The translations under genes and the position numbers were made by a program. The notes under the pieces are model-generated. The model was not told the DNA's origin. It did no database searches and saw nothing but the letters and a program-made list of their open reading frames with translations. A DNA stretch of 42,202 nucleotides from Kiritimatiellia bacterium. Its GTDB lineage: Bacteria > Verrucomicrobiota > Kiritimatiellia > RFP12 > UBA1067. The stretch covers positions 1 to 42,202 of the forward strand of contig JAFXEA010000519.1 of assembly GCA_017521065.1 (NCBI GenBank). The letters run 5' to 3'. Shown here piece by piece: positions 1 through 42,202 of the stretch. How positions within the stretch are numbered: the first letter of the stretch is position 1; every line of letters begins with the position of its first letter.

Positions 1-225
1 GCCTTGAGGCGGAAGAAGCGGGCGAAGGAGGACGAGGCCGGATTGAAAATGATCCTGTAATCCCGCGGCGCCGGCTAGGCGACGGCATGCGTGCGGTGGA
101 AGCCGCCGGAGAAGCCCGTCTTGTCGGCGTCGGTCGCGGCAACCTAGACCGTGCGCCCGCCGAGGATCTGGGCGTTCGCGATGCTCTTGGCGCCCTGTTT
201 ACCCGAAAGTCTCCGCAAGGTTACA

Positions 226-1383
226 CTACCGCGCAATCTTCCCCGACTGCGCAAAGTTGATGAATCTTCCGCCGCCCCTGAGAGGCCAATCGTCGCCGGC
301 GTAAATGACATCGCACGACTCGATATCCTCCGAACGGCGCCGCAGCTTGTCCATCCCGTCCGCAAACGAGGCGTTGGGCGTCATGGAACTTTTTATCTCG
401 TAGAGCCTGAGCCGCCTTTCGTGCTCGACGACAAGATCCACCTCCAGTCCGGCATTGTCGCGGAAATACCAGAACGTGTCGGCGGAATGACGGTTGAACT
501 TCCCCTTCAGCGCCTCCATGACAACCATGTTCTCGAAAAGCCCGCCCAGCAGCGGATCCCGGGCGGCCACTCCCGGCGACGTGATGCCTAGCAGCCACGA
601 GGCAAGCCCGACATCCGCAAAATATACCTTTGGGGACTTCACAAGCCGCTTTCCGAAGTTCCTGTAGTACGGCTGAAGATGGAAAATCACAAAGCTCGCC
701 TCCAGTACGGACATCCACCGCCTCAGCGTCTTGGCGTCAACTCCCACATCCCCCGAAAGCGACTGGAAGTTGACCACCTGTCCGACCCTGCCGGCAAGCA
801 GACGCACAAACGTCTCGAATGCCGACTGGTTCTCGACCTGGACAAGCTGCCGTACATCGCGCTCGACGTACGTCCGGTAATACTCCTCGTTGGCCGTTGA
901 GGCGTCCAAGCCGTCTCCGTAGATGCGCGGAAGGAATCCTTTGCATATCGCCTCGTCCCTGGAGAGTGAAATTCCGTGCGCCGCCAGTTCCTCAAGTGAA
1001 AACGGCAGGAGCGTGACAAGCGCCGTTCTTCCAGCCAGCGACTGCGATATTTTCTCGCGGAGCAGCGGCTGATGCGACCCGGTGAGTATGAACGCGCCTT
1101 TCCGGCCCGACTCGTCCACCCTGACCTGAATCCAACTCAAGAGTTCCGGAACGCGCTGAACCTCGTCTATGACCATCGGCTCGCGATGCAGCGAGAAGAA
1201 TCCTTCCGGATCGTCGGCGGCGAGACGCCGTTCCTTCGGATTCTCCAGATTCACGTACTCGTATTCTCCAAATACATGGCGCACGAGCGTGGTCTTGCCG
1301 CTCTGCCTCGGCCCGAACACGGTAACGACAGGATGCGTCCTGACAGCATCTTTCAGTTGGCTTTCTATCGACCTTCTTATCAT
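226..1383 (-). CDS. AAA+ ATPase, AAA_14/DUF4143 family (385 aa)
   Basis: ATG at 1383. Walker A 'GPRQSGKTT' and Walker B-like 'MVIDEVQ'. Layout typical of AAA_14 + DUF4143 ATPases. Paralogue of 4259-5494. Confidence 0.85.
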   Translation of the reverse strand: MIRRSIESQLKDAVRTHPVVTVFGPRQSGKTTLVRHVFGEYEYVNLENPKERRLAADDPEGFFSLHREPMVIDEVQRVPELLSWIQVRVDESGRKGAFILTGSHQPLLREKISQSLAGRTALVTLLPFSLEELAAHGISLSRDEAICKGFLPRIYGDGLDASTANEEYYRTYVERDVRQLVQVENQSAFETFVRLLAGRVGQVVNFQSLSGDVGVDAKTLRRWMSVLEASFVIFHLQPYYRNFGKRLVKSPKVYFADVGLASWLLGITSPGVAARDPLLGGLFENMVVMEALKGKFNRHSADTFWYFRDNAGLEVDLVVEHERRLRLYEIKSSMTPNASFADGMDKLRRRSEDIESCDVIYAGDDWPLRGGGRFINFAQSGKIAR

Positions 1384-1393
1384 GGCGACTGGA

Positions 1394-1402
1394 ATTATAG
1401 CA
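1394..1402 (-). promoter_or_regulatory. Extended -10 promoter element TGCTATAAT (minus strand)
   Basis: Plus strand reads attatagca. It lies only about 10 nt upstream of ATG 1383, so the mRNA is near-leaderless. The context AAAATGCTATAAT matches the one at 5519-5527. Confidence 0.45.
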
Positions 1403-2044
1403 TTTTTACATATCCGGCATCAAGTGCCTATTTTGTAAAAACGCTAAACTGGCAGCGGTTCGACATTCCAGAGCCAGTATCGCTCGGCGTGAGGATTTTT
1501 CCAACCGAGTTCAATCATATTGGCCCGCCCCACCTCGCCTGAGAACCGCGTGATCCGAAACCGCCGGACCGCCTCGCCACCCCCGGCGCGCACGAAAGAC
1601 ATGACAAACGCGACGATGACGACCGGGACTTTTTCGGCATAAAGCGTCTCGTCGCCGAGCGCGGCTTGCCTTTGGCGCGCGGGCTAACTCGTCCGCGCCC
1701 ATTTGCCGATCCTCAAACTGTCCCGATAGACTGTTCAAGGTGCGTCCGCAGGATCATGTTGTTCTTGAAAGTTGTCTTGGTTGTTTCCATTCACAATGCG
1801 CATGGGTGAAAAACGCGCCCTTGATGATGCCGTTTTCGCCTCTTGCATCGGAGACGGCATCTATCTGTGGTATAAAAGAGGACGCACGAGAACGAAAACA
1901 CGTGTCGCCAGCCGGTAAGCCGATTGAGGTGTAACCTGGCTTCGAAGACGAGGCAGGCAAGCTTCATGACGGGCGCATCAAGGCCAACGGCAACATCTAC
2001 GAAGTGAAATTCCTCGAAGGCGGCACCGCCGAAGTGCGCCGCAA

Positions 2045-2467
2045 CTACCAGGGCTGTCTCGCCTTCAGACGGAGCAACGACGATCCCGTGTAGGCGATTT
2101 TGAGTCCAGAAAAATCATCGTAGATGTTCTTGATGATCCTCTGCCAATCCTTGACGTAGTGGACTTCGTCCAGCACAAGCCGTGTTCCGCCGTGCTGGAG
2201 ATGGTATTCAGCCAAAAGATATATTTCCTTTACGTCCAGCCACACGTTGTCGAGCGACAAATAAAGCGACATGTCCCGCTCCACACCGCTTTCGAGGATT
2301 TTTTGAAGCAGAAGCGTTGTTTTCCCGACGCCACGCGCGCCGCGCAGACCGATCAACCGACAGTCCCAATTGATGTCGTTGTAGGCATAACGCTTTAGTG
2401 CAAGCGACGTCTCGGATATCTTGTCTGAAGATATCCGATAGATCCTTTCGATGTCCTCGTCTGTCAT
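2045..2467 (-). pseudogene. Truncated AAA_14-family ATPase (N-terminal ~140 aa only)
   Basis: GGAGGT RBS 6 nt before ATG 2467. Walker A 'GLRGARGVGKTTLLLQ' and Walker B 'LVLDEVH' match the full-length paralogues. The ORF stops after about 140 aa (full-length copies here are 385-411 aa), where the DNA switches to unrelated GC-rich sequence. Confidence 0.6.
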
Positions 2468-2550
2468 AAGCGCACCTCCAGTTTCAGAAAGAATCTCCAC
2501 CTTCTCGTTTTGCCCCGAATTTAGAATCTGGAGATTCTTTTGATGGTCGT

Positions 2551-2559
2551 ATTCTATCA
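2551..2559 (-). promoter_or_regulatory. Extended -10 element TGATAGAAT (minus strand)
   Basis: Plus strand reads attctatca, about 85 nt upstream of ATG 2467. Confidence 0.35.
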
Positions 2560-2589
2560 AAACTCATTTGTGGAAAGCAACTATAAAAT

Positions 2590-3219
2590 CTAAAGCTCTG
2601 CGAAGGAATCGATGATGCGGTCGGCGCCGGCGGACTGGAGGGTCGCACGTGGATTGGTGGTCGTGATGGCGACGACGCGCATGCCGGCGGCGTGCGCGGA
2701 CTGAATGCCGGCGACGGCGTCTTCGAAGACGGTACATCCGGCGGGAGCGACGCCGAGGAGCGCGGCCGCGCGGAGGTAACAGTCGGGCGCGGGCTTCGAG
2801 TGGCTGTACTGGGTCGGGTCCACCACACAGCGGAAGTCGCGGCGGAGGTCAAGCCCATCGAGGAGGAAGTCGATGTTTTGCTGCGGCGCGCCGGTGGCCA
2901 CGCCGCAGGGGATGCCGTCGGCGTGCGCACGGTCGAGGAACGCACGAAGGCCGTCCGGGATGCGCAGATGGGGAGCGTAGAGCTCGCGGTAGAGCGATTC
3001 CTTCTCGTCTTCAAGGGCGGCCAGCTCGTCATCCGCGACGGGACGCCCCAGCAGGCGTTCCATGTACACCCGGTTGGCCGCGCCCATCCATTCGAGCACC
3101 TGCTCGTCCGTCAGCGCGAAGCCATGTCTTTCCGAAAAGACGCGCCATGCCAGCACATGGTAGCGGCAGTTGTCCGCCAGCACGCCGTCCATATCAAAGA
3201 TGTATGCCTTTTCACTCAT
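2590..3219 (-). CDS. HAD-IA family hydrolase (beta-phosphoglucomutase-like), ~209 aa
   Basis: ATG at 3219 (the ORF-track start at 3225 is TTG). HAD motif I 'FDMDGVL', plus 'VATGAP' and 'FEDAVAGIQSAHAAGM'. Confidence 0.85.
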   Translation of the reverse strand: MSEKAYIFDMDGVLADNCRYHVLAWRVFSERHGFALTDEQVLEWMGAANRVYMERLLGRPVADDELAALEDEKESLYRELYAPHLRIPDGLRAFLDRAHADGIPCGVATGAPQQNIDFLLDGLDLRRDFRCVVDPTQYSHSKPAPDCYLRAAALLGVAPAGCTVFEDAVAGIQSAHAAGMRVVAITTTNPRATLQSAGADRIIDSFAEL

Positions 3220-3226
3220 GGGCAAT

Positions 3227-3235
3227 AGTATACCA
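3227..3235 (-). promoter_or_regulatory. Extended -10 element TGGTATACT, 7 nt from ATG 3219 (leaderless candidate)
   Basis: Plus strand reads agtatacca. No room for an RBS before the start codon. Confidence 0.45.
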
Positions 3236-3251
3236 TTTCACGCGCAAACGC

Positions 3252-3277
3252 GGTAGGGCGCGCTCGCCGAGCGCGCC
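3252..3277. repeat. REP-like GGTAGGGCG motif with a perfect 10-bp-stem hairpin
   Basis: ggtagggcg at 3252-3260. ggcgcgctcg (3257-3266) pairs with cgagcgcgcc (3268-3277). Confidence 0.6.
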
Positions 3278-3347
3278 GCCCTCAAAATGACTAACCGTCC
3301 AAGGCCCTCAATCTTTTCTCCTCCTCAAGGACAGACGGCAAAGGCTG

Positions 3348-3416
3348 TAGAACTGACAAAGCCGAACCTGCGATATCTTAATTAAAAGTCCTGCTCTACC
3401 GTTGAGCGACAGTCCG
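3348..3416 (-). pseudogene. Degenerate tRNA-Lys(UUU)-like remnant
   Basis: The minus strand reads ...GCTCAACGGTAGAGC-A-GGACTTTTAAT...TCGCAGGTTCG... It has an intact D-arm, a CTTTTAA anticodon-loop-like heptamer and the start of a T-arm (GCAGGTTCG). The anticodon stem and T stem do not pair. Confidence 0.3.
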
Positions 3417-3590
3417 AGAACGTCGCTGACGGGATTGTTCAGCTCGTCCCGCAGGAGCTTGTCGTCCTTGAGGAGTGCGTGGTAAGGGCGTTACGGGAAC
3501 AGAAGCGACGACCAGTACAGCGTATCGACAAGAGCAACTGGTCTTTTCAACGCGCATGGGTGTCCCGTCCATTATCGCGTTATCACTTCA

Positions 3591-3848
3591 TCACTTCTCA
3601 TGGCGCCGCGTAGGGGAGTAGGGACAGCCCGAGCCATTGGATGTCGAGCCGCACCAGATACACTTGTTGCCGCCGGGGCCGTGTCGATGCAGACGGTCCG
3701 GGCCGTACGCGCAACCGTGTCCGTAACTTGATGAGCCGCACCATTCGCAGTGCTTCTCGTCGTCGCGATGCTCGTGAAGACGGTCCGGGCCGTACGCGCA
3801 ACCGTGTCCGTAACTCGTTGAACCGCAATGTCTGCATTTTGTCGCCAT
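3591..3848 (-). CDS. Small Cys/His-rich protein with three tandem C-x2-CGS-x-S-x-G-x-GC-x-Y-x-P-x-R-x-H modules (~85 aa)
   Basis: ATG 3848 is preceded by AGGAAA. The protein is 'MATKCRHCGSTSYGHGCAYGPDRLHEH...CEWCGSSSYGHGCAYGPDRLHRH...CIWCGSTSNGSGCPYSPTRRH'. A 38-bp perfect DNA repeat occurs at 3691-3728 and 3778-3815, with an 87-bp period. Confidence 0.6.
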   Translation of the reverse strand: MATKCRHCGSTSYGHGCAYGPDRLHEHRDDEKHCEWCGSSSYGHGCAYGPDRLHRHGPGGNKCIWCGSTSNGSGCPYSPTRRHEK

Positions 3849-3870
3849 CTCTAGTTTCCTTTCGCCGCAT

Positions 3871-3879
3871 ATTATACCA
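3871..3879 (-). promoter_or_regulatory. Extended -10 element TGGTATAAT (minus strand)
   Basis: Plus strand reads attatacca, about 22 nt upstream of ATG 3848. Confidence 0.5.
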
Positions 3880-3938
3880 AACAGCTTCTCTTCGCGCCAT
3901 ACTTCCGCATGAGCCAATTCCAATCCCCAATTGAAAAT

Positions 3939-3979
3939 TGGCAACATTGGAACTGGCAACATTTCCACATTGGCAACAC
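3939..3979 (-). promoter_or_regulatory. Three direct repeats (A/G)TGTTGCCA upstream of the 3871 promoter (candidate operator or activator sites)
   Basis: tggcaacat at 3939-3947 and 3954-3962; tggcaacac at 3971-3979. Spacing is 15 and 17 bp. Confidence 0.4.
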
Positions 3980-3980
3980 T

Positions 3981-4225
3981 TCCGCCCCCGCCTTCGCGCG
4001 CTGCTGCTTCCGCATCGCCTGGTAGGGCGCGGACTCCGGCCGCGCCGCCTGGTAGGGCGAGCGCACACGCTTGCGCGCCCTTCGGGTTGCCTTCGGCAAT
4101 GTTCCCTCCGAGGCTTCGCCTCTTCGGTGCATGTCCTCGGCGAGCCGCCGCCTTGTCTTCACGAGTCCCATGACATCACCTCTCGCGCTACTGCATCAAT
4201 CCTACTGTGTCAATGGGGTCCCTAT
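3981..4225. repeat. Intergenic repeat family, copy A (long form)
   Basis: The left end ccccgccttcgcgcgctgctgcttc.gcatcgc and the right core cttgtcttcacgagtcccatgacatcacctctcgc..ctactg.atcaat are shared with copy C. The core is also shared with copies B and D. The interior carries two GGTAGGGCG motifs (4021-4029, 4051-4059). Confidence 0.7.
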
Positions 4226-4258
4226 GCCCCCCTCGCGATTCCTCGCGACTCTGGCTCC

Positions 4259-5494
4259 CTATCCAAGGAGCCATTCCCGGGCAGTCACTACTTTGATTGT
4301 AACGCCGTCTTCCGAAATCGTGTCGTGGTCGTGGTCGGTTATCAGCAGCAGGTCTTTGCACCCTGTCTTCTTGGCAACGGAGATAAGCGGATCAACCTCG
4401 CGTTTCCTCGTCTTTACGCCATCTATGGTGTATGCGACCTGTACGAACTGGACTATCTTTCCATGCCTCACGCGGCAGAAGTCTATGTCACTCGTCTGGT
4501 CCTTGTAATAGTATATCTCCGCGTCGTCGTCCGTCCTCCGTCTCAGGAGCTCGAGATAGACGATGTTTTCAAGCCGCCAGCCAAGCTCCTCGTCCGAGCC
4601 GAGCACGCCGGTGAAGTACGAGATGAACGCCGGGTCCGACACATACAGTTTCTCGTTGCGTATGCGCTCCGCCGGCTTCGCCGAATACCGGCGGACGAGC
4701 GAGACGAGATACGATTCGACCAGGTACCCCATGTAAGTCTGCATCGTGTGCGCGCTCGAGATTCCGGCCTTACGCGCCAGTCCGTCATACGACACCTCCC
4801 GCGAAAACTGCTGCATCAGCACGTATGCCGCGTCAATGAACCGCTGCGCGTTCCTCACTTTGCGGCGACCTAGGATGTCCTTGGAGAGAATGGAATTGTA
4901 CAATGCGGACACATATCCTCTTTGGTCGGACAGGGCGAACGTCTCTGGTAGTCCGCCGTTGAAAAAGTATTTCTTCCACGCCGCCTCCGAGTCGCCGCCG
5001 TTCCACGCGCAGTACTCCGCGTACGAAAAAGGGAACACCGATATGGGGACGTGTCGCCCCGTCAGATGCGTCGCAAGGTCACCTGTGAGGAGGCGGGCGT
5101 TCGAGCCGGTTATCACGACATGCTTGCCGATCCGCAGCAGCCTGTTCACAAACAGATGCCACCCCTCGACATTCTGTATCTCGTCAAAAAGGAAATGATC
5201 AACATTGCCATATACCTCGTAAACCGCCTGAAGAACGTCGTCCAACTCGGAAGCCTCGATCTTGGCGAGCACTTCGTCGTCAAAGTCAACGTATCCGTAC
5301 GCGACAGACGAATCCCTCATTGCCTTTCGGCAGACAACGGATTTCCCAGATCGCCTCATGCCAACGACCGCCTGTGCCAACGAACTGTTGACTTCAACCT
5401 TTCCCATAGGCGCTCGCTCGAGCATCTTCTCTGCCTGAAGACGCTCAAGTTCAAGTTTCTGCTCCTGTATGGCCTTTTTCAGACTTCTGCCCAT
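4259..5494 (-). CDS. AAA+ ATPase, AAA_14/DUF4143 family (411 aa)
   Basis: AAGGAGG RBS before ATG 5494. Walker A 'GMRRSGKS' and Walker B 'LFDEIQ'. The C-terminal half resembles DUF4143 proteins. Confidence 0.85.
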   Translation of the reverse strand: MGRSLKKAIQEQKLELERLQAEKMLERAPMGKVEVNSSLAQAVVGMRRSGKSVVCRKAMRDSSVAYGYVDFDDEVLAKIEASELDDVLQAVYEVYGNVDHFLFDEIQNVEGWHLFVNRLLRIGKHVVITGSNARLLTGDLATHLTGRHVPISVFPFSYAEYCAWNGGDSEAAWKKYFFNGGLPETFALSDQRGYVSALYNSILSKDILGRRKVRNAQRFIDAAYVLMQQFSREVSYDGLARKAGISSAHTMQTYMGYLVESYLVSLVRRYSAKPAERIRNEKLYVSDPAFISYFTGVLGSDEELGWRLENIVYLELLRRRTDDDAEIYYYKDQTSDIDFCRVRHGKIVQFVQVAYTIDGVKTRKREVDPLISVAKKTGCKDLLLITDHDHDTISEDGVTIKVVTAREWLLG

Positions 5495-5518
5495 GTCAAT
5501 CCTCCTTGGAACACCGAT

Positions 5519-5527
5519 ATTATAGCA
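5519..5527 (-). promoter_or_regulatory. Extended -10 element TGCTATAAT (minus strand)
   Basis: Plus strand reads attatagca, about 25 nt upstream of ATG 5494. Confidence 0.5.
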
Positions 5528-5540
5528 TTTTCAGTCACCC

Positions 5541-5592
5541 TATTGCAATAACCCATACCACTTAATGCAATAAGCACCCCTCTATTGCAACA
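5541..5592. promoter_or_regulatory. Three TTGCAAT-type sites phased about 21 bp apart, upstream of the 5519 promoter
   Basis: Perfect palindrome tattgcaata at 5541-5550, ttaatgcaataa at 5562-5573 and tctattgcaaca at 5581-5592. A further attgcaat lies near 6470. Confidence 0.4.
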
Positions 5593-5621
5593 AACGCTAT
5601 CGTAAGCTGACGACCTTCGAT

Positions 5622-5670
5622 CTTGTCTTCACGAGTCCCATGACATCACCTCTCGCATTACTGTATCGAT
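5622..5670. repeat. Intergenic repeat family, copy B (core only)
   Basis: cttgtcttcacgagtcccatgacatcacctctcgcattactgtatcgat is near-identical to the copy A core. Confidence 0.7.
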
Positions 5671-5807
5671 AGATTTTTCAAGAACGGCTTCACAATCTCT
5701 TAATCAGCCGTTGGATCCCCGCGATTGCTTCTCCAGGGGCAATCTGAAGCCAATTCGCCTTCGCATTGTTCAACCGACGCAAGAACGGGCGTGCGGTAAA
5801 AACAATA

Positions 5808-6350
5808 TCAATAAACCTCCGAATCGATTATCGTCAGGATGCGATCCTTGTGGGGAAACGCCACGGCGTATTCGCCAAGCTTCGACGAGTCCAGTCGGTC
5901 CTGGTTGGCGCGATACCAGAGGACAATCTCCTTGTAGAGGTCGGCGGGCATCAGATTCTTCATCCGCGCCGTCTCCACCAGAAGCCGCTCAAGATCGTAG
6001 ATGCGCAACCGCTCTCCCTCATAGTCATACTCCGTCGCGCCGACCATGAGCGCCCCGGCTGGCACATACAGCTGGCGGACGGTCGGGTCGCTGATACGGG
6101 GAGCGTTGTCCGCCGTGACAAGGACATACTGCTCCGGCACCTCGTCCGTCATGTCATAATAGTAGTACGCGCTGTCCAAGGACAGCACCGACTTCGGATA
6201 CCGCGCCTGCAGCACTTCAATCTCGCTCTCCTCGCCGCTCTCCGAATAGACCCCTGGCGCCATCTTAAACAAACGCCCCTCGCGAACCGCCTTCTCGATT
6301 TGATAAGGCGATCCGAAGCGCTCTTTGCAGTCTGAAAATCTCAACAACAT
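5808..6350 (-). CDS. AbiEi-type antitoxin / wHTH regulator domain protein (180 aa), orphan
   Basis: ATG at 6350. The N-terminal 'AVREGRLFKMAPGVYS' fits the AbiEi wHTH signature (G-x-L-x-x-x-x-x-GVY), and the size is about right. No nucleotidyltransferase ORF lies downstream. Confidence 0.6.
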   Translation of the reverse strand: MLLRFSDCKERFGSPYQIEKAVREGRLFKMAPGVYSESGEESEIEVLQARYPKSVLSLDSAYYYYDMTDEVPEQYVLVTADNAPRISDPTVRQLYVPAGALMVGATEYDYEGERLRIYDLERLLVETARMKNLMPADLYKEIVLWYRANQDRLDSSKLGEYAVAFPHKDRILTIIDSEVY

Positions 6351-6400
6351 CTTTAAACCATTCCTATGACCCGATTCAACCCGGTCATTTGTTTGGTCTA

Positions 6401-6409
6401 ATTATACCA
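6401..6409 (-). promoter_or_regulatory. Extended -10 element TGGTATAAT (minus strand)
   Basis: Plus strand reads attatacca, about 50 nt upstream of ATG 6350. Confidence 0.45.
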
Positions 6410-6599
6410 CAGGCCCCCGTACCCGTCAATCCATGCAATTCCCCTAGCCATTCCGCGCTACTTCACGCATTGCAATATGTGACGTAGCGGGTATACAGGG
6501 GAAGCGCTACAAGTTTGGGGGAAGGGACTTCGTGTGGGAAGGTTTTAAAGCTTGTTGAAAAACCGGCGCGCACTTCCGCGCTGGTTTGGGCGTTGGCAG

Positions 6600-6785
6600 T
6601 TTCATCCCCGCCTTCGCGCGCTGCTGCTTCTGCATCGCTCGGCACTCGCTCCGCTCGGCGTGTTCGCTTCCCTATGGGTCGCGAACCCCCGCAAGGGGCG
6701 GATACGCAAGCCTTCTTGTTTTCATAAGTCCCATGACATCACCTCTCATGCTGCTGTATCAATGCTACTGCATCAACGGGGTCTG
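6600..6785. repeat. Intergenic repeat family, copy C (long form)
   Basis: Same left end (6605-6637) and same core (6714-6785) as copy A. The interior differs. Confidence 0.7.
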
Positions 6786-6796
6786 ACCCTTGGGAG

Positions 6797-6835
6797 CTCC
6801 ATGACATCACTTCTCGCGCGTACTTGTATCAATAA
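6797..6835. repeat. Intergenic repeat family, copy D (partial core)
   Basis: ctccatgacatcacttctcgcgcgtacttgtatcaat matches the 3' half of the core. It directly abuts the 3' end of the island operon. Confidence 0.6.
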
Positions 6836-6882
6836 ACTGTGTTAAAAATAGCCCCCCACGTATTCCGCGCAAGTTCCAACCA

Positions 6883-9800
6883 TCATGGGATGATTGCCTT
6901 TAGAAATGATTTCTGAGCTTGTGGCGACAACTGTCTAAACTTCTCAACCAACCAATCAACCCCCTTGCTCTCTAGGTGACGTTCTATTTTGCCGATAAGC
7001 ACGTTAAGAGCCCCTCCATCCTCTTCTCCCACGAAATACGGTGGAGGATTGGATAGTTCTCGCAATGCAGCCTCGGCCTCCTGGAGAGACAACGATTCTA
7101 TTGAGGCGTATTGCAACTTAGCCTGAGCCATCCATTCGGCGGATGCCTTCTTGCGTTTCTGTTTTATAGAGACGACCAGCTTGTCGAATGTTTCGGCCGC
7201 ATCCCAGGGCGGCTCTTCTTCCTCAAATCGAGATACGAGCTCATCTTTCGTCTCCGAAATAAGAATCTCAAACTGAGACTGCGGGATTTGCAGGGAATCA
7301 ATTCTCGTAGCTGCATCTATATAGGCATTGATGAAATTACGTGCAATCCTAAAATCTTCCAGATTAGAGTCATTACCTTGATAAAGGCCCGTCAGATCTA
7401 CAACTTCATCCCGAATCTGTATGGCGGACTCCATCGTCAACTCCATGTTCCAAACAGCAGCAGCACGTTTATCAATTGCCTTCCGAACTTCTTTAAGACG
7501 CTTCTTGATCTCGTCAAGTCGAACTAGTCGATTGGCGAGCTCATCAGCATAATGCTGATTTCCAACACGCTTCATGGTTGCTGAACATGCCTTGATCAAT
7601 TCAACCCACTTATCAGATTCAGCTCCGATTGCATCAAGGCGTGACACGGGCGTTTCGTCTGGAATAGTGCCATTCTGCGCATTCCAAGTGTCAAATTTGG
7701 TTACAGCTTCACGAGCCTGTACAATCTGCTCAAATGACCTACAAACTCGTTCCACCTGTGCAAGAAGCTTCTCCTTCTCATCATACATCTCAAGATTCTT
7801 GAGATTTCGCGCCATACGCTCCTCAGAGTCCCGCTTGAACTCCGCCAAGTCCTGTTGCGTGCTACCATGCGGTTGATTACGTGCCAACCAAGATGGGAAG
7901 AGTGCCGATATCTGAGCCTTGGCCTCATTGATACGAGTTATCAAAGGTTCAATATCTCGCATGATATCCCACATCGGGTCCTTGCGCAACTCCTTAGCAT
8001 GAGTTTGAAGCAGTGATGCACCATATGCTATCAGTGATAGCTTTTCAGCCCTTATGCCATTCTCAATTTTTTGAATGAAGTCGCTTTCTTTTTCTTCCGC
8101 CGCATCTATTGTGTCAAACGCCTTCTTAGACTCGCTTTTACACAACGCTATCTGATGCCGCAATGCGGGTGGTAGCGGTAAATTTGATTCAAGCTCCGAT
8201 ATACGCTCTGAAAATTCGGCCTGTTCTCGATATGTTCCGCAAGAGGCCCAGTCGGAGAGGAGCTGATCCCACGCCCCATTCTCTCCCGTCATCCGATACA
8301 GAGTTATTCCTTTAAGATAAACGAGATCTAACGAGTTTCCTAAGAACGAACTCTGGGCAATCGTTTCAAGCCCAACTGGTACCCCCTCAAACTGGGCTTG
8401 GATAACTTTTTGATACGCCTGAATGAATACTCCCCAAAGCAACCCCGCCGAAGCAATGTTTGCACCATATGGAGCCGAACAAGCAATCTTTATCGCCTCT
8501 GCGCAATTTAACCCGTCTTGAAGCGAGAGCTGCTTCTCCCATTCGGCCATGATTGCCTTTACAACCAGGTTACCCGGCTTCTGGACGACAGACCCGTCGC
8601 TTTTAGAGAAAACGCGCCAAGCAACATTAAGAACTGCTTGTGCACGATTCCTTTGCGCCACCCCCATCGTTTGCGTATCACTATATGACAAATCACTAGA
8701 AATCAACCGGCGGGTAAATTCGGCACAATCCTTTGCCGCATTTCCTCTAGGTGTCGCGTAACCATCAAACGGGAACGCCAGTACTTTAGGATATGCTGCC
8801 TCGAAGAGCTGTAGTTCCATCATCGCCAAGCGATTTGGTTGTATGTCTTCAAATGGCGTAACGTAATTCCGCGCCATAAGCGCTTGGCGCACAGAATCAT
8901 CCAGGACACGACGCTGTTTCTGTTCATGCGATGCAATCAGTTGCCCAAATCTCGCTTTCTCATCTGTAGTGAGTCGAGATAAAATATCCAAGTCCACAAG
9001 AGCCTTGGACATATTGTGCTCTGAATCATCCTGCACAAAGATCAATAAAATAGGCCTATGCCGTGCAAACTTCTTGAGCTGTTTTTGAGCGTGCTCCTTA
9101 ACGGCTTCTATATCCTCATTTGCCGGGACATAGCAATGTATCATCAAGCCACGCGCAGATTCAACGCTCTGAAACTCTGTATTTTTCTCTAGTTCAGAAG
9201 CTATGGCACCAATGGTCAGGAGGAATCTCGTCCAGTAAGTCGGTTTTTCTTCAAACCTCCATTCCGGCGTGATGATACTGTGCGAATTGGCAAAAGAACA
9301 CTCGGGCGGGGTAAGAACCGAGATGGTGGAAGCCAAACCGCAGAATACTTCAGCTTGCCGATCAGCATCGTACTCCTGCGCTTTTTGACGCATCAAGTGC
9401 AAGAACTGCGGCTTAGAGGCATTATCACTCAGTATCTCATAACTGCGCGAAGCGTTATCCCATTCTATGACGTTACAATCATCTTGAAGCGTTGCGATTG
9501 CTTTGCTAAGCGAATTCGGCTCTAGACCAGAAAACACACCTAGTGCATAGTCTGCCTCAGCCCTTGATCCAGCACGTAATTGCGTTTGAGAAAGCAATAC
9601 TATGGCACGAAGAACATCTTTCTGTTCCGATGTCAAATGCGCATCGAACTTGGCACAGACGGCATTGTACGATTGTAACAGAGTTCCATGTACGGAGTCC
9701 TCTTCTATGCTTTCAAACTCTTGCTGTAAGTCTTTTGTCCACAACCGCACCGGAGGAAGCGCCGTGTCACACACGAAAGAAGCATTAGCGTCAAGAGCAG

Positions 9801-11118
9801 ACTTCAATAATGTCAAAGCCGAACGTTGCTGTAAATATTTACCAGATGATGATAAATAAAACAACACCCACATTGCCACGGGAGACAGCGGCCAGCATCC
9901 TGACACAATAACCCGGTTAAACATGCCTGGATCAGCCCAGGTCGAATAGTTCTGCGATACGGGATACCAGGATGCTATCTTATCTCGAATAATGTCAGCC
10001 TCCTTGAGGTCAATCTCAGGCGTGGTATTTTTCTGAAGAAGGCTTGCTATCAGTGTTTCGAGGTTACTAGAAAGGTATAACTTCTCCGCATTGTCGAAAC
10101 GCGTGATGAAGCGATTCATTTCGTTCTTGAATTCACTCGGCAACCGCTGTGCGTATGCCTTAAGTTCATATTGAACAAATCCAACAAACGTAACCTTTTC
10201 ATCATTCCCTTGCACACCCTCAAAGAGGTGTTGCAAGGCTCCATCTCCGGCGATCTGGGGATGCGAAGTGGCATACTCCATATAATGGCCAAACTCATCA
10301 AAGAGAATAACCATATGTGCATATGGCTTCCCCTTGCCAACGAATTCACGAACGGCAATATTAATTACATCTTTCGCGGTCTCGTCATTAACAGCAGCGA
10401 GAGGGATACCGATATCGGCGAGAAATGCATGGGTCTTTTTGTAGACAATCTCATCAAAGGAATCAAGACGGGAAATGACATCTTCCTTACTTCCCAGCCT
10501 ACACTCCTCCACAAGACGGCTTGTTAGCCTCTCATCTAGGTTATGGAGTAGCGTTGACGCATGCTTAAAACGCTTCCGAAGGTTCTCCAACTTGGTCGCA
10601 TCATGACCATCCGCAGAAACCTTAGCACGGATTTGAGAAAGAAGAACAGATGACAAGTCACTGTTGTTCATGCCGTTCAGCGTAACAACCAACACCCTGC
10701 CAATATTCTTACATGAGCGAGCTACCTCAGCTCCGATACGATTGTCAGCCTGCGCGATGTTCTTCAAGATATTTGCATGCAGTTCTCGATCCTCAGACGA
10801 AAGTAATTCGGAAATCGTAACCGCCAAATGGGATTTACCACTGCCAAATCCTGCAATCGCAAGCGTAAAGGCATTCCCCGTTGGACTCTCCACACGACTA
10901 ACAACACGTTGAACAAAGGATGCCGTATCAATAAGCTTATGCGAAGAATCCCCAATATCTTTTTGGGAAATACCATGACTTGACGGGCCGTGGAACACAA
11001 AGGACGTGGCCGCTTTAGCAGCTTTCCCTGAGCCATCAATGAGCCAATCTACATCAATCGCCCCATTGAAAAGACGATCAATGTTAAACTCAACGATATC
11101 TCCAAGTTTCTTTGACAT
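6883..11118 (-). CDS. Giant P-loop ATPase, SspC/BrxC/PglY-like (DUF499-like) N-terminal half plus long helical C-terminal half (~1411 aa); second copy in this operon
   Basis: ATG 11118 shares its A with the upstream TAA (TAATG), with GAGGAG about 8 nt upstream.
Walker A is 'AIAGFGSGKSH' (about 10825-10860) and Walker B is 'MVILFDEFG'.
It aligns by eye to the SspC-like protein at 22641-25949: 'AFTLAIAGFGSGKSH' vs 'AFTLTGPYGTGKSS', 'MVILFDEFG' vs 'VFFIFDEFG', and 'VTFVGFVQYE' vs 'VFFMGMLHQS'. Confidence 0.65.
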   Translation of the reverse strand: MSKKLGDIVEFNIDRLFNGAIDVDWLIDGSGKAAKAATSFVFHGPSSHGISQKDIGDSSHKLIDTASFVQRVVSRVESPTGNAFTLAIAGFGSGKSHLAVTISELLSSEDRELHANILKNIAQADNRIGAEVARSCKNIGRVLVVTLNGMNNSDLSSVLLSQIRAKVSADGHDATKLENLRKRFKHASTLLHNLDERLTSRLVEECRLGSKEDVISRLDSFDEIVYKKTHAFLADIGIPLAAVNDETAKDVINIAVREFVGKGKPYAHMVILFDEFGHYMEYATSHPQIAGDGALQHLFEGVQGNDEKVTFVGFVQYELKAYAQRLPSEFKNEMNRFITRFDNAEKLYLSSNLETLIASLLQKNTTPEIDLKEADIIRDKIASWYPVSQNYSTWADPGMFNRVIVSGCWPLSPVAMWVLFYLSSSGKYLQQRSALTLLKSALDANASFVCDTALPPVRLWTKDLQQEFESIEEDSVHGTLLQSYNAVCAKFDAHLTSEQKDVLRAIVLLSQTQLRAGSRAEADYALGVFSGLEPNSLSKAIATLQDDCNVIEWDNASRSYEILSDNASKPQFLHLMRQKAQEYDADRQAEVFCGLASTISVLTPPECSFANSHSIITPEWRFEEKPTYWTRFLLTIGAIASELEKNTEFQSVESARGLMIHCYVPANEDIEAVKEHAQKQLKKFARHRPILLIFVQDDSEHNMSKALVDLDILSRLTTDEKARFGQLIASHEQKQRRVLDDSVRQALMARNYVTPFEDIQPNRLAMMELQLFEAAYPKVLAFPFDGYATPRGNAAKDCAEFTRRLISSDLSYSDTQTMGVAQRNRAQAVLNVAWRVFSKSDGSVVQKPGNLVVKAIMAEWEKQLSLQDGLNCAEAIKIACSAPYGANIASAGLLWGVFIQAYQKVIQAQFEGVPVGLETIAQSSFLGNSLDLVYLKGITLYRMTGENGAWDQLLSDWASCGTYREQAEFSERISELESNLPLPPALRHQIALCKSESKKAFDTIDAAEEKESDFIQKIENGIRAEKLSLIAYGASLLQTHAKELRKDPMWDIMRDIEPLITRINEAKAQISALFPSWLARNQPHGSTQQDLAEFKRDSEERMARNLKNLEMYDEKEKLLAQVERVCRSFEQIVQAREAVTKFDTWNAQNGTIPDETPVSRLDAIGAESDKWVELIKACSATMKRVGNQHYADELANRLVRLDEIKKRLKEVRKAIDKRAAAVWNMELTMESAIQIRDEVVDLTGLYQGNDSNLEDFRIARNFINAYIDAATRIDSLQIPQSQFEILISETKDELVSRFEEEEPPWDAAETFDKLVVSIKQKRKKASAEWMAQAKLQYASIESLSLQEAEAALRELSNPPPYFVGEEDGGALNVLIGKIERHLESKGVDWLVEKFRQLSPQAQKSFLKAIIP

Positions 11119-11987
11119 TAGATGAACTCCTCGTACAGACGTGCCCAAAGTTGCGCGGAACTAAGCTTAAAGCATACGATCCAAGGCTGCATATGACGAT
11201 CAATAGATATCAACCCTTTGTCTTCCATAAGCCCCAACATTTGTTGGGACTCGGACAACGTCCACCCGGTGACTGAACGGAAACCACACGTATCCTCTAA
11301 GTCATCAACGGTCAACTGATTCTCCGTCAATCTACCAGAACGCTCCATCAGGTCAGAAAGCCAGGCCGCATACCCAATAGCATAAGCATCTAAAATTGGT
11401 GCCTTCCGCCGAATGACGAGTGCATTGTCCAATCTAACCGCTGCACATGTCATAAAAGACGCAGGCTCTTCGTACATTCTGAATGTTGGAGACAACGCTT
11501 TTGCAGCATCATTTGCACCAGTCTCGGTAATCATCCATTTCAAGAAGTCATCGTACAGAAACGAATTCCCAAAACTCAAAGCCCCGTTCCAGAACATCTG
11601 ATACCACAACTCCGCACCAAACGACTTGTTGCACAGATATAAGTGTGCGATCCATTGGGTTAGCTCTTCTTGTAAAAACCTATCACCCAAATATACAGCA
11701 CGACCAAAATTCGTCAAAACAATATTGTAGCGTTTTTCCTTCTTCTCACCGACCTGCTGCAATCGAACAAGCCCCATCCCGACAGCATAATCAGCAGTAG
11801 GTATGGCCTTGCCACTTGACTTGCCGGTGGGAATGCCTGTCTCACTGGCGATAGCATGCATCTCATATACCCCAGAATTAGCTGCATACTTAAGCATCGC
11901 GCCAAGATACTGTTTCTCTGGGATAAAGGTAAGATGAAAATTCTTAGCCAGCCGTTCAGACCTTGTCTTTTTCGATTTTACCGCCAT
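11118..11987 (-). CDS. Divergent DUF4007/SspB-like protein (~289 aa); second copy in this operon
   Basis: ATG 11987 lies 1 nt after the TAA of the upstream gene (the track start at 12008 is TTG).
It aligns by eye to 25946-26833: 'FHLTFIPEKQYLGAML' vs 'GHQTFVFRHGWLEKGV', 'LTNFGRAVYLG' vs 'LTNFGEYIFG', and 'LTQWIAHLYL' vs 'ATLWLLHYNL'. The length is nearly identical. Confidence 0.55.
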   Translation of the reverse strand: MAVKSKKTRSERLAKNFHLTFIPEKQYLGAMLKYAANSGVYEMHAIASETGIPTGKSSGKAIPTADYAVGMGLVRLQQVGEKKEKRYNIVLTNFGRAVYLGDRFLQEELTQWIAHLYLCNKSFGAELWYQMFWNGALSFGNSFLYDDFLKWMITETGANDAAKALSPTFRMYEEPASFMTCAAVRLDNALVIRRKAPILDAYAIGYAAWLSDLMERSGRLTENQLTVDDLEDTCGFRSVTGWTLSESQQMLGLMEDKGLISIDRHMQPWIVCFKLSSAQLWARLYEEFI

Positions 11988-11988
11988 T

Positions 11989-14900
11989 TTAGAAGCCACG
12001 CTCCTCAAGGGAAGTCACCTTGATCTTATGAACCTGATTTGTAAAATTCCCATTTGCAGTATTCAGTGCCGGGCCGATGGATAGACACTCACCTTTACTT
12101 AAAGAGGTAAGCATCATACGCCACTGGTTTTTATCACCACCTCCTGCAGCCTGAGCGACGAAATCGGTGTACTGGTTGATTTCTGGATCGGCAGGCCGGA
12201 AGAACAACTTATGCCCAGACTGAAACAGCCGAGCCTGCTCGTCTTTCTTAAGGTTACTGAGAGTCTGCGTCGCCGCCATCACACAAAGACCAAACTTTCG
12301 CCCTTCGGTCAGATACTTTCCAAGCGGAGACTCCAACCGTTGATCAAGGTTCTGAACCTCGTCAAGCACGACAATCCGTGGATTCTTCTCTGACCCCCCA
12401 CTCGAGGCAAATGCCCACAAGTCCCACAGAATAAACTCAGTAAGAATACGTGCGGTACTGCGATCAATCATAACCATCTGAAATACTTGGCAACGCTTCA
12501 CAGTATCTGCAAACAGCTCGCTCCAACCCATTAAGGAATCTGCTTTGAATGGAGCTTCATCAATGAATGGCTTGAGCTTGTTCGCCAGCGTCTGAACTGA
12601 CGGCTTTGGATGAACACCATCATCCATAAACGACTGCAAGATAGGAAGCACCTTTTCAAGTGACATCTTTTCCTTGTAGCTTTCCAAGCCCTGCTTCAGT
12701 GCATCAATCAAAACACTGACCTGTTGATCCCCCATCTGATACACGGAATCAAATATTGAAGTCACACGCTTTGCGACATCAATATCACCTTCTTCGATAG
12801 GCGAGCCTAACCCAATGTCCTGCGACTGCTTCTTAAACGGATTGATAGGCAATTTGTTCTGCTTAACGACATTCTGCTGTGGCTGAAGAACTGCATTAGT
12901 AGTTGCCTGAAGCTGATTTGGTAAAAATCCGTTTGTATAATCAATTATCAAGCTATTCTGCCCCTTACGCCCAAGCTCGCAAAGGATAGCTTGGATTGCA
13001 TAAGTTTTACCCATCCCGGAATTGCCAAAAATTAAGAAGTGCCGGTTGTTTAGTTTAGGATGACCAAACTCCCAGAATATCTCTCGTCCATCTTTGGTCT
13101 TGCCAAGAAGGACACGATCAGCTATCCCACCAGCAGGAAGCACTGTGGGTAGAGGTTGTTGCTGATCAACCGCTTTAACCATCTCCTCTGCTTGCACAAC
13201 ACCAGTAGAAGATTTCTCCTCTACGGGGATTTCAGAAGAAGGAATCTGCGTTGTCAACTGCTCTTCCTCATCAACATCCTCAACAGGCAGTGTTCGCTCC
13301 GGCATTTCGTCATCTTCTCCTGATACCGCCGCAGCTTGTAACACAGGATCGCTCCACTTCAATGTCGGCGAAGTCTCATCCGCGCATAAGCGATAAACGA
13401 ACTTACAACCCGCTTCATAAACCGGGATCTCATATTCTTCATCATCAAGATTGAATGTGCGGCGTTCATTGCACTTCATTTCCCCAGATTCTGAGTCTGT
13501 CCAAAAAGCAAAAATACCTGCACCCCATTCAATCTCAAACTCACCAGCAGCAAGACGCTCCATCGCCACTAAGTATTTCGCCATATCCGACGATTCTGTC
13601 AATCGAACGCTCCCCGCGATCATTCGATGCAACTGTAAATACCAATAGCGCTGATCAGGCCTGTTTGCGCTGCCAAAACCGAAATCGCCTTGCAAAGCCG
13701 CCACATTCTTTGGGCGAAACACTTCAGATAGGACCTTAAGTCCATTCTGAATCTGCATGCTCGCCTTTTCAAGATGTTCATCATTACGGTTCGCCATCTT
13801 GCATTCGATGAGCTTGGCTTTTATCTGAAGATGCCCATTCTCAGAAATATTAGCACGTAGCCACAATAAATCAGGATGGGTCTTGTCCTCTTCGCTCACT
13901 TGATCAAACCAGTGACTATATGCATCTATTGAAAAAATGCGATCACAAAGATTTCCACTCTCGTCAAGAGGAAGAATTCTATGCATCAGACTATAGGCCA
14001 TGAAATCGCGAACATATTCCGAAGGGCCGAGCGATCTGATCATCGACAGACCCGCGAGTTCCGTAGCCTCGTGCAACAACGTCTTCGCAATAACCTCAAA
14101 TTGCTCTGGCTTCCCGTATTTATAAACTTGTCCCATCGATGACAGCAACTGCTTGTGGATTGTATCAAACGAATATTTTTGAGTCGAGATCGTGTAATTC
14201 TTCTCCCCATGAAGGCCGACACCAGACCCAAATCCTATTAGTTCGCGTTTTGCCTCCGACTCAGGACCAAGCGCAAGGAGCGCTTTATCAATTAACGCAT
14301 CAATACAAACCACCCATTCAGATGACTCATGTGCATTATCTATCACCGTACGCCACGGGGTATAATCACCGGTAGCCAGAACAATGTGATGCGTGTTCTG
14401 CTTACAACTGGTATCGCGCAACCGGGCAATCACCTCGGTATGATGTGTACAAATCTTAAACTGTCTGTTGCTGACAATCTGTGACCGTTTACAAATCTCA
14501 TCAGGCGTTGTCTTTGCGCATTGCGACTGTTCAAGGATCGGAAACTTAATGGATGCCTTCGTGATATCGAACTCTTCCGTTACCTGAAACACACACCCCT
14601 GGCTGTCCGGCTTGATAAAGTTATAGAACACGAATATATCCGCATCAACTTCTTTTTTGATCGTGTCCGCAAATTGTTTGTACTGATCATCATGCCGAAT
14701 AATACGATGAGAGACAGTAAACCGCATTGCAGCATAGTCCGAATCGTCCTCCTCTGCATCATCTAGGAAGTCTTGCCATTGCGACAACCAGTTTGCAACA
14801 ACACTTGTATCAGATGACTCGGAGAAGAACACAACCTTCATCGCATACTTCTCGGGTCTTTCGTTATCTTGCAGTCGAGCATCTCTCGGCAGCCATTTGG

Positions 14901-17265
14901 CAAACTGATCAATGGCAGCAAGCACCGGCTGTACATCCTCATTTCTGTACACGGCAATCGACATGCCATCCGCCGCTCCTATATGGATCTGGTAGTATTC
15001 CTTCAGTATCCGAAACAGGTGTCGCGATTCGCTTGACTCGCGGAACATCTCGCTGTCGGCTATCTCATCATCGTCAACACGATCATACCTAGTCAGAAAA
15101 CGTGTTGCAGCCAGTTTCTGCTCGGCGGTTATTGACCCTACCCTGTGCACAAGCTCGTCGCCACCCGAACAAACCTCAAAACGCTGGTTCCCGCCATCAA
15201 CAGTAAGACCCGTGATCGGCATCTTCAACTCCGCCATATCGACATAATAGCGCCATTTGGCTTCTCGGAACTGGCGAGCGCCACTCTCCTGTAGCTCTTT
15301 CTCGACTAAGCGGCTAAACGATTCAAACATGAATTGAACTTGTGCCTGAACCATCTCCATCATCGCAGGATGTAGAATCGTCACAACACCAGAGGATTCA
15401 TACTTAGCCGCGCCCCAGACGTCAAGATCTTCGCTTTTACGCCGGTCAACTACCAGGAAAGCCCGCATCAGCATCGCCGCAATAGCATGCGCATCGGCGG
15501 CCTCTGGCATGGTCGCTGTATATGCTTCAGCCAATTGATTATAAGCAGTGAAGACTTGCGGCGTCTTGCCAAGGGGGATCATGGAATACAAACCACGCTC
15601 GCAAACCTTTTCTACAAAGTCCCTGTAACTTTGTGCAAGCTCCTGAAGTTGCTTTTTAAGGATCTGAGTCTGTGGTTGTTGCCACCAATTCTCAGTAATG
15701 AGGATGTCACCAAAGGACAGAGGGTCCTTACATGCCGTAATACAATGTAATAGGACTCGCCGAATCTCTTCAGCATCACGAGCCATCATCAGTTCACGGT
15801 AATACTCGAAATGATAGACGGGGAGCTTGCAATGCCCGCTTGACGTCTTTAGGAAATCTTTTGCCTGGTCGAACAATTGCATTGCAAGGCGATATGGATG
15901 ATCATCCGGAAGCTGAAGCGCAAAACGCAATTTGACCGAATGCTCTGGATCAGCAACTGTTACATGAAATTCAAAAAATGGTTCCGATGTCTTTGCCGGT
16001 AATGTGTTAATCTCATCATGAACAAGATGCGATGTCACCTTTACAAGCTCTCCATCGGTTTTGCGCTTTACATCTATGCACTGTTCACAAAACAGATCCA
16101 AGCCTCCAAGTAATCTGTGAAGATGATCCAGAACCTCCGCTTTAATCTGATCAGCAGAACCTACTGATGTTTGAAAATCATGTTTGAACAAAACGCCCCG
16201 AATCTCAATTGAGGAGACGTCGCTGTTTGGAAATTTACTGCGATATTCACCAAGCGTTCTCCACGTCGCAGACAGCACTACCTCTGCAGGTGACCCATAA
16301 AGTTTTTTTAACGAATCCTTGCTGCCGGGAGTTTTTTTAGGCCTAGCAGCAAGTATCTTATCTAGAATCTCTATGAAGTCAGAATTATGGAGCTCTTCTC
16401 GATAAGCAGTTCCTGTGTTCACATACTCAATCAATGCGCCGAGCATGGAATCTCGGCTTGCGAACGGCGCAAAATCAAGCGAAGGTTCAGGTTCTTTCTC
16501 CGCAAATGCCCTTATTGCGTTTAAGGCCTTCTTACGTTTCGATTCTTCAAGGAACATACTGTAATTGAAGAACTCTGTAGCCGCCTCTGCATAATAACGG
16601 AACGAACTACTTCTGGTTTTATGCAAGGCAAAGCCAGGCATATGAGGCAAATTGAAAGGCGAAAGCCTGCAGAGGATTTCTGCAACAAGTTCTGCTGGCG
16701 ATGCAGGATCCAAATCTGTCGGGACAGACGACAGTAATTTCGACACCATTGGCAAGCCGGAAGTCTCGCGCAAGACTGTAAGGATTCCGTTCATCCTTTC
16801 ATTGTCCGGCACGGACAGTACGGACACCCCGTACCCCTCAAAGAAACGTTCTATCCAAAACTTGAACGTCCCATTCATTGACTCAGTCCATAACGACTCG
16901 CCATCACACTGATAAAAGTCGCTCAAGCTTCCTTTGTCGGTCACATGGTTAGTGCCCAGTAGGAGTTGAAGGGAATTTGCTACAACCTGGTTACGATACT
17001 GCGTAAGATTTCCGTTTGCAAAATGGCCCTCAAATTTTTCCACATCTGCGGCAGACCAACTTTTGCGATACTCCTCTGCCAACCAGAACTGGAGATTGAG
17101 ATTCATTGTATGGCAAAGTCCAGAACATTTGTTCAACAACAAAGATGCGTCTTCGGGCGCAATATCACTAATGATAAACTGAAGACGAGCATCATCCGTC
17201 CCCACTGATTTTGTCACTTGATCCGATATTGAACGAAAGAGTTGTTCTGCGTAATAGTTGTACAT
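11989..17265 (-). CDS. dptH: DptH/DndH-like giant protein with a C-terminal FtsK/HerA/VirB4-type NTPase (1758 aa)
   Basis: ATG 17265 is preceded by AAGGAGG overlapping the upstream stop. Walker A 'IFGNSGMGKTYA' (about 13000-13040), Walker B 'RIVVLDEVQNL' and the HerA-like motif 'EGRKFGLCVMAATQ' are present. Size and position after F/G-like genes match the DptFGH layout. Confidence 0.55.
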   Translation of the reverse strand: MYNYYAEQLFRSISDQVTKSVGTDDARLQFIISDIAPEDASLLLNKCSGLCHTMNLNLQFWLAEEYRKSWSAADVEKFEGHFANGNLTQYRNQVVANSLQLLLGTNHVTDKGSLSDFYQCDGESLWTESMNGTFKFWIERFFEGYGVSVLSVPDNERMNGILTVLRETSGLPMVSKLLSSVPTDLDPASPAELVAEILCRLSPFNLPHMPGFALHKTRSSSFRYYAEAATEFFNYSMFLEESKRKKALNAIRAFAEKEPEPSLDFAPFASRDSMLGALIEYVNTGTAYREELHNSDFIEILDKILAARPKKTPGSKDSLKKLYGSPAEVVLSATWRTLGEYRSKFPNSDVSSIEIRGVLFKHDFQTSVGSADQIKAEVLDHLHRLLGGLDLFCEQCIDVKRKTDGELVKVTSHLVHDEINTLPAKTSEPFFEFHVTVADPEHSVKLRFALQLPDDHPYRLAMQLFDQAKDFLKTSSGHCKLPVYHFEYYRELMMARDAEEIRRVLLHCITACKDPLSFGDILITENWWQQPQTQILKKQLQELAQSYRDFVEKVCERGLYSMIPLGKTPQVFTAYNQLAEAYTATMPEAADAHAIAAMLMRAFLVVDRRKSEDLDVWGAAKYESSGVVTILHPAMMEMVQAQVQFMFESFSRLVEKELQESGARQFREAKWRYYVDMAELKMPITGLTVDGGNQRFEVCSGGDELVHRVGSITAEQKLAATRFLTRYDRVDDDEIADSEMFRESSESRHLFRILKEYYQIHIGAADGMSIAVYRNEDVQPVLAAIDQFAKWLPRDARLQDNERPEKYAMKVVFFSESSDTSVVANWLSQWQDFLDDAEEDDSDYAAMRFTVSHRIIRHDDQYKQFADTIKKEVDADIFVFYNFIKPDSQGCVFQVTEEFDITKASIKFPILEQSQCAKTTPDEICKRSQIVSNRQFKICTHHTEVIARLRDTSCKQNTHHIVLATGDYTPWRTVIDNAHESSEWVVCIDALIDKALLALGPESEAKRELIGFGSGVGLHGEKNYTISTQKYSFDTIHKQLLSSMGQVYKYGKPEQFEVIAKTLLHEATELAGLSMIRSLGPSEYVRDFMAYSLMHRILPLDESGNLCDRIFSIDAYSHWFDQVSEEDKTHPDLLWLRANISENGHLQIKAKLIECKMANRNDEHLEKASMQIQNGLKVLSEVFRPKNVAALQGDFGFGSANRPDQRYWYLQLHRMIAGSVRLTESSDMAKYLVAMERLAAGEFEIEWGAGIFAFWTDSESGEMKCNERRTFNLDDEEYEIPVYEAGCKFVYRLCADETSPTLKWSDPVLQAAAVSGEDDEMPERTLPVEDVDEEEQLTTQIPSSEIPVEEKSSTGVVQAEEMVKAVDQQQPLPTVLPAGGIADRVLLGKTKDGREIFWEFGHPKLNNRHFLIFGNSGMGKTYAIQAILCELGRKGQNSLIIDYTNGFLPNQLQATTNAVLQPQQNVVKQNKLPINPFKKQSQDIGLGSPIEEGDIDVAKRVTSIFDSVYQMGDQQVSVLIDALKQGLESYKEKMSLEKVLPILQSFMDDGVHPKPSVQTLANKLKPFIDEAPFKADSLMGWSELFADTVKRCQVFQMVMIDRSTARILTEFILWDLWAFASSGGSEKNPRIVVLDEVQNLDQRLESPLGKYLTEGRKFGLCVMAATQTLSNLKKDEQARLFQSGHKLFFRPADPEINQYTDFVAQAAGGGDKNQWRMMLTSLSKGECLSIGPALNTANGNFTNQVHKIKVTSLEERGF

Positions 17266-17277
17266 AATATGACCTCC

Positions 17278-18936
17278 TTAGCCATTCGCCTGGGTGTAGG
17301 GGTTCTTTACGAGCGAACAAGAGTCGGATAGACGAACCAGAACCCCAGAAGCGTCCAACATTCTTTCAAGGAACTCATTCGATGCATCATTGCCATCCAG
17401 CTCCGACTTGCGCGAGACCCAATTCCGAGAAGCTACCAATCTGCCAAGATCAAAGACAAATCCATGATGAGCTTCCATCTGTTTCTTAAATGTCTCGAGC
17501 GTCATCCGTTCATTTGGTATGAGGGAAACAACGAGATACCTGAGAATCTTGTCATTTAGGGTATAGCGCATCCATCGGCCTGTTTGCGGCACAATCAATC
17601 CAATACTTTTGCCAATCTTTCTATAGAGCTTAAAACCATACGAATCCGCATCCTTATAAATGCTGGCGACTTTCTTCTCGCGTTTCTCAGGCGTAGGCTC
17701 TTTGGCTGCAATCGCCTGAACCCGTTGCCGCGTTTCATCAGTGCGAATAGCCTGCTGGATAACTTTCACAACCTCGCTGAGCGATTCGGTCGAGAATTTC
17801 TTTAGCTTTCTCTTTCTCGACATTGAATCACATAACAATATTCGATAGTCAAATCCATCATCCTCTTCGCACGGAACTTGAGAGTGTCGATAGCTCTGGG
17901 TGGCCAAAGTTCGCATCACTTGCATTGCGCACGCTATCATTAGCATGTCAGCCGTCTCCATCACGCCGATCTTGGCAGCAAGAATTCGTTTAATTTCAAC
18001 GGCGAACAGGTATCCTTCGCGCCATGATTCGCGTGGTATCCACCCGCACTTAATGCTACGGTCTTCGCCGCCAGAACTATCAGAGACGTCAGAAGTTGCG
18101 GCATCGACACCGGTATCGACAAACTGCATGACCTTTTCAAGACTACCTGTATGAGAGAAGTATTCACCCAAGAGCGCTTCAATCTCATCCCGGAGGCGCT
18201 GAGGGTTCTTTTCATCCTCGCGCAACCCAATAGGAACTCCTCGTTCCTCGCGCTCGCGAAGCCATTGTGCGACTTCATCTTGCGTCTGTGTCAACGCGTT
18301 GCATATCTGCAAGTACAGGGCTTCACCACCGCGACATAGAACGACATGTTGATCGAGGCCGAAACAATTTGGAAACTTGTCGAGCATGTCCTGCCACGAC
18401 GACAATTTCTCTCGCTTAGCTGGGATGGCCTTCCAAATCACCTCCGCGCACAATGCCGTTTTACAAAAAGGGTAGAATGTTTGTGCGCACCATGTTCTTT
18501 TCGAGCCGGTACCCCAAAACCCCAGAAACAAACTACTCAATGTCTGCAAGAAATCTCGCTTGTCATTTTCGTCATCCAAATCGAGTTTGGACCCAAGCAG
18601 TTGAAGCAATTCGTCTCCATGCTGCCTGTGAATCGGATGCCTAGTGGCAAGCGGAGAAGAACTGAGGAATGAAAACAGCTTCAGGTTAATACGGCACTTG
18701 GGGTAATACTGAAGCGCCCTAGACTGCTCGCGCCATTCAAGAAGTTCCTCATTCTTGGGCAAAAAACCACTAAATCGATCAAAGACTTTTTTATCAGAGG
18801 TGGCAACCAGAAGGAATTCTGACAAAAGGTCCATAACCTGCTGATCATCGCAAAAGCGGCGACCAAACATGCGGATGGACGGATTCGCGTCGTCTATCTC
18901 GTCCTCTTTGTAAACTTCTTTGGGAAAACTAATCAT
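17278..18936 (-). CDS. dptG: DptG/DndG-like protein (552 aa); assigned by position and size only
   Basis: ATG 18936 with a GGAGGT RBS and an 8-nt overlap with the upstream gene. I see no catalytic motif by eye. It sits between the F-like and H-like genes. Confidence 0.4.
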   Translation of the reverse strand: MISFPKEVYKEDEIDDANPSIRMFGRRFCDDQQVMDLLSEFLLVATSDKKVFDRFSGFLPKNEELLEWREQSRALQYYPKCRINLKLFSFLSSSPLATRHPIHRQHGDELLQLLGSKLDLDDENDKRDFLQTLSSLFLGFWGTGSKRTWCAQTFYPFCKTALCAEVIWKAIPAKREKLSSWQDMLDKFPNCFGLDQHVVLCRGGEALYLQICNALTQTQDEVAQWLREREERGVPIGLREDEKNPQRLRDEIEALLGEYFSHTGSLEKVMQFVDTGVDAATSDVSDSSGGEDRSIKCGWIPRESWREGYLFAVEIKRILAAKIGVMETADMLMIACAMQVMRTLATQSYRHSQVPCEEDDGFDYRILLCDSMSRKRKLKKFSTESLSEVVKVIQQAIRTDETRQRVQAIAAKEPTPEKREKKVASIYKDADSYGFKLYRKIGKSIGLIVPQTGRWMRYTLNDKILRYLVVSLIPNERMTLETFKKQMEAHHGFVFDLGRLVASRNWVSRKSELDGNDASNEFLERMLDASGVLVRLSDSCSLVKNPYTQANG

Positions 18937-20689
18937 TGCTTACCTCCAGACCTTCTTCTGTGACATTCACGGAGACTGTTGAAAGCTTCCCGTTTTCCTG
19001 GTGCTTCAAAATGAGAAGTCCATCTGATTCGCGCTCGTGCAGATTATAGACGATCTGTGCCATCAGCTTCTCAAGTCGGTCTCGGTACGATAGACTTAAG
19101 CCTCTTCCAATCGCGCCTTCTTTCCGTGTAACGATGTAGTCCAAGAATGATAGATTTAATTCCAAATTGACCCCAGACAGATTCCCTATGCCTACAAGCC
19201 ACGGGGTGTTTCTTGCATCTGTCCTAATCTTGAGCTTAAAATTCTCCGAAAAACTAAACCGCCTTAAAACAAGTTGCGCACTCTGCTTGATCTCTGGACT
19301 TTTACGACGTAGCGTTATGTAGAGATCTTTTGTCTGAGAAGAACCTTCTAGGGGCAAGACCCCACAGAACTCCTCCTGGAGAACCGAAAACAGCGCTGGC
19401 AACAAAGATTTAGCCTTGAACGTTTCTGGGTGGAGCTGCCAATTCCTAAACTTAAGTATCATCGGCGAATCCAGAAACGCGACTTCAAATCTTTCATAAT
19501 CTTTCATAGCATCTACATTTTGCGCATCCGGCTCATGCAAAAAGAAGATCATTCGTCTCCAGACATGGCGTGCGTGTGCCGCCTCTTGGGGTTTCGAGAC
19601 TCTGCGGGCACGCTTTAGAACACGGGCAGCATCACCAGCAATTTCTGGGACATCCTGGAAGCACGGCATGTTCTCCGTTGAATCCCAGAACTTCCTTTCA
19701 AGTGATGGAGAGAACTGCGAATTAAGATGTTGTTCAACAAAAACGCGAATCGCTTTCATTTGACGTGCACCAGGCTCACCATTAAGCCCATCGTCGCCCC
19801 AAAAACGGTTCACAAAGAGGTAACGCTCCATTGGTCCTAGATCTCCCATTAGAGCCTTATTCTGGATTGTCGTACAGTCAAGTGCAGCCGTCAGCATGTA
19901 AGAGAAATGCGCACTGATCTGACGCATGGTCAATCGTTCCCCATATGCATATGTCCTAAAGTACAAAAGCCGGATGCGATCCAGTACGCGATTGCGGTAC
20001 TTTGCGATAAGTAATCGGTTCCGCAGAATCGGACAAGCATCCTTACAAGCACATCCAGCGCAATTAGACCATTCCGACGACTCAACCATTCTTTCCAGGA
20101 GCTTCAACCCAAGATCCACGTTGTCATATTGCGCAAGGTTATAAACGCTAAAACCAACCCCGAGCACCATCGACTGTTTCTGCGATGAATCAAGTGCTGT
20201 CAGTAAATCATTCTCAACCTCTATCATTGATTTACCAAGCCTATCAGACCGCCGTTTAAAGAAATCCAGAAGTGTACCTGTATTTGAAATGAGGAGATAA
20301 CGTTCACCCGACAGTAATTGAATGAAAATGTTTTCACGAGCAGACTCAGTGCATTCGCTCAGGTCTTTGACAACTGTAACTCGACGGCCATCAAACACTA
20401 CCGTTTCTTCTCTCTGGAGTCCATCAGGAAGAATCTTGTCTTTCTCAATCTTCTTTAGGCGCTTTAGTATTTCAATCGCAATCGTTGACTTCCCGTCTCC
20501 AGCGTGACCAGACAATATTACTGACCTCCCGTCGGCAGAGACAAGAGAATCAAATATTTCCTGCGCCCACGGGTGATCAACTTGAAGCTGGGAAAACAAT
20601 GGCTCTTTTGCCTGAGACTCAGCAAGTGCACCCTTGTTGTTTGCATCACCGGAATGCAACGTGTTCAAGTATGAAACAAATGAATTCAT
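18929..20689 (-). CDS. dptF: DptF/DndF-like P-loop protein (586 aa)
   Basis: ATG 20689 is in an ATGA overlap with the sspA-like stop. N-terminal Walker A is 'SGHAGDGKST'. A mid-protein Cys cluster reads 'CAGCACKDACP'. It is the first gene of an F-G-H-like triplet. Confidence 0.5.
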   Translation of the reverse strand: MNSFVSYLNTLHSGDANNKGALAESQAKEPLFSQLQVDHPWAQEIFDSLVSADGRSVILSGHAGDGKSTIAIEILKRLKKIEKDKILPDGLQREETVVFDGRRVTVVKDLSECTESARENIFIQLLSGERYLLISNTGTLLDFFKRRSDRLGKSMIEVENDLLTALDSSQKQSMVLGVGFSVYNLAQYDNVDLGLKLLERMVESSEWSNCAGCACKDACPILRNRLLIAKYRNRVLDRIRLLYFRTYAYGERLTMRQISAHFSYMLTAALDCTTIQNKALMGDLGPMERYLFVNRFWGDDGLNGEPGARQMKAIRVFVEQHLNSQFSPSLERKFWDSTENMPCFQDVPEIAGDAARVLKRARRVSKPQEAAHARHVWRRMIFFLHEPDAQNVDAMKDYERFEVAFLDSPMILKFRNWQLHPETFKAKSLLPALFSVLQEEFCGVLPLEGSSQTKDLYITLRRKSPEIKQSAQLVLRRFSFSENFKLKIRTDARNTPWLVGIGNLSGVNLELNLSFLDYIVTRKEGAIGRGLSLSYRDRLEKLMAQIVYNLHERESDGLLILKHQENGKLSTVSVNVTEEGLEVSND

Positions 20690-21834
20690 GAGAGTAGCTC
20701 CTTCAACCTTGATGTGGCCCTTGAAATCTCCATGATAGCATAATCAATTTCCTCCTCAGTCGTCTGCGTAGAAAGCGAAACCCGGATCGATGAAAGAGCT
20801 TCGTCGTCCGAGACACCCATCGCCTTCAGTACATCAGAGGGGGCAACCTCCTGGCTATTACAAGCCGACCCAGTGCTGATACAGAGGGTAGGCAAATTTG
20901 CTATCAACATGTCAGCAGGAATCCCGCATAGGGCAAAGTTACTCGTGTTCGGCAAACGCTCTGCCCTGTCACCATGAAACACACACGGCAGGCCCGATGC
21001 CACAAGACCTAGCTCGAAGCGCCGCAGCAATTCAGACATCTCATGGATCTTCGCATCTGACGGTAACATGCGCATAGCCGTCGCCATCCCGACAATACCA
21101 GGAACATTGACCGTCCCAGGGCGTAAACCATGCTCCTGCCCTCCGCCTTTGTACGCGAAGACAAAAGGAAACTTCATCGAACCTGACGCAATATATATGA
21201 AGCCTACACCTTTGGGACCATGTATCTTATGCGCACTAAACGACGCACTATCGACGCCAAGCTCCTGCAGATCAATTGTCATCTTTCCGAGCGCCTGAAC
21301 AGCATCGCAATGAAAATAGGCCCCATGTTCATGCGCCAACTCAACCAAGTCACTAACAGGTTGCAAGACCCCCGTCTCGTTATTTGCCAACTGAACGGAA
21401 ACAAGCCCAATGCTGTCGTCTATCAGCATGCGCGCCTTATCGACATCCACTATTCCATCAGTATTAACAGGTAGTTTCACGACATCAAACCCAAGCGGAG
21501 CAAGCGCCTCCGCAGCCTTCAATACTGACTTGTGCTCTATTGCGCTAACCGCCACCCGCTTGCGGACAGCCGGTGTACGCGCGTAAGAAGAGAAGATAAA
21601 GTTATTACCCTCAGTTGCCCCAGAAGTAAAGAATATCTGATGTGGTCTAGTCCGAACCGTCGCGGCGATATCCTCTCGGCATTGTTCAACAACACCACTC
21701 GCCTTGCGTCCAGCTTGATGAATGCTCTCAGTATTACCAAACACTTGAGACCAATAGGGCATCATCGATTCGACCACCGCCTGATAGCAGGCAGTAGTTG
21801 CATTATTATCAAGATAGACGAGACCGTTGATCAT
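20686..21834 (-). CDS. sspA: Cysteine desulfurase (NifS/IscS class V), SspA/DndA role (~382 aa)
   Basis: ATG 21834 is in an ATGA overlap with the upstream stop (the track start at 21852 is GTG). PLP-lysine motif 'SFSAHKIHGPKGVG' and catalytic Cys loop 'STGSACNS'. Confidence 0.8.
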   Translation of the reverse strand: MINGLVYLDNNATTACYQAVVESMMPYWSQVFGNTESIHQAGRKASGVVEQCREDIAATVRTRPHQIFFTSGATEGNNFIFSSYARTPAVRKRVAVSAIEHKSVLKAAEALAPLGFDVVKLPVNTDGIVDVDKARMLIDDSIGLVSVQLANNETGVLQPVSDLVELAHEHGAYFHCDAVQALGKMTIDLQELGVDSASFSAHKIHGPKGVGFIYIASGSMKFPFVFAYKGGGQEHGLRPGTVNVPGIVGMATAMRMLPSDAKIHEMSELLRRFELGLVASGLPCVFHGDRAERLPNTSNFALCGIPADMLIANLPTLCISTGSACNSQEVAPSDVLKAMGVSDDEALSSIRVSLSTQTTEEEIDYAIMEISRATSRLKELLS

Positions 21835-22631
21835 AGCTGACACATCATACACGGAGCGCCCCCCGTGTCCTCCTCTACAAACACATCCTTTAGGCCAAGG
21901 TTAGCCTGTGACTTTTTCTGAGATGCGACACGTTTGGCGTACTGGGCTTTGATCTCTGCTATACGTTCTGGGCGTGCTAGTTCTGCCAAACTTTCACCTT
22001 CCACCCACGTAAAGCGCTCACCAGTCAGTGGATCGGACTTTTCATACGCCATCGCCCTCTTGAAAAGATCTGGATGGCGCTCTAGTAACCCAACCCACTC
22101 TATCCGTTGTTGGAAAAAACAGAAGAAACATCCTGACCTAGACCGCCATTGGTAATAGGACGGGACGCCGACACCCGAGTCTTCCAGAATCTTAAACACA
22201 TCATCCTTGCGGATGTTATTCTCAACAAACGGATAAACGGCGCGGACACGTTCACTAGTCGCAATATACCCTGTGCGATAGGGCTCATCCGCACGGATTC
22301 CAACGTAGCTAATCACCCGATCATTTCCAATAAACTTCTCATACGGCTTTATCTTTAACATGCGAGTGCACCAACGTGTACGGGCATCAGGCAATACACC
22401 ATTGTAAAGGGCCAAATAATGCTTAAACGGTCTGTCAGCGTTTATCCTTGTAATTTTCTTGCCGAGGAAGAATTCAAGCTTATCGAGATATTCATATGTT
22501 TCCTGTAACTCGTCTCCTGTGTCACAGAACACATACTCCATCTCGGGAACCTTTCCCTTCATAAATACCGCCAGTGCAGAAGAATCCTTGCCGCCTGACA
22601 GTGATAAGATGTGTCTTACCTTTTCCGACAT
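21831..22631 (-). CDS. sspD: PAPS-reductase-fold PP-loop ATP pyrophosphatase, SspD-like (266 aa)
   Basis: PP-loop 'LSLSGGKDSSA'. Cys motifs 'SGCFFCFFQ' and C-terminal 'CMMC'. From memory it is short relative to DndC. It is flanked by SspC-like and SspA-like genes. Confidence 0.7.
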   Translation of the reverse strand: MSEKVRHILSLSGGKDSSALAVFMKGKVPEMEYVFCDTGDELQETYEYLDKLEFFLGKKITRINADRPFKHYLALYNGVLPDARTRWCTRMLKIKPYEKFIGNDRVISYVGIRADEPYRTGYIATSERVRAVYPFVENNIRKDDVFKILEDSGVGVPSYYQWRSRSGCFFCFFQQRIEWVGLLERHPDLFKRAMAYEKSDPLTGERFTWVEGESLAELARPERIAEIKAQYAKRVASQKKSQANLGLKDVFVEEDTGGAPCMMCQL

Positions 22632-22640
22632 TCAACACAC

Positions 22641-25600
22641 TCACTTTCCTTCAAGCTCTTCAAGGCACGCCAGCAACGCAGCTCGCATGACAGCCTTTCC
22701 ATGTTTCTTGGAGATCGCAACGATACTTGTCTTAACGGAGTCCGCAGCCTTCTGCTCGGCCTTAGAGAGACTAGTCGAAACATAAGCATACGGTCGCGCC
22801 GCCGCCATAACGCGCTCCCCCACACCTAACACATTCTTCTTAAATTCGGCAATTTGACTTGCCCCCCACTTTGAGATTGGCATCTGCTGGATGTATGAAA
22901 CAACAACATCTGCCTTCTGCCAGTCACCAGCCGTATTCACGACGTTTTGCAAGAAGGGACAGATGTCAGATCCACCGATCCGAGCGATCAAGAATGATGA
23001 CTTGTCGTAAAGGCTCTTCCATCCCTCAGGAGTCGGTTCATATCCACAAGCCTCAAGCAACTGCCGTCTACTTTCCTCTATTAGCTTCGGCAGCGCTGCC
23101 GCAAGTTCATGCATACAATTGTTGAGCCGCTTAAAGAATTCATTATAAACTAGGGCCTTCGCACTTTTTTCTCCTATCGGCTCCATTCCTAAGGATACAG
23201 GAATTGATGTGAACAATAACTTTTCTGGCGAACGAGCATCAAAGAACGCCTGTCGAAACGTCTGAGCCTGTTCGCTTACGGCGTTTGTCTCACGGGCATA
23301 TTTCGATAAAGAGTTCATCATCGTATATAGCCTACGAACAACAGGTAACACTCGAGGTTCTGTCTGCAGCCCCCCGGATAAACGTTCAACTATATCTTTT
23401 CTCACACCCGAAATCCTCATACCGGAAAGAGCAAAGAGTTCTGGCCGACGAAGTAACAACTCAAAATGTGCTTCCTGAGGTTCGGGCACAAATGTTCCCT
23501 CAGCATAGAAAGAAACCTCGTTTTTATTAACCGCATAAAAAACCGCTACAAGAATCGGTGCCAGGCCCTCCAAGACACCCAATGGCGGCTTGGCAAGTTC
23601 GTCGTATAAAGCCCGAAGTGATATCGGCTCCTTGCAATCAAATACCAGTCTTTCGAGCGTCTGCCAAGCAGGAAGCAGATGACTAGGAGAACGTCCACTA
23701 GGAGACGATAATACATACCTGCCATTCACACATCGATGCATCCCCGACATAGCCACAACAGATTCGTAGATGCTACGCTCTGGAGGGTAACCCTCAATTC
23801 CGAGGCGCGGCAAGGCAACAGAATCTGGTGAGTTTAACAAGTTGATAAGAATCCTTCGCGCAGCAGCAGCCTGCGATGAGAGGACACGCTTGTTGACCAA
23901 TTCATTTCTTACGACTGGCGCATCAGGATACAAGACATCGCAAATATCAGAGAATTGTACTGAGACATCACGCATTGTCCTAAGTGCTATGACCTCACCG
24001 TTCCAGACATACTTACACCCACCGCCGCCAAGCCGTGCCGGGCGGGGATCTAATATTCCGCTCTGATGCTGCCTAACAGCCTGCGTCGCAACAGCGAGAC
24101 GTATCGCAACCTCTCGAGACGCGATCCTGTCATCTCGCAGCTCCTTGACGTTCATCGCTACCCAGTTCAAACGACGGATCTCTAGCAACGCGTCTGTCAA
24201 ATCGGAGATCTCTCCTGGTATAGCAACCGCTAGAGAGCGATCCTTCTTGGTCGCAGCGATGGCTTCCGTCTCAAACCAATTACGCCATTTAGGGAGGTCC
24301 GTAAGGCAAACAACAAGAGTTCCGCAAGCACTTGACTTATCTGGCCTCTTCAACTTAGAAATTTGATCCGGGTCGTCTACATAAACCGTATCAAAATAGC
24401 GCATCGAGCCCTTCAAGACGGTATGGCGCTTTGCAACAATCGGCGTTGGAGGCACAAACTTTCTAAATGTCTCAGCAACAGAAAAATGCTCTCCGCGCAA
24501 TTCTGCATTAGCATTCTCACAGCATTCATCAAGATTGATGTCACTGCCATTCCAAAGCGCAAACGTCTTGTTGAACTTACGATAAACGAGAACAGACTGA
24601 GCGCGAAGCGTGGAGAGCGCCGCCCCGAGATCCTTTGGAGCCATTGCAGCAGCGACCATCTCCTCCGAAGCATGAATCGGACTCTGAAGGCCAAGCGAGG
24701 TCAAGACAGCCACTGTTTTGAGAGTCTCAACCTCAATAGGGGAAAGCGATGCTTTCGCCTGAATGGCTGCATGAGCTTCAACAAATGGATGTCCAAAAGA
24801 CCTACGGACAAGTTGCGCCTCGTAGTTTTCAAAGAAGTAATCAAAGAGATCGCACAAGCGGAATAGATCCCCATCCGGCGCATGCTTAAAGAACTCGCGC
24901 AGACCCTTAGCCTCGTTACTTGTTAAGAACGAAAAAATAGACCTCTCATTCTGTCCAAACCTCCTGAACAAAAGCGGCAATGCTGCTAATGTAATTGGAT
25001 GGAGCGGTAAAGCGCGAGTCGCATAGCTTGCAAATTCCGTAGATTTAAGACCAACAAGCGAGGCCAACTTCACTTCCTCAATTGGTCCCTTGATCAACTT
25101 TGCGCCAATAGGACTCTTTGAAAAAGGATTGCAGTCCGGGAATGCCGATGCTGCAAGGTGTATCTGTGCAGCAACAGGTTCAATGAACGCGATAGGCTCA
25201 AAACGACCCTCTATCTTGCTAAACTCGTTGCGAAGTATGGTCTCGGTCGCAGCATAATCAGCGATACTTTGATGCAGCATACCCATGAAGAAGACACGCA
25301 CCTTGGTACTTCTTGACGCTGCCTCGGCCAACTCCTGAAGTAAAAACACATCAACGCGTCCACTCTCGCGGCGAGCCTCTTCAAATATCTTGCCGAACTC
25401 ATCGAATATGAAGAACACTCCCGTATACCCCATCTTAGCAATGTGGTCAACACAGAACCTAAGAAGACGCATCGAACATTTCGTGTCTCTTGAAGCTCGT
25501 AATTCGTCTATGGCACGAGACATTTCTTCTGGCCACTTCAAGTCAACACCATCAAAAGCGTCCGCCAATAATTCGGCTACAGGTGCACAACGAGCTGTCA

Positions 25601-25949
25601 AGGTTAGGGCTAGACAACCTTTGCCCGCTTTCCTGCCCCAGACCGCCCCCCTGAATGAGTCAGCAAGAGACTTGTCTGCCTTCGCAAGCATTGTCCACGC
25701 GGCATCGTTCTTATCGCTCAGCAAATGCCAAAGAAACAATCCGAAAGACGACTTCCCCGTTCCATACGGCCCAGTCAACGTGAATGCTCTCTCGGTAATA
25801 CTCTCCACAAAAGCGGCCTGGATGCGAGCCAGCGCATTACGTACAGAAGGAGTGATGACATACCCGGCCAATCCATTCTTGATTGAACGGTCCCTCCCCA
25901 GATTCACCGATCTGAGAAACCGGCGATTCATCTCTAGTTCGTGATTCAT
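22641..25949 (-). CDS. sspC: SspC-like (DUF499-type) ATPase (1102 aa)
   Basis: ATG 25949 is in an ATGA overlap with the sspB-like stop. Walker A 'TGPYGTGKSS' (about 25745-25780) and Walker B 'VFFIFDEFG'. Confidence 0.65.
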   Translation of the reverse strand: MNHELEMNRRFLRSVNLGRDRSIKNGLAGYVITPSVRNALARIQAAFVESITERAFTLTGPYGTGKSSFGLFLWHLLSDKNDAAWTMLAKADKSLADSFRGAVWGRKAGKGCLALTLTARCAPVAELLADAFDGVDLKWPEEMSRAIDELRASRDTKCSMRLLRFCVDHIAKMGYTGVFFIFDEFGKIFEEARRESGRVDVFLLQELAEAASRSTKVRVFFMGMLHQSIADYAATETILRNEFSKIEGRFEPIAFIEPVAAQIHLAASAFPDCNPFSKSPIGAKLIKGPIEEVKLASLVGLKSTEFASYATRALPLHPITLAALPLLFRRFGQNERSIFSFLTSNEAKGLREFFKHAPDGDLFRLCDLFDYFFENYEAQLVRRSFGHPFVEAHAAIQAKASLSPIEVETLKTVAVLTSLGLQSPIHASEEMVAAAMAPKDLGAALSTLRAQSVLVYRKFNKTFALWNGSDINLDECCENANAELRGEHFSVAETFRKFVPPTPIVAKRHTVLKGSMRYFDTVYVDDPDQISKLKRPDKSSACGTLVVCLTDLPKWRNWFETEAIAATKKDRSLAVAIPGEISDLTDALLEIRRLNWVAMNVKELRDDRIASREVAIRLAVATQAVRQHQSGILDPRPARLGGGGCKYVWNGEVIALRTMRDVSVQFSDICDVLYPDAPVVRNELVNKRVLSSQAAAARRILINLLNSPDSVALPRLGIEGYPPERSIYESVVAMSGMHRCVNGRYVLSSPSGRSPSHLLPAWQTLERLVFDCKEPISLRALYDELAKPPLGVLEGLAPILVAVFYAVNKNEVSFYAEGTFVPEPQEAHFELLLRRPELFALSGMRISGVRKDIVERLSGGLQTEPRVLPVVRRLYTMMNSLSKYARETNAVSEQAQTFRQAFFDARSPEKLLFTSIPVSLGMEPIGEKSAKALVYNEFFKRLNNCMHELAAALPKLIEESRRQLLEACGYEPTPEGWKSLYDKSSFLIARIGGSDICPFLQNVVNTAGDWQKADVVVSYIQQMPISKWGASQIAEFKKNVLGVGERVMAAARPYAYVSTSLSKAEQKAADSVKTSIVAISKKHGKAVMRAALLACLEELEGK

Positions 25950-26833
25950 GCCTTAACCCCATAATAATCGTCAAGCAACTTCTGGGCAAAGACACCCCGT
26001 TTGTTGTTGCCAGAAAATTGAATTGAGTTTAAACCTGCCGTGTCGGTAAACGCAAACTTACCTCTGGTAATCCGTTCAAGTTCTTCTACTGCATCGACAA
26101 TAGCATTATCATTAAGTTTGAAGATCTGCCCCGGAGACCCAACTGCATATGTCGCATTGTAGAGGTTGATTGACGAACTGCCCTCACCCATTTGGTTTAA
26201 CAAAGCATACCCGATTAGTTCGACAGGAAGATTCTGCTTGGGACCAATGTTCATCCGAAACAAATCAGGGTCTACCGTCGGCTGAACAAGTGACAACGCG
26301 AGAAGCGGGCAATCAAAACTTTCTTCAAGATTTTTACTTTTCGTCCCTACATATGTGTGGATGAAACAGTCAATATCGCGCTCAAGCGTCTTGTCGGACA
26401 CAGACACCTTTCCTGCAAGGTACCGTTGTATAAACGCGAGCAATTCCGCCTTGGAAAACTCCGGCTTGTTAAGAGAGTTTATTGCAATGCTCAAGGCAGA
26501 CTCAGGTGCTCTCGCCACCAAATTGTAATGCAACAACCAAAGCGTAGCGTCATCTTCAAGGTACGGATCTACTCCAGCATCCTTCTCTCTGCCAAAGATG
26601 TATTCCCCAAAATTCGTTAATTGCATCGAACCTGGCTCTGGCGCTTCCTCAATCAAACCCGTTTGAGAACACCAGTACTTGATACTCTCGACCATGTTCT
26701 TTCCAACACCAAGAGCGACGATTGCATCGTCTGCAAGAAACCCTCTGGGATTCTCGCGAATCAGTGCAACGCCTTTTTCCAGCCATCCATGCCGGAACAC
26801 GAATGTCTGATGTCCTGAGAACCTATAGCTCAT
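25946..26833 (-). CDS. sspB: DUF4007 protein, SspB-like (295 aa)
   Basis: The N-terminal 'RFSGHQTFVFRHGWLEKG' matches the DUF4007 signature as I remember it (H-x-(S/T)-F...R.GWL.K). It is the first gene of the operon. Confidence 0.65.
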   Translation of the reverse strand: MSYRFSGHQTFVFRHGWLEKGVALIRENPRGFLADDAIVALGVGKNMVESIKYWCSQTGLIEEAPEPGSMQLTNFGEYIFGREKDAGVDPYLEDDATLWLLHYNLVARAPESALSIAINSLNKPEFSKAELLAFIQRYLAGKVSVSDKTLERDIDCFIHTYVGTKSKNLEESFDCPLLALSLVQPTVDPDLFRMNIGPKQNLPVELIGYALLNQMGEGSSSINLYNATYAVGSPGQIFKLNDNAIVDAVEELERITRGKFAFTDTAGLNSIQFSGNNKRGVFAQKLLDDYYGVKA

Positions 26834-26882
26834 AACTGTTTCTGCCTTTCAAGATGTTTTATTTTCACCGCTTTAAAACAAT

Positions 26883-27737
26883 TCATCCCGCCAATAATTC
26901 CCTATGCTTTTCGAGCAAGGACTGTGACGGCAAGAACTTTGTCGGCAGGGACATTGCTTGCCCTTCACGATCGAGGAAGTATGACTTTGCCGCCGCATCG
27001 GTGTAGTGGTCTTTGATTGCCTTCGAGACGATGAGTCGGTAGTGTTCGTCGAAGGAAATGAGGTGGCGGTCGAACGCGGCATCATAGGTCGCAGAGAGGC
27101 ACAAGCCGTTTTCGGGATTGAGGCGGTTCTTTTCGTCTTCAGCCCACGGGCTGATGTGGCTGGCGCGAAGGATATCCGGCACGGAGAGTCCTGTAATGCA
27201 GCATTTACTGCCGTAGTTCTGAAGCACCATCTTACGGAAGATGTCTTGATTCACACGCACCTTGACGGCGGCAAGTTTCGTCTTGCCTTCCTTCGCGGTG
27301 AGATTCAGATGCGCTTCAAGGTCGGTTGGCGATGTCGTATCGATCAGCGCTTCCGCCTTTTGCGCGACCGCCTTGCCGCCCGTCTCGCCCGACACCTTTG
27401 CGAGAATGCCATCCGCAAACGCCTCTGCCGCCAGAAACTCGCCATAGGCGCGAACCGCCGCAGAACAGAAGTTCTTCGTCCAGTAGCTCGGCGATTCGAA
27501 ATCCGCCAACACGGGGCTTGCCGCGCCCTTCTTCATTTCGGCGCATATCCATTCGTGCAAGGCGTGGATGTCTGCGAGTGAAAAGCTGTGCCACATGGAG
27601 CCGCCGACGACCAGATTCGGGTAGTGCTTCGTCAGAATCGGACCGAGCATGTCGAGCGCACGGACGTAGGATGCGGCCTTGCCGCTTCCGTCCGTGTTCG
27701 TGGCGAAAATGAAGTCTGTGAAAGATTGCCTCAACAT
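26883..27737 (-). CDS. HNH_2-family endonuclease with an unassigned ~190-aa N-terminal domain (~284 aa); putative modification-dependent/type IV restriction enzyme
   Basis: ATG 27737 is supported by a TGGTATACT element 10 nt upstream (the track start at 27860 adds an implausible Pro/Arg-rich extension). The C-terminal 'VRVNQDIFRKMVLQNYGSKCCITG...ASHISPW...NGLCL...AAFDRHLISFD' is the classic PF13391-type pattern. Confidence 0.7.
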   Translation of the reverse strand: MLRQSFTDFIFATNTDGSGKAASYVRALDMLGPILTKHYPNLVVGGSMWHSFSLADIHALHEWICAEMKKGAASPVLADFESPSYWTKNFCSAAVRAYGEFLAAEAFADGILAKVSGETGGKAVAQKAEALIDTTSPTDLEAHLNLTAKEGKTKLAAVKVRVNQDIFRKMVLQNYGSKCCITGLSVPDILRASHISPWAEDEKNRLNPENGLCLSATYDAAFDRHLISFDEHYRLIVSKAIKDHYTDAAAKSYFLDREGQAMSLPTKFLPSQSLLEKHRELLAG

Positions 27738-27747
27738 GGCGAAAATA

Positions 27748-27756
27748 AGTATACCA
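27748..27756 (-). promoter_or_regulatory. Extended -10 element TGGTATACT (minus strand)
   Basis: Plus strand reads agtatacca. This is the nearest host-type promoter upstream of the whole 6883-26833 operon. Confidence 0.45.
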
Positions 27757-27874
27757 AATCGGTGGCACGCGGGGAAGCGCGGACGAATAATTTGTGAGTC
27801 GTCGGTGGGTGGCGGGTGGTGACAGACAAGCACCTCTGTTGGGCGCCCGCCCGTACGCACGATCGGGGTGCGTT

Positions 27875-28028
27875 CTCCCTAGGACTAGGGTGTACGCTCC
27901 CTAGGACTGGAGTGCGATCTCCCTAGGACTGGAAAACGGTCTCCCTACACGGGGTGAACGATCTTCCTACACGGAGGGTTTCATCCCCCTACACGGGAGT
28001 TTTGACTTCCCTACACAGGAATTTGGGA
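27875..28028. repeat. Seven tandem direct repeats with an exact 22-bp period (iteron-like array)
   Basis: Unit starts are at 27875, 27897, 27919, 27941, 27963, 27985 and 28007. Units 1-3 have the core ctccctaggact. Units 4-7 have the cores ctccctacacgg, cttcctacacgg, ccccctacacgg and ttccctacacag. The second halves of the units diverge. Confidence 0.85.
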
Positions 28029-28088
28029 CCTTCGTCATACAGAACATCCATGCTGGCATTAGCGACATCTGCCGCCATCACAAACTGC

Positions 28089-28114
28089 GATTCTGCACTC
28101 ACGTGTGCAGAATC
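28089..28114. other. Perfect 10-bp inverted repeat (hairpin or operator)
   Basis: gattctgcac (28089-28098) and gtgcagaatc (28105-28114), with a 6-nt spacer. Confidence 0.6.
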
Positions 28115-28220
28115 TCAATGTCTAAGGGAACGACATATAATTGCCTAAAATTCAACAGGTTGCGCTTCAAGTCAACGGCCGATTTCCCCAAAAGGTACGT
28201 TGTGCTCTTTTATGGAATGG

Positions 28221-28239
28221 CGGGACGCCTCGCCCTACC
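28221..28239. repeat. REP-like motif, opposite orientation (cgggacgcctcgccctacc)
   Basis: The 19-mer also occurs at 29230-29248. The CGCCCTAC(C) core recurs at 28643-28650 and 29310-29318. Confidence 0.55.
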
Positions 28240-28355
28240 ATGCGGTCGCGACGGAGCGCGACACTACCGGGATGGCGGCCCCAGTTGGCGGGCGCGGCCC
28301 AATCGTGCGGATTGTCCCAGACAACGTTCTGGAGGTCGTGCCACGACGCCTGACA

Positions 28356-28631
28356 TCAACCTTCGGCAGAAACGCCAAGCGCGGGGTACTTCGTCTGCAA
28401 TCTGGAGATTACGTCCGCACGCAATTCACGCACGAATTCCAAAAGCTCCGCGGCTTCCGATTCAGAAGCTCCTTCAACGTAGTCATACTCAACATGATTG
28501 CGTTTCATCCGACATGCGTCCAGGTATGTGGCATCAGACTTTCTGTCGGCCCCTAGGGTGTATTCGATGGTCAAGGATGTACGATAGTGCGCGAGCGTTT
28601 TCGGCGAGGAGAGGACGTAACGAGACGCCAT
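28356..28631 (-). CDS. Small hypothetical protein with a HEPN-like C-terminal signature (91 aa)
   Basis: ATG at 28631. 'LDACRMKRNHVEYDY...SEAAELLEFVRELRADV' resembles the R-x4-6-H/helical end of HEPN domains. It is shorter than typical HEPN proteins. Confidence 0.3.
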   Translation of the reverse strand: MASRYVLSSPKTLAHYRTSLTIEYTLGADRKSDATYLDACRMKRNHVEYDYVEGASESEAAELLEFVRELRADVISRLQTKYPALGVSAEG

Positions 28632-28672
28632 TGCGGGCGGTTCGCCCTACGGGTGTGATCGCAACAGGCGGG

Positions 28673-29152
28673 TCAGCCGAATTTGGATTCAACGAGGTCT
28701 TCACCTTCGTAGCGGAGCTTGAGGGTGAAGAAGTCGTTTCGCTCGTCAAGGGCCTTGAGGAAGAGTTTGTCCCCTTCCCACATCTTCTTCGTGAGCAGTT
28801 CGGCCTTGGGCAGCCACACGAGTTCGCCTTCGTCGCAGTCGGTGAGCGCGCCGGCGAACTCCGTGCAGGTGAAGAGATGCATGTATTCCACGCCCCATTC
28901 ATCTGAGACGAACGTGACGAGCCCGCGGAAGCGCGGATTGAGCATGGTGAGGCCCGTTTCCTCCTTGACCTCGCGCAAGGCGCATTCCTCGGGGCTTTCG
29001 CCGTACTCGAACTTGCCACCCACGCCGATCCACTTGTCGCCGTTTTCATCGTGCTGCTTCTTGGTGCGGTGCAGGATCAAGTAGCAGCCATCCTTCTCGA
29101 TGTAGCAAAGCGTGGTCAGTCTTGGGTTCACGTTATCCGTGCCGTTTGCCAT
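28673..29152 (-). CDS. Nudix hydrolase (MutT-like), 159 aa
   Basis: Nudix box 'GGKFEYGESPEECALREVKEETGL'. Confidence 0.9.
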   Translation of the reverse strand: MANGTDNVNPRLTTLCYIEKDGCYLILHRTKKQHDENGDKWIGVGGKFEYGESPEECALREVKEETGLTMLNPRFRGLVTFVSDEWGVEYMHLFTCTEFAGALTDCDEGELVWLPKAELLTKKMWEGDKLFLKALDERNDFFTLKLRYEGEDLVESKFG

Positions 29153-29167
29153 TTGTTCCCGTCTTGG

Positions 29168-29176
29168 AATCTATCA
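29168..29176 (-). promoter_or_regulatory. Extended -10 element TGATAGATT (minus strand)
   Basis: Plus strand reads aatctatca, about 15 nt upstream of ATG 29152. Confidence 0.35.
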
Positions 29177-29252
29177 TTGAGTTGACTACGGAACGCATGT
29201 CGAATCTTGTTCGGCGGGAAACGGCTCGGCGGGACGCCTCGCCCTACCATAC

Positions 29253-29274
29253 GAAGCGGCATGAGTGCCGCTTC
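29253..29274 (-). terminator. 9-bp-stem hairpin downstream of the nitroreductase gene (possible terminator, no clear U-tract)
   Basis: gaagcggca (29253-29261) pairs with tgccgcttc (29266-29274). It is flanked by two REP-like motifs. Confidence 0.3.
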
Positions 29275-29313
29275 CCCGAAAGGCCGCGACGGGGCGCGGC
29301 CGTGCGCCTCGCC

Positions 29314-30141
29314 CTACCCGCGGAAGTCGATGCGGGCGTAGGAGTCGCGCTGGATGCCGCGTGCGTAACGCACGGCGGGGCGGCCGAAGAGCATCGCGTA
29401 GAACGGGGTTGTGCGGCGAAGGCCGATCGTCTGCTCCAGCAGTTCGGGCACTTCCTGCTGCACCATCTTGAGGAACCCGCACCAGCAAGTGGCGATGCCC
29501 GCCGCGTTGGCAAGCATCTCGAAGTGCGCGCAGGCGATCGTCACGTCTTCAAGCGGCGTGGCGACGCCGGGTGCGGTCTCGTCGGACGAGACGACGAGCA
29601 TGCCGCTCGCCCCGCGGAAGAACATGTCGTCCTCTCCCCTGCGCAGACGGATCGCGGGCGCGGCCAGCCAGCGCGGCAGGAGTTTCGTGCCGTCGCGGTG
29701 GCGTTCGAGCACGGAGATGAAGTCGCGGCGGAAGCCGTCCATCGACGCGCGCGTGGGAAAGCACGTGAACGTGAGAGAGCGCGCGTTGCAGCCGGTGGGC
29801 GCGTTGCCGAGCGCCGAGAGGATGCGCGAAAGCACGGCGCGGTCGACGTCCTCGGCGGCGAAGTGCCGCATGGAACGGCGCGTGCGGAGCCAGTTTTCGA
29901 CGGCGTCGAGGCTCGGCAGCGGTAGACCGGCGACCGGCACGGAGTCCGCCGCGCGCTTCCCGTCGAACGTCACGGCGCCCGTCGGGCACACCGCGAGGCA
30001 GTGCTGGCACTTCATGCACCGGTCGGGGGAGGCCATGCGCGGTGCGCCGTCCTCCATCTTGAGCGCGCGGAAGGCGCAGTCGCGCACGCACGCGCCGCAT
30101 TTGACGCATGTCGCGCCATCAACCTCAAAAAGACCTATCAT
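29314..30141 (-). CDS. 4Fe-4S ferredoxin-domain / nitroreductase-family fusion protein (275 aa)
   Basis: Two Cys clusters, 'CVKCGACVRDC' and 'CMKCQHCLAVCP', are followed by a nitroreductase-like region ('RRSMRHF...', 'GCNARS'). Confidence 0.8.
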   Translation of the reverse strand: MIGLFEVDGATCVKCGACVRDCAFRALKMEDGAPRMASPDRCMKCQHCLAVCPTGAVTFDGKRAADSVPVAGLPLPSLDAVENWLRTRRSMRHFAAEDVDRAVLSRILSALGNAPTGCNARSLTFTCFPTRASMDGFRRDFISVLERHRDGTKLLPRWLAAPAIRLRRGEDDMFFRGASGMLVVSSDETAPGVATPLEDVTIACAHFEMLANAAGIATCWCGFLKMVQQEVPELLEQTIGLRRTTPFYAMLFGRPAVRYARGIQRDSYARIDFRG

Positions 30142-30382
30142 CTGCTTTCTCCTTGAAATCTTTCAACGACTCGACCACGGGAAGCGGCGCCACGGCATAG
30201 CCGCTCTTGCCGTCGTACTTGCCCACGGACGACTGCGATTCCTCGACGATGTACACCGTACCATCCTGAAGCGGCTGCGTGGCATCGTAGCTGCTGTCGA
30301 GGACGACGGATTTCGTGAAGCCTGCCTGTGCGTAGGCCGCGGCGCACGCGAACAGCACGGTGGCAAGGGATTTAAAATTCAT
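30125..30382 (-). CDS. Small secreted hypothetical protein (85 aa)
   Basis: Signal-peptide-like 'MNFKSLATVLFACAAAYAQA'. AAGGAA RBS. 17-nt overlap with the downstream gene. Confidence 0.5.
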   Translation of the reverse strand: MNFKSLATVLFACAAAYAQAGFTKSVVLDSSYDATQPLQDGTVYIVEESQSSVGKYDGKSGYAVAPLPVVESLKDFKEKADDRSF

Positions 30383-30431
30383 GTATATTCCTTATCGTTG
30401 TTCCGATGCTTTTGCATCGGCAATTCGCTTT

Positions 30432-30440
30432 AGTATAGCA
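30432..30440 (-). promoter_or_regulatory. Extended -10 element TGCTATACT (minus strand), followed by a 7-bp-stem 5'UTR hairpin
   Basis: Plus strand reads agtatagca. The hairpin is ccgatgc (30403-30409) pairing with gcatcgg (30414-30420). Confidence 0.4.
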
Positions 30441-30562
30441 AATCCCGATTCCGGACACAATTCGAAGCGCGGGATAAAACATGAGGTTCTTCGTGCCGTC
30501 CTTGGCATGTCCCGCGAGACGGTCGTTGACGGGCTTCAGCTCCGCCTCGAACATGGGCTGCG

Positions 30563-32992
30563 TCACGGATTCGCACCGGCCTCGATGCTGCGGCGCTGTT
30601 CCATTTCGGCCTTGGCCTTGAGGATGTTCTCAAGTGCGCGCTTCGTCTCTGGCCCGTTAGGCCGCACGCGCAGCGCATGGCGCGCGTTCTTCTCGGCTGC
30701 GTCGAGCCGGCCGAGGCGCAGCTGCGCCACGGCGAGGTTGTTGAGAATCGCGGGATTCTCCGGCTGGGACATCAGGCTTCTCTGGAAGTGCGCCTCGGCA
30801 CGCGCGTACTGCTGGCGGCCGAAATAGTACATGCCAAGCGCAAAGTTTGCGTTTGCGTCGTCGGGGTCCGAAGTCAGCACCTGGCGGGCGAACATCTCGG
30901 CCATGCGGAAGTCTGCGCGGTAGAGGCCGAGCTTGAGGCCTTCGCGCGGCGTTAGGCGGAATGTGGGGCCCTGGTTCACCATCTCAAGCTGCTGGCGGAT
31001 ACGCGCGAAGGAGGGGGTGCCCTCGTCGAGCTGGTCGGCGAGCTCGCTCTCCTTGATCGCCGCGGCCTTGAGCGCCTCGGCCTTCTTGGCAGAGACGGCG
31101 TCGCCCTTCTTCTGCTCGGCCTGGCTCTGGGCGTCGAGACGGTCGGCGCGCACGCGGCTCAGGCGCGCCACGCGCCACTGCGTGAGCATGAAGAGGCGGC
31201 GAAGCGGAGGGGCTATCCGGCTGAGATTCGCGTCGCGCTTGTACACGGCGAGCATACGCTCGGCAATGACGCGGGCCGCCTTCGCGCCGGCATCCACGAC
31301 TCCGGCCGGAAAGCCGCCGGGACGGGCCACTAGGCCTGCACACTCGGGCAGCGAGAGATCGCGCGTCCAGAGCTCGAAACCCATCTGCATGGCGACGTCC
31401 TTCATGCGGTCCGGCTTCATGCGCAGCCAGGTGCGCATGGCGTCGGTAGCGTTCGCCTCGAGCATCTCGCGGTCCTCCTTGTCGGCCACGCCGCGCGCGC
31501 GGAGGTAGCAGGCGCGGGGCGACGGACCCGACACGAGCGAATAGGCGCGCACGGAACTGCCCTTCTCGGCGGCGCAAAGCTCGATAGCCGCGTCAAGCGA
31601 TCCGTCCGTGAAGAGGTACTTCGCGTCGCCGCTCTCCTCCACCGCGCGCGCGGCGCAGTCGTGCAGGATGCTCACGATCTCGCGTTCGGTCGTCTGCATG
31701 CGCAGGGGCACCACCAGAAGGAGCAGCACGAACGGCTCGCATCCCACCACCACGCGCCCCAGGCGGCTGAAGCGGCGCAGCGAGTTAACAGTGACGGCGC
31801 CGTGCTCGGTGTCCTCGATTGAGGCCTGGTACTTGAGCGCCGCGATACGCCTGTAGTTGCGGAAGTATATCTCCACGCCCAGCACGCAGAGGGCGAATGT
31901 GAACACCTGCGCGCTGCCGAGCGAGCAGAGGCATCGCATGAGAGGAGAGTGCACGGCCTCGATCTCGCCGGTCCAGGACCAGAACCAGAACGTGCGCCAG
32001 CCGGCGAGCTGCAGAAACGAGATCGCACCTATGATCACGAAAAGCGCGCCTGACAAGTACGGGAGGAAGTGCTCGTCGTCCGTGGCGCGGCCAACATGGA
32101 ATATGGCGAGCGCAAGCGGAGCCACCACCACGACGAGAGCCAGCATCCAGCCGACTGCCGTCGCGGCGGAAGACGAGACCTCCACATAGTGGTACAGGTA
32201 CTTGATCACGAACTCGAAGCCATTCCATCCAAGCGCCTCGAAGCCGTCCGAAAGCGTGAAGTAGGTGGCATTCACGCCAACCGCTAAAAGCCATCCAATG
32301 AACGCGGCCAGCGTCATGCGGCGCATGGCTATGGTGCGCACGAAAGGATCCGCAAGCGGATTCACCGCCACGTTGTCGTCCATGCCGCTTCGCACGAAAG
32401 CCGCCACGAGGCACAACACCACGAACAGCACGCCGACCGGCGTCTCCGCCGCGAGCATTCCCAGAATGAGCATGGTGACGTACCACGGAAGAACCCTACC
32501 GCCATGCCATGCGAAACGCACGAACACAAGAAGCGCCGCCACCACCATCAGGAGATGGAGCATCGTGGGCCCAAACATCTGCGCGGCCTCCCATACCGGA
32601 TCGGAGCACACGAAGAGCACCACTCCCTGCATGAGCATGAGGCGCACCACACGGCGTCCCCAGCCAGTGCGCTGCATTCGTCCGTTCATCACCCACGGTT
32701 GCGTGGCGGAGAGAACGAAACAGAGCATAACCGTGAGAAAGCCAAGGGCTATGTGGCCAGCCAGCATCAGCGCTCTGATTGCCGCCTCGGGCGAGAGCCA
32801 GCGGAAAATGACCGACGCCATCGCGTGCCACATGAGCGGGAAGGCTGACTCCGGCGGATGTATCCCCGCGGCCACCGCCACGTCCTCCCACGTTGAAGGC
32901 GGCAGCCAGTCATAGCGCCACCACCATGAAAGCAATGCGGCAACCGCGCCGATGGCGACCGGAGGAAGCAGCCTTTTGACGATTTTTTCCAT
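30563..32992 (-). CDS. Polytopic membrane protein with C-terminal TPR repeats (~809 aa)
   Basis: ATG 32992 ('MEKIVKRLLPPVAIGAVAALLSWWW'). There are many hydrophobic segments. The C-terminus carries TPR-like 'ALGMYYFGRQQYARAEAHFQRSL...NNLAVAQLRLGRLDAAEKNARHAL'. The track start at 33223 would overlap the upstream KS gene. Confidence 0.75.
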   Translation of the reverse strand: MEKIVKRLLPPVAIGAVAALLSWWWRYDWLPPSTWEDVAVAAGIHPPESAFPLMWHAMASVIFRWLSPEAAIRALMLAGHIALGFLTVMLCFVLSATQPWVMNGRMQRTGWGRRVVRLMLMQGVVLFVCSDPVWEAAQMFGPTMLHLLMVVAALLVFVRFAWHGGRVLPWYVTMLILGMLAAETPVGVLFVVLCLVAAFVRSGMDDNVAVNPLADPFVRTIAMRRMTLAAFIGWLLAVGVNATYFTLSDGFEALGWNGFEFVIKYLYHYVEVSSSAATAVGWMLALVVVVAPLALAIFHVGRATDDEHFLPYLSGALFVIIGAISFLQLAGWRTFWFWSWTGEIEAVHSPLMRCLCSLGSAQVFTFALCVLGVEIYFRNYRRIAALKYQASIEDTEHGAVTVNSLRRFSRLGRVVVGCEPFVLLLLVVPLRMQTTEREIVSILHDCAARAVEESGDAKYLFTDGSLDAAIELCAAEKGSSVRAYSLVSGPSPRACYLRARGVADKEDREMLEANATDAMRTWLRMKPDRMKDVAMQMGFELWTRDLSLPECAGLVARPGGFPAGVVDAGAKAARVIAERMLAVYKRDANLSRIAPPLRRLFMLTQWRVARLSRVRADRLDAQSQAEQKKGDAVSAKKAEALKAAAIKESELADQLDEGTPSFARIRQQLEMVNQGPTFRLTPREGLKLGLYRADFRMAEMFARQVLTSDPDDANANFALGMYYFGRQQYARAEAHFQRSLMSQPENPAILNNLAVAQLRLGRLDAAEKNARHALRVRPNGPETKRALENILKAKAEMEQRRSIEAGANP

Positions 32993-33025
32993 GACGACCT
33001 GTCTCTCTTTTTTCTTCTGTCCGAG

Positions 33026-33034
33026 ATTATACCA
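33026..33034 (-). promoter_or_regulatory. Extended -10 element TGGTATAAT (minus strand)
   Basis: Plus strand reads attatacca, about 33 nt upstream of ATG 32992. Confidence 0.45.
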
Positions 33035-33060
33035 TAATTTCGCGGTTCGTGGAGCGCTGG

Positions 33061-34281
33061 CTAGCGGCGGAACACGAGGCTGGTGTTCACGCCGCCGAAG
33101 GCGAAGTTGTTGCTCATCACGTACTCCGCGTCGATCATGCGCCCTTCGCCCGTCACGTAGTCGAGCTCGGCGCATCCGGGATCGGGATGCTCCAGATTGA
33201 GCGTGGGCGGATACCATCCGCATTCAAGCGACTTCAGAAGCAGGGCGGCCTCGAGGGCGCCGCACGCCCCGAGCGTGTGGCCTGTGTAGCTCTTCACAGA
33301 AGAAATGGGAACCGCACGAGCTAATGCCGCGCGCGTGGCGGATGTCTCGGCAACGTCACCGGCGCGCGTGGCGGTGCCGTGTCCGCTGACGTAGCCCACG
33401 GCCGAGCCGTCGATTCCCGCGTCGGCAATGGCGAGCGCGAGCGCAGAGGCCATAGTCTCGGCGTTCGGATTCGTGACATGCGTGCCGTCCGTCGTCTCGG
33501 CGAAGCCTGCCACCTCGGCGAGAATCCTTGCGCCGCGCGCGATGGCGTGCTCGCGCTCTTCGAGGATGAAAGTGGCCGCGCCATCGCCGATCACGAGCCC
33601 ATCGCGCGAGACGTCGTACGGGGCGGGCGTGGACTTCGGCGCGTCGTTGCGCAGCGACGTGGCGTAGAGCGTGTCGAATATCGCCACCTGGGTTGCGCTG
33701 AACTCCTCCGCGCCGCCGGCGATCATCACGTCCTGCACGCCCCAGCGTATCAGCTCGGCGGCGCTGCCTATCGCGAGCGAGCCGCTGGTGCAGGCCGTGC
33801 CGGTGGGCACGAGGCGGCCATGCGTGCGGAAGTGCACCGAGAGGTTGCAGGCCGTCGTCTGCGGCATGAGCTTTATGTACGTGCCGCTCGTGATGCCCGC
33901 CACCTCCTTCGTCTTCAGCATCGAATAGAAGTCGAGCAGCGCGGGGATGGAGCCGGAGCACGATCCGTACGCGACGCCGGTGCGGCCGCCCTGGATTGTG
34001 GCCTCGTCTAGTCCGGACTCTGCAATGGCCTGCTCGGTGGCGGCGAGCGCGTACATCGAGACGTCGCCCATCGTGCGCGTCGTCTTGCGCGTCCAGTGCG
34101 CCGGCCTCTCGAACGCGGTGCGGCACCCTAGCCGCGTGTTGAGGCCGGTGTACTCGCCAAGCTCACCCAGAGCCTGAACGCAGTTCTCGAACGTCTTCAG
34201 GCGCGCGAACGCCGCGTCCACGGTGTTGCCGAGCGGGCTCACAACGCCCATTCCCGTTACTACGACTCTTCTTCTGCTCAT
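33061..34281 (-). CDS. Beta-ketoacyl-ACP synthase (KAS I/II family), ~406 aa
   Basis: ATG 34281 ('MSRRRVVVTGMGVVSPLG'). Active-site 'GTACTSGS', with His motifs 'SGHGTATRAGD' and 'SYTGHTLGACG'. The 554-aa track ORF carries an Arg/Gly-rich artefactual extension. Confidence 0.85.
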   Translation of the reverse strand: MSRRRVVVTGMGVVSPLGNTVDAAFARLKTFENCVQALGELGEYTGLNTRLGCRTAFERPAHWTRKTTRTMGDVSMYALAATEQAIAESGLDEATIQGGRTGVAYGSCSGSIPALLDFYSMLKTKEVAGITSGTYIKLMPQTTACNLSVHFRTHGRLVPTGTACTSGSLAIGSAAELIRWGVQDVMIAGGAEEFSATQVAIFDTLYATSLRNDAPKSTPAPYDVSRDGLVIGDGAATFILEEREHAIARGARILAEVAGFAETTDGTHVTNPNAETMASALALAIADAGIDGSAVGYVSGHGTATRAGDVAETSATRAALARAVPISSVKSYTGHTLGACGALEAALLLKSLECGWYPPTLNLEHPDPGCAELDYVTGEGRMIDAEYVMSNNFAFGGVNTSLVFRR

Positions 34282-34304
34282 GCCCTTCGTCTTCCCCACG
34301 CGCC

Positions 34305-35036
34305 CTAGAAAAGGCCTCCGTTCACCGAAATGCACTGCCTCGTGACGTATGCGGCCTCCTCGCCGAAGAGAAACGCCACCACGCCCGCCACCTCCTCCGG
34401 CGTGCCGAAGCGGCGCATCGGTATCGCGCGGCGAACGAGCTCCGGCTCCTCGATTGACGAGGCCATGTCCGTCTCGATCACGCCGGGCGCCACCGCGTTC
34501 ACCGTTATGCCGCGCTTCGCGAGCTCCACCGCCAGCGCCTTCACGGCGCCTATCACCCCGGCCTTGGCGGCGGAGTAGTTCACCTGCCCGCGGTTTCCCG
34601 CGATGCCGCTCACGCTCGACATGGCCACGATGCGGCCGCGTATGCGGTTCGTGATCATCGGCATCACGAGCGGCTTCAAAAGGTTGTATAGCCCGGTGAG
34701 ATCGGTAGAGATTACCTTGTCCCACGCGTCTCCCTCCAGAACGGGAAACGGCGCGTCGACGTTCACGCCGGCGTTCGCCACCACGCCGAAGAAAGGTCCG
34801 CGCTCCGCCATGTCGGCCTCAAGCGCGGCTGTCACTGCCGCGCGGTCTGCAAGGTCGAAGACGAGTGCGGGCTGCTCTGGCTGCCCCGAGATGCGCGCGC
34901 ATTCCGCCGCCGTCTGGCGGGCGGCGGCGGCATTGCGCACGGCATGCGCGGTCACGGCGAAGCCGTCTCTCGCGAGGCGCAGCGCCACCGCCCTTCCGAT
35001 TCCCCGGGATGATCCTGTGACTATGACGCGCTTCAT
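34305..35036 (-). CDS. 3-oxoacyl-ACP reductase (SDR, FabG/ApeQ-like), 243 aa
   Basis: 'VIVTGSSRGIGRAVA' Rossmann motif and 'YSAAKAG' catalytic motif. ATGA overlap with the upstream gene. Confidence 0.85.
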   Translation of the reverse strand: MKRVIVTGSSRGIGRAVALRLARDGFAVTAHAVRNAAAARQTAAECARISGQPEQPALVFDLADRAAVTAALEADMAERGPFFGVVANAGVNVDAPFPVLEGDAWDKVISTDLTGLYNLLKPLVMPMITNRIRGRIVAMSSVSGIAGNRGQVNYSAAKAGVIGAVKALAVELAKRGITVNAVAPGVIETDMASSIEEPELVRRAIPMRRFGTPEEVAGVVAFLFGEEAAYVTRQCISVNGGLF

Positions 35037-35518
35037 GCTTTCATCTGCTCCTTTAGAAATCTAGCCATGTCCGGCGGACGATATGCGTTGAGATTCGCCT
35101 TGGCGACTTCGTGGCCCGCGTCGTCTCTGATCGAACACGCGAACGACGCGGCGTCCTCGTCGCTTAAGATATCCTCGGCCGTCACATGGTAAACGCCGCA
35201 AGCCTCGAACCGGTCGATGCCGAGCTCGAACTTCCGCGTGCCTAGCAAGAGGCCCGGACGCGCCGGCCTGTCGGGGGCCACATGACGATCCCAGCACCCT
35301 GCAAGCGCCGCGCTCGTCTGCGCCATGTACTCGATCGCCACCCAGTTCGGCACACCGCTCGCGTTGCCGAAGAGCGCCACCTGCTCTGGAGTCACCCTCA
35401 CGCGCGCCGTCAGCCGCCGCGCCTCCGGGTCGAACGTCTCAACCGCCTCGAGCAGCATCATCGGCTCGCGGTGCGGCAGCAGCTCATCGAGACTCCACTT
35501 CACAGCGCCTTCGCCCAT
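35033..35518 (-). CDS. Hotdog-fold 3-hydroxyacyl-ACP dehydratase (ApeP-like), ~161 aa
   Basis: ATG 35518. 'LLPHREPMMLLEAV' and 'IEYMAQTSAALAG' are typical of FabZ/ApeP-type hotdog dehydratases. Confidence 0.65.
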   Translation of the reverse strand: MGEGAVKWSLDELLPHREPMMLLEAVETFDPEARRLTARVRVTPEQVALFGNASGVPNWVAIEYMAQTSAALAGCWDRHVAPDRPARPGLLLGTRKFELGIDRFEACGVYHVTAEDILSDEDAASFACSIRDDAGHEVAKANLNAYRPPDMARFLKEQMKA

Positions 35519-36603
35519 GCGCCCTCCATCTCGAAAACCACGCTCGCGTTCGCTCCGCCAAAGGCGAACGAATTGCTCATGGCCGCACCCTCCACACATC
35601 CGCTCTCCAGAAGCAGCCAGCAGATGGCGGCCTCCACCGCGCCGGCAGCGCCAAGGCAGTGCCCGGTGAGGTTTTTCGTGGATTCCACTTTCGCGCGCGG
35701 CGAGGTGCCGAACACCCTTCCAACCGCGCGCATCTCCATCTCGTCATTCGCCTGCGTACCGGTGCCGTGCAGGTTGACGTAGCCAACTTCGTCCGGACCA
35801 ATCCCTGCATCATCAAGCGCGGCCCGCATCGCAGCCTCCGCTCCGCGTCCCTCCGGGTCGGGAGCCGTGGCGTGGTACGCGTCGCTCGACTCGCCGCACC
35901 CCGCAAGCACCACTCCGCCTGCGCTAGCACATGCCGCCTTCTCCATCGTGAACAGCGCCACTCCCTCGCCGAGGTTTATGCCGTCGCGGTCCGGCGCGAG
36001 CGGGCGGCAGCGCCCCTGCGAGAGCGCGCCGAGGGCATGGAAGCCGTTCATCGCAAACCGGCACCTTCCGTCAACACCTCCCACCACCGCGGCGTCGGCC
36101 GCGCCGATCTCGACCAGTCTTCTCGCGCTTGCAAACGCCTTCGCGCTCGAGCTGCACGCGGTGGAGACTACGTACGCAGGCCCCTTCACTCCAAGAACGC
36201 GCGCGAGATAGTCGGCCGGCGTGCCAAGCTCTATCTGCGAGAACTCCATCCCCATCGCCGCCGGATCGGCGCCTGCGGAAAGCCATCCGTCCACATAGCT
36301 CTGAGCCTCGTCGATGCCGGCGTTGGAGGCTCCAAGCACCACCGCCACGCGCTCAGGGGAGTACTTTGCCACGAGCGCCGAGAGCTCGGCTCGCATGCTT
36401 TCAACCGCCAGAAGAAGAAGTCTGCACGCGCGCATGTCGAACTCGCTCTCGTCAATGCGCGGCAGCTCTCCCGGCACCATGCCGAAAAAGATGCTACGAC
36501 CGGGGATGTCGCCCGAAATCTCGAGCATCCCCGGCGCAGCGCCCGCGGCGTACGCATCGAGAATCTCCCGGTGCGTACGCCCGAGCGCACACGCGCACGC
36601 CAT
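35500..36603 (-). CDS. Beta-ketoacyl synthase family protein (ApeO-like), 367 aa
   Basis: Active-site 'VSTACSSSA', plus 'DAYHATAPDPEG' and 'NLHGTGTQAND'. The N-terminus is shortened relative to FabF. Confidence 0.75.
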   Translation of the reverse strand: MACACALGRTHREILDAYAAGAAPGMLEISGDIPGRSIFFGMVPGELPRIDESEFDMRACRLLLLAVESMRAELSALVAKYSPERVAVVLGASNAGIDEAQSYVDGWLSAGADPAAMGMEFSQIELGTPADYLARVLGVKGPAYVVSTACSSSAKAFASARRLVEIGAADAAVVGGVDGRCRFAMNGFHALGALSQGRCRPLAPDRDGINLGEGVALFTMEKAACASAGGVVLAGCGESSDAYHATAPDPEGRGAEAAMRAALDDAGIGPDEVGYVNLHGTGTQANDEMEMRAVGRVFGTSPRAKVESTKNLTGHCLGAAGAVEAAICWLLLESGCVEGAAMSNSFAFGGANASVVFEMEGAWAKAL

Positions 36604-36622
36604 GTGCGCGAGCGTGAATGCA

Positions 36623-37126
36623 CTAGCGATGGCCAGGACCCTTCGGCGCGGGCTTAGAACCAGGCTTGGGACCGGGCTTGTGGCCAGGTGCCGGATGCGG
36701 CGCAGGCCTCGGGCCGGGCTTCACCACGGGCTTGGGCGCAGGCCTAGGCGCCGGCGGACGCGGGGCGACCACAGGCTTGTGGTGGTGGTGGCGGGGAGGA
36801 CGCACCACGGGCGGTGGAGGCGGGGGGATGCGGCGCATGCCGTCGCCGCCGCAGATGTGGCACTTCTTCGGCCATCCGTACCACGTGCGGTTGTAGCCGT
36901 CACCACCGCACTTCGAACACCACATGTAACCAGGCGGCAACACGCGTCCAGCAGGGCCGGCAACCACAACGGGCTGCTCGACAACCACAGGCTGCGTCAC
37001 TACCGGCTGGGTCACCACGGGCTGGGTGACAACCGGCTGGGTCACAACAGGCTGCTGCACCACCTGCGCAAACACGCCCATCGCAAGCGCCGAAGCGCAG
37101 ACGAGGCATTCTCTCTTCTTGATCAT
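36623..37126 (-). CDS. Secreted repeat protein: signal peptide, QPVVT pentapeptide repeats, two CxxCxGxG motifs, proline-rich tail (167 aa)
   Basis: AAAGGAG RBS before ATG 37126. Features are 'MIKKRECLVCASALAMGVFAQ', (QPVVT)x4-5, 'CSKCGGDG...CHICGGDG', 'PPPPPP' and 'HHHH'. Confidence 0.65.
   Translation of the reverse strand: MIKKRECLVCASALAMGVFAQVVQQPVVTQPVVTQPVVTQPVVTQPVVVEQPVVVAGPAGRVLPPGYMWCSKCGGDGYNRTWYGWPKKCHICGGDGMRRIPPPPPPVVRPPRHHHHKPVVAPRPPAPRPAPKPVVKPGPRPAPHPAPGHKPGPKPGSKPAPKGPGHR
36990..37064. repeat. Five tandem 15-bp coding repeats (ggctgNgtcacNacN)
   Basis: Units start at 36990, 37005, 37020, 37035 and 37050. They encode the QPVVT repeats. Confidence 0.8.
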
Positions 37127-37161
37127 GTCAATCTCCTTTTCTGGGTTTTGCTGACGACACT

Positions 37162-37170
37162 ATTATACCA
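37162..37170 (-). promoter_or_regulatory. Extended -10 element TGGTATAAT (minus strand)
   Basis: Plus strand reads attatacca, about 35 nt upstream of ATG 37126. It probably drives the 37126-33061 operon. Confidence 0.45.
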
Positions 37171-37314
37171 CACATCTGCAGGGACTGCCATCATTTCAGC
37201 GGAGCTCAGTTGACGTGCCTTCCGATGAGGCGGCGGCGAACGTACGCGCCGTTTCTGGAAGAACTTCCAGAACGCAGCACCAGTCACTAGGCACTAGGCA
37301 CTCCGCACTCAATA

Positions 37315-37323
37315 TGCTATAAT
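37315..37323 (+). promoter_or_regulatory. Extended -10 element TGCTATAAT, 7 nt from the panB ATG (leaderless candidate)
   Basis: tgctataat is followed by ctacgcc and then ATG 37331. Confidence 0.45.
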
Positions 37324-37330
37324 CTACGCC

Positions 37331-38113
37331 ATGAAGAAGTGGACAGTTTCTACATTCCAGGCGGCCAAGGGGCAAGAGAAGCTCGGCTGCTGCACGGCCT
37401 ACGACGCCTGCTTCGCGCGCCTCGCCGACGAGGCGGGCGTGCCATGCATACTCGTGGGCGACTCCATGGGCATGACGATGCTCGGCTACGAAACGACTCT
37501 GCCCGTGAAGATGGAGGAGACTCTCAGCGCCACGGCGGCTGTCGCTCGCGCCGTGAAGAACGCCCTCGTCGTGGCCGACATGCCGTTCGGCTCGTACCAG
37601 TGCGGCGACGACGCGGCGATGGCGAACGCCGTCGCGTGCCTCAAGGTCGGCGCAGACGCCATCAAGCTCGAGGGCGGCGCGCGCGTGTGCGGCCTCATCC
37701 GCCGCATGACCGAGGCAGGCATACCGGTTCTCGCCCACGTCGGCATGACGCCGCAGAGCGTCAACGCGTATGGCGGCTTCAAGAAGCAGGGCAAGACGCG
37801 CGAGGCCGCCGCCCAGGTTCTCGCCGACGCCGAGGCCGTAGAGGCCGCGGGCGCGTTCGCCGTCACGCTCGAATGCGTGCCGAGCGATCTGGCCGCGCAG
37901 ATCACCGCCGCACTCAAGATACCCACGGTGGGCATCGGCGCAGGTCCCGTCTGCGACGCGCAATGGCTCGTGATGCACGACCTTCTCGGTCTCAACACAG
38001 GCCACGTGCCGTCATTCGTTAAGCAGTACGCGCATCTCGCCGACTCCGCTCGCGCCGCCTTCGCGCAGTACGTCGCCGAAGTCGCCTCCGGTACCTTCCC
38101 ACCGGCTGATTGA
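37331..38113 (+). CDS. panB: 3-methyl-2-oxobutanoate hydroxymethyltransferase
   Basis: 'TAYDACFARLADEAGVPCILVGDSMGMTMLGYETTLPV', 'VVADMPFGSY', 'IKLEGG', 'GHVGMTPQS' (here 'AHVGMTPQS') and 'GIGAG' are all hallmark PanB segments. Confidence 0.9.
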   Translation: MKKWTVSTFQAAKGQEKLGCCTAYDACFARLADEAGVPCILVGDSMGMTMLGYETTLPVKMEETLSATAAVARAVKNALVVADMPFGSYQCGDDAAMANAVACLKVGADAIKLEGGARVCGLIRRMTEAGIPVLAHVGMTPQSVNAYGGFKKQGKTREAAAQVLADAEAVEAAGAFAVTLECVPSDLAAQITAALKIPTVGIGAGPVCDAQWLVMHDLLGLNTGHVPSFVKQYAHLADSARAAFAQYVAEVASGTFPPAD

Positions 38114-38255
38114 CGCCGGCGTCCGCTGCTACCGCACGAACACGGCAGTGCCCTTCCTCACGCGAAGCACGATGTCGCCGTTGCGCACATAGACCGAATC
38201 TGCCCACCTCGGCGCATCGACGAGCTTCACGTCCGCCCCCGTGAAGTCCATCCCG

Positions 38256-39107
38256 CTAGTGAGCGCAAAAGACGCCGCCTTCGTTGATCGGCACCCATCT
38301 TAAAGGTTGACCAGAGGAAAATAGTTGGTTGGTGACTGAGATAAAGTACTCCGTGACAGAAGGGTGTTTTACAGTGGCGGAGAGTGTTTGGCATGCACAG
38401 ACCAGACGATTTGAACTTGTGGCGTAATCTGGAACTCTATCACACAAAACCAGATCGCAGTTGATGGCAAGGCTTACATCATTGAGCTTCACTCTATTGA
38501 ACATCTGTACAGCCCTTGTCGTAACAGCATTGGTATAAGAGCATTTGCTAATCCTCATTCCATAGCTGCATACCGACCGAAAGCGTTCAATGCTTGTGTA
38601 TGCGCCATTAGTGGCAATTGATTCAATGAAGGAAGTCATTTCATCGTCAACGGGTCCAAACTTCACCATGACTTCCAGCGCCTTGTCTCGATGCACGCCG
38701 TTCGGATTCAATACCAGCCCCCTTGCTGCCATGTACGAGTTCGTGTAGCACAAATCGTCGCATTTATCAAGCGCTACATATATAAGAGCCTGTTCATGCA
38801 GTGAGAGCCTGCGGCAGTCGTTTGTCGCGAGGTTGGCAAGATACCAGTCGAACGCCTCCTTCTTCTCCTCGAATGTCCAGCCGTGGGACATTTTCGTACC
38901 GAGGAATCCCTCCCAGCCTTCAGGCGCAGGTTCGGTGACGGCCGTGCCGTCAAATGCCGCCTGCAGCTCCATTCTCCCGTAGCGGATCTGCCACCCGAGG
39001 CGTGAACGCACATATCTATACGTGTCTTCCGGCGAGTGATTCAACGTGGCAGATGCCGCCAATGCGAACAGCGTTGATGCCACCATCATTGAAATTTTAT
39101 TTCTCAT
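38256..39107 (-). CDS. Secreted hypothetical protein (283 aa)
   Basis: Signal-peptide-like 'MRNKISMMVASTLFALAASA'. GC is lower than in the neighbours. 11-nt overlap with the upstream metzincin gene. Confidence 0.55.
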   Translation of the reverse strand: MRNKISMMVASTLFALAASATLNHSPEDTYRYVRSRLGWQIRYGRMELQAAFDGTAVTEPAPEGWEGFLGTKMSHGWTFEEKKEAFDWYLANLATNDCRRLSLHEQALIYVALDKCDDLCYTNSYMAARGLVLNPNGVHRDKALEVMVKFGPVDDEMTSFIESIATNGAYTSIERFRSVCSYGMRISKCSYTNAVTTRAVQMFNRVKLNDVSLAINCDLVLCDRVPDYATSSNRLVCACQTLSATVKHPSVTEYFISVTNQLFSSGQPLRWVPINEGGVFCAH

Positions 39108-42100
39108 GAGTATAGACCTTTCTGTTGTCGTGCTCCAGATAGCGTTCCCCGACTTTGGGGTACCATAGAGATGCGGAATTCGTAGCCGAATCCGTAAGAC
39201 TTACAATCCTGCCATAGGGTATGTCCACCTTGTCGTCTCTGAGTGCACCGTACATGACAAGTCGTTTGAGCAAAGTTGTACGTGTGTCGTCTATGCTGTA
39301 GAATCCCCGTCCGTTCTCCGCTCCCCAGTCTCCTTTCCCGTCTGGGAAGTCCTTTTTGTGAACGGGCAATGCTCCACGTTCAATCTCTATGAATTCATCG
39401 TCGGTCAGTTCGATGTCCGGGTAACAGTGTTCAAGCCCCATGGCGTGGCCCAGTTCATGTGCGAGCGTAAACTCGTTGGACATTATCCTGCTTATGAACA
39501 CGCCTTGACCAGGGTTTCTTAACGGAATCGTAAATGCAGCAATTTTTTCCCCAATGGCGGATCTTATCATTCCTAGAAAGAAAACCTTTATGCAGTCGTT
39601 GGATTGGCAGGTGTCAAGTAGGCTAATTGTCTGATCCGTCAATCTGTATCTTTTAGTCCCATCTGGACGGACAATGGCCTGGGTCGAGGTCAGGTTCCAG
39701 TCTTCACCATCATCTGAACCAGCGACGCGAATTTCATCCAACACAAATTTAATCCCCACCTGGCTGAATATTTCGTTGGCAGTATCCAGATGCTTCATAA
39801 TTTCTTCATCCGTCCAATTCAAGAAACTTTCATTCTTCGATGGCTTGATACGAAATGCCTTTATGTGCAAAACACGTTCTTCCACCACCGGCAAGACGAA
39901 TCTCGGCTGTATTTCGTCGCCGTTGAAGCGCGCCTCGACCGTCACGTCTTCGCCCATTCCCGTCGCCACCACCGTCGCATACCATCCATTCGTGCCGACG
40001 ACCTTGCCTGGCCCCGATACCACATGCCAGTCGACATTCGTAGCCGCGAAGTCGCCGTTCACGCCAACCTTCAAGACGGCATTTGTGCCCATTACAAGCC
40101 GGGAGGGATTTATGAAGCGATGTCCGTCGGCTGTGCGCTCAGTTGTCACAAGTTGGCGAAGCGGCTCTATGCATTTGAAACCTGCAGCCGTAACATGTGT
40201 GCGACCATCCTCCAGCTCCAAAGTGGCAGTGATCGTTCCCGTGCCTTTCTTGGGACACGACACATAGAATGTGTTCGTTCCTGTGCGTGCAAACGGATCT
40301 GTCACCTCAAGCGGGATTTCCGTGGTCTCCGTCATCAAATTGGTCACGCCGTTGTCGACGTAGAACATCACAGGCGAGGCCGAACCCTGCGCCGACAGCT
40401 TCACGGTGCCGTTCGTTCCATACGGCCCTAGAAGGGTCAGCGTCACCGGGCGTATGCGCTCAGGTCGGTTCGTGGGAAATTCGCTGCTGTCGAAGATGTC
40501 CGCGTCGTTTAGGAAGAACACCTCCTGACACCCAAGCGTGAAACATGGCGTAGGCTCCTCCTCGATCCCCACCGTGAACCAGACTGCGTTCGTGAGGCTG
40601 TACCCGCCGGCGTAGCTCGTCACGAGATAGGCGTTGTTGGTCGCCCACTGCACGGTGCTGGAAGAGTCGTATGTGAGCGTGGTCGCAAGCGACTGCGGAT
40701 TGGAGAACGATATCCCCTCGCCGCCATGCCAGACGCATCCAAGATAGGCGTCGACATGGCAGTTGGTCACGACTGCCGTGAGATGTGCGCTCTCGCCTGG
40801 ACGGAGGTGCGTCAGTTCCGAGTCGTCAATGTCCACATCTGGGGTGCGTCTTATCCAGCCCGCATGCGGATCATCGAGATGCACCGTCATGTCGCCTACG
40901 TTCCATTCATTCGGGAAGGAAGAAGTTTGAAAGTCTGCATATACGAAGGTTTGAAAGTTTTGCGGTGTCACGGTACGGCGAACCACCACAGAGTTCAGAG
41001 TTGCTCCATCCGAGAGCGAGAACGGCACCTGCGCTCCGCAGTCAATGGCGTATAGCATATCCGAGCTGCCGTCCGCCATCACGGGCAGAAAGCCAACATC
41101 TATGCACACAGGCCGTCTGCCGTCCTGCAAGGCGACATTGAGCCTGACTAGGCGGCGGTTTGGATCGGACGCCCGCTGCATCACCCAAGCGGCATAGCCA
41201 CCTGCCAATACGATCTCCGCTGCGTAGCTTGGGAAAGCCACTGCCGCCCACGCCTCGCTCTGGTTCCACGCTGGGGGCAAAATCGGCATTTCCGGCTCTG
41301 GATCTATGGCGTTGGGCAGTCCGTCGAAATCAAGGTCGAGCGGATGCACACGCGAGTAGGCAACCGTGCGGTCGTCGTAGCGATACGCGAAACGTCCGTC
41401 GGCGAAAAGCTCCACTTGAAAGTTGGTGATGCTGTTCACATCGTGGTTGATGGGCGAGTTCTCCCAAGTCACCACCAGCGAGTTGGAGGGCGAGACGGCG
41501 TGCCAGAAGACATTTGAGACGCCGCCCGGCAGAAGGTTCCAGTTGAAGGACGGCACGACCGCAAGCGGCACGTCAAACGGCTGCGGAAAATATGGCGTAC
41601 GCAATGACGGACGAATCTTTCCGTCGGAGAAGACCGTCAGGCCTTCAAGAAAACCGTCGCGCCACGGGAACGACCAGCCCACGGCGGGAATGCGCATCAC
41701 ATCCACGAAACCGCCACGCACAAGCCAATCCTCGTGTATCTGCGGTGCGCCAAAGGCGTCGCGTCCAACTATCTCACAACCTTCGCGCATTTCGGCAACT
41801 CGCCAGCAGTTGGTAATGTCCTCGTCGGTGATTGGATACGCAGTGTTCCCGACATTGCGGTCACGCGGGACACGTGACCCTACCAATCCTCCCGCATGGT
41901 AGGGCGGCCAGCCCTCCGGCCGCCGCAATGGCTCGCCGCTGACTTGTCCCTGCTGCACTTGGTTCGTAGGATCGCCGGGCACTTTGACGGACCCTATCGA
42001 AACGCCAATCCCAAACATCACGGACATTAAGAAGACGCCAAGGAGGCCACATCTGCATATCTTCACGGCGGACATCTTCACGCTCTTCATCAGCGCAACA

Positions 42101-42195
42101 GCCGACGAAGCCGTGAGGACGCCGAGCGACAGCGCGACCAGCGCATACAGCACGAGGCTCTGGCATGACTCGAGAAACAACTTCACGTCATTCAT
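39097..42195 (-). CDS. Large membrane-anchored/secreted zinc metalloprotease (metzincin-type), 1032 aa
   Basis: ATG at 42195. N-terminal hydrophobic segments. The C-terminal 'FTLAHELGHAMGLEH' fits HExxHxxGxxH. Confidence 0.75.
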   Translation of the reverse strand: MNDVKLFLESCQSLVLYALVALSLGVLTASSAVALMKSVKMSAVKICRCGLLGVFLMSVMFGIGVSIGSVKVPGDPTNQVQQGQVSGEPLRRPEGWPPYHAGGLVGSRVPRDRNVGNTAYPITDEDITNCWRVAEMREGCEIVGRDAFGAPQIHEDWLVRGGFVDVMRIPAVGWSFPWRDGFLEGLTVFSDGKIRPSLRTPYFPQPFDVPLAVVPSFNWNLLPGGVSNVFWHAVSPSNSLVVTWENSPINHDVNSITNFQVELFADGRFAYRYDDRTVAYSRVHPLDLDFDGLPNAIDPEPEMPILPPAWNQSEAWAAVAFPSYAAEIVLAGGYAAWVMQRASDPNRRLVRLNVALQDGRRPVCIDVGFLPVMADGSSDMLYAIDCGAQVPFSLSDGATLNSVVVRRTVTPQNFQTFVYADFQTSSFPNEWNVGDMTVHLDDPHAGWIRRTPDVDIDDSELTHLRPGESAHLTAVVTNCHVDAYLGCVWHGGEGISFSNPQSLATTLTYDSSSTVQWATNNAYLVTSYAGGYSLTNAVWFTVGIEEEPTPCFTLGCQEVFFLNDADIFDSSEFPTNRPERIRPVTLTLLGPYGTNGTVKLSAQGSASPVMFYVDNGVTNLMTETTEIPLEVTDPFARTGTNTFYVSCPKKGTGTITATLELEDGRTHVTAAGFKCIEPLRQLVTTERTADGHRFINPSRLVMGTNAVLKVGVNGDFAATNVDWHVVSGPGKVVGTNGWYATVVATGMGEDVTVEARFNGDEIQPRFVLPVVEERVLHIKAFRIKPSKNESFLNWTDEEIMKHLDTANEIFSQVGIKFVLDEIRVAGSDDGEDWNLTSTQAIVRPDGTKRYRLTDQTISLLDTCQSNDCIKVFFLGMIRSAIGEKIAAFTIPLRNPGQGVFISRIMSNEFTLAHELGHAMGLEHCYPDIELTDDEFIEIERGALPVHKKDFPDGKGDWGAENGRGFYSIDDTRTTLLKRLVMYGALRDDKVDIPYGRIVSLTDSATNSASLWYPKVGERYLEHDNRKVYTHEK

Positions 42196-42202
42196 CGTGT
42201 CA

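What the first reader, a model, noticed from the sequence alone, without database searches (positions are those of the whole stretch)
6883..11987. Second, divergent SspB-like + giant SspC/BrxC-like ATPase pair welded to the 3' end of the phosphorothioation/Dpt operon: candidate undescribed module
**Seen in sequence.**
- The last two genes of the operon mirror the first two. A ~289-aa protein aligns by eye to the DUF4007/SspB-like protein at three separate blocks: HxTF...(W/Y)L, LTNFG and (T)xW(L/I)xH(Y/L)xL.
- A ~1411-aa P-loop ATPase aligns to the SspC-like ATPase at Walker A, at Walker B and at the following beta-strand block.
- This ATPase carries about 300 extra residues, and its C-terminal half is long, charged and helical.
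- The pair is translationally coupled internally (TAATG) and to the DptH-like gene (TAA-N-ATG).
- No second PAPS-reductase or desulfurase accompanies the pair.

**Established knowledge.** Published Ssp systems, as I recall them, use a single SspB/SspC set with SspD (and optionally SspA), plus SspE or SspFGH as the restriction arm. Dnd systems use DndFGH.

**Inference.**
- A duplicated, sequence-diverged nickase-like/ATPase pair downstream of the restriction genes could be a modification-sensing or DNA-scanning accessory of the DptFGH-like complex.
- Alternatively it could be a second specificity module.
- It could also be an independent BREX/Ssp-related two-gene defence unit.
- I do not recognise this five-gene effector arrangement (F-G-H + B2-C2) as a described system.
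Basis: partly seen in the sequence, partly recalled or inferred. Interest (0 to 1): 0.88.

Follow-up and report, generated by a model that had tools for sequence, protein, structure and literature searches.

The report
Extra SspB/SspC-like pair in phosphorothioate defence
The last two genes of this DNA-phosphorothioation defence operon are a highly diverged second copy of the system's DNA-binding protein and ATPase; they travel with the restriction genes in bacteria of at least 15 major lineages, which points to an undescribed five-gene restriction module.

Summary
B2 (11118-11987, 289 aa) is a distant DUF4007/SspB homologue: profile-profile probability 96.8%, and its AlphaFold model best matches the SspB crystal structure. 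C2 (6883-11118, 1411 aa) is a distant SspC/BrxC-type AAA+ ATPase: profile-profile probability 99.3% against SspC over 744 columns, an N-terminal fold that matches BrxC and then ORC/Cdc6, and invariant Walker A and B motifs.

The pair is not a local accident.
- In 80 species-level genomes found through C2, B2 lies directly upstream in 75 of 75 loci, and H, G and F lie before it in 60/62, 57/59 and 54/57.
- In 80 metagenomic loci found through G, B2 and C2 follow H in 44/46 and 42/44, and SspC plus SspD lie upstream in 30/32.
- B2 and C2 sequence divergence tracks F-G-H (Spearman 0.82-0.93) and not SspBCD (0.26-0.42).

The pair therefore belongs to the restriction arm, which makes a five-gene F-G-H-B2-C2 module. 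I found no description of it in the searchable literature, in PADLOC, Pfam or NCBIfam.

The proposed function is an ATP-driven DNA-scanning or licensing subunit for the H nuclease-translocase. This is inferred, not shown. I rate it a new variant of a known kind.

The parts
6883..11118 (-). C2: 1411-aa SspC/BrxC-type ORC/Cdc6-clade AAA+ ATPase. It is the last conserved gene of the operon. It has a conserved N-terminal extension of about 70 aa and a long helical C-terminal region not seen in other architectures.
   Evidence: PADLOC SspC E 2.8e-16. Family profile vs SspC: probability 99.3%, E 3.3e-20. AF2 model pLDDT 86.6. Foldseek best hits are BrxC 9ZLL/9ZDX at E 4e-9, then ORC/Cdc6. Walker A G92/G94/K95/S96 and Walker B D274/E275 are invariant in 56 sequences. 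The C-terminal 811 aa hit 297 cluster representatives; the full-length ones listed are mostly about 1400-1515 aa.
11118..11987 (-). B2: 289-aa diverged DUF4007/SspB-like protein with three winged-helix DNA-binding modules. It is translationally coupled to H upstream and to C2 downstream.
   Evidence: Pfam DUF4007 E 4.6e-5, below the cut-off. 23 of 23 family members hit DUF4007. Family profile vs SspB: probability 96.8%. AF2 pLDDT 91, pTM 0.90. Foldseek top hits are SspB 6JUF/6LB9 at E 3e-7, TM 0.66-0.68. Junction sequences.
11989..17265 (-). H: 1758-aa DndH/SspH-like protein with a C-terminal HerA/FtsK-type ATPase.
   Evidence: Pfam DUF87 and TrwB_AAD_bind. PADLOC DndH 1.2e-55 and SspH 7.2e-18.
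17278..18936 (-). G: 552-aa SspG-like protein.
   Evidence: PADLOC SspG 5.5e-20, C-terminal part only. No profile similarity to B2.
18929..20689 (-). F: 586-aa SspF-like P-loop NTPase. This copy lacks the N-terminal sulfur-binding domain found in most relatives.
   Evidence: PADLOC SspF 1.1e-26. Sulfur-binding domain analysis.
20686..21852 (-). SspA cysteine desulfurase.
   Evidence: PADLOC SspA 1.1e-119; Pfam Aminotran_5.
21831..22631 (-). SspD PAPS-reductase-like protein.
   Evidence: PADLOC SspD 1.5e-113.
22641..25949 (-). SspC: canonical 1102-aa ATPase of the modification module.
   Evidence: PADLOC SspC 2.9e-262.
25946..26833 (-). SspB: canonical DUF4007 protein of the modification module.
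   Evidence: Pfam DUF4007 2.7e-79; PADLOC SspB 6.3e-78.
6855..6873 (-). Weak terminator-like hairpin 10 nt after the C2 stop codon.
   Evidence: Consensus scan only.

Best explanation
B2 and C2 are an ancient, strongly diverged duplicate of the SspB-SspC pair. That pair is the DNA-recognition protein and ORC/Cdc6-BrxC-type AAA+ ATPase that target phosphorothioate (PT) writing.

The duplicate has become a fixed part of the restriction arm. The window carries an Ssp-type system with a four-gene writer (SspB-C-D-A) and a five-gene restriction module (F-G-H-B2-C2).

Proposed mechanism (inferred, not shown):
1. C2 binds and hydrolyses ATP. Like BrxC, it assembles on DNA in a nucleotide-dependent way.
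2. B2 supplies DNA contact or motif recognition through its three winged-helix modules.
3. Together they scan DNA and license or position the H nuclease/HerA-FtsK translocase, with F and G, on DNA that lacks the PT mark.
4. PT marks on host DNA veto the reaction. In most relatives these marks can be read by a sulfur-binding domain fused to F.

In short, the two jobs that a single BrxC does in BREX (modification and restriction) are here split between two paralogues, SspC and C2.
For: SHOWN: homology.
- B2 vs SspB: profile probability 96.8%; the model matches the SspB crystal structure over its full length.
- C2 vs SspC: probability 99.3% over 744 columns; the N-terminal fold matches BrxC and then ORC/Cdc6.

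SHOWN: the genes are under selection as active proteins. [quoted passage not shown] 297 clusters at 50% identity share the C2-specific C-terminal region.

SHOWN: linkage.
- B2 is directly upstream of C2 in 75/75 loci.
- H, G and F lie upstream in 60/62, 57/59 and 54/57 loci.
- From the G side, B2 follows in 44/46 and C2 in 42/44 loci.
- The median B2-to-C2 gap is 12 nt, and the H-to-B2 median is an 8-nt overlap.
- No conserved gene follows C2.

SHOWN: co-inheritance with the restriction genes.
- Spearman correlation of pairwise identities for B2/C2 is 0.82-0.93 against F/G/H and 0.26-0.42 against SspB/C/D.
- Regression coefficients are 1.16-1.21 on FGH and -0.16 to -0.21 on SspBCD, with R2 0.79-0.84.

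SHOWN: a link to PT reading. 44 of 66 complete F proteins in these loci carry an N-terminal sulfur-binding domain; their profile matches PDB 8H0L (SBDHga) at E 8.8e-33.

FROM THE LITERATURE: BrxC binds DNA and self-associates under ATP control. It binds the BrxB:PglZ effector, and separate mutants affect methylation and restriction differently (PMC13326643).
Against: - There are no experimental data for any member of this module.
- Co-inheritance shows which genes travel together. It does not show physical interaction or the direction of control (activator or brake).
- The published SspFGH and DndFGH systems work as three genes (PMC8092258; Priestia plasmid locus). An extra ATPase pair is therefore not generally required by FGH machines.
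- If B2 had to read the motif that SspB writes, some co-variation might be expected. Global identities correlate only weakly (0.30).
- The window's own F lacks the sulfur-binding domain, so how this particular copy reads PT is unexplained.
- For most C2-anchored loci the DNA upstream of F could not be seen because of the flank limit.
Confidence: 0.5

Rival explanations
1. B2-C2 acts as a brake or safety switch rather than a target finder. It holds F-G-H inactive on host DNA or in uninfected cells and releases it on infection. This would resemble the idle/active equilibrium proposed for BrxC assemblies.
For: - The linkage and co-inheritance data fit this reading equally well.
- SspFGH without PT is toxic to the host (PMC8092258), so a brake would be useful.
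- BrxC is proposed to balance idling and active states.
Against: - Two loci keep F-G-H without an intact pair. In L098 the pair is replaced by GmrSD, kinase and AAA_21 genes; L155 has only B2 fragments. That would be hazardous if the pair were an essential brake. These loci may, however, be decaying.
- No direct evidence either way.
Confidence: 0.2
2. B2-C2 is a second targeting pair for modification. It borrows SspD and SspA from the same operon to write PT at a second motif or on the other strand.
For: - The pair is paralogous to the writer's targeting pair.
- Core residues conserved in SspB and SspC are retained.
- SspBCD is nearly always nearby: 30/32 loci.
Against: - B2 and C2 divergence follows F-G-H, not SspD, SspC or SspB.
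- The pair always sits after H and is translationally coupled to it, even where SspBCD(A) is inverted or lies downstream (L030, L067, L071, L084).
- L142 has no Ssp genes in the 8 kb upstream of F.
- C2 has extra N- and C-terminal regions that SspC lacks.
Confidence: 0.12
3. B2-C2 is an independent two-gene defence unit, or a decaying duplicate, that merely lies next to the Ssp operon.
For: Defence genes cluster in islands. The operon sits in a 20-kb block of about 47% GC.
Against: - The pair was never found without H upstream in 62 loci with enough DNA; in two of them other genes are inserted between H and B2.
- Order and spacing are conserved across at least 15 major lineages.
- The genes overlap or are separated by about 12 nt.
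- Catalytic motifs are invariant.
Confidence: 0.03

Closest known systems
SspB-SspC of the SspABCD phosphorothioation system
   Same: Same two folds, in the same gene order and with translational coupling. B2 matches the SspB crystal structure. C2 aligns with SspC over 744 profile columns. Core residues are shared.
   Different: - About 19% identity between the ATPases.
- B2 falls below the Pfam DUF4007 cut-off, and C2 hits no Pfam or NCBIfam model.
- C2 is about 300 aa longer.
- No dedicated SspD or SspA accompanies the pair.
- The pair is co-inherited with F-G-H and not with SspD.
BrxC (with BrxA) of BREX
   Same: The N-terminal part of the C2 model (about 620 aligned columns) is the best structural match to BrxC cryo-EM structures. 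BrxA and DUF4007 share the three-module DNA-binding design (PMC12839542). BrxC takes part in restriction as well as modification.
   Different: There is no PglZ, PglX, BrxB or BrxL in the operon. PADLOC BrxC gives only E 6e-4. The effector here is a DndH-like nuclease/HerA protein.
BREX-related capture (BRC) system (PglZ, DUF6079, STAND NTPase, DUF4007, HerA/FtsK, +/- GNAT and TGT; NAR 2026, PMC12839542)
   Same: It combines a BrxC-like ATPase, a DUF4007 protein, a P-loop NTPase and a HerA/FtsK translocase in one operon. F proteins here give weak nSTAND3 hits in 16 of 44.
   Different: There is no PglZ, GNAT or TGT. HerA is part of a 1758-aa DndH-like protein with its own nuclease. The module is coupled to SspBCD PT writing. 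BRC was reported in only 45 taxa. I could not compare sequences directly.
SspFGH and DndFGH (DptFGH) three-gene restriction modules
   Same: F, G and H here are distant homologues in the same order, next to PT-writing genes.
   Different: The published modules are three genes and function as such (PMC8092258). A canonical Dnd-DptFGH plasmid locus has no such pair after dptH. This clade has two further near-obligate genes.
Duplicated ATPase/DNA-binder pair of Dnd systems (CxC-type ABC ATPase plus DndE, 'PbeABCD')
   Same: The same evolutionary logic: the writer's scanning pair is duplicated and re-coupled to nucleases (PMC10853773). Such a pair follows dptH in the Priestia plasmid.
   Different: The protein folds are unrelated (ABC ATPase and ribbon-helix-helix, against AAA+ and winged helix), and so are the partners (an HKD nuclease-helicase).

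Membership tests
DUF4007 / SspB family (B2) | Match to Pfam PF13182 above the gathering score | tested here: not met
   Window B2 scores 23.1 bits against a cut-off of 27, and only residues 84-151 match. All 23 family members scanned hit at E<=0.01, best 3.7e-8.
DUF4007 / SspB family (B2) | Full-length SspB fold (three winged-helix modules) | tested here: met
   AF2 pLDDT 91, pTM 0.90. Foldseek top hits are SspB 6JUF/6LB9 at E 3e-7, TM 0.66-0.68 over about 325 columns. hhalign probability 96.8% over 236 columns.
DUF4007 / SspB family (B2) | DNA-nicking activity required for PT formation | not testable with these tools
   Residues conserved in both families (H18/H8, T20/T10, F21/F11, D102/D89, W112/W99, H115/H102) are retained. 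The catalytic residues of SspB were not available to me.
SspC / BrxC-type AAA+ ATPase (C2) | ORC/Cdc6-clade AAA+ core with intact Walker A and B motifs | tested here: met
   G92-x-G94-K95-S96 and D274-E275 are invariant in 56 sequences. Foldseek gives BrxC E 4e-9 and ORC/Cdc6 E 3e-6.
SspC / BrxC-type AAA+ ATPase (C2) | Match to curated family models (Pfam PF19557/DUF6079, DUF499; NCBIfam BREX_BrxC) | tested here: not met
   None of 19 family members hits any Pfam model at E<=0.01. No NCBIfam hit. Only partial PADLOC SspC hits, E 2.8e-16. A few relatives carry a precomputed 'faint' PF19557 hit.
SspC proper (modification ATPase) | Operonic partnership and co-evolution with SspD and SspB | tested here: not met
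   C2 identity correlates 0.27-0.42 with SspB/C/D and 0.85-0.93 with F/G/H. The canonical SspC is a separate gene at 22641-25949.
SspFGH / DndFGH restriction module | Three genes F, G, H in order next to PT-writing genes | tested here: met
   Weak PADLOC hits to SspF, SspG and DndH/SspH. Order and adjacency to SspBCDA confirmed.
SspFGH / DndFGH restriction module | Equivalog-level match to DptF/DptG/DptH (NCBIfam) | tested here: not met
   No DptF, DptG or DptH model hit at E<=0.01.
BREX (any type) | PglZ together with BrxC | tested here: not met
   No PglZ domain in any of the ten operon proteins.
BRC system (PMC12839542) | PglZ plus DUF6079 plus STAND NTPase plus DUF4007 plus stand-alone HerA/FtsK | tested here: not met
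   PglZ is absent, and HerA is fused within a DndH-like protein.
PbeABCD | HKD nuclease-helicase, CxC ABC ATPase, DndE-like protein | tested here: not met
   The domain content is unrelated.

The most novel reading that the evidence does not exclude
The F-G-H-B2-C2 module is a BREX-like restriction machine in which the hardware that chooses where to write the PT mark (SspB plus SspC) has been duplicated to make a dedicated 'reader/loader' (B2 plus C2). This pair finds the same sites and decides, with ATP, whether the DndH-like nuclease-translocase fires. That would be a writer/reader paralogy. It would explain how PT systems tolerate partial modification, and it would link the BREX, Ssp and Dnd systems mechanistically.
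Probability: 0.3. Interest if true: 0.8.

Novelty: new variant of a known kind. Interest (0 to 1): 0.66.

Why it matters
PT-based defence is usually described as a writer (DndABCDE or SspABCD) plus a three-gene (FGH) or one-gene (SspE) restriction arm. How FGH complexes tell self from non-self when only a minority of sites carry the mark is still unclear.

This finding adds the following.
- A widespread clade has a restriction arm with two more near-obligate subunits. At least 297 protein clusters at 50% identity share the C2-specific region, and 156 species-level genomes from at least 15 major lineages carry a C2 relative.
- The two extra subunits are paralogues of the writer's own targeting pair. 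One is a BrxC-type ATPase, the component thought to switch BREX between modification and restriction.
- This gives a concrete, testable entry point: two genes to delete, with Walker motifs to mutate.
- It ties the Ssp, Dnd and BREX systems together.
- It means current annotation tools leave two large genes of these systems unnamed.

Genomes of named isolates carry the module: Syntrophorhabdus aromaticivorans UI, Thiocapsa imhoffii DSM 21303, Methylobacter marinus, Halomonas sp. RA08-2 and Thiorhodovibrio winogradskyi.

Tried and rejected
- **PbeABCD as the identity of the pair.** Rejected. Its parts are an HKD nuclease-helicase, a small protein, a CxC ABC ATPase and a DndE-like protein.
- **BREX or BRC membership.** Rejected for lack of PglZ.
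- **B2 as a relative of G.** No profile similarity.
- **Sequence search of B2 and C2 profiles against PDB.** B2 gave nothing. C2 gave only coiled-coil noise in its C-terminal part. Fold search was needed.
- **Looking for annotated examples.**
  - C2 against plasmids gave only two weak partial hits.
  - The sspD DNA against E. coli genomes gave nothing.
  - I therefore could not inspect an E. coli or Vibrio SspFGH locus directly.
- **A conserved sixth gene after C2.** None found.
- **Pfam search for a sulfur-binding domain in the N-terminal extensions of long F proteins.** No hit. A profile search of PDB then found it.
- **A first count of sulfur-binding domains.** It was inflated because the profile included the start of the F core. 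I corrected it by requiring coverage of the domain proper.
- **The SspABCD-SspE paper (PubMed 32251370).** Not held, so the SspB catalytic residues could not be checked.
- **Supplement of the DndFGH reappraisal paper.** It holds no mention of DUF4007, DUF6079, SspC or BrxC.
Full report
**1. What is in the window.**

Positions 6883-26833 carry nine tightly packed genes on the minus strand, in a block of about 47% GC. The flanks are 52-68% GC.

In order of transcription, the genes are:
- SspB: Pfam DUF4007 E 2.7e-79.
- SspC: PADLOC SspC E 2.9e-262.
- SspD: PADLOC E 1.5e-113.
- SspA: PADLOC E 1.1e-119.
- F: an SspF-like P-loop protein, E 1.1e-26.
- G: SspG-like, E 5.5e-20, C-terminal part only.
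- H: 1758 aa. PADLOC DndH E 1.2e-55 on the HerA part, SspH E 7.2e-18 on the middle part, and Pfam DUF87 and TrwB_AAD_bind.
- B2: 11118-11987, 289 aa.
- C2: 6883-11118, 1411 aa.

NCBIfam has no DptF, DptG or DptH match for F, G and H. 'Dpt' is therefore a loose label; these are distant relatives of the SspFGH and DndFGH proteins.

**2. Checking the observation.**

The junctions are as described: H TAA-A-ATG B2, and B2 TAATG C2.

The by-eye similarities are marginal in pairwise BLASTP. B2 against SspB gives E 0.009, and C2 against SspC gives E 3e-4 at 19% identity.

To test them properly I collected the families. C2 has more than 900 homologues, nearly all about 1410-1440 aa and unnamed. B2 has 225.

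Profile against profile:
- B2 family vs the SspB family of the same loci: probability 96.8%, E 2.1e-10, covering B2 18-275 and SspB 8-277.
- C2 family vs the SspC family: probability 99.3%, E 3.3e-20, over 744 columns.
- All 23 B2 relatives scanned hit Pfam DUF4007 weakly.
- None of 19 C2 relatives hits any Pfam model.

Structure:
- The AlphaFold model of B2 (pLDDT 91, pTM 0.90) has the SspB crystal structures 6JUF and 6LB9 as its only strong PDB matches (E 3e-7, TM 0.66-0.68, full length).
- The model of C2 residues 1-1200 (pLDDT 86.6) matches the N-terminal part of BrxC from Acinetobacter BREX (9ZLL and 9ZDX, E 4e-9). ORC/Cdc6 proteins come next.

Residues conserved in both paralogous families include the H-x-T-F motif, D102/D89, W112/W99 and H115/H102 in B2/SspB. 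In C2/SspC they include Walker A, Walker B and several arginines. Walker A (G92, G94, K95, S96) and Walker B (D274, E275) are invariant in 56 C2 sequences.

C2 differs from SspC in three ways:
- It has a conserved N-terminal stretch of about 70 aa.
- It has a long helical C-terminal region.
- That C-terminal region (811 aa) finds 297 cluster representatives among 1.84 billion proteins. The full-length ones listed are mostly about 1400-1515 aa, with the region at the same position. The rest are shorter, mostly fragments.

**3. Is the linkage conserved?**

*Scan from the C2 side.* A scan of one genome per species with the C2 profile gave 156 relatives. The best 80 were fetched. They come from:
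- Kiritimatiellia, Verrucomicrobiota, Lentisphaerae, Planctomycetota and Acidobacteriota;
- several Desulfobacterota orders, Cloacimonadota, Latescibacterota, Atribacteria and Gemmatimonadales;
- Bacteroidales, Clostridia, Spirochaeta, Chlorobiaceae, Armatimonadia and Synergistaceae;
- Chloroflexota and Gammaproteobacteria.

I searched the six-frame ORFs of these loci with iterated profiles of the window's proteins.
- B2 is directly upstream of C2 in all 75 loci with at least 1 kb upstream. Four apparent misses were checked: three were artefacts of over-long ORF calls, and one (L030) has a 1.2-kb gap.
- H is present in 60/62, G in 57/59 and F in 54/57 loci with enough DNA.
- The two H exceptions (Thiocapsa, L076 and L081) have about 7.4 kb inserted between H and B2. 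In L081 the insert encodes three BrxC_BrxD-family ATPases and a DEAD-box helicase.
- No conserved gene follows C2.

*Scan from the G side.* A second, independent scan of metagenomes with a G profile gave 309 relatives. The best 80 were fetched.
- B2 follows H in 44/46 loci and C2 in 42/44.
- The exceptions are L098, where GmrSD, a kinase and an AAA_21 ATPase follow H, and L155, which has only B2 fragments.
- SspC plus SspD lie upstream of F in 30/32 loci with enough DNA.

*Spacing.* The gaps are tight: a median of 12 nt between B2 and C2, and a median 8-nt overlap between H and B2.

*A second subfamily.* A C2 subfamily of about 1495 aa in Gammaproteobacteria is 26-28% identical to the window's C2. 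It keeps the same F-G-H-B2-C2 order. Members include Thiothrix, Methylobacter marinus, Thiocapsa, Allochromatium and Thiorhodovibrio.

*Canonical systems for comparison.* A canonical Dnd plus DptFGH locus on a Priestia plasmid has no such pair after dptH. The published SspFGH works as a cloned three-gene cassette (PMC8092258).

**4. Which module does the pair belong to?**

I used 28 loci plus the window in which all eight families are complete. I compared pairwise identities family by family over the same 401 locus pairs.
- SspB, SspC and SspD correlate with one another: Spearman 0.77-0.90.
- F, G, H, B2 and C2 correlate with one another: 0.82-0.95.
- Between the two groups the correlation is 0.26-0.52.

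In a two-variable regression, B2 and C2 identity depends on F-G-H identity (coefficients 1.16 and 1.21). It does not depend on SspBCD identity (-0.16 and -0.21); R2 is 0.79 and 0.84.

Writer and restriction modules have therefore been shuffled against each other during evolution, and B2-C2 moved with F-G-H. This is evidence for co-inheritance. It is not proof of physical interaction.

**5. A further link to PT reading.**

Most F proteins of this clade are about 750-780 aa, against 586 aa in the window.
- A profile of their N-terminal extension matches PDB 8H0L, the sulfur-binding domain SBDHga, at E 8.8e-33 over 141 residues.
- SBDHga binds PT-DNA irrespective of sequence. The full-length Hga enzyme that carries it also restricts DNA with the Ssp-type CpsCA mark (PMC10602919).
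- 44 of 66 complete F proteins carry this domain, including three that also carry kinase domains (two of them with a NERD nuclease domain as well).
- The window's F does not carry it.
- Two gammaproteobacterial F proteins carry a precomputed Pfam DNA-SBD_ScoMcrA hit.

The five-gene module is thus built to read PT in most of its members.

**6. How it most likely works.**

Shown:
- The pair is paralogous to SspB-SspC.
- The ATPase motifs are intact.
- The pair has near-obligate, translationally coupled linkage to F-G-H.
- It is co-inherited with F-G-H.
- It has no SspD or SspA of its own.

From the literature:
- SspB is reported as the nicking protein essential for single-strand PT formation.
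- SspC is regarded as an ORC/Cdc6-type ATPase that scans DNA with SspB (PMC10853773).
- BrxC binds DNA and multimerises under ATP control. It binds the BrxB:PglZ effector and is proposed to balance modification against restriction (PMC13326643).

Inferred:
- C2 with B2 forms the ATP-dependent DNA-scanning or loading subunit of the restriction machine. It licenses or positions the H nuclease-translocase on DNA that lacks PT.
- F (with its sulfur-binding domain where present) and G contribute PT and DNA sensing.
- The two roles of a BrxC-type ATPase are split between SspC (writing) and C2 (restriction).

I give this about 0.5 overall: high for 'integral part of the restriction arm', much lower for the exact role.

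Rivals:
- A brake on F-G-H: 0.2.
- A second writer-targeting pair that shares SspD and SspA: 0.12. This is disfavoured by the co-inheritance pattern and the fixed position after H.
- An unrelated neighbour or a decaying duplicate: 0.03.

**7. Comparison with what is known.**

The closest relatives are listed below.
- SspB-SspC: same folds, different partners and different evolutionary history.
- BrxC with BrxA of BREX: same ATPase fold, no PglZ here.
- The BREX-related capture system (NAR 2026), which combines PglZ, DUF6079, a STAND NTPase, DUF4007 and HerA/FtsK in 45 taxa. The cast is similar, but here there is no PglZ, GNAT or TGT, and HerA is part of a DndH-like nuclease.
- The three-gene SspFGH and DndFGH modules.
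- By analogy only, the duplicated ABC ATPase-DndE pair of Dnd systems ('PbeABCD').

The 2024 reappraisal of DndFGH describes many F and H domain variants. In its main text and its one held supplement it does not mention a DUF4007 plus BrxC-like pair downstream.

Searches for SspFGH/DUF4007, DUF6079, DndFGH+BrxC and 'SspC-like'/'SspB-like' found no description. Sources name the proteins 'hypothetical', 'ATP-binding protein' or 'DUF4007 family protein'.

The library lacks most subscription journals, so an existing description cannot be excluded.

**8. Verdict.**

This is a real, conserved and apparently undescribed extension of a known kind of defence system. The finding is a five-gene PT-linked restriction module whose last two genes are a diverged SspB/SspC pair. 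I rate it a new variant of a known kind, with interest of about 0.66.

**Limits.**
- There are no experiments.
- No multimer modelling was possible.
- The DNA upstream of F was not visible in the C2-anchored loci.
- The gammaproteobacterial subfamily's link to a PT writer was seen only in L071 and L084. In Methylobacter marinus an SspA-like gene lies downstream.

Noticed in passing
Loci L087, L099, L126, L134 and others (N-terminal ~150 aa of F); window F 18929-20689 for contrast: 44 of 66 complete F proteins of this clade carry an N-terminal sulfur-binding (PT-DNA-reading) domain. Their profile matches PDB 8H0L (SBDHga) at E 8.8e-33, yet Pfam did not detect the domain in them. The window's 586-aa F lacks it.
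   Followed up: yes
window 26883-27860 (minus strand): An HNH endonuclease gene lies 49 nt upstream of sspB on the same strand (PADLOC HNH PDLC04132 E 1.8e-51; NCBIfam 'phosphorothioated DNA-binding restriction endonuclease' E 6e-13, below its cut-off). Its GC is about 58% against 46% for the operon. An HNH homologue also lies upstream of sspB in L105 and L137. A PT-dependent nuclease next to a PT writer would be odd.
   Followed up: partly
L081 1708-8736 and L076 (Thiocapsa): About 7.4 kb is inserted between H and B2. In L081 the insert encodes three BrxC_BrxD-family (PF10923) ATPases, a DEAD-box helicase and a 269-aa protein with no Pfam match. This is either a defence cassette nested inside the operon or an extra accessory set.
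   Followed up: partly
L098 16943-21279; L155 10375-10739: These are rare loci where F-G-H lacks the pair. In L098 H is followed by GmrSD_N, a protein kinase and an AAA_21 ATPase. In L155 only B2 fragments remain.
   Followed up: partly
L005/L017, L123, L136, L158 (F of 1511-1534 aa): These F variants carry extra fused domains. Pfam records NERD nuclease and protein-kinase domains for L005, and kinase and NERD hits were counted among the scanned F proteins (3 and 2 of 44). The three complete ORFs (L123, L136, L158) also contain the sulfur-binding domain. Such NERD-kinase fusions are described for DndF in PMC10853773.
   Followed up: partly
window ~6900-27000 against the flanks; L166-L168: The operon is a block of about 47% GC within flanks of 52-68% GC, with no tRNA gene in the window. 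Contigs whose C2 is 99% identical continue after C2 with a PLDc_2-like gene, RlaP and Metallophos genes that are absent from the window. The island's downstream border therefore differs between strains.
   Followed up: partly
window 226-1383 and 4259-5494 (minus strand): Two AAA_14/DUF4143 ATPase genes lie just beyond the C2 end of the operon.
   Followed up: no
L169 15664-19368 (Methylobacter marinus): Downstream of C2 on the opposite strand are an SspA-like cysteine desulfurase (PADLOC E 4.5e-151) and an 842-aa protein with no match in Pfam or PADLOC. This may be a different partner for PT writing in the gammaproteobacterial subfamily.
   Followed up: partly
window 38256-42195 (minus strand): A 1032-aa gene (only a weak Reprolysin_3 hit) and a 283-aa gene form an overlapping pair in a second dip in GC (49-55%). 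The pair is unexplained.
   Followed up: no
L171 (Priestia megaterium plasmid NZ_CP048887.1): A canonical dndBCD-dptFGH locus is followed on the opposite strand by a second dndD, a 'DNA modification system-associated small protein' and an HNH endonuclease. This fits the duplicated ATPase-pair theme reported for Dnd systems.
   Followed up: no

Follow-up and report, generated by a model that had tools for sequence, protein, structure and literature searches.

An Ssp-type phosphorothioation operon whose restriction arm carries a second, diverged SspB/SspC-like pair

The nine-gene operon described here, carried by a Kiritimatiellae MAG, raises the question of why its restriction arm has five genes rather than the three of SspFGH, and what the additional two might do. 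It occupies positions 6883-26833 of the window, by which we mean the whole 42,202-nucleotide stretch of DNA analysed, and consists of nine intact, tightly coupled minus-strand genes that lack internal stops and have a GC content of about 0.47 (Table 1). The arm has five genes because it carries a second, diverged recognition/ATPase pair, SspB' and SspC'. The operon is a widespread new variant of the known Ssp anti-phage system, very probably an Ssp writer with an integral five-gene restriction arm, and its gene identities, catalytic motifs, synteny, co-evolution of the pair with F, G and H, and linkage to SspBCD are directly documented. We favour, at a probability of roughly 0.6, a reading in which the nine genes form a single phosphorothioate (PT)-based restriction-modification-like defence operon, in which SspB'C' may scan DNA and license or restrain F-G-H.

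Table 1. Features of the operon and its immediate surroundings, in window coordinates
Feature	Position	Strand	Description
Terminator-like hairpins 3' of SspC' stop	6855-6873, 6566-6581 (span 6566-6873)	-	Consensus scan
SspC' (T2)	6883-11118	-	1411 aa; diverged SspC/BrxC paralogue; AAA+ ATPase, middle domains and long C-terminal tail
SspB' (T1)	11118-11987	-	289 aa; triple wHTH; diverged full-length SspB paralogue
H	11989-17265	-	1758 aa giant effector; SspH-homologous central region and C-terminal DndH/DptH-type HerA/FtsK translocase (~1380-1750)
G	17278-18936	-	552 aa; SspG-like protein, divergent clade
F	18929-20689	-	586 aa; SspF-like P-loop NTPase, divergent clade
sspA	20686-21834	-	382 aa from ATG at 21834; cysteine desulfurase
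sspD	21831-22631	-	266 aa; PAPS-reductase-fold PP-loop ATP pyrophosphatase
sspC	22641-25949	-	1102 aa; ORC/Cdc6-clade (BrxC-like) AAA+ ATPase
sspB	25946-26833	-	295 aa; DUF4007 triple-wHTH DNA-recognition/nickase subunit, assigned by homology
Gap upstream of sspB	26834-26882	-	49 bp, AT-rich, without recognisable promoter consensus
HNH_2 endonuclease gene	26883-27737	-	284 aa; extended -10-like element TGGTATACT at 27748-27756; context, outside the conserved system

A preliminary description of the sequence had proposed nine consecutive minus-strand reading frames with tight junctions, and all nine are present with zero in-frame stops. ATGA overlaps lie at 25946-25949, where the sspC start overlaps sspB, at 21831-21834, where the start of sspA overlaps the sspD stop, and at 20686-20689; F and G overlap by 8 nt (ATGATTAG, 18929-18936), and sspC and sspD are 9 nt apart (22632-22640). 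G and H are separated by 12 nt (GGAGGTCATATT, 17266-17277), and the AAGGAGG motif at this junction borrows the final two bases of the G stop codon. The last two junctions are TAAAATG (H/SspB', 11985-11991) and TAATG (SspB'/SspC', 11116-11120), and every one of these junctions is as originally described. The block had also been called low in GC and horizontally acquired; 1-kb windows give 0.45-0.50 GC within it and 0.55-0.68 outside, GC3 is 0.46-0.52 in the nine operon genes versus 0.65-0.82 in seven flank genes, and this atypical composition fits acquisition.

The window flanks hold defence-like genes, namely an HNH endonuclease and two AAA_14/DUF4143 ATPases. The 49-bp gap separating the HNH gene from sspB gives zero matches to TGnTAnnnT in a pattern scan, in agreement with the earlier reading, and consensus scans found neither a sigma-70-like nor a TGnTATAAT-like site within it, nor a terminator-like hairpin on the minus strand between the HNH gene and sspB. 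These scans are consistent with read-through from the HNH promoter but are not proof of it; the element TGGTATACT, which is present where that promoter had been placed, is a possible source of the transcription. Loose TGnTAnnnT matches are weakly enriched in the window (59 observed versus 43 +/- 7 expected), and strict TGnTATAAT-like copies are located directly upstream of host-GC genes. The HNH protein matches PADLOC HNH (1.8e-51) and NCBIfam PT-DNA_restrict (48.6 bits, under the cut-off of 180), and its gene has a host-like GC3 of 0.71. None of 160 related loci has this gene, save for one weak unrelated match, so elsewhere the operon must use its own promoter. A >90%-identical HNH gene on another contig (L164) is followed by different defence genes, which fits a variable defence hot-spot. 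At the other end of the operon the hairpins probably mark its end, although this evidence is weak because site counts are no higher than in shuffled controls.

By homology, the first four genes (SspB-SspC-SspD-SspA) clearly encode a PT writer. SspB matches PADLOC SspB (6.3e-78), Pfam DUF4007 over its full length (2.7e-79) and canonical plasmid SspB (hhalign 100%, E 1e-73), and SspC matches PADLOC SspC over its full length (2.9e-262, residues 8-1048), BrxC (1.9e-184) and canonical SspC (hhalign 100%, E 2e-148). SspD is recognised by PADLOC SspD (1.5e-113) and Pfam PAPS_reduct (1.6e-12) and contains the PP-loop motif SGGKDS, conserved as SGG.DS in 52/54 family members. SspA, recognised by PADLOC SspA (1.1e-119) and DndA (1.7e-118) and by Pfam Aminotran_5 (2.7e-71), is found at 19/39 related loci having BCD. 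Because the homology to the experimentally characterised SspABCD, a system that makes PT on single strands, for example at 5'-CpsCA-3', is strong, we propose that SspA would mobilise sulfur, that SspD would activate and then transfer it, and that the triple-wHTH protein SspB and the ring AAA+ ATPase SspC would choose the sites on host DNA.

By profile comparison, F, G and H (genes 5-7) are distantly homologous to the proteins of the SspF/G/H restriction module. F matches PADLOC SspF over its N-terminal half only (1.1e-26) but aligns with canonical SspF near full length (hhalign 99.8%, E 3.6e-28), and its Walker A motif G.AG.GK[ST] is present in 125/125 homologues. G matches PADLOC SspG in its C-terminal part only (5.5e-20) and canonical SspG over residues 22-550 (hhalign 99.5%, E 3.4e-22), with zero matches by sequence in Pfam, NCBIfam or PDB. 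H matches PADLOC SspH at residues 970-1287 (7.2e-18) and DndH at residues 1362-1676 (1.2e-55), and its central region aligns with canonical SspH (hhalign 98.1%). That region contains a PD-(D/E)xK motif (D1114, P1131-D1132, E1154-C-K1156) that lines up with the D...D...EAK of canonical SspH; in an AF2 model D1132 and E1154-x-K1156 lie on neighbouring beta-strands (pLDDT 84-93), and the motif residues and the Walker A/B motifs are invariant in 108/108 homologues. The motor matches PDB 7ES4, the DptH C-domain, both by sequence (4.5e-13) and by Foldseek (3.8e-16). Canonical examples from plasmids are matched by the PADLOC SspF/G/H models at full length (1e-200 to 0; F, G and H at 2e-246, 3e-219 and 0), whereas no full-length match to these curated models was obtained for F, G and H of the window. 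At E <= 1e-3 neither F nor G is matched by a PADLOC DndF or DndG model, and PADLOC, Pfam and NCBIfam give zero matches among the nine proteins to PglZ, BrxL, methyltransferase, STAND NTPase, GNAT or TGT families.

A close characterised counterpart is the SspABCD-SspFGH system of Vibrio anguillarum FF-93 (Wang et al., mBio 2021, PMC8092258), with which the operon shares the writer (SspB, SspC, SspD, SspA/IscS), a restriction arm beside that writer, an F with a Walker A P-loop, a homologous G, and a giant H whose C-terminal part is an FtsK/HerA-like ATPase and which has a conserved PD-ExK-type motif. The co-oriented order BCDA-F-G-H with overlapping junctions reproduces the SspFGH adjacency; the cassette of this clade, however, is of five genes and not three, adding SspB'/SspC', and the motor of H is of the DndH/DptH type, its alignment to the canonical SspH motor not being confident (19% probability). 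DndFGH/DptFGH follows the same three-part logic, with an NTPase, a protein that binds DNA and a giant protein that joins nuclease and motor, and the C-terminal HerA/FtsK domain of H is closest to DndH. A relative (L141) in which F is fused to NERD and two kinase domains resembles some DndF proteins (PMC12839542). However, the writer is Ssp-type rather than DndBCDE, and DndF and DndG models fail to match. Searches of PADLOC, Pfam and NCBIfam thus bear out all of the gene-by-gene identities first proposed (desulfurase, PAPS-reductase-fold protein, DUF4007 protein, large ATPase, P-loop protein, protein of unknown type, HerA/FtsK giant, and a second DUF4007-like/ATPase pair), and the suggested DNA-sulfur modification system with a restriction arm agrees with the Ssp writer genes and SspF/G/H homologues found.

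SspB' and SspC' are diverged paralogues of the writer pair SspB/SspC. SspB' scores 4.7e-5 against Pfam DUF4007 (PF13182), its 23.1 bits falling below the gathering cut-off of 27, and precomputed PF13182 matches exist for many of its homologues; by predicted fold and profile it is a divergent DUF4007 member missed by the curated cut-off. It aligns with the SspB family (hhalign 98.5%, E 1.6e-15, residues 18-277 versus 8-277), and its AF2 model (pLDDT 93, pTM 0.91) has significant Foldseek matches only to the SspB crystal structures 6JUF and 6LB9 (prob 1.0, TM 0.64). It is also the best-conserved restriction-arm protein (mean pairwise identity 0.44-0.47), with an invariant TGIPTGxSSGK motif in HTH 1. 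SspC' matches PADLOC SspC within the N-terminal ATPase only (2.9e-16), and neither the window protein nor 13 family members scanned at E <= 0.1 have any Pfam or NCBIfam match, although PF19557 (DUF6079) is listed for three homologues in a precomputed table. Against the SspC family it aligns over residues 69-913 versus 36-819 (hhalign 99.8%, E 1.5e-29), and Walker A (GxGKS) and Walker B (DE) are invariant in 71-72/72 sequences. The tail (~914-1411) does not align with SspC and has marginal matches to long coiled-coil proteins, and is probably itself a coiled-coil. In PADLOC the pair matches only SspB and SspC, plus a marginal BrxC match (6e-4). It is not present at the two canonical SspFGH loci that we compared (Agrobacterium pAtK224b and a Pseudanabaena plasmid), and we found no published description of a variant that bears it.

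Its components recall BREX: SspB' belongs with the DUF4007/BrxA-like proteins with triple (w)HTH, and SspC' is an ORC/Cdc6 AAA+ ATPase of the BrxC/SspC family, its long tail, probably coiled-coil, also being as in BrxC. Because the operon has a complete Ssp writer besides, it contains two BrxA/BrxC-like pairs in place of the single pair of BREX, and in comparison with BREX, BREX type 4 and the BREX-related capture (BRC) system, the HerA/FtsK domain is here fused to a nuclease within the SspH-like giant protein.

The pair has a fixed place in a recurrent gene order. F-G-H-B'-C' is kept at 58/59 genome loci and 38/39 metagenome loci; among the SspC'-anchored genome loci, G-H-SspB' lies upstream of SspC' at 58/59, the exception (L065) retaining H and SspB', and SspB' follows H at 38/39 F-anchored metagenome loci, a figure biased towards the clade because that sample was drawn with patterns from SspC'-linked loci. 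Median gaps are -8 nt and 15 nt. Species-level genomes with this gene order number 214, and metagenome contigs at least 285; the carriers include Kiritimatiellia, Desulfobacterota, Bacillota, Chloroflexota, Cloacimonadota, Planctomycetota and others, and the cultured strains Syntrophorhabdus aromaticivorans UI, Desulforamulus putei DSM 12395, Desulfofundulus thermosubterraneus DSM 16057 and Desulfobacter latus AcRS2. Chance juxtaposition of independent systems, an SspABCD-SspFGH locus beside an unrelated BrxA/BrxC-like pair, might be entertained given that defence genes cluster in islands, that the flanks carry such genes, and that the HNH neighbourhood varies among contigs, but it is effectively refuted by this recurrence across many phyla, by coding junctions that overlap or almost do so, and by the correlated divergence of the five restriction-arm genes. 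The preliminary description had labelled the block a composite defence island. Its gene calls, PT system and atypical composition hold, but in place of an ad-hoc composite there is a single architecture, BCD(A)-F-G-H-B'-C', that recurs in many phyla.

Pairwise-distance correlations show that the pair co-evolves with F/G/H and not with the writer: SspB' correlates with F/G/H at 0.90-0.93 and with SspC' at 0.95, but with SspB/C/D at 0.51-0.66, while SspB and SspC correlate at 0.98. Given also the conserved order (58/59 and 38/39) and the SspBCD linkage, the pair is no accidental neighbour. SspBCD lies upstream in 34/38 loci (~89%) and downstream in 3/28 (~11%), and SspB'/SspC' stays at the 3' end of H, which SspB' overlaps by a median of 8 nt, whether the writer is upstream, downstream or inverted. 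This bears on the proposal that the pair is a second site-selection module of the writer, lying outside the restriction arm, sharing SspD and SspA and steering PT to a second motif. SspB' and SspC' are each paralogous over their full length to the site-selection pair of the writer, their ATPase motifs are intact, and at two loci (L053 and L078) sspD is directly downstream of SspC', as that proposal might lead one to expect. We nonetheless consider it improbable, because of the weaker correlation with SspB/C/D, the constant attachment to H, and a SspC'-anchored sample in which the pair was never found beside SspBCD without F-G-H (58/59, with L065 having H and SspB').

A more serious alternative, although still one we think unlikely, is that SspB'/SspC' serves as an accessory layer for capture or back-up, independent of PT status, like other additions after H. 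An ORC/Cdc6-type ATPase and a multi-wHTH protein would then bring the HerA/FtsK-nuclease onto invading DNA (replication, packaging or conjugation intermediates) or sense phage interference. Recurrent capture systems have been described that, like this operon, combine HerA/FtsK motors with Orc/Cdc6-clade ATPases, nucleases of the restriction-endonuclease fold and SspB/DndG-like multi-wHTH proteins (Rakesh, Aravind and Krishnan, NAR 2024, PMC10853773, which does not mention SspFGH), and BRC likewise unites DUF6079, DUF4007 and HerA/FtsK (Rakesh and Krishnan, NAR 2026, PMC12839542). The slot after H is modular: one locus of the same F/G/H clade (L085) lacks the pair and has a DUF262 and Ser/Thr kinase pair after H instead, as does the Pseudanabaena plasmid, and the same kinase pair follows SspC' in L001-L003. 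SspB'/SspC' may thus be dispensable or accessory, and canonical SspFGH manages without it. However, the capture systems are described as free-standing and as having an inactive nuclease fold within the ATPase, whereas the ATPase here is an SspC paralogue in which no such insert was identified by sequence comparison, and the unit has SspF/SspG homologues and coupling to a PT writer. Moreover, SspB'/SspC' is near-universal in the clade (38/39 and 58/59), whereas the DUF262 and kinase pair is sporadic (3/37 loci); the nearest kin of the pair in PADLOC are writer SspB/SspC and not other BrxA/BrxC or Orc/Cdc6 branches; and the module is nearly always SspBCD-linked, unlike DndFGH, which frequently occurs apart from its writer (PMC10853773).

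In the single-operon reading that we favour, F is the P-loop NTPase, G the SspG homologue, and H the PD-ExK nuclease with a DndH-type HerA/FtsK DNA motor, and SspB'/SspC' is a diverged duplicate of the writer pair without a sulfur-transfer partner of its own. SspC' may load on DNA as an ATP-driven oligomer; with SspB' it would scan for the writer's motif or PT status, and the two would then license or restrain F-G-H, whose motor and nuclease would damage PT-free DNA. Canonical SspFGH damages non-PT DNA, is toxic without SspBCD, and discriminates PT in a sequence-specific manner (PMC8092258), this restriction and toxicity having been shown for V. anguillarum SspFGH only. PT sensing by SspFGH and DndFGH is described as poorly understood, with only 10-15% of sites modified (PMC12914056), and both BREX activities are under BrxC control (PMC13326643), a dual role of one BrxA/BrxC pair that would here be divided between two paralogous pairs. 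That SspB'C' serves as a PT reader or loader is a tentative suggestion, and the narrower version, in which a writer-derived reader has lost its sulfur-transfer link, checks the same sites for PT and gates the F-G-H nuclease-motor, is somewhat doubtful. In E. coli three genes suffice for canonical SspFGH to function (PMC8092258), so the pair is not generally needed for PT discrimination. We also note that a subunit tracking diverse DNA motifs might vary more than the well-conserved SspB'.

Curated resources under-call this clade (PADLOC-DB 2.0, Pfam and NCBIfam), and NCBI labels 5/9 of the proteins 'hypothetical'; PT defence in anaerobic and gut/rumen lineages is therefore probably under-counted. 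In this clade the restriction arm contains a paralogue of the machinery with which the writer recognises its sites, and retains it across many phyla, which makes SspB'/SspC' a concrete, testable candidate for the protein that reads the sulfur mark. A writer-derived reader, if true, would give a first molecular handle on PT discrimination by FGH-type systems, and the dual role of BrxA/BrxC in BREX would have been split into modification and restriction paralogues.

The nine consecutive minus-strand ORFs of the island, 6883-26833, are all intact and in frame with refined starts, and the junctions listed in the preliminary description are borne out throughout, including three ATGA overlaps, an 8-nt overlap, spacers of 9 and 12 nt, and the TAAAATG and TAATG configurations. 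The description of the block as lower in GC also stands, with 0.45–0.50 GC inside and 0.55–0.68 outside in 1-kb windows across the whole window; GC3 is 0.46–0.52 in the nine island genes as against 0.65–0.82 in seven flank genes, and the island is distinct in composition from its surroundings. Its ends are unmarked, as neither att-like flanking repeats of at least 12 nt around the island nor a tRNA gene in the window was found. By its exact sequence the window belongs to a Kiritimatiellae bacterium MAG (MBR6588277-92), in which NCBI names T1, T2, F, G and SspC 'hypothetical' and H 'ATP-binding protein'.

Coordinates of the operon genes (starts refined from the junctions), the upstream HNH gene and the extended -10-like elements
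Feature	Position	Strand	Remark
sspB	25946-26833	minus	
sspC	22641-25949	minus	
sspD	21831-22631	minus	
sspA	20686-21834	minus	
F	18929-20689	minus	
G	17278-18936	minus	
H	11989-17265	minus	
T1 (SspB')	11118-11987	minus	289 aa
T2 (SspC')	6883-11118	minus	1411 aa
HNH_2 endonuclease	26883-27737		immediately upstream of sspB; PADLOC HNH 1.8e-51
HNH promoter element	27748-27756		TGGTATACT; extended -10-like
Strict extended -10-like elements	1394-1402, 5519-5527, 6401-6409, 27748-27756, 37162-37170, 37315-37323		TGnTATAAT or TGGTATACT
Further strict extended -10-like elements	3227, 3871, 33026		

The nine genes have no strict -10-like element before any of them, and the 49-bp gap before sspB is devoid of the TGnTATAAT-like elements seen before host genes. 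The gap also contains no sigma-70-like site, and no terminator-like hairpin was found on the coding strand between the HNH gene and sspB, so that read-through from the HNH promoter into the operon is possible. The strict elements precede host-GC genes at 7–50 nt from the start codon, and several, at a distance of just 7–10 nt, suggest that this Kiritimatiellae genome has mRNAs that are leaderless or have very short leaders. The HNH gene itself has a host-like GC3, is missing from loci related to the operon, and matches the NCBIfam model 'phosphorothioated DNA-binding restriction endonuclease' only weakly and below threshold (48.6 bits, cut-off 180); a nuclease dependent on phosphorothioate (PT) beside a PT writer would be paradoxical. 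A version more than 90% identical in another contig (L164) is followed by different defence genes, and the HNH neighbourhood thus fits a variable defence hot-spot.

Several other features of the flanks are evident. Seven head-to-tail 22-bp units (27865-28019) separate the HNH gene from the divergent ORF 28103-28906; they are of two classes, three copies with CTCCCTAGGACT and four with CCCTACACGGG, and together look like an iteron-like or transcription-factor binding array. Two paralogous genes for AAA_14 + DUF4143 ATPases (226-1383 and 4259-5494) lie beside the island on its low-coordinate side, and in L164 this family is found near the HNH homologue, together with AbiEi/AbiEii. A second lower-GC patch (38000-40500, 0.49–0.55) with ORFs at 38256-39107 (283 aa) and 39097-42195 (1032 aa, with only a weak Reprolysin_3 metallopeptidase match) may be another acquired segment.

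Judged by sequence, the first four genes unambiguously correspond to the SspB-SspC-SspD-SspA phosphorothioate writer, with PADLOC matches of 6e-78, 3e-262, 1.5e-113 and 1e-119, respectively, and Pfam matches to DUF4007, PAPS_reduct and Aminotran_5 that agree with these calls. The next three give only partial and weak PADLOC matches, to SspF (1e-26), SspG (5e-20) and SspH (7e-18). A blastn search of E. coli genomes with sspD DNA for a canonical sspBCD-FGH locus was without a match, and we therefore took our references from the plasmid collection PLSDB, using the canonical sspABCD-sspFGH loci of one Agrobacterium and one Pseudanabaena plasmid, whose F, G and H proteins match the same PADLOC models over their full length at 1e-200 to 0. 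In profile–profile comparisons F (99.8%) and G (99.5%) are homologous to canonical SspF and SspG over nearly their entire lengths, and H is homologous to SspH in its central region (98.1%, residues 622-1254). A PDB sequence search with the family profile of G returned nothing, that with F gave only P-loop or coiled-coil matches that we dismiss as noise, and a CxxCxCxxxC motif in F proved to be unconserved, being present in 6 of 125 sequences.

The H protein appears to be of mixed parentage. Its motor (11989-13200, residues about 1360-1758) is of the DndH/DptH type whereas the remainder is SspH-like; the motor barely aligns with that of canonical SspH (19%), PADLOC DndH matches the C-terminal ATPase at 1.2e-55, and PDB 7ES4 matches the motor both by sequence (4.5e-13) and by fold (3.8e-16, Foldseek with an AF2 model). 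This apparent motor-domain swap is consistent with the repeated HerA/FtsK domain 'capture' proposed for DndH. The central region contains a PD-(D/E)xK signature (D1114, P1131-D1132, E1154-C-K1156) that aligns with the D...D...EAK of canonical SspH, and the signature, the Walker A lysine and the Walker B DE are invariant in 108 of 108 homologues. Foldseek with the H model returned the motor domain alone, and the nuclease assignment thus rests on the invariant motif, the SspH alignment and the modelled strand topology, in which D1132 and the ExK lie on adjacent strands of a well-predicted segment.

The two terminal genes are the least recognizable: T1 has a sub-threshold DUF4007 match only, T2 a weak SspC match confined to its N-terminus, and neither matches NCBIfam. 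Comparison of profiles from family alignments built from related loci nonetheless aligns T1 with the SspB family over its entire length (98.5%, E 1.6e-15), and T2 with the SspC family over residues 69-913 (99.8%, E 1.5e-29). Since a PDB sequence search with the T1 profile was empty, we turned to fold comparison, and the confident AF2 model of T1 (pLDDT 93, pTM 0.91) has the SspB crystal structures 6JUF and 6LB9 as its only significant PDB matches (probability 1.0, TM 0.64). Pfam gave no meaningful match for 13 members of the T2 family, and its profile found only P-loop or coiled-coil PDB sequences, dismissed as noise; Walker A and Walker B are invariant in the family. The profile alignments, the T1 fold match and the T2 ATPase motifs together identify T1 and T2 as a pair paralogous to the writer's SspB/SspC but diverged from it, and we name them SspB' and SspC'. 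The T2 tail of about 500 aa does not align with SspC and has marginal matches to long coiled-coil proteins, and a comparable long tail is reported for BrxC (PMC12839542). In SspB', the first helix-turn-helix includes TGIPTGxSSGK (residues 50-60; 11808-11840), at the position of the GVGKNMV turn in SspB, with T50, P53, G55, G59 and K60 invariant in 118 of 118 sequences; a motif so strictly kept in different phyla suggests that what it binds is constant (the DNA backbone, PT or a partner protein, for example) and is not a variable DNA motif.

Two independent samplings agree that SspB' and SspC' belong to the system. A T2-anchored search found 214 loci in a one-genome-per-species collection, of which 80 were fetched, and the order G-H-T1-T2 is kept in 58 of the 59 with sufficient upstream DNA. 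An F-anchored search of metagenome contigs matched at least 285, of which 80 were again fetched, and T1 follows H in 38 of the 39 loci having DNA beyond H, a proportion that, with the F-anchored patterns derived from T2-linked loci, holds for this clade and not for all SspFGH. SspB, SspC and SspD are upstream in 34/38 F-anchored loci with at least 7 kb of upstream DNA and downstream in a further 3/28 T2-anchored loci, so the linkage of arm to writer is close to complete. BCD(A)-F-G-H-B'-C' is the dominant gene order, and the median junctions are -8 nt (H-T1) and 15 nt (T1-T2). Pairwise distances fall into two blocks, with correlations of r = 0.98 for SspB-SspC, 0.90–0.96 among F, G, H and T1, and 0.95 for T1-T2, but of only 0.51–0.66 for T1 against SspB/C/D, and this pattern places the history of SspB'/SspC' with the restriction arm and not with the writer. 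It also speaks against the pair providing a second writer specificity, a reading we disfavour, and synteny and co-evolution together rule out a chance juxtaposition of separate systems.

As regards mechanism, this analysis shows what the genes are, that their catalytic motifs are intact, that their order is conserved, that they co-evolve and that the arm is linked to the writer. In published work on homologues, SspABCD installs single-strand PT, and SspFGH damages non-PT DNA, is toxic without the writer, and discriminates a sequence-specific PT pattern by a route that the literature calls 'poorly understood' (PMC8092258, PMC12914056). We propose that SspC' and SspB' could form an ATP-dependent DNA-scanning unit built on the writer's recognition architecture, that this unit would report the motif or PT status to F-G-H, and that unmodified DNA would then come under attack from the motor and nuclease of H. 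In BREX, one BrxC is present in both modification and restriction assemblies (PMC13326643), and by analogy the roles joined there would here be split between paralogues. The chief alternative is that SspB'/SspC' may act as a PT-independent 'capture' or back-up layer, an idea taken from the HerA/FtsK + Orc/Cdc6 + wHTH systems that Rakesh et al. describe (PMC10853773) and from the BRC system (PMC12839542).

The 3' end of the arm varies among relatives. A recurrent pair of a DUF262 (GmrSD_N-like) protein and a Ser/Thr kinase, not present in the window, follows T2 in the three closest Kiritimatiellia-like loci (L001-L003, about 14250-16520), and directly follows H in both the canonical Pseudanabaena plasmid (L163 10774-13018) and a locus of the same F/G/H clade without SspB'/SspC' (L085 17853-20123), these latter two versions being 42% identical. 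At a further locus (L141 6698-10813) the SspF-like protein reaches 1371 aa and combines a NERD nuclease domain at its N-terminus with two protein-kinase domains, the architecture of a subset of DndF proteins, described previously (PMC12839542), and of PglW. The 3' end is therefore a slot open to add-ons, of which SspB'/SspC' are by far the most constant.

Carriers include Kiritimatiellia, Lentisphaeria, Planctomycetota, Desulfobacterota, Acidobacteriota, Cloacimonadota, Chloroflexota, Bacillota, Bacteroidales and others, with several cultured strains among them, and the majority appear to be anaerobes. Among 1.84 billion representatives, 238 clusters at 50% identity belong to the T1 family (E <= 1e-10). 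PLSDB protein searches with T2 and H gave no plasmid copy of this clade, matching only SspC itself and DptH ATPase domains, respectively, and no relative emerged when viral contigs were scanned with the T2 profile. In the literature, searched largely without subscription journals, we found no account of an SspFGH-type arm that carries paralogues of SspB and SspC as a pair. The interest of the finding is that this operon clade exposes an annotation gap, and that in SspB'/SspC' it offers a candidate PT reader open to testing.
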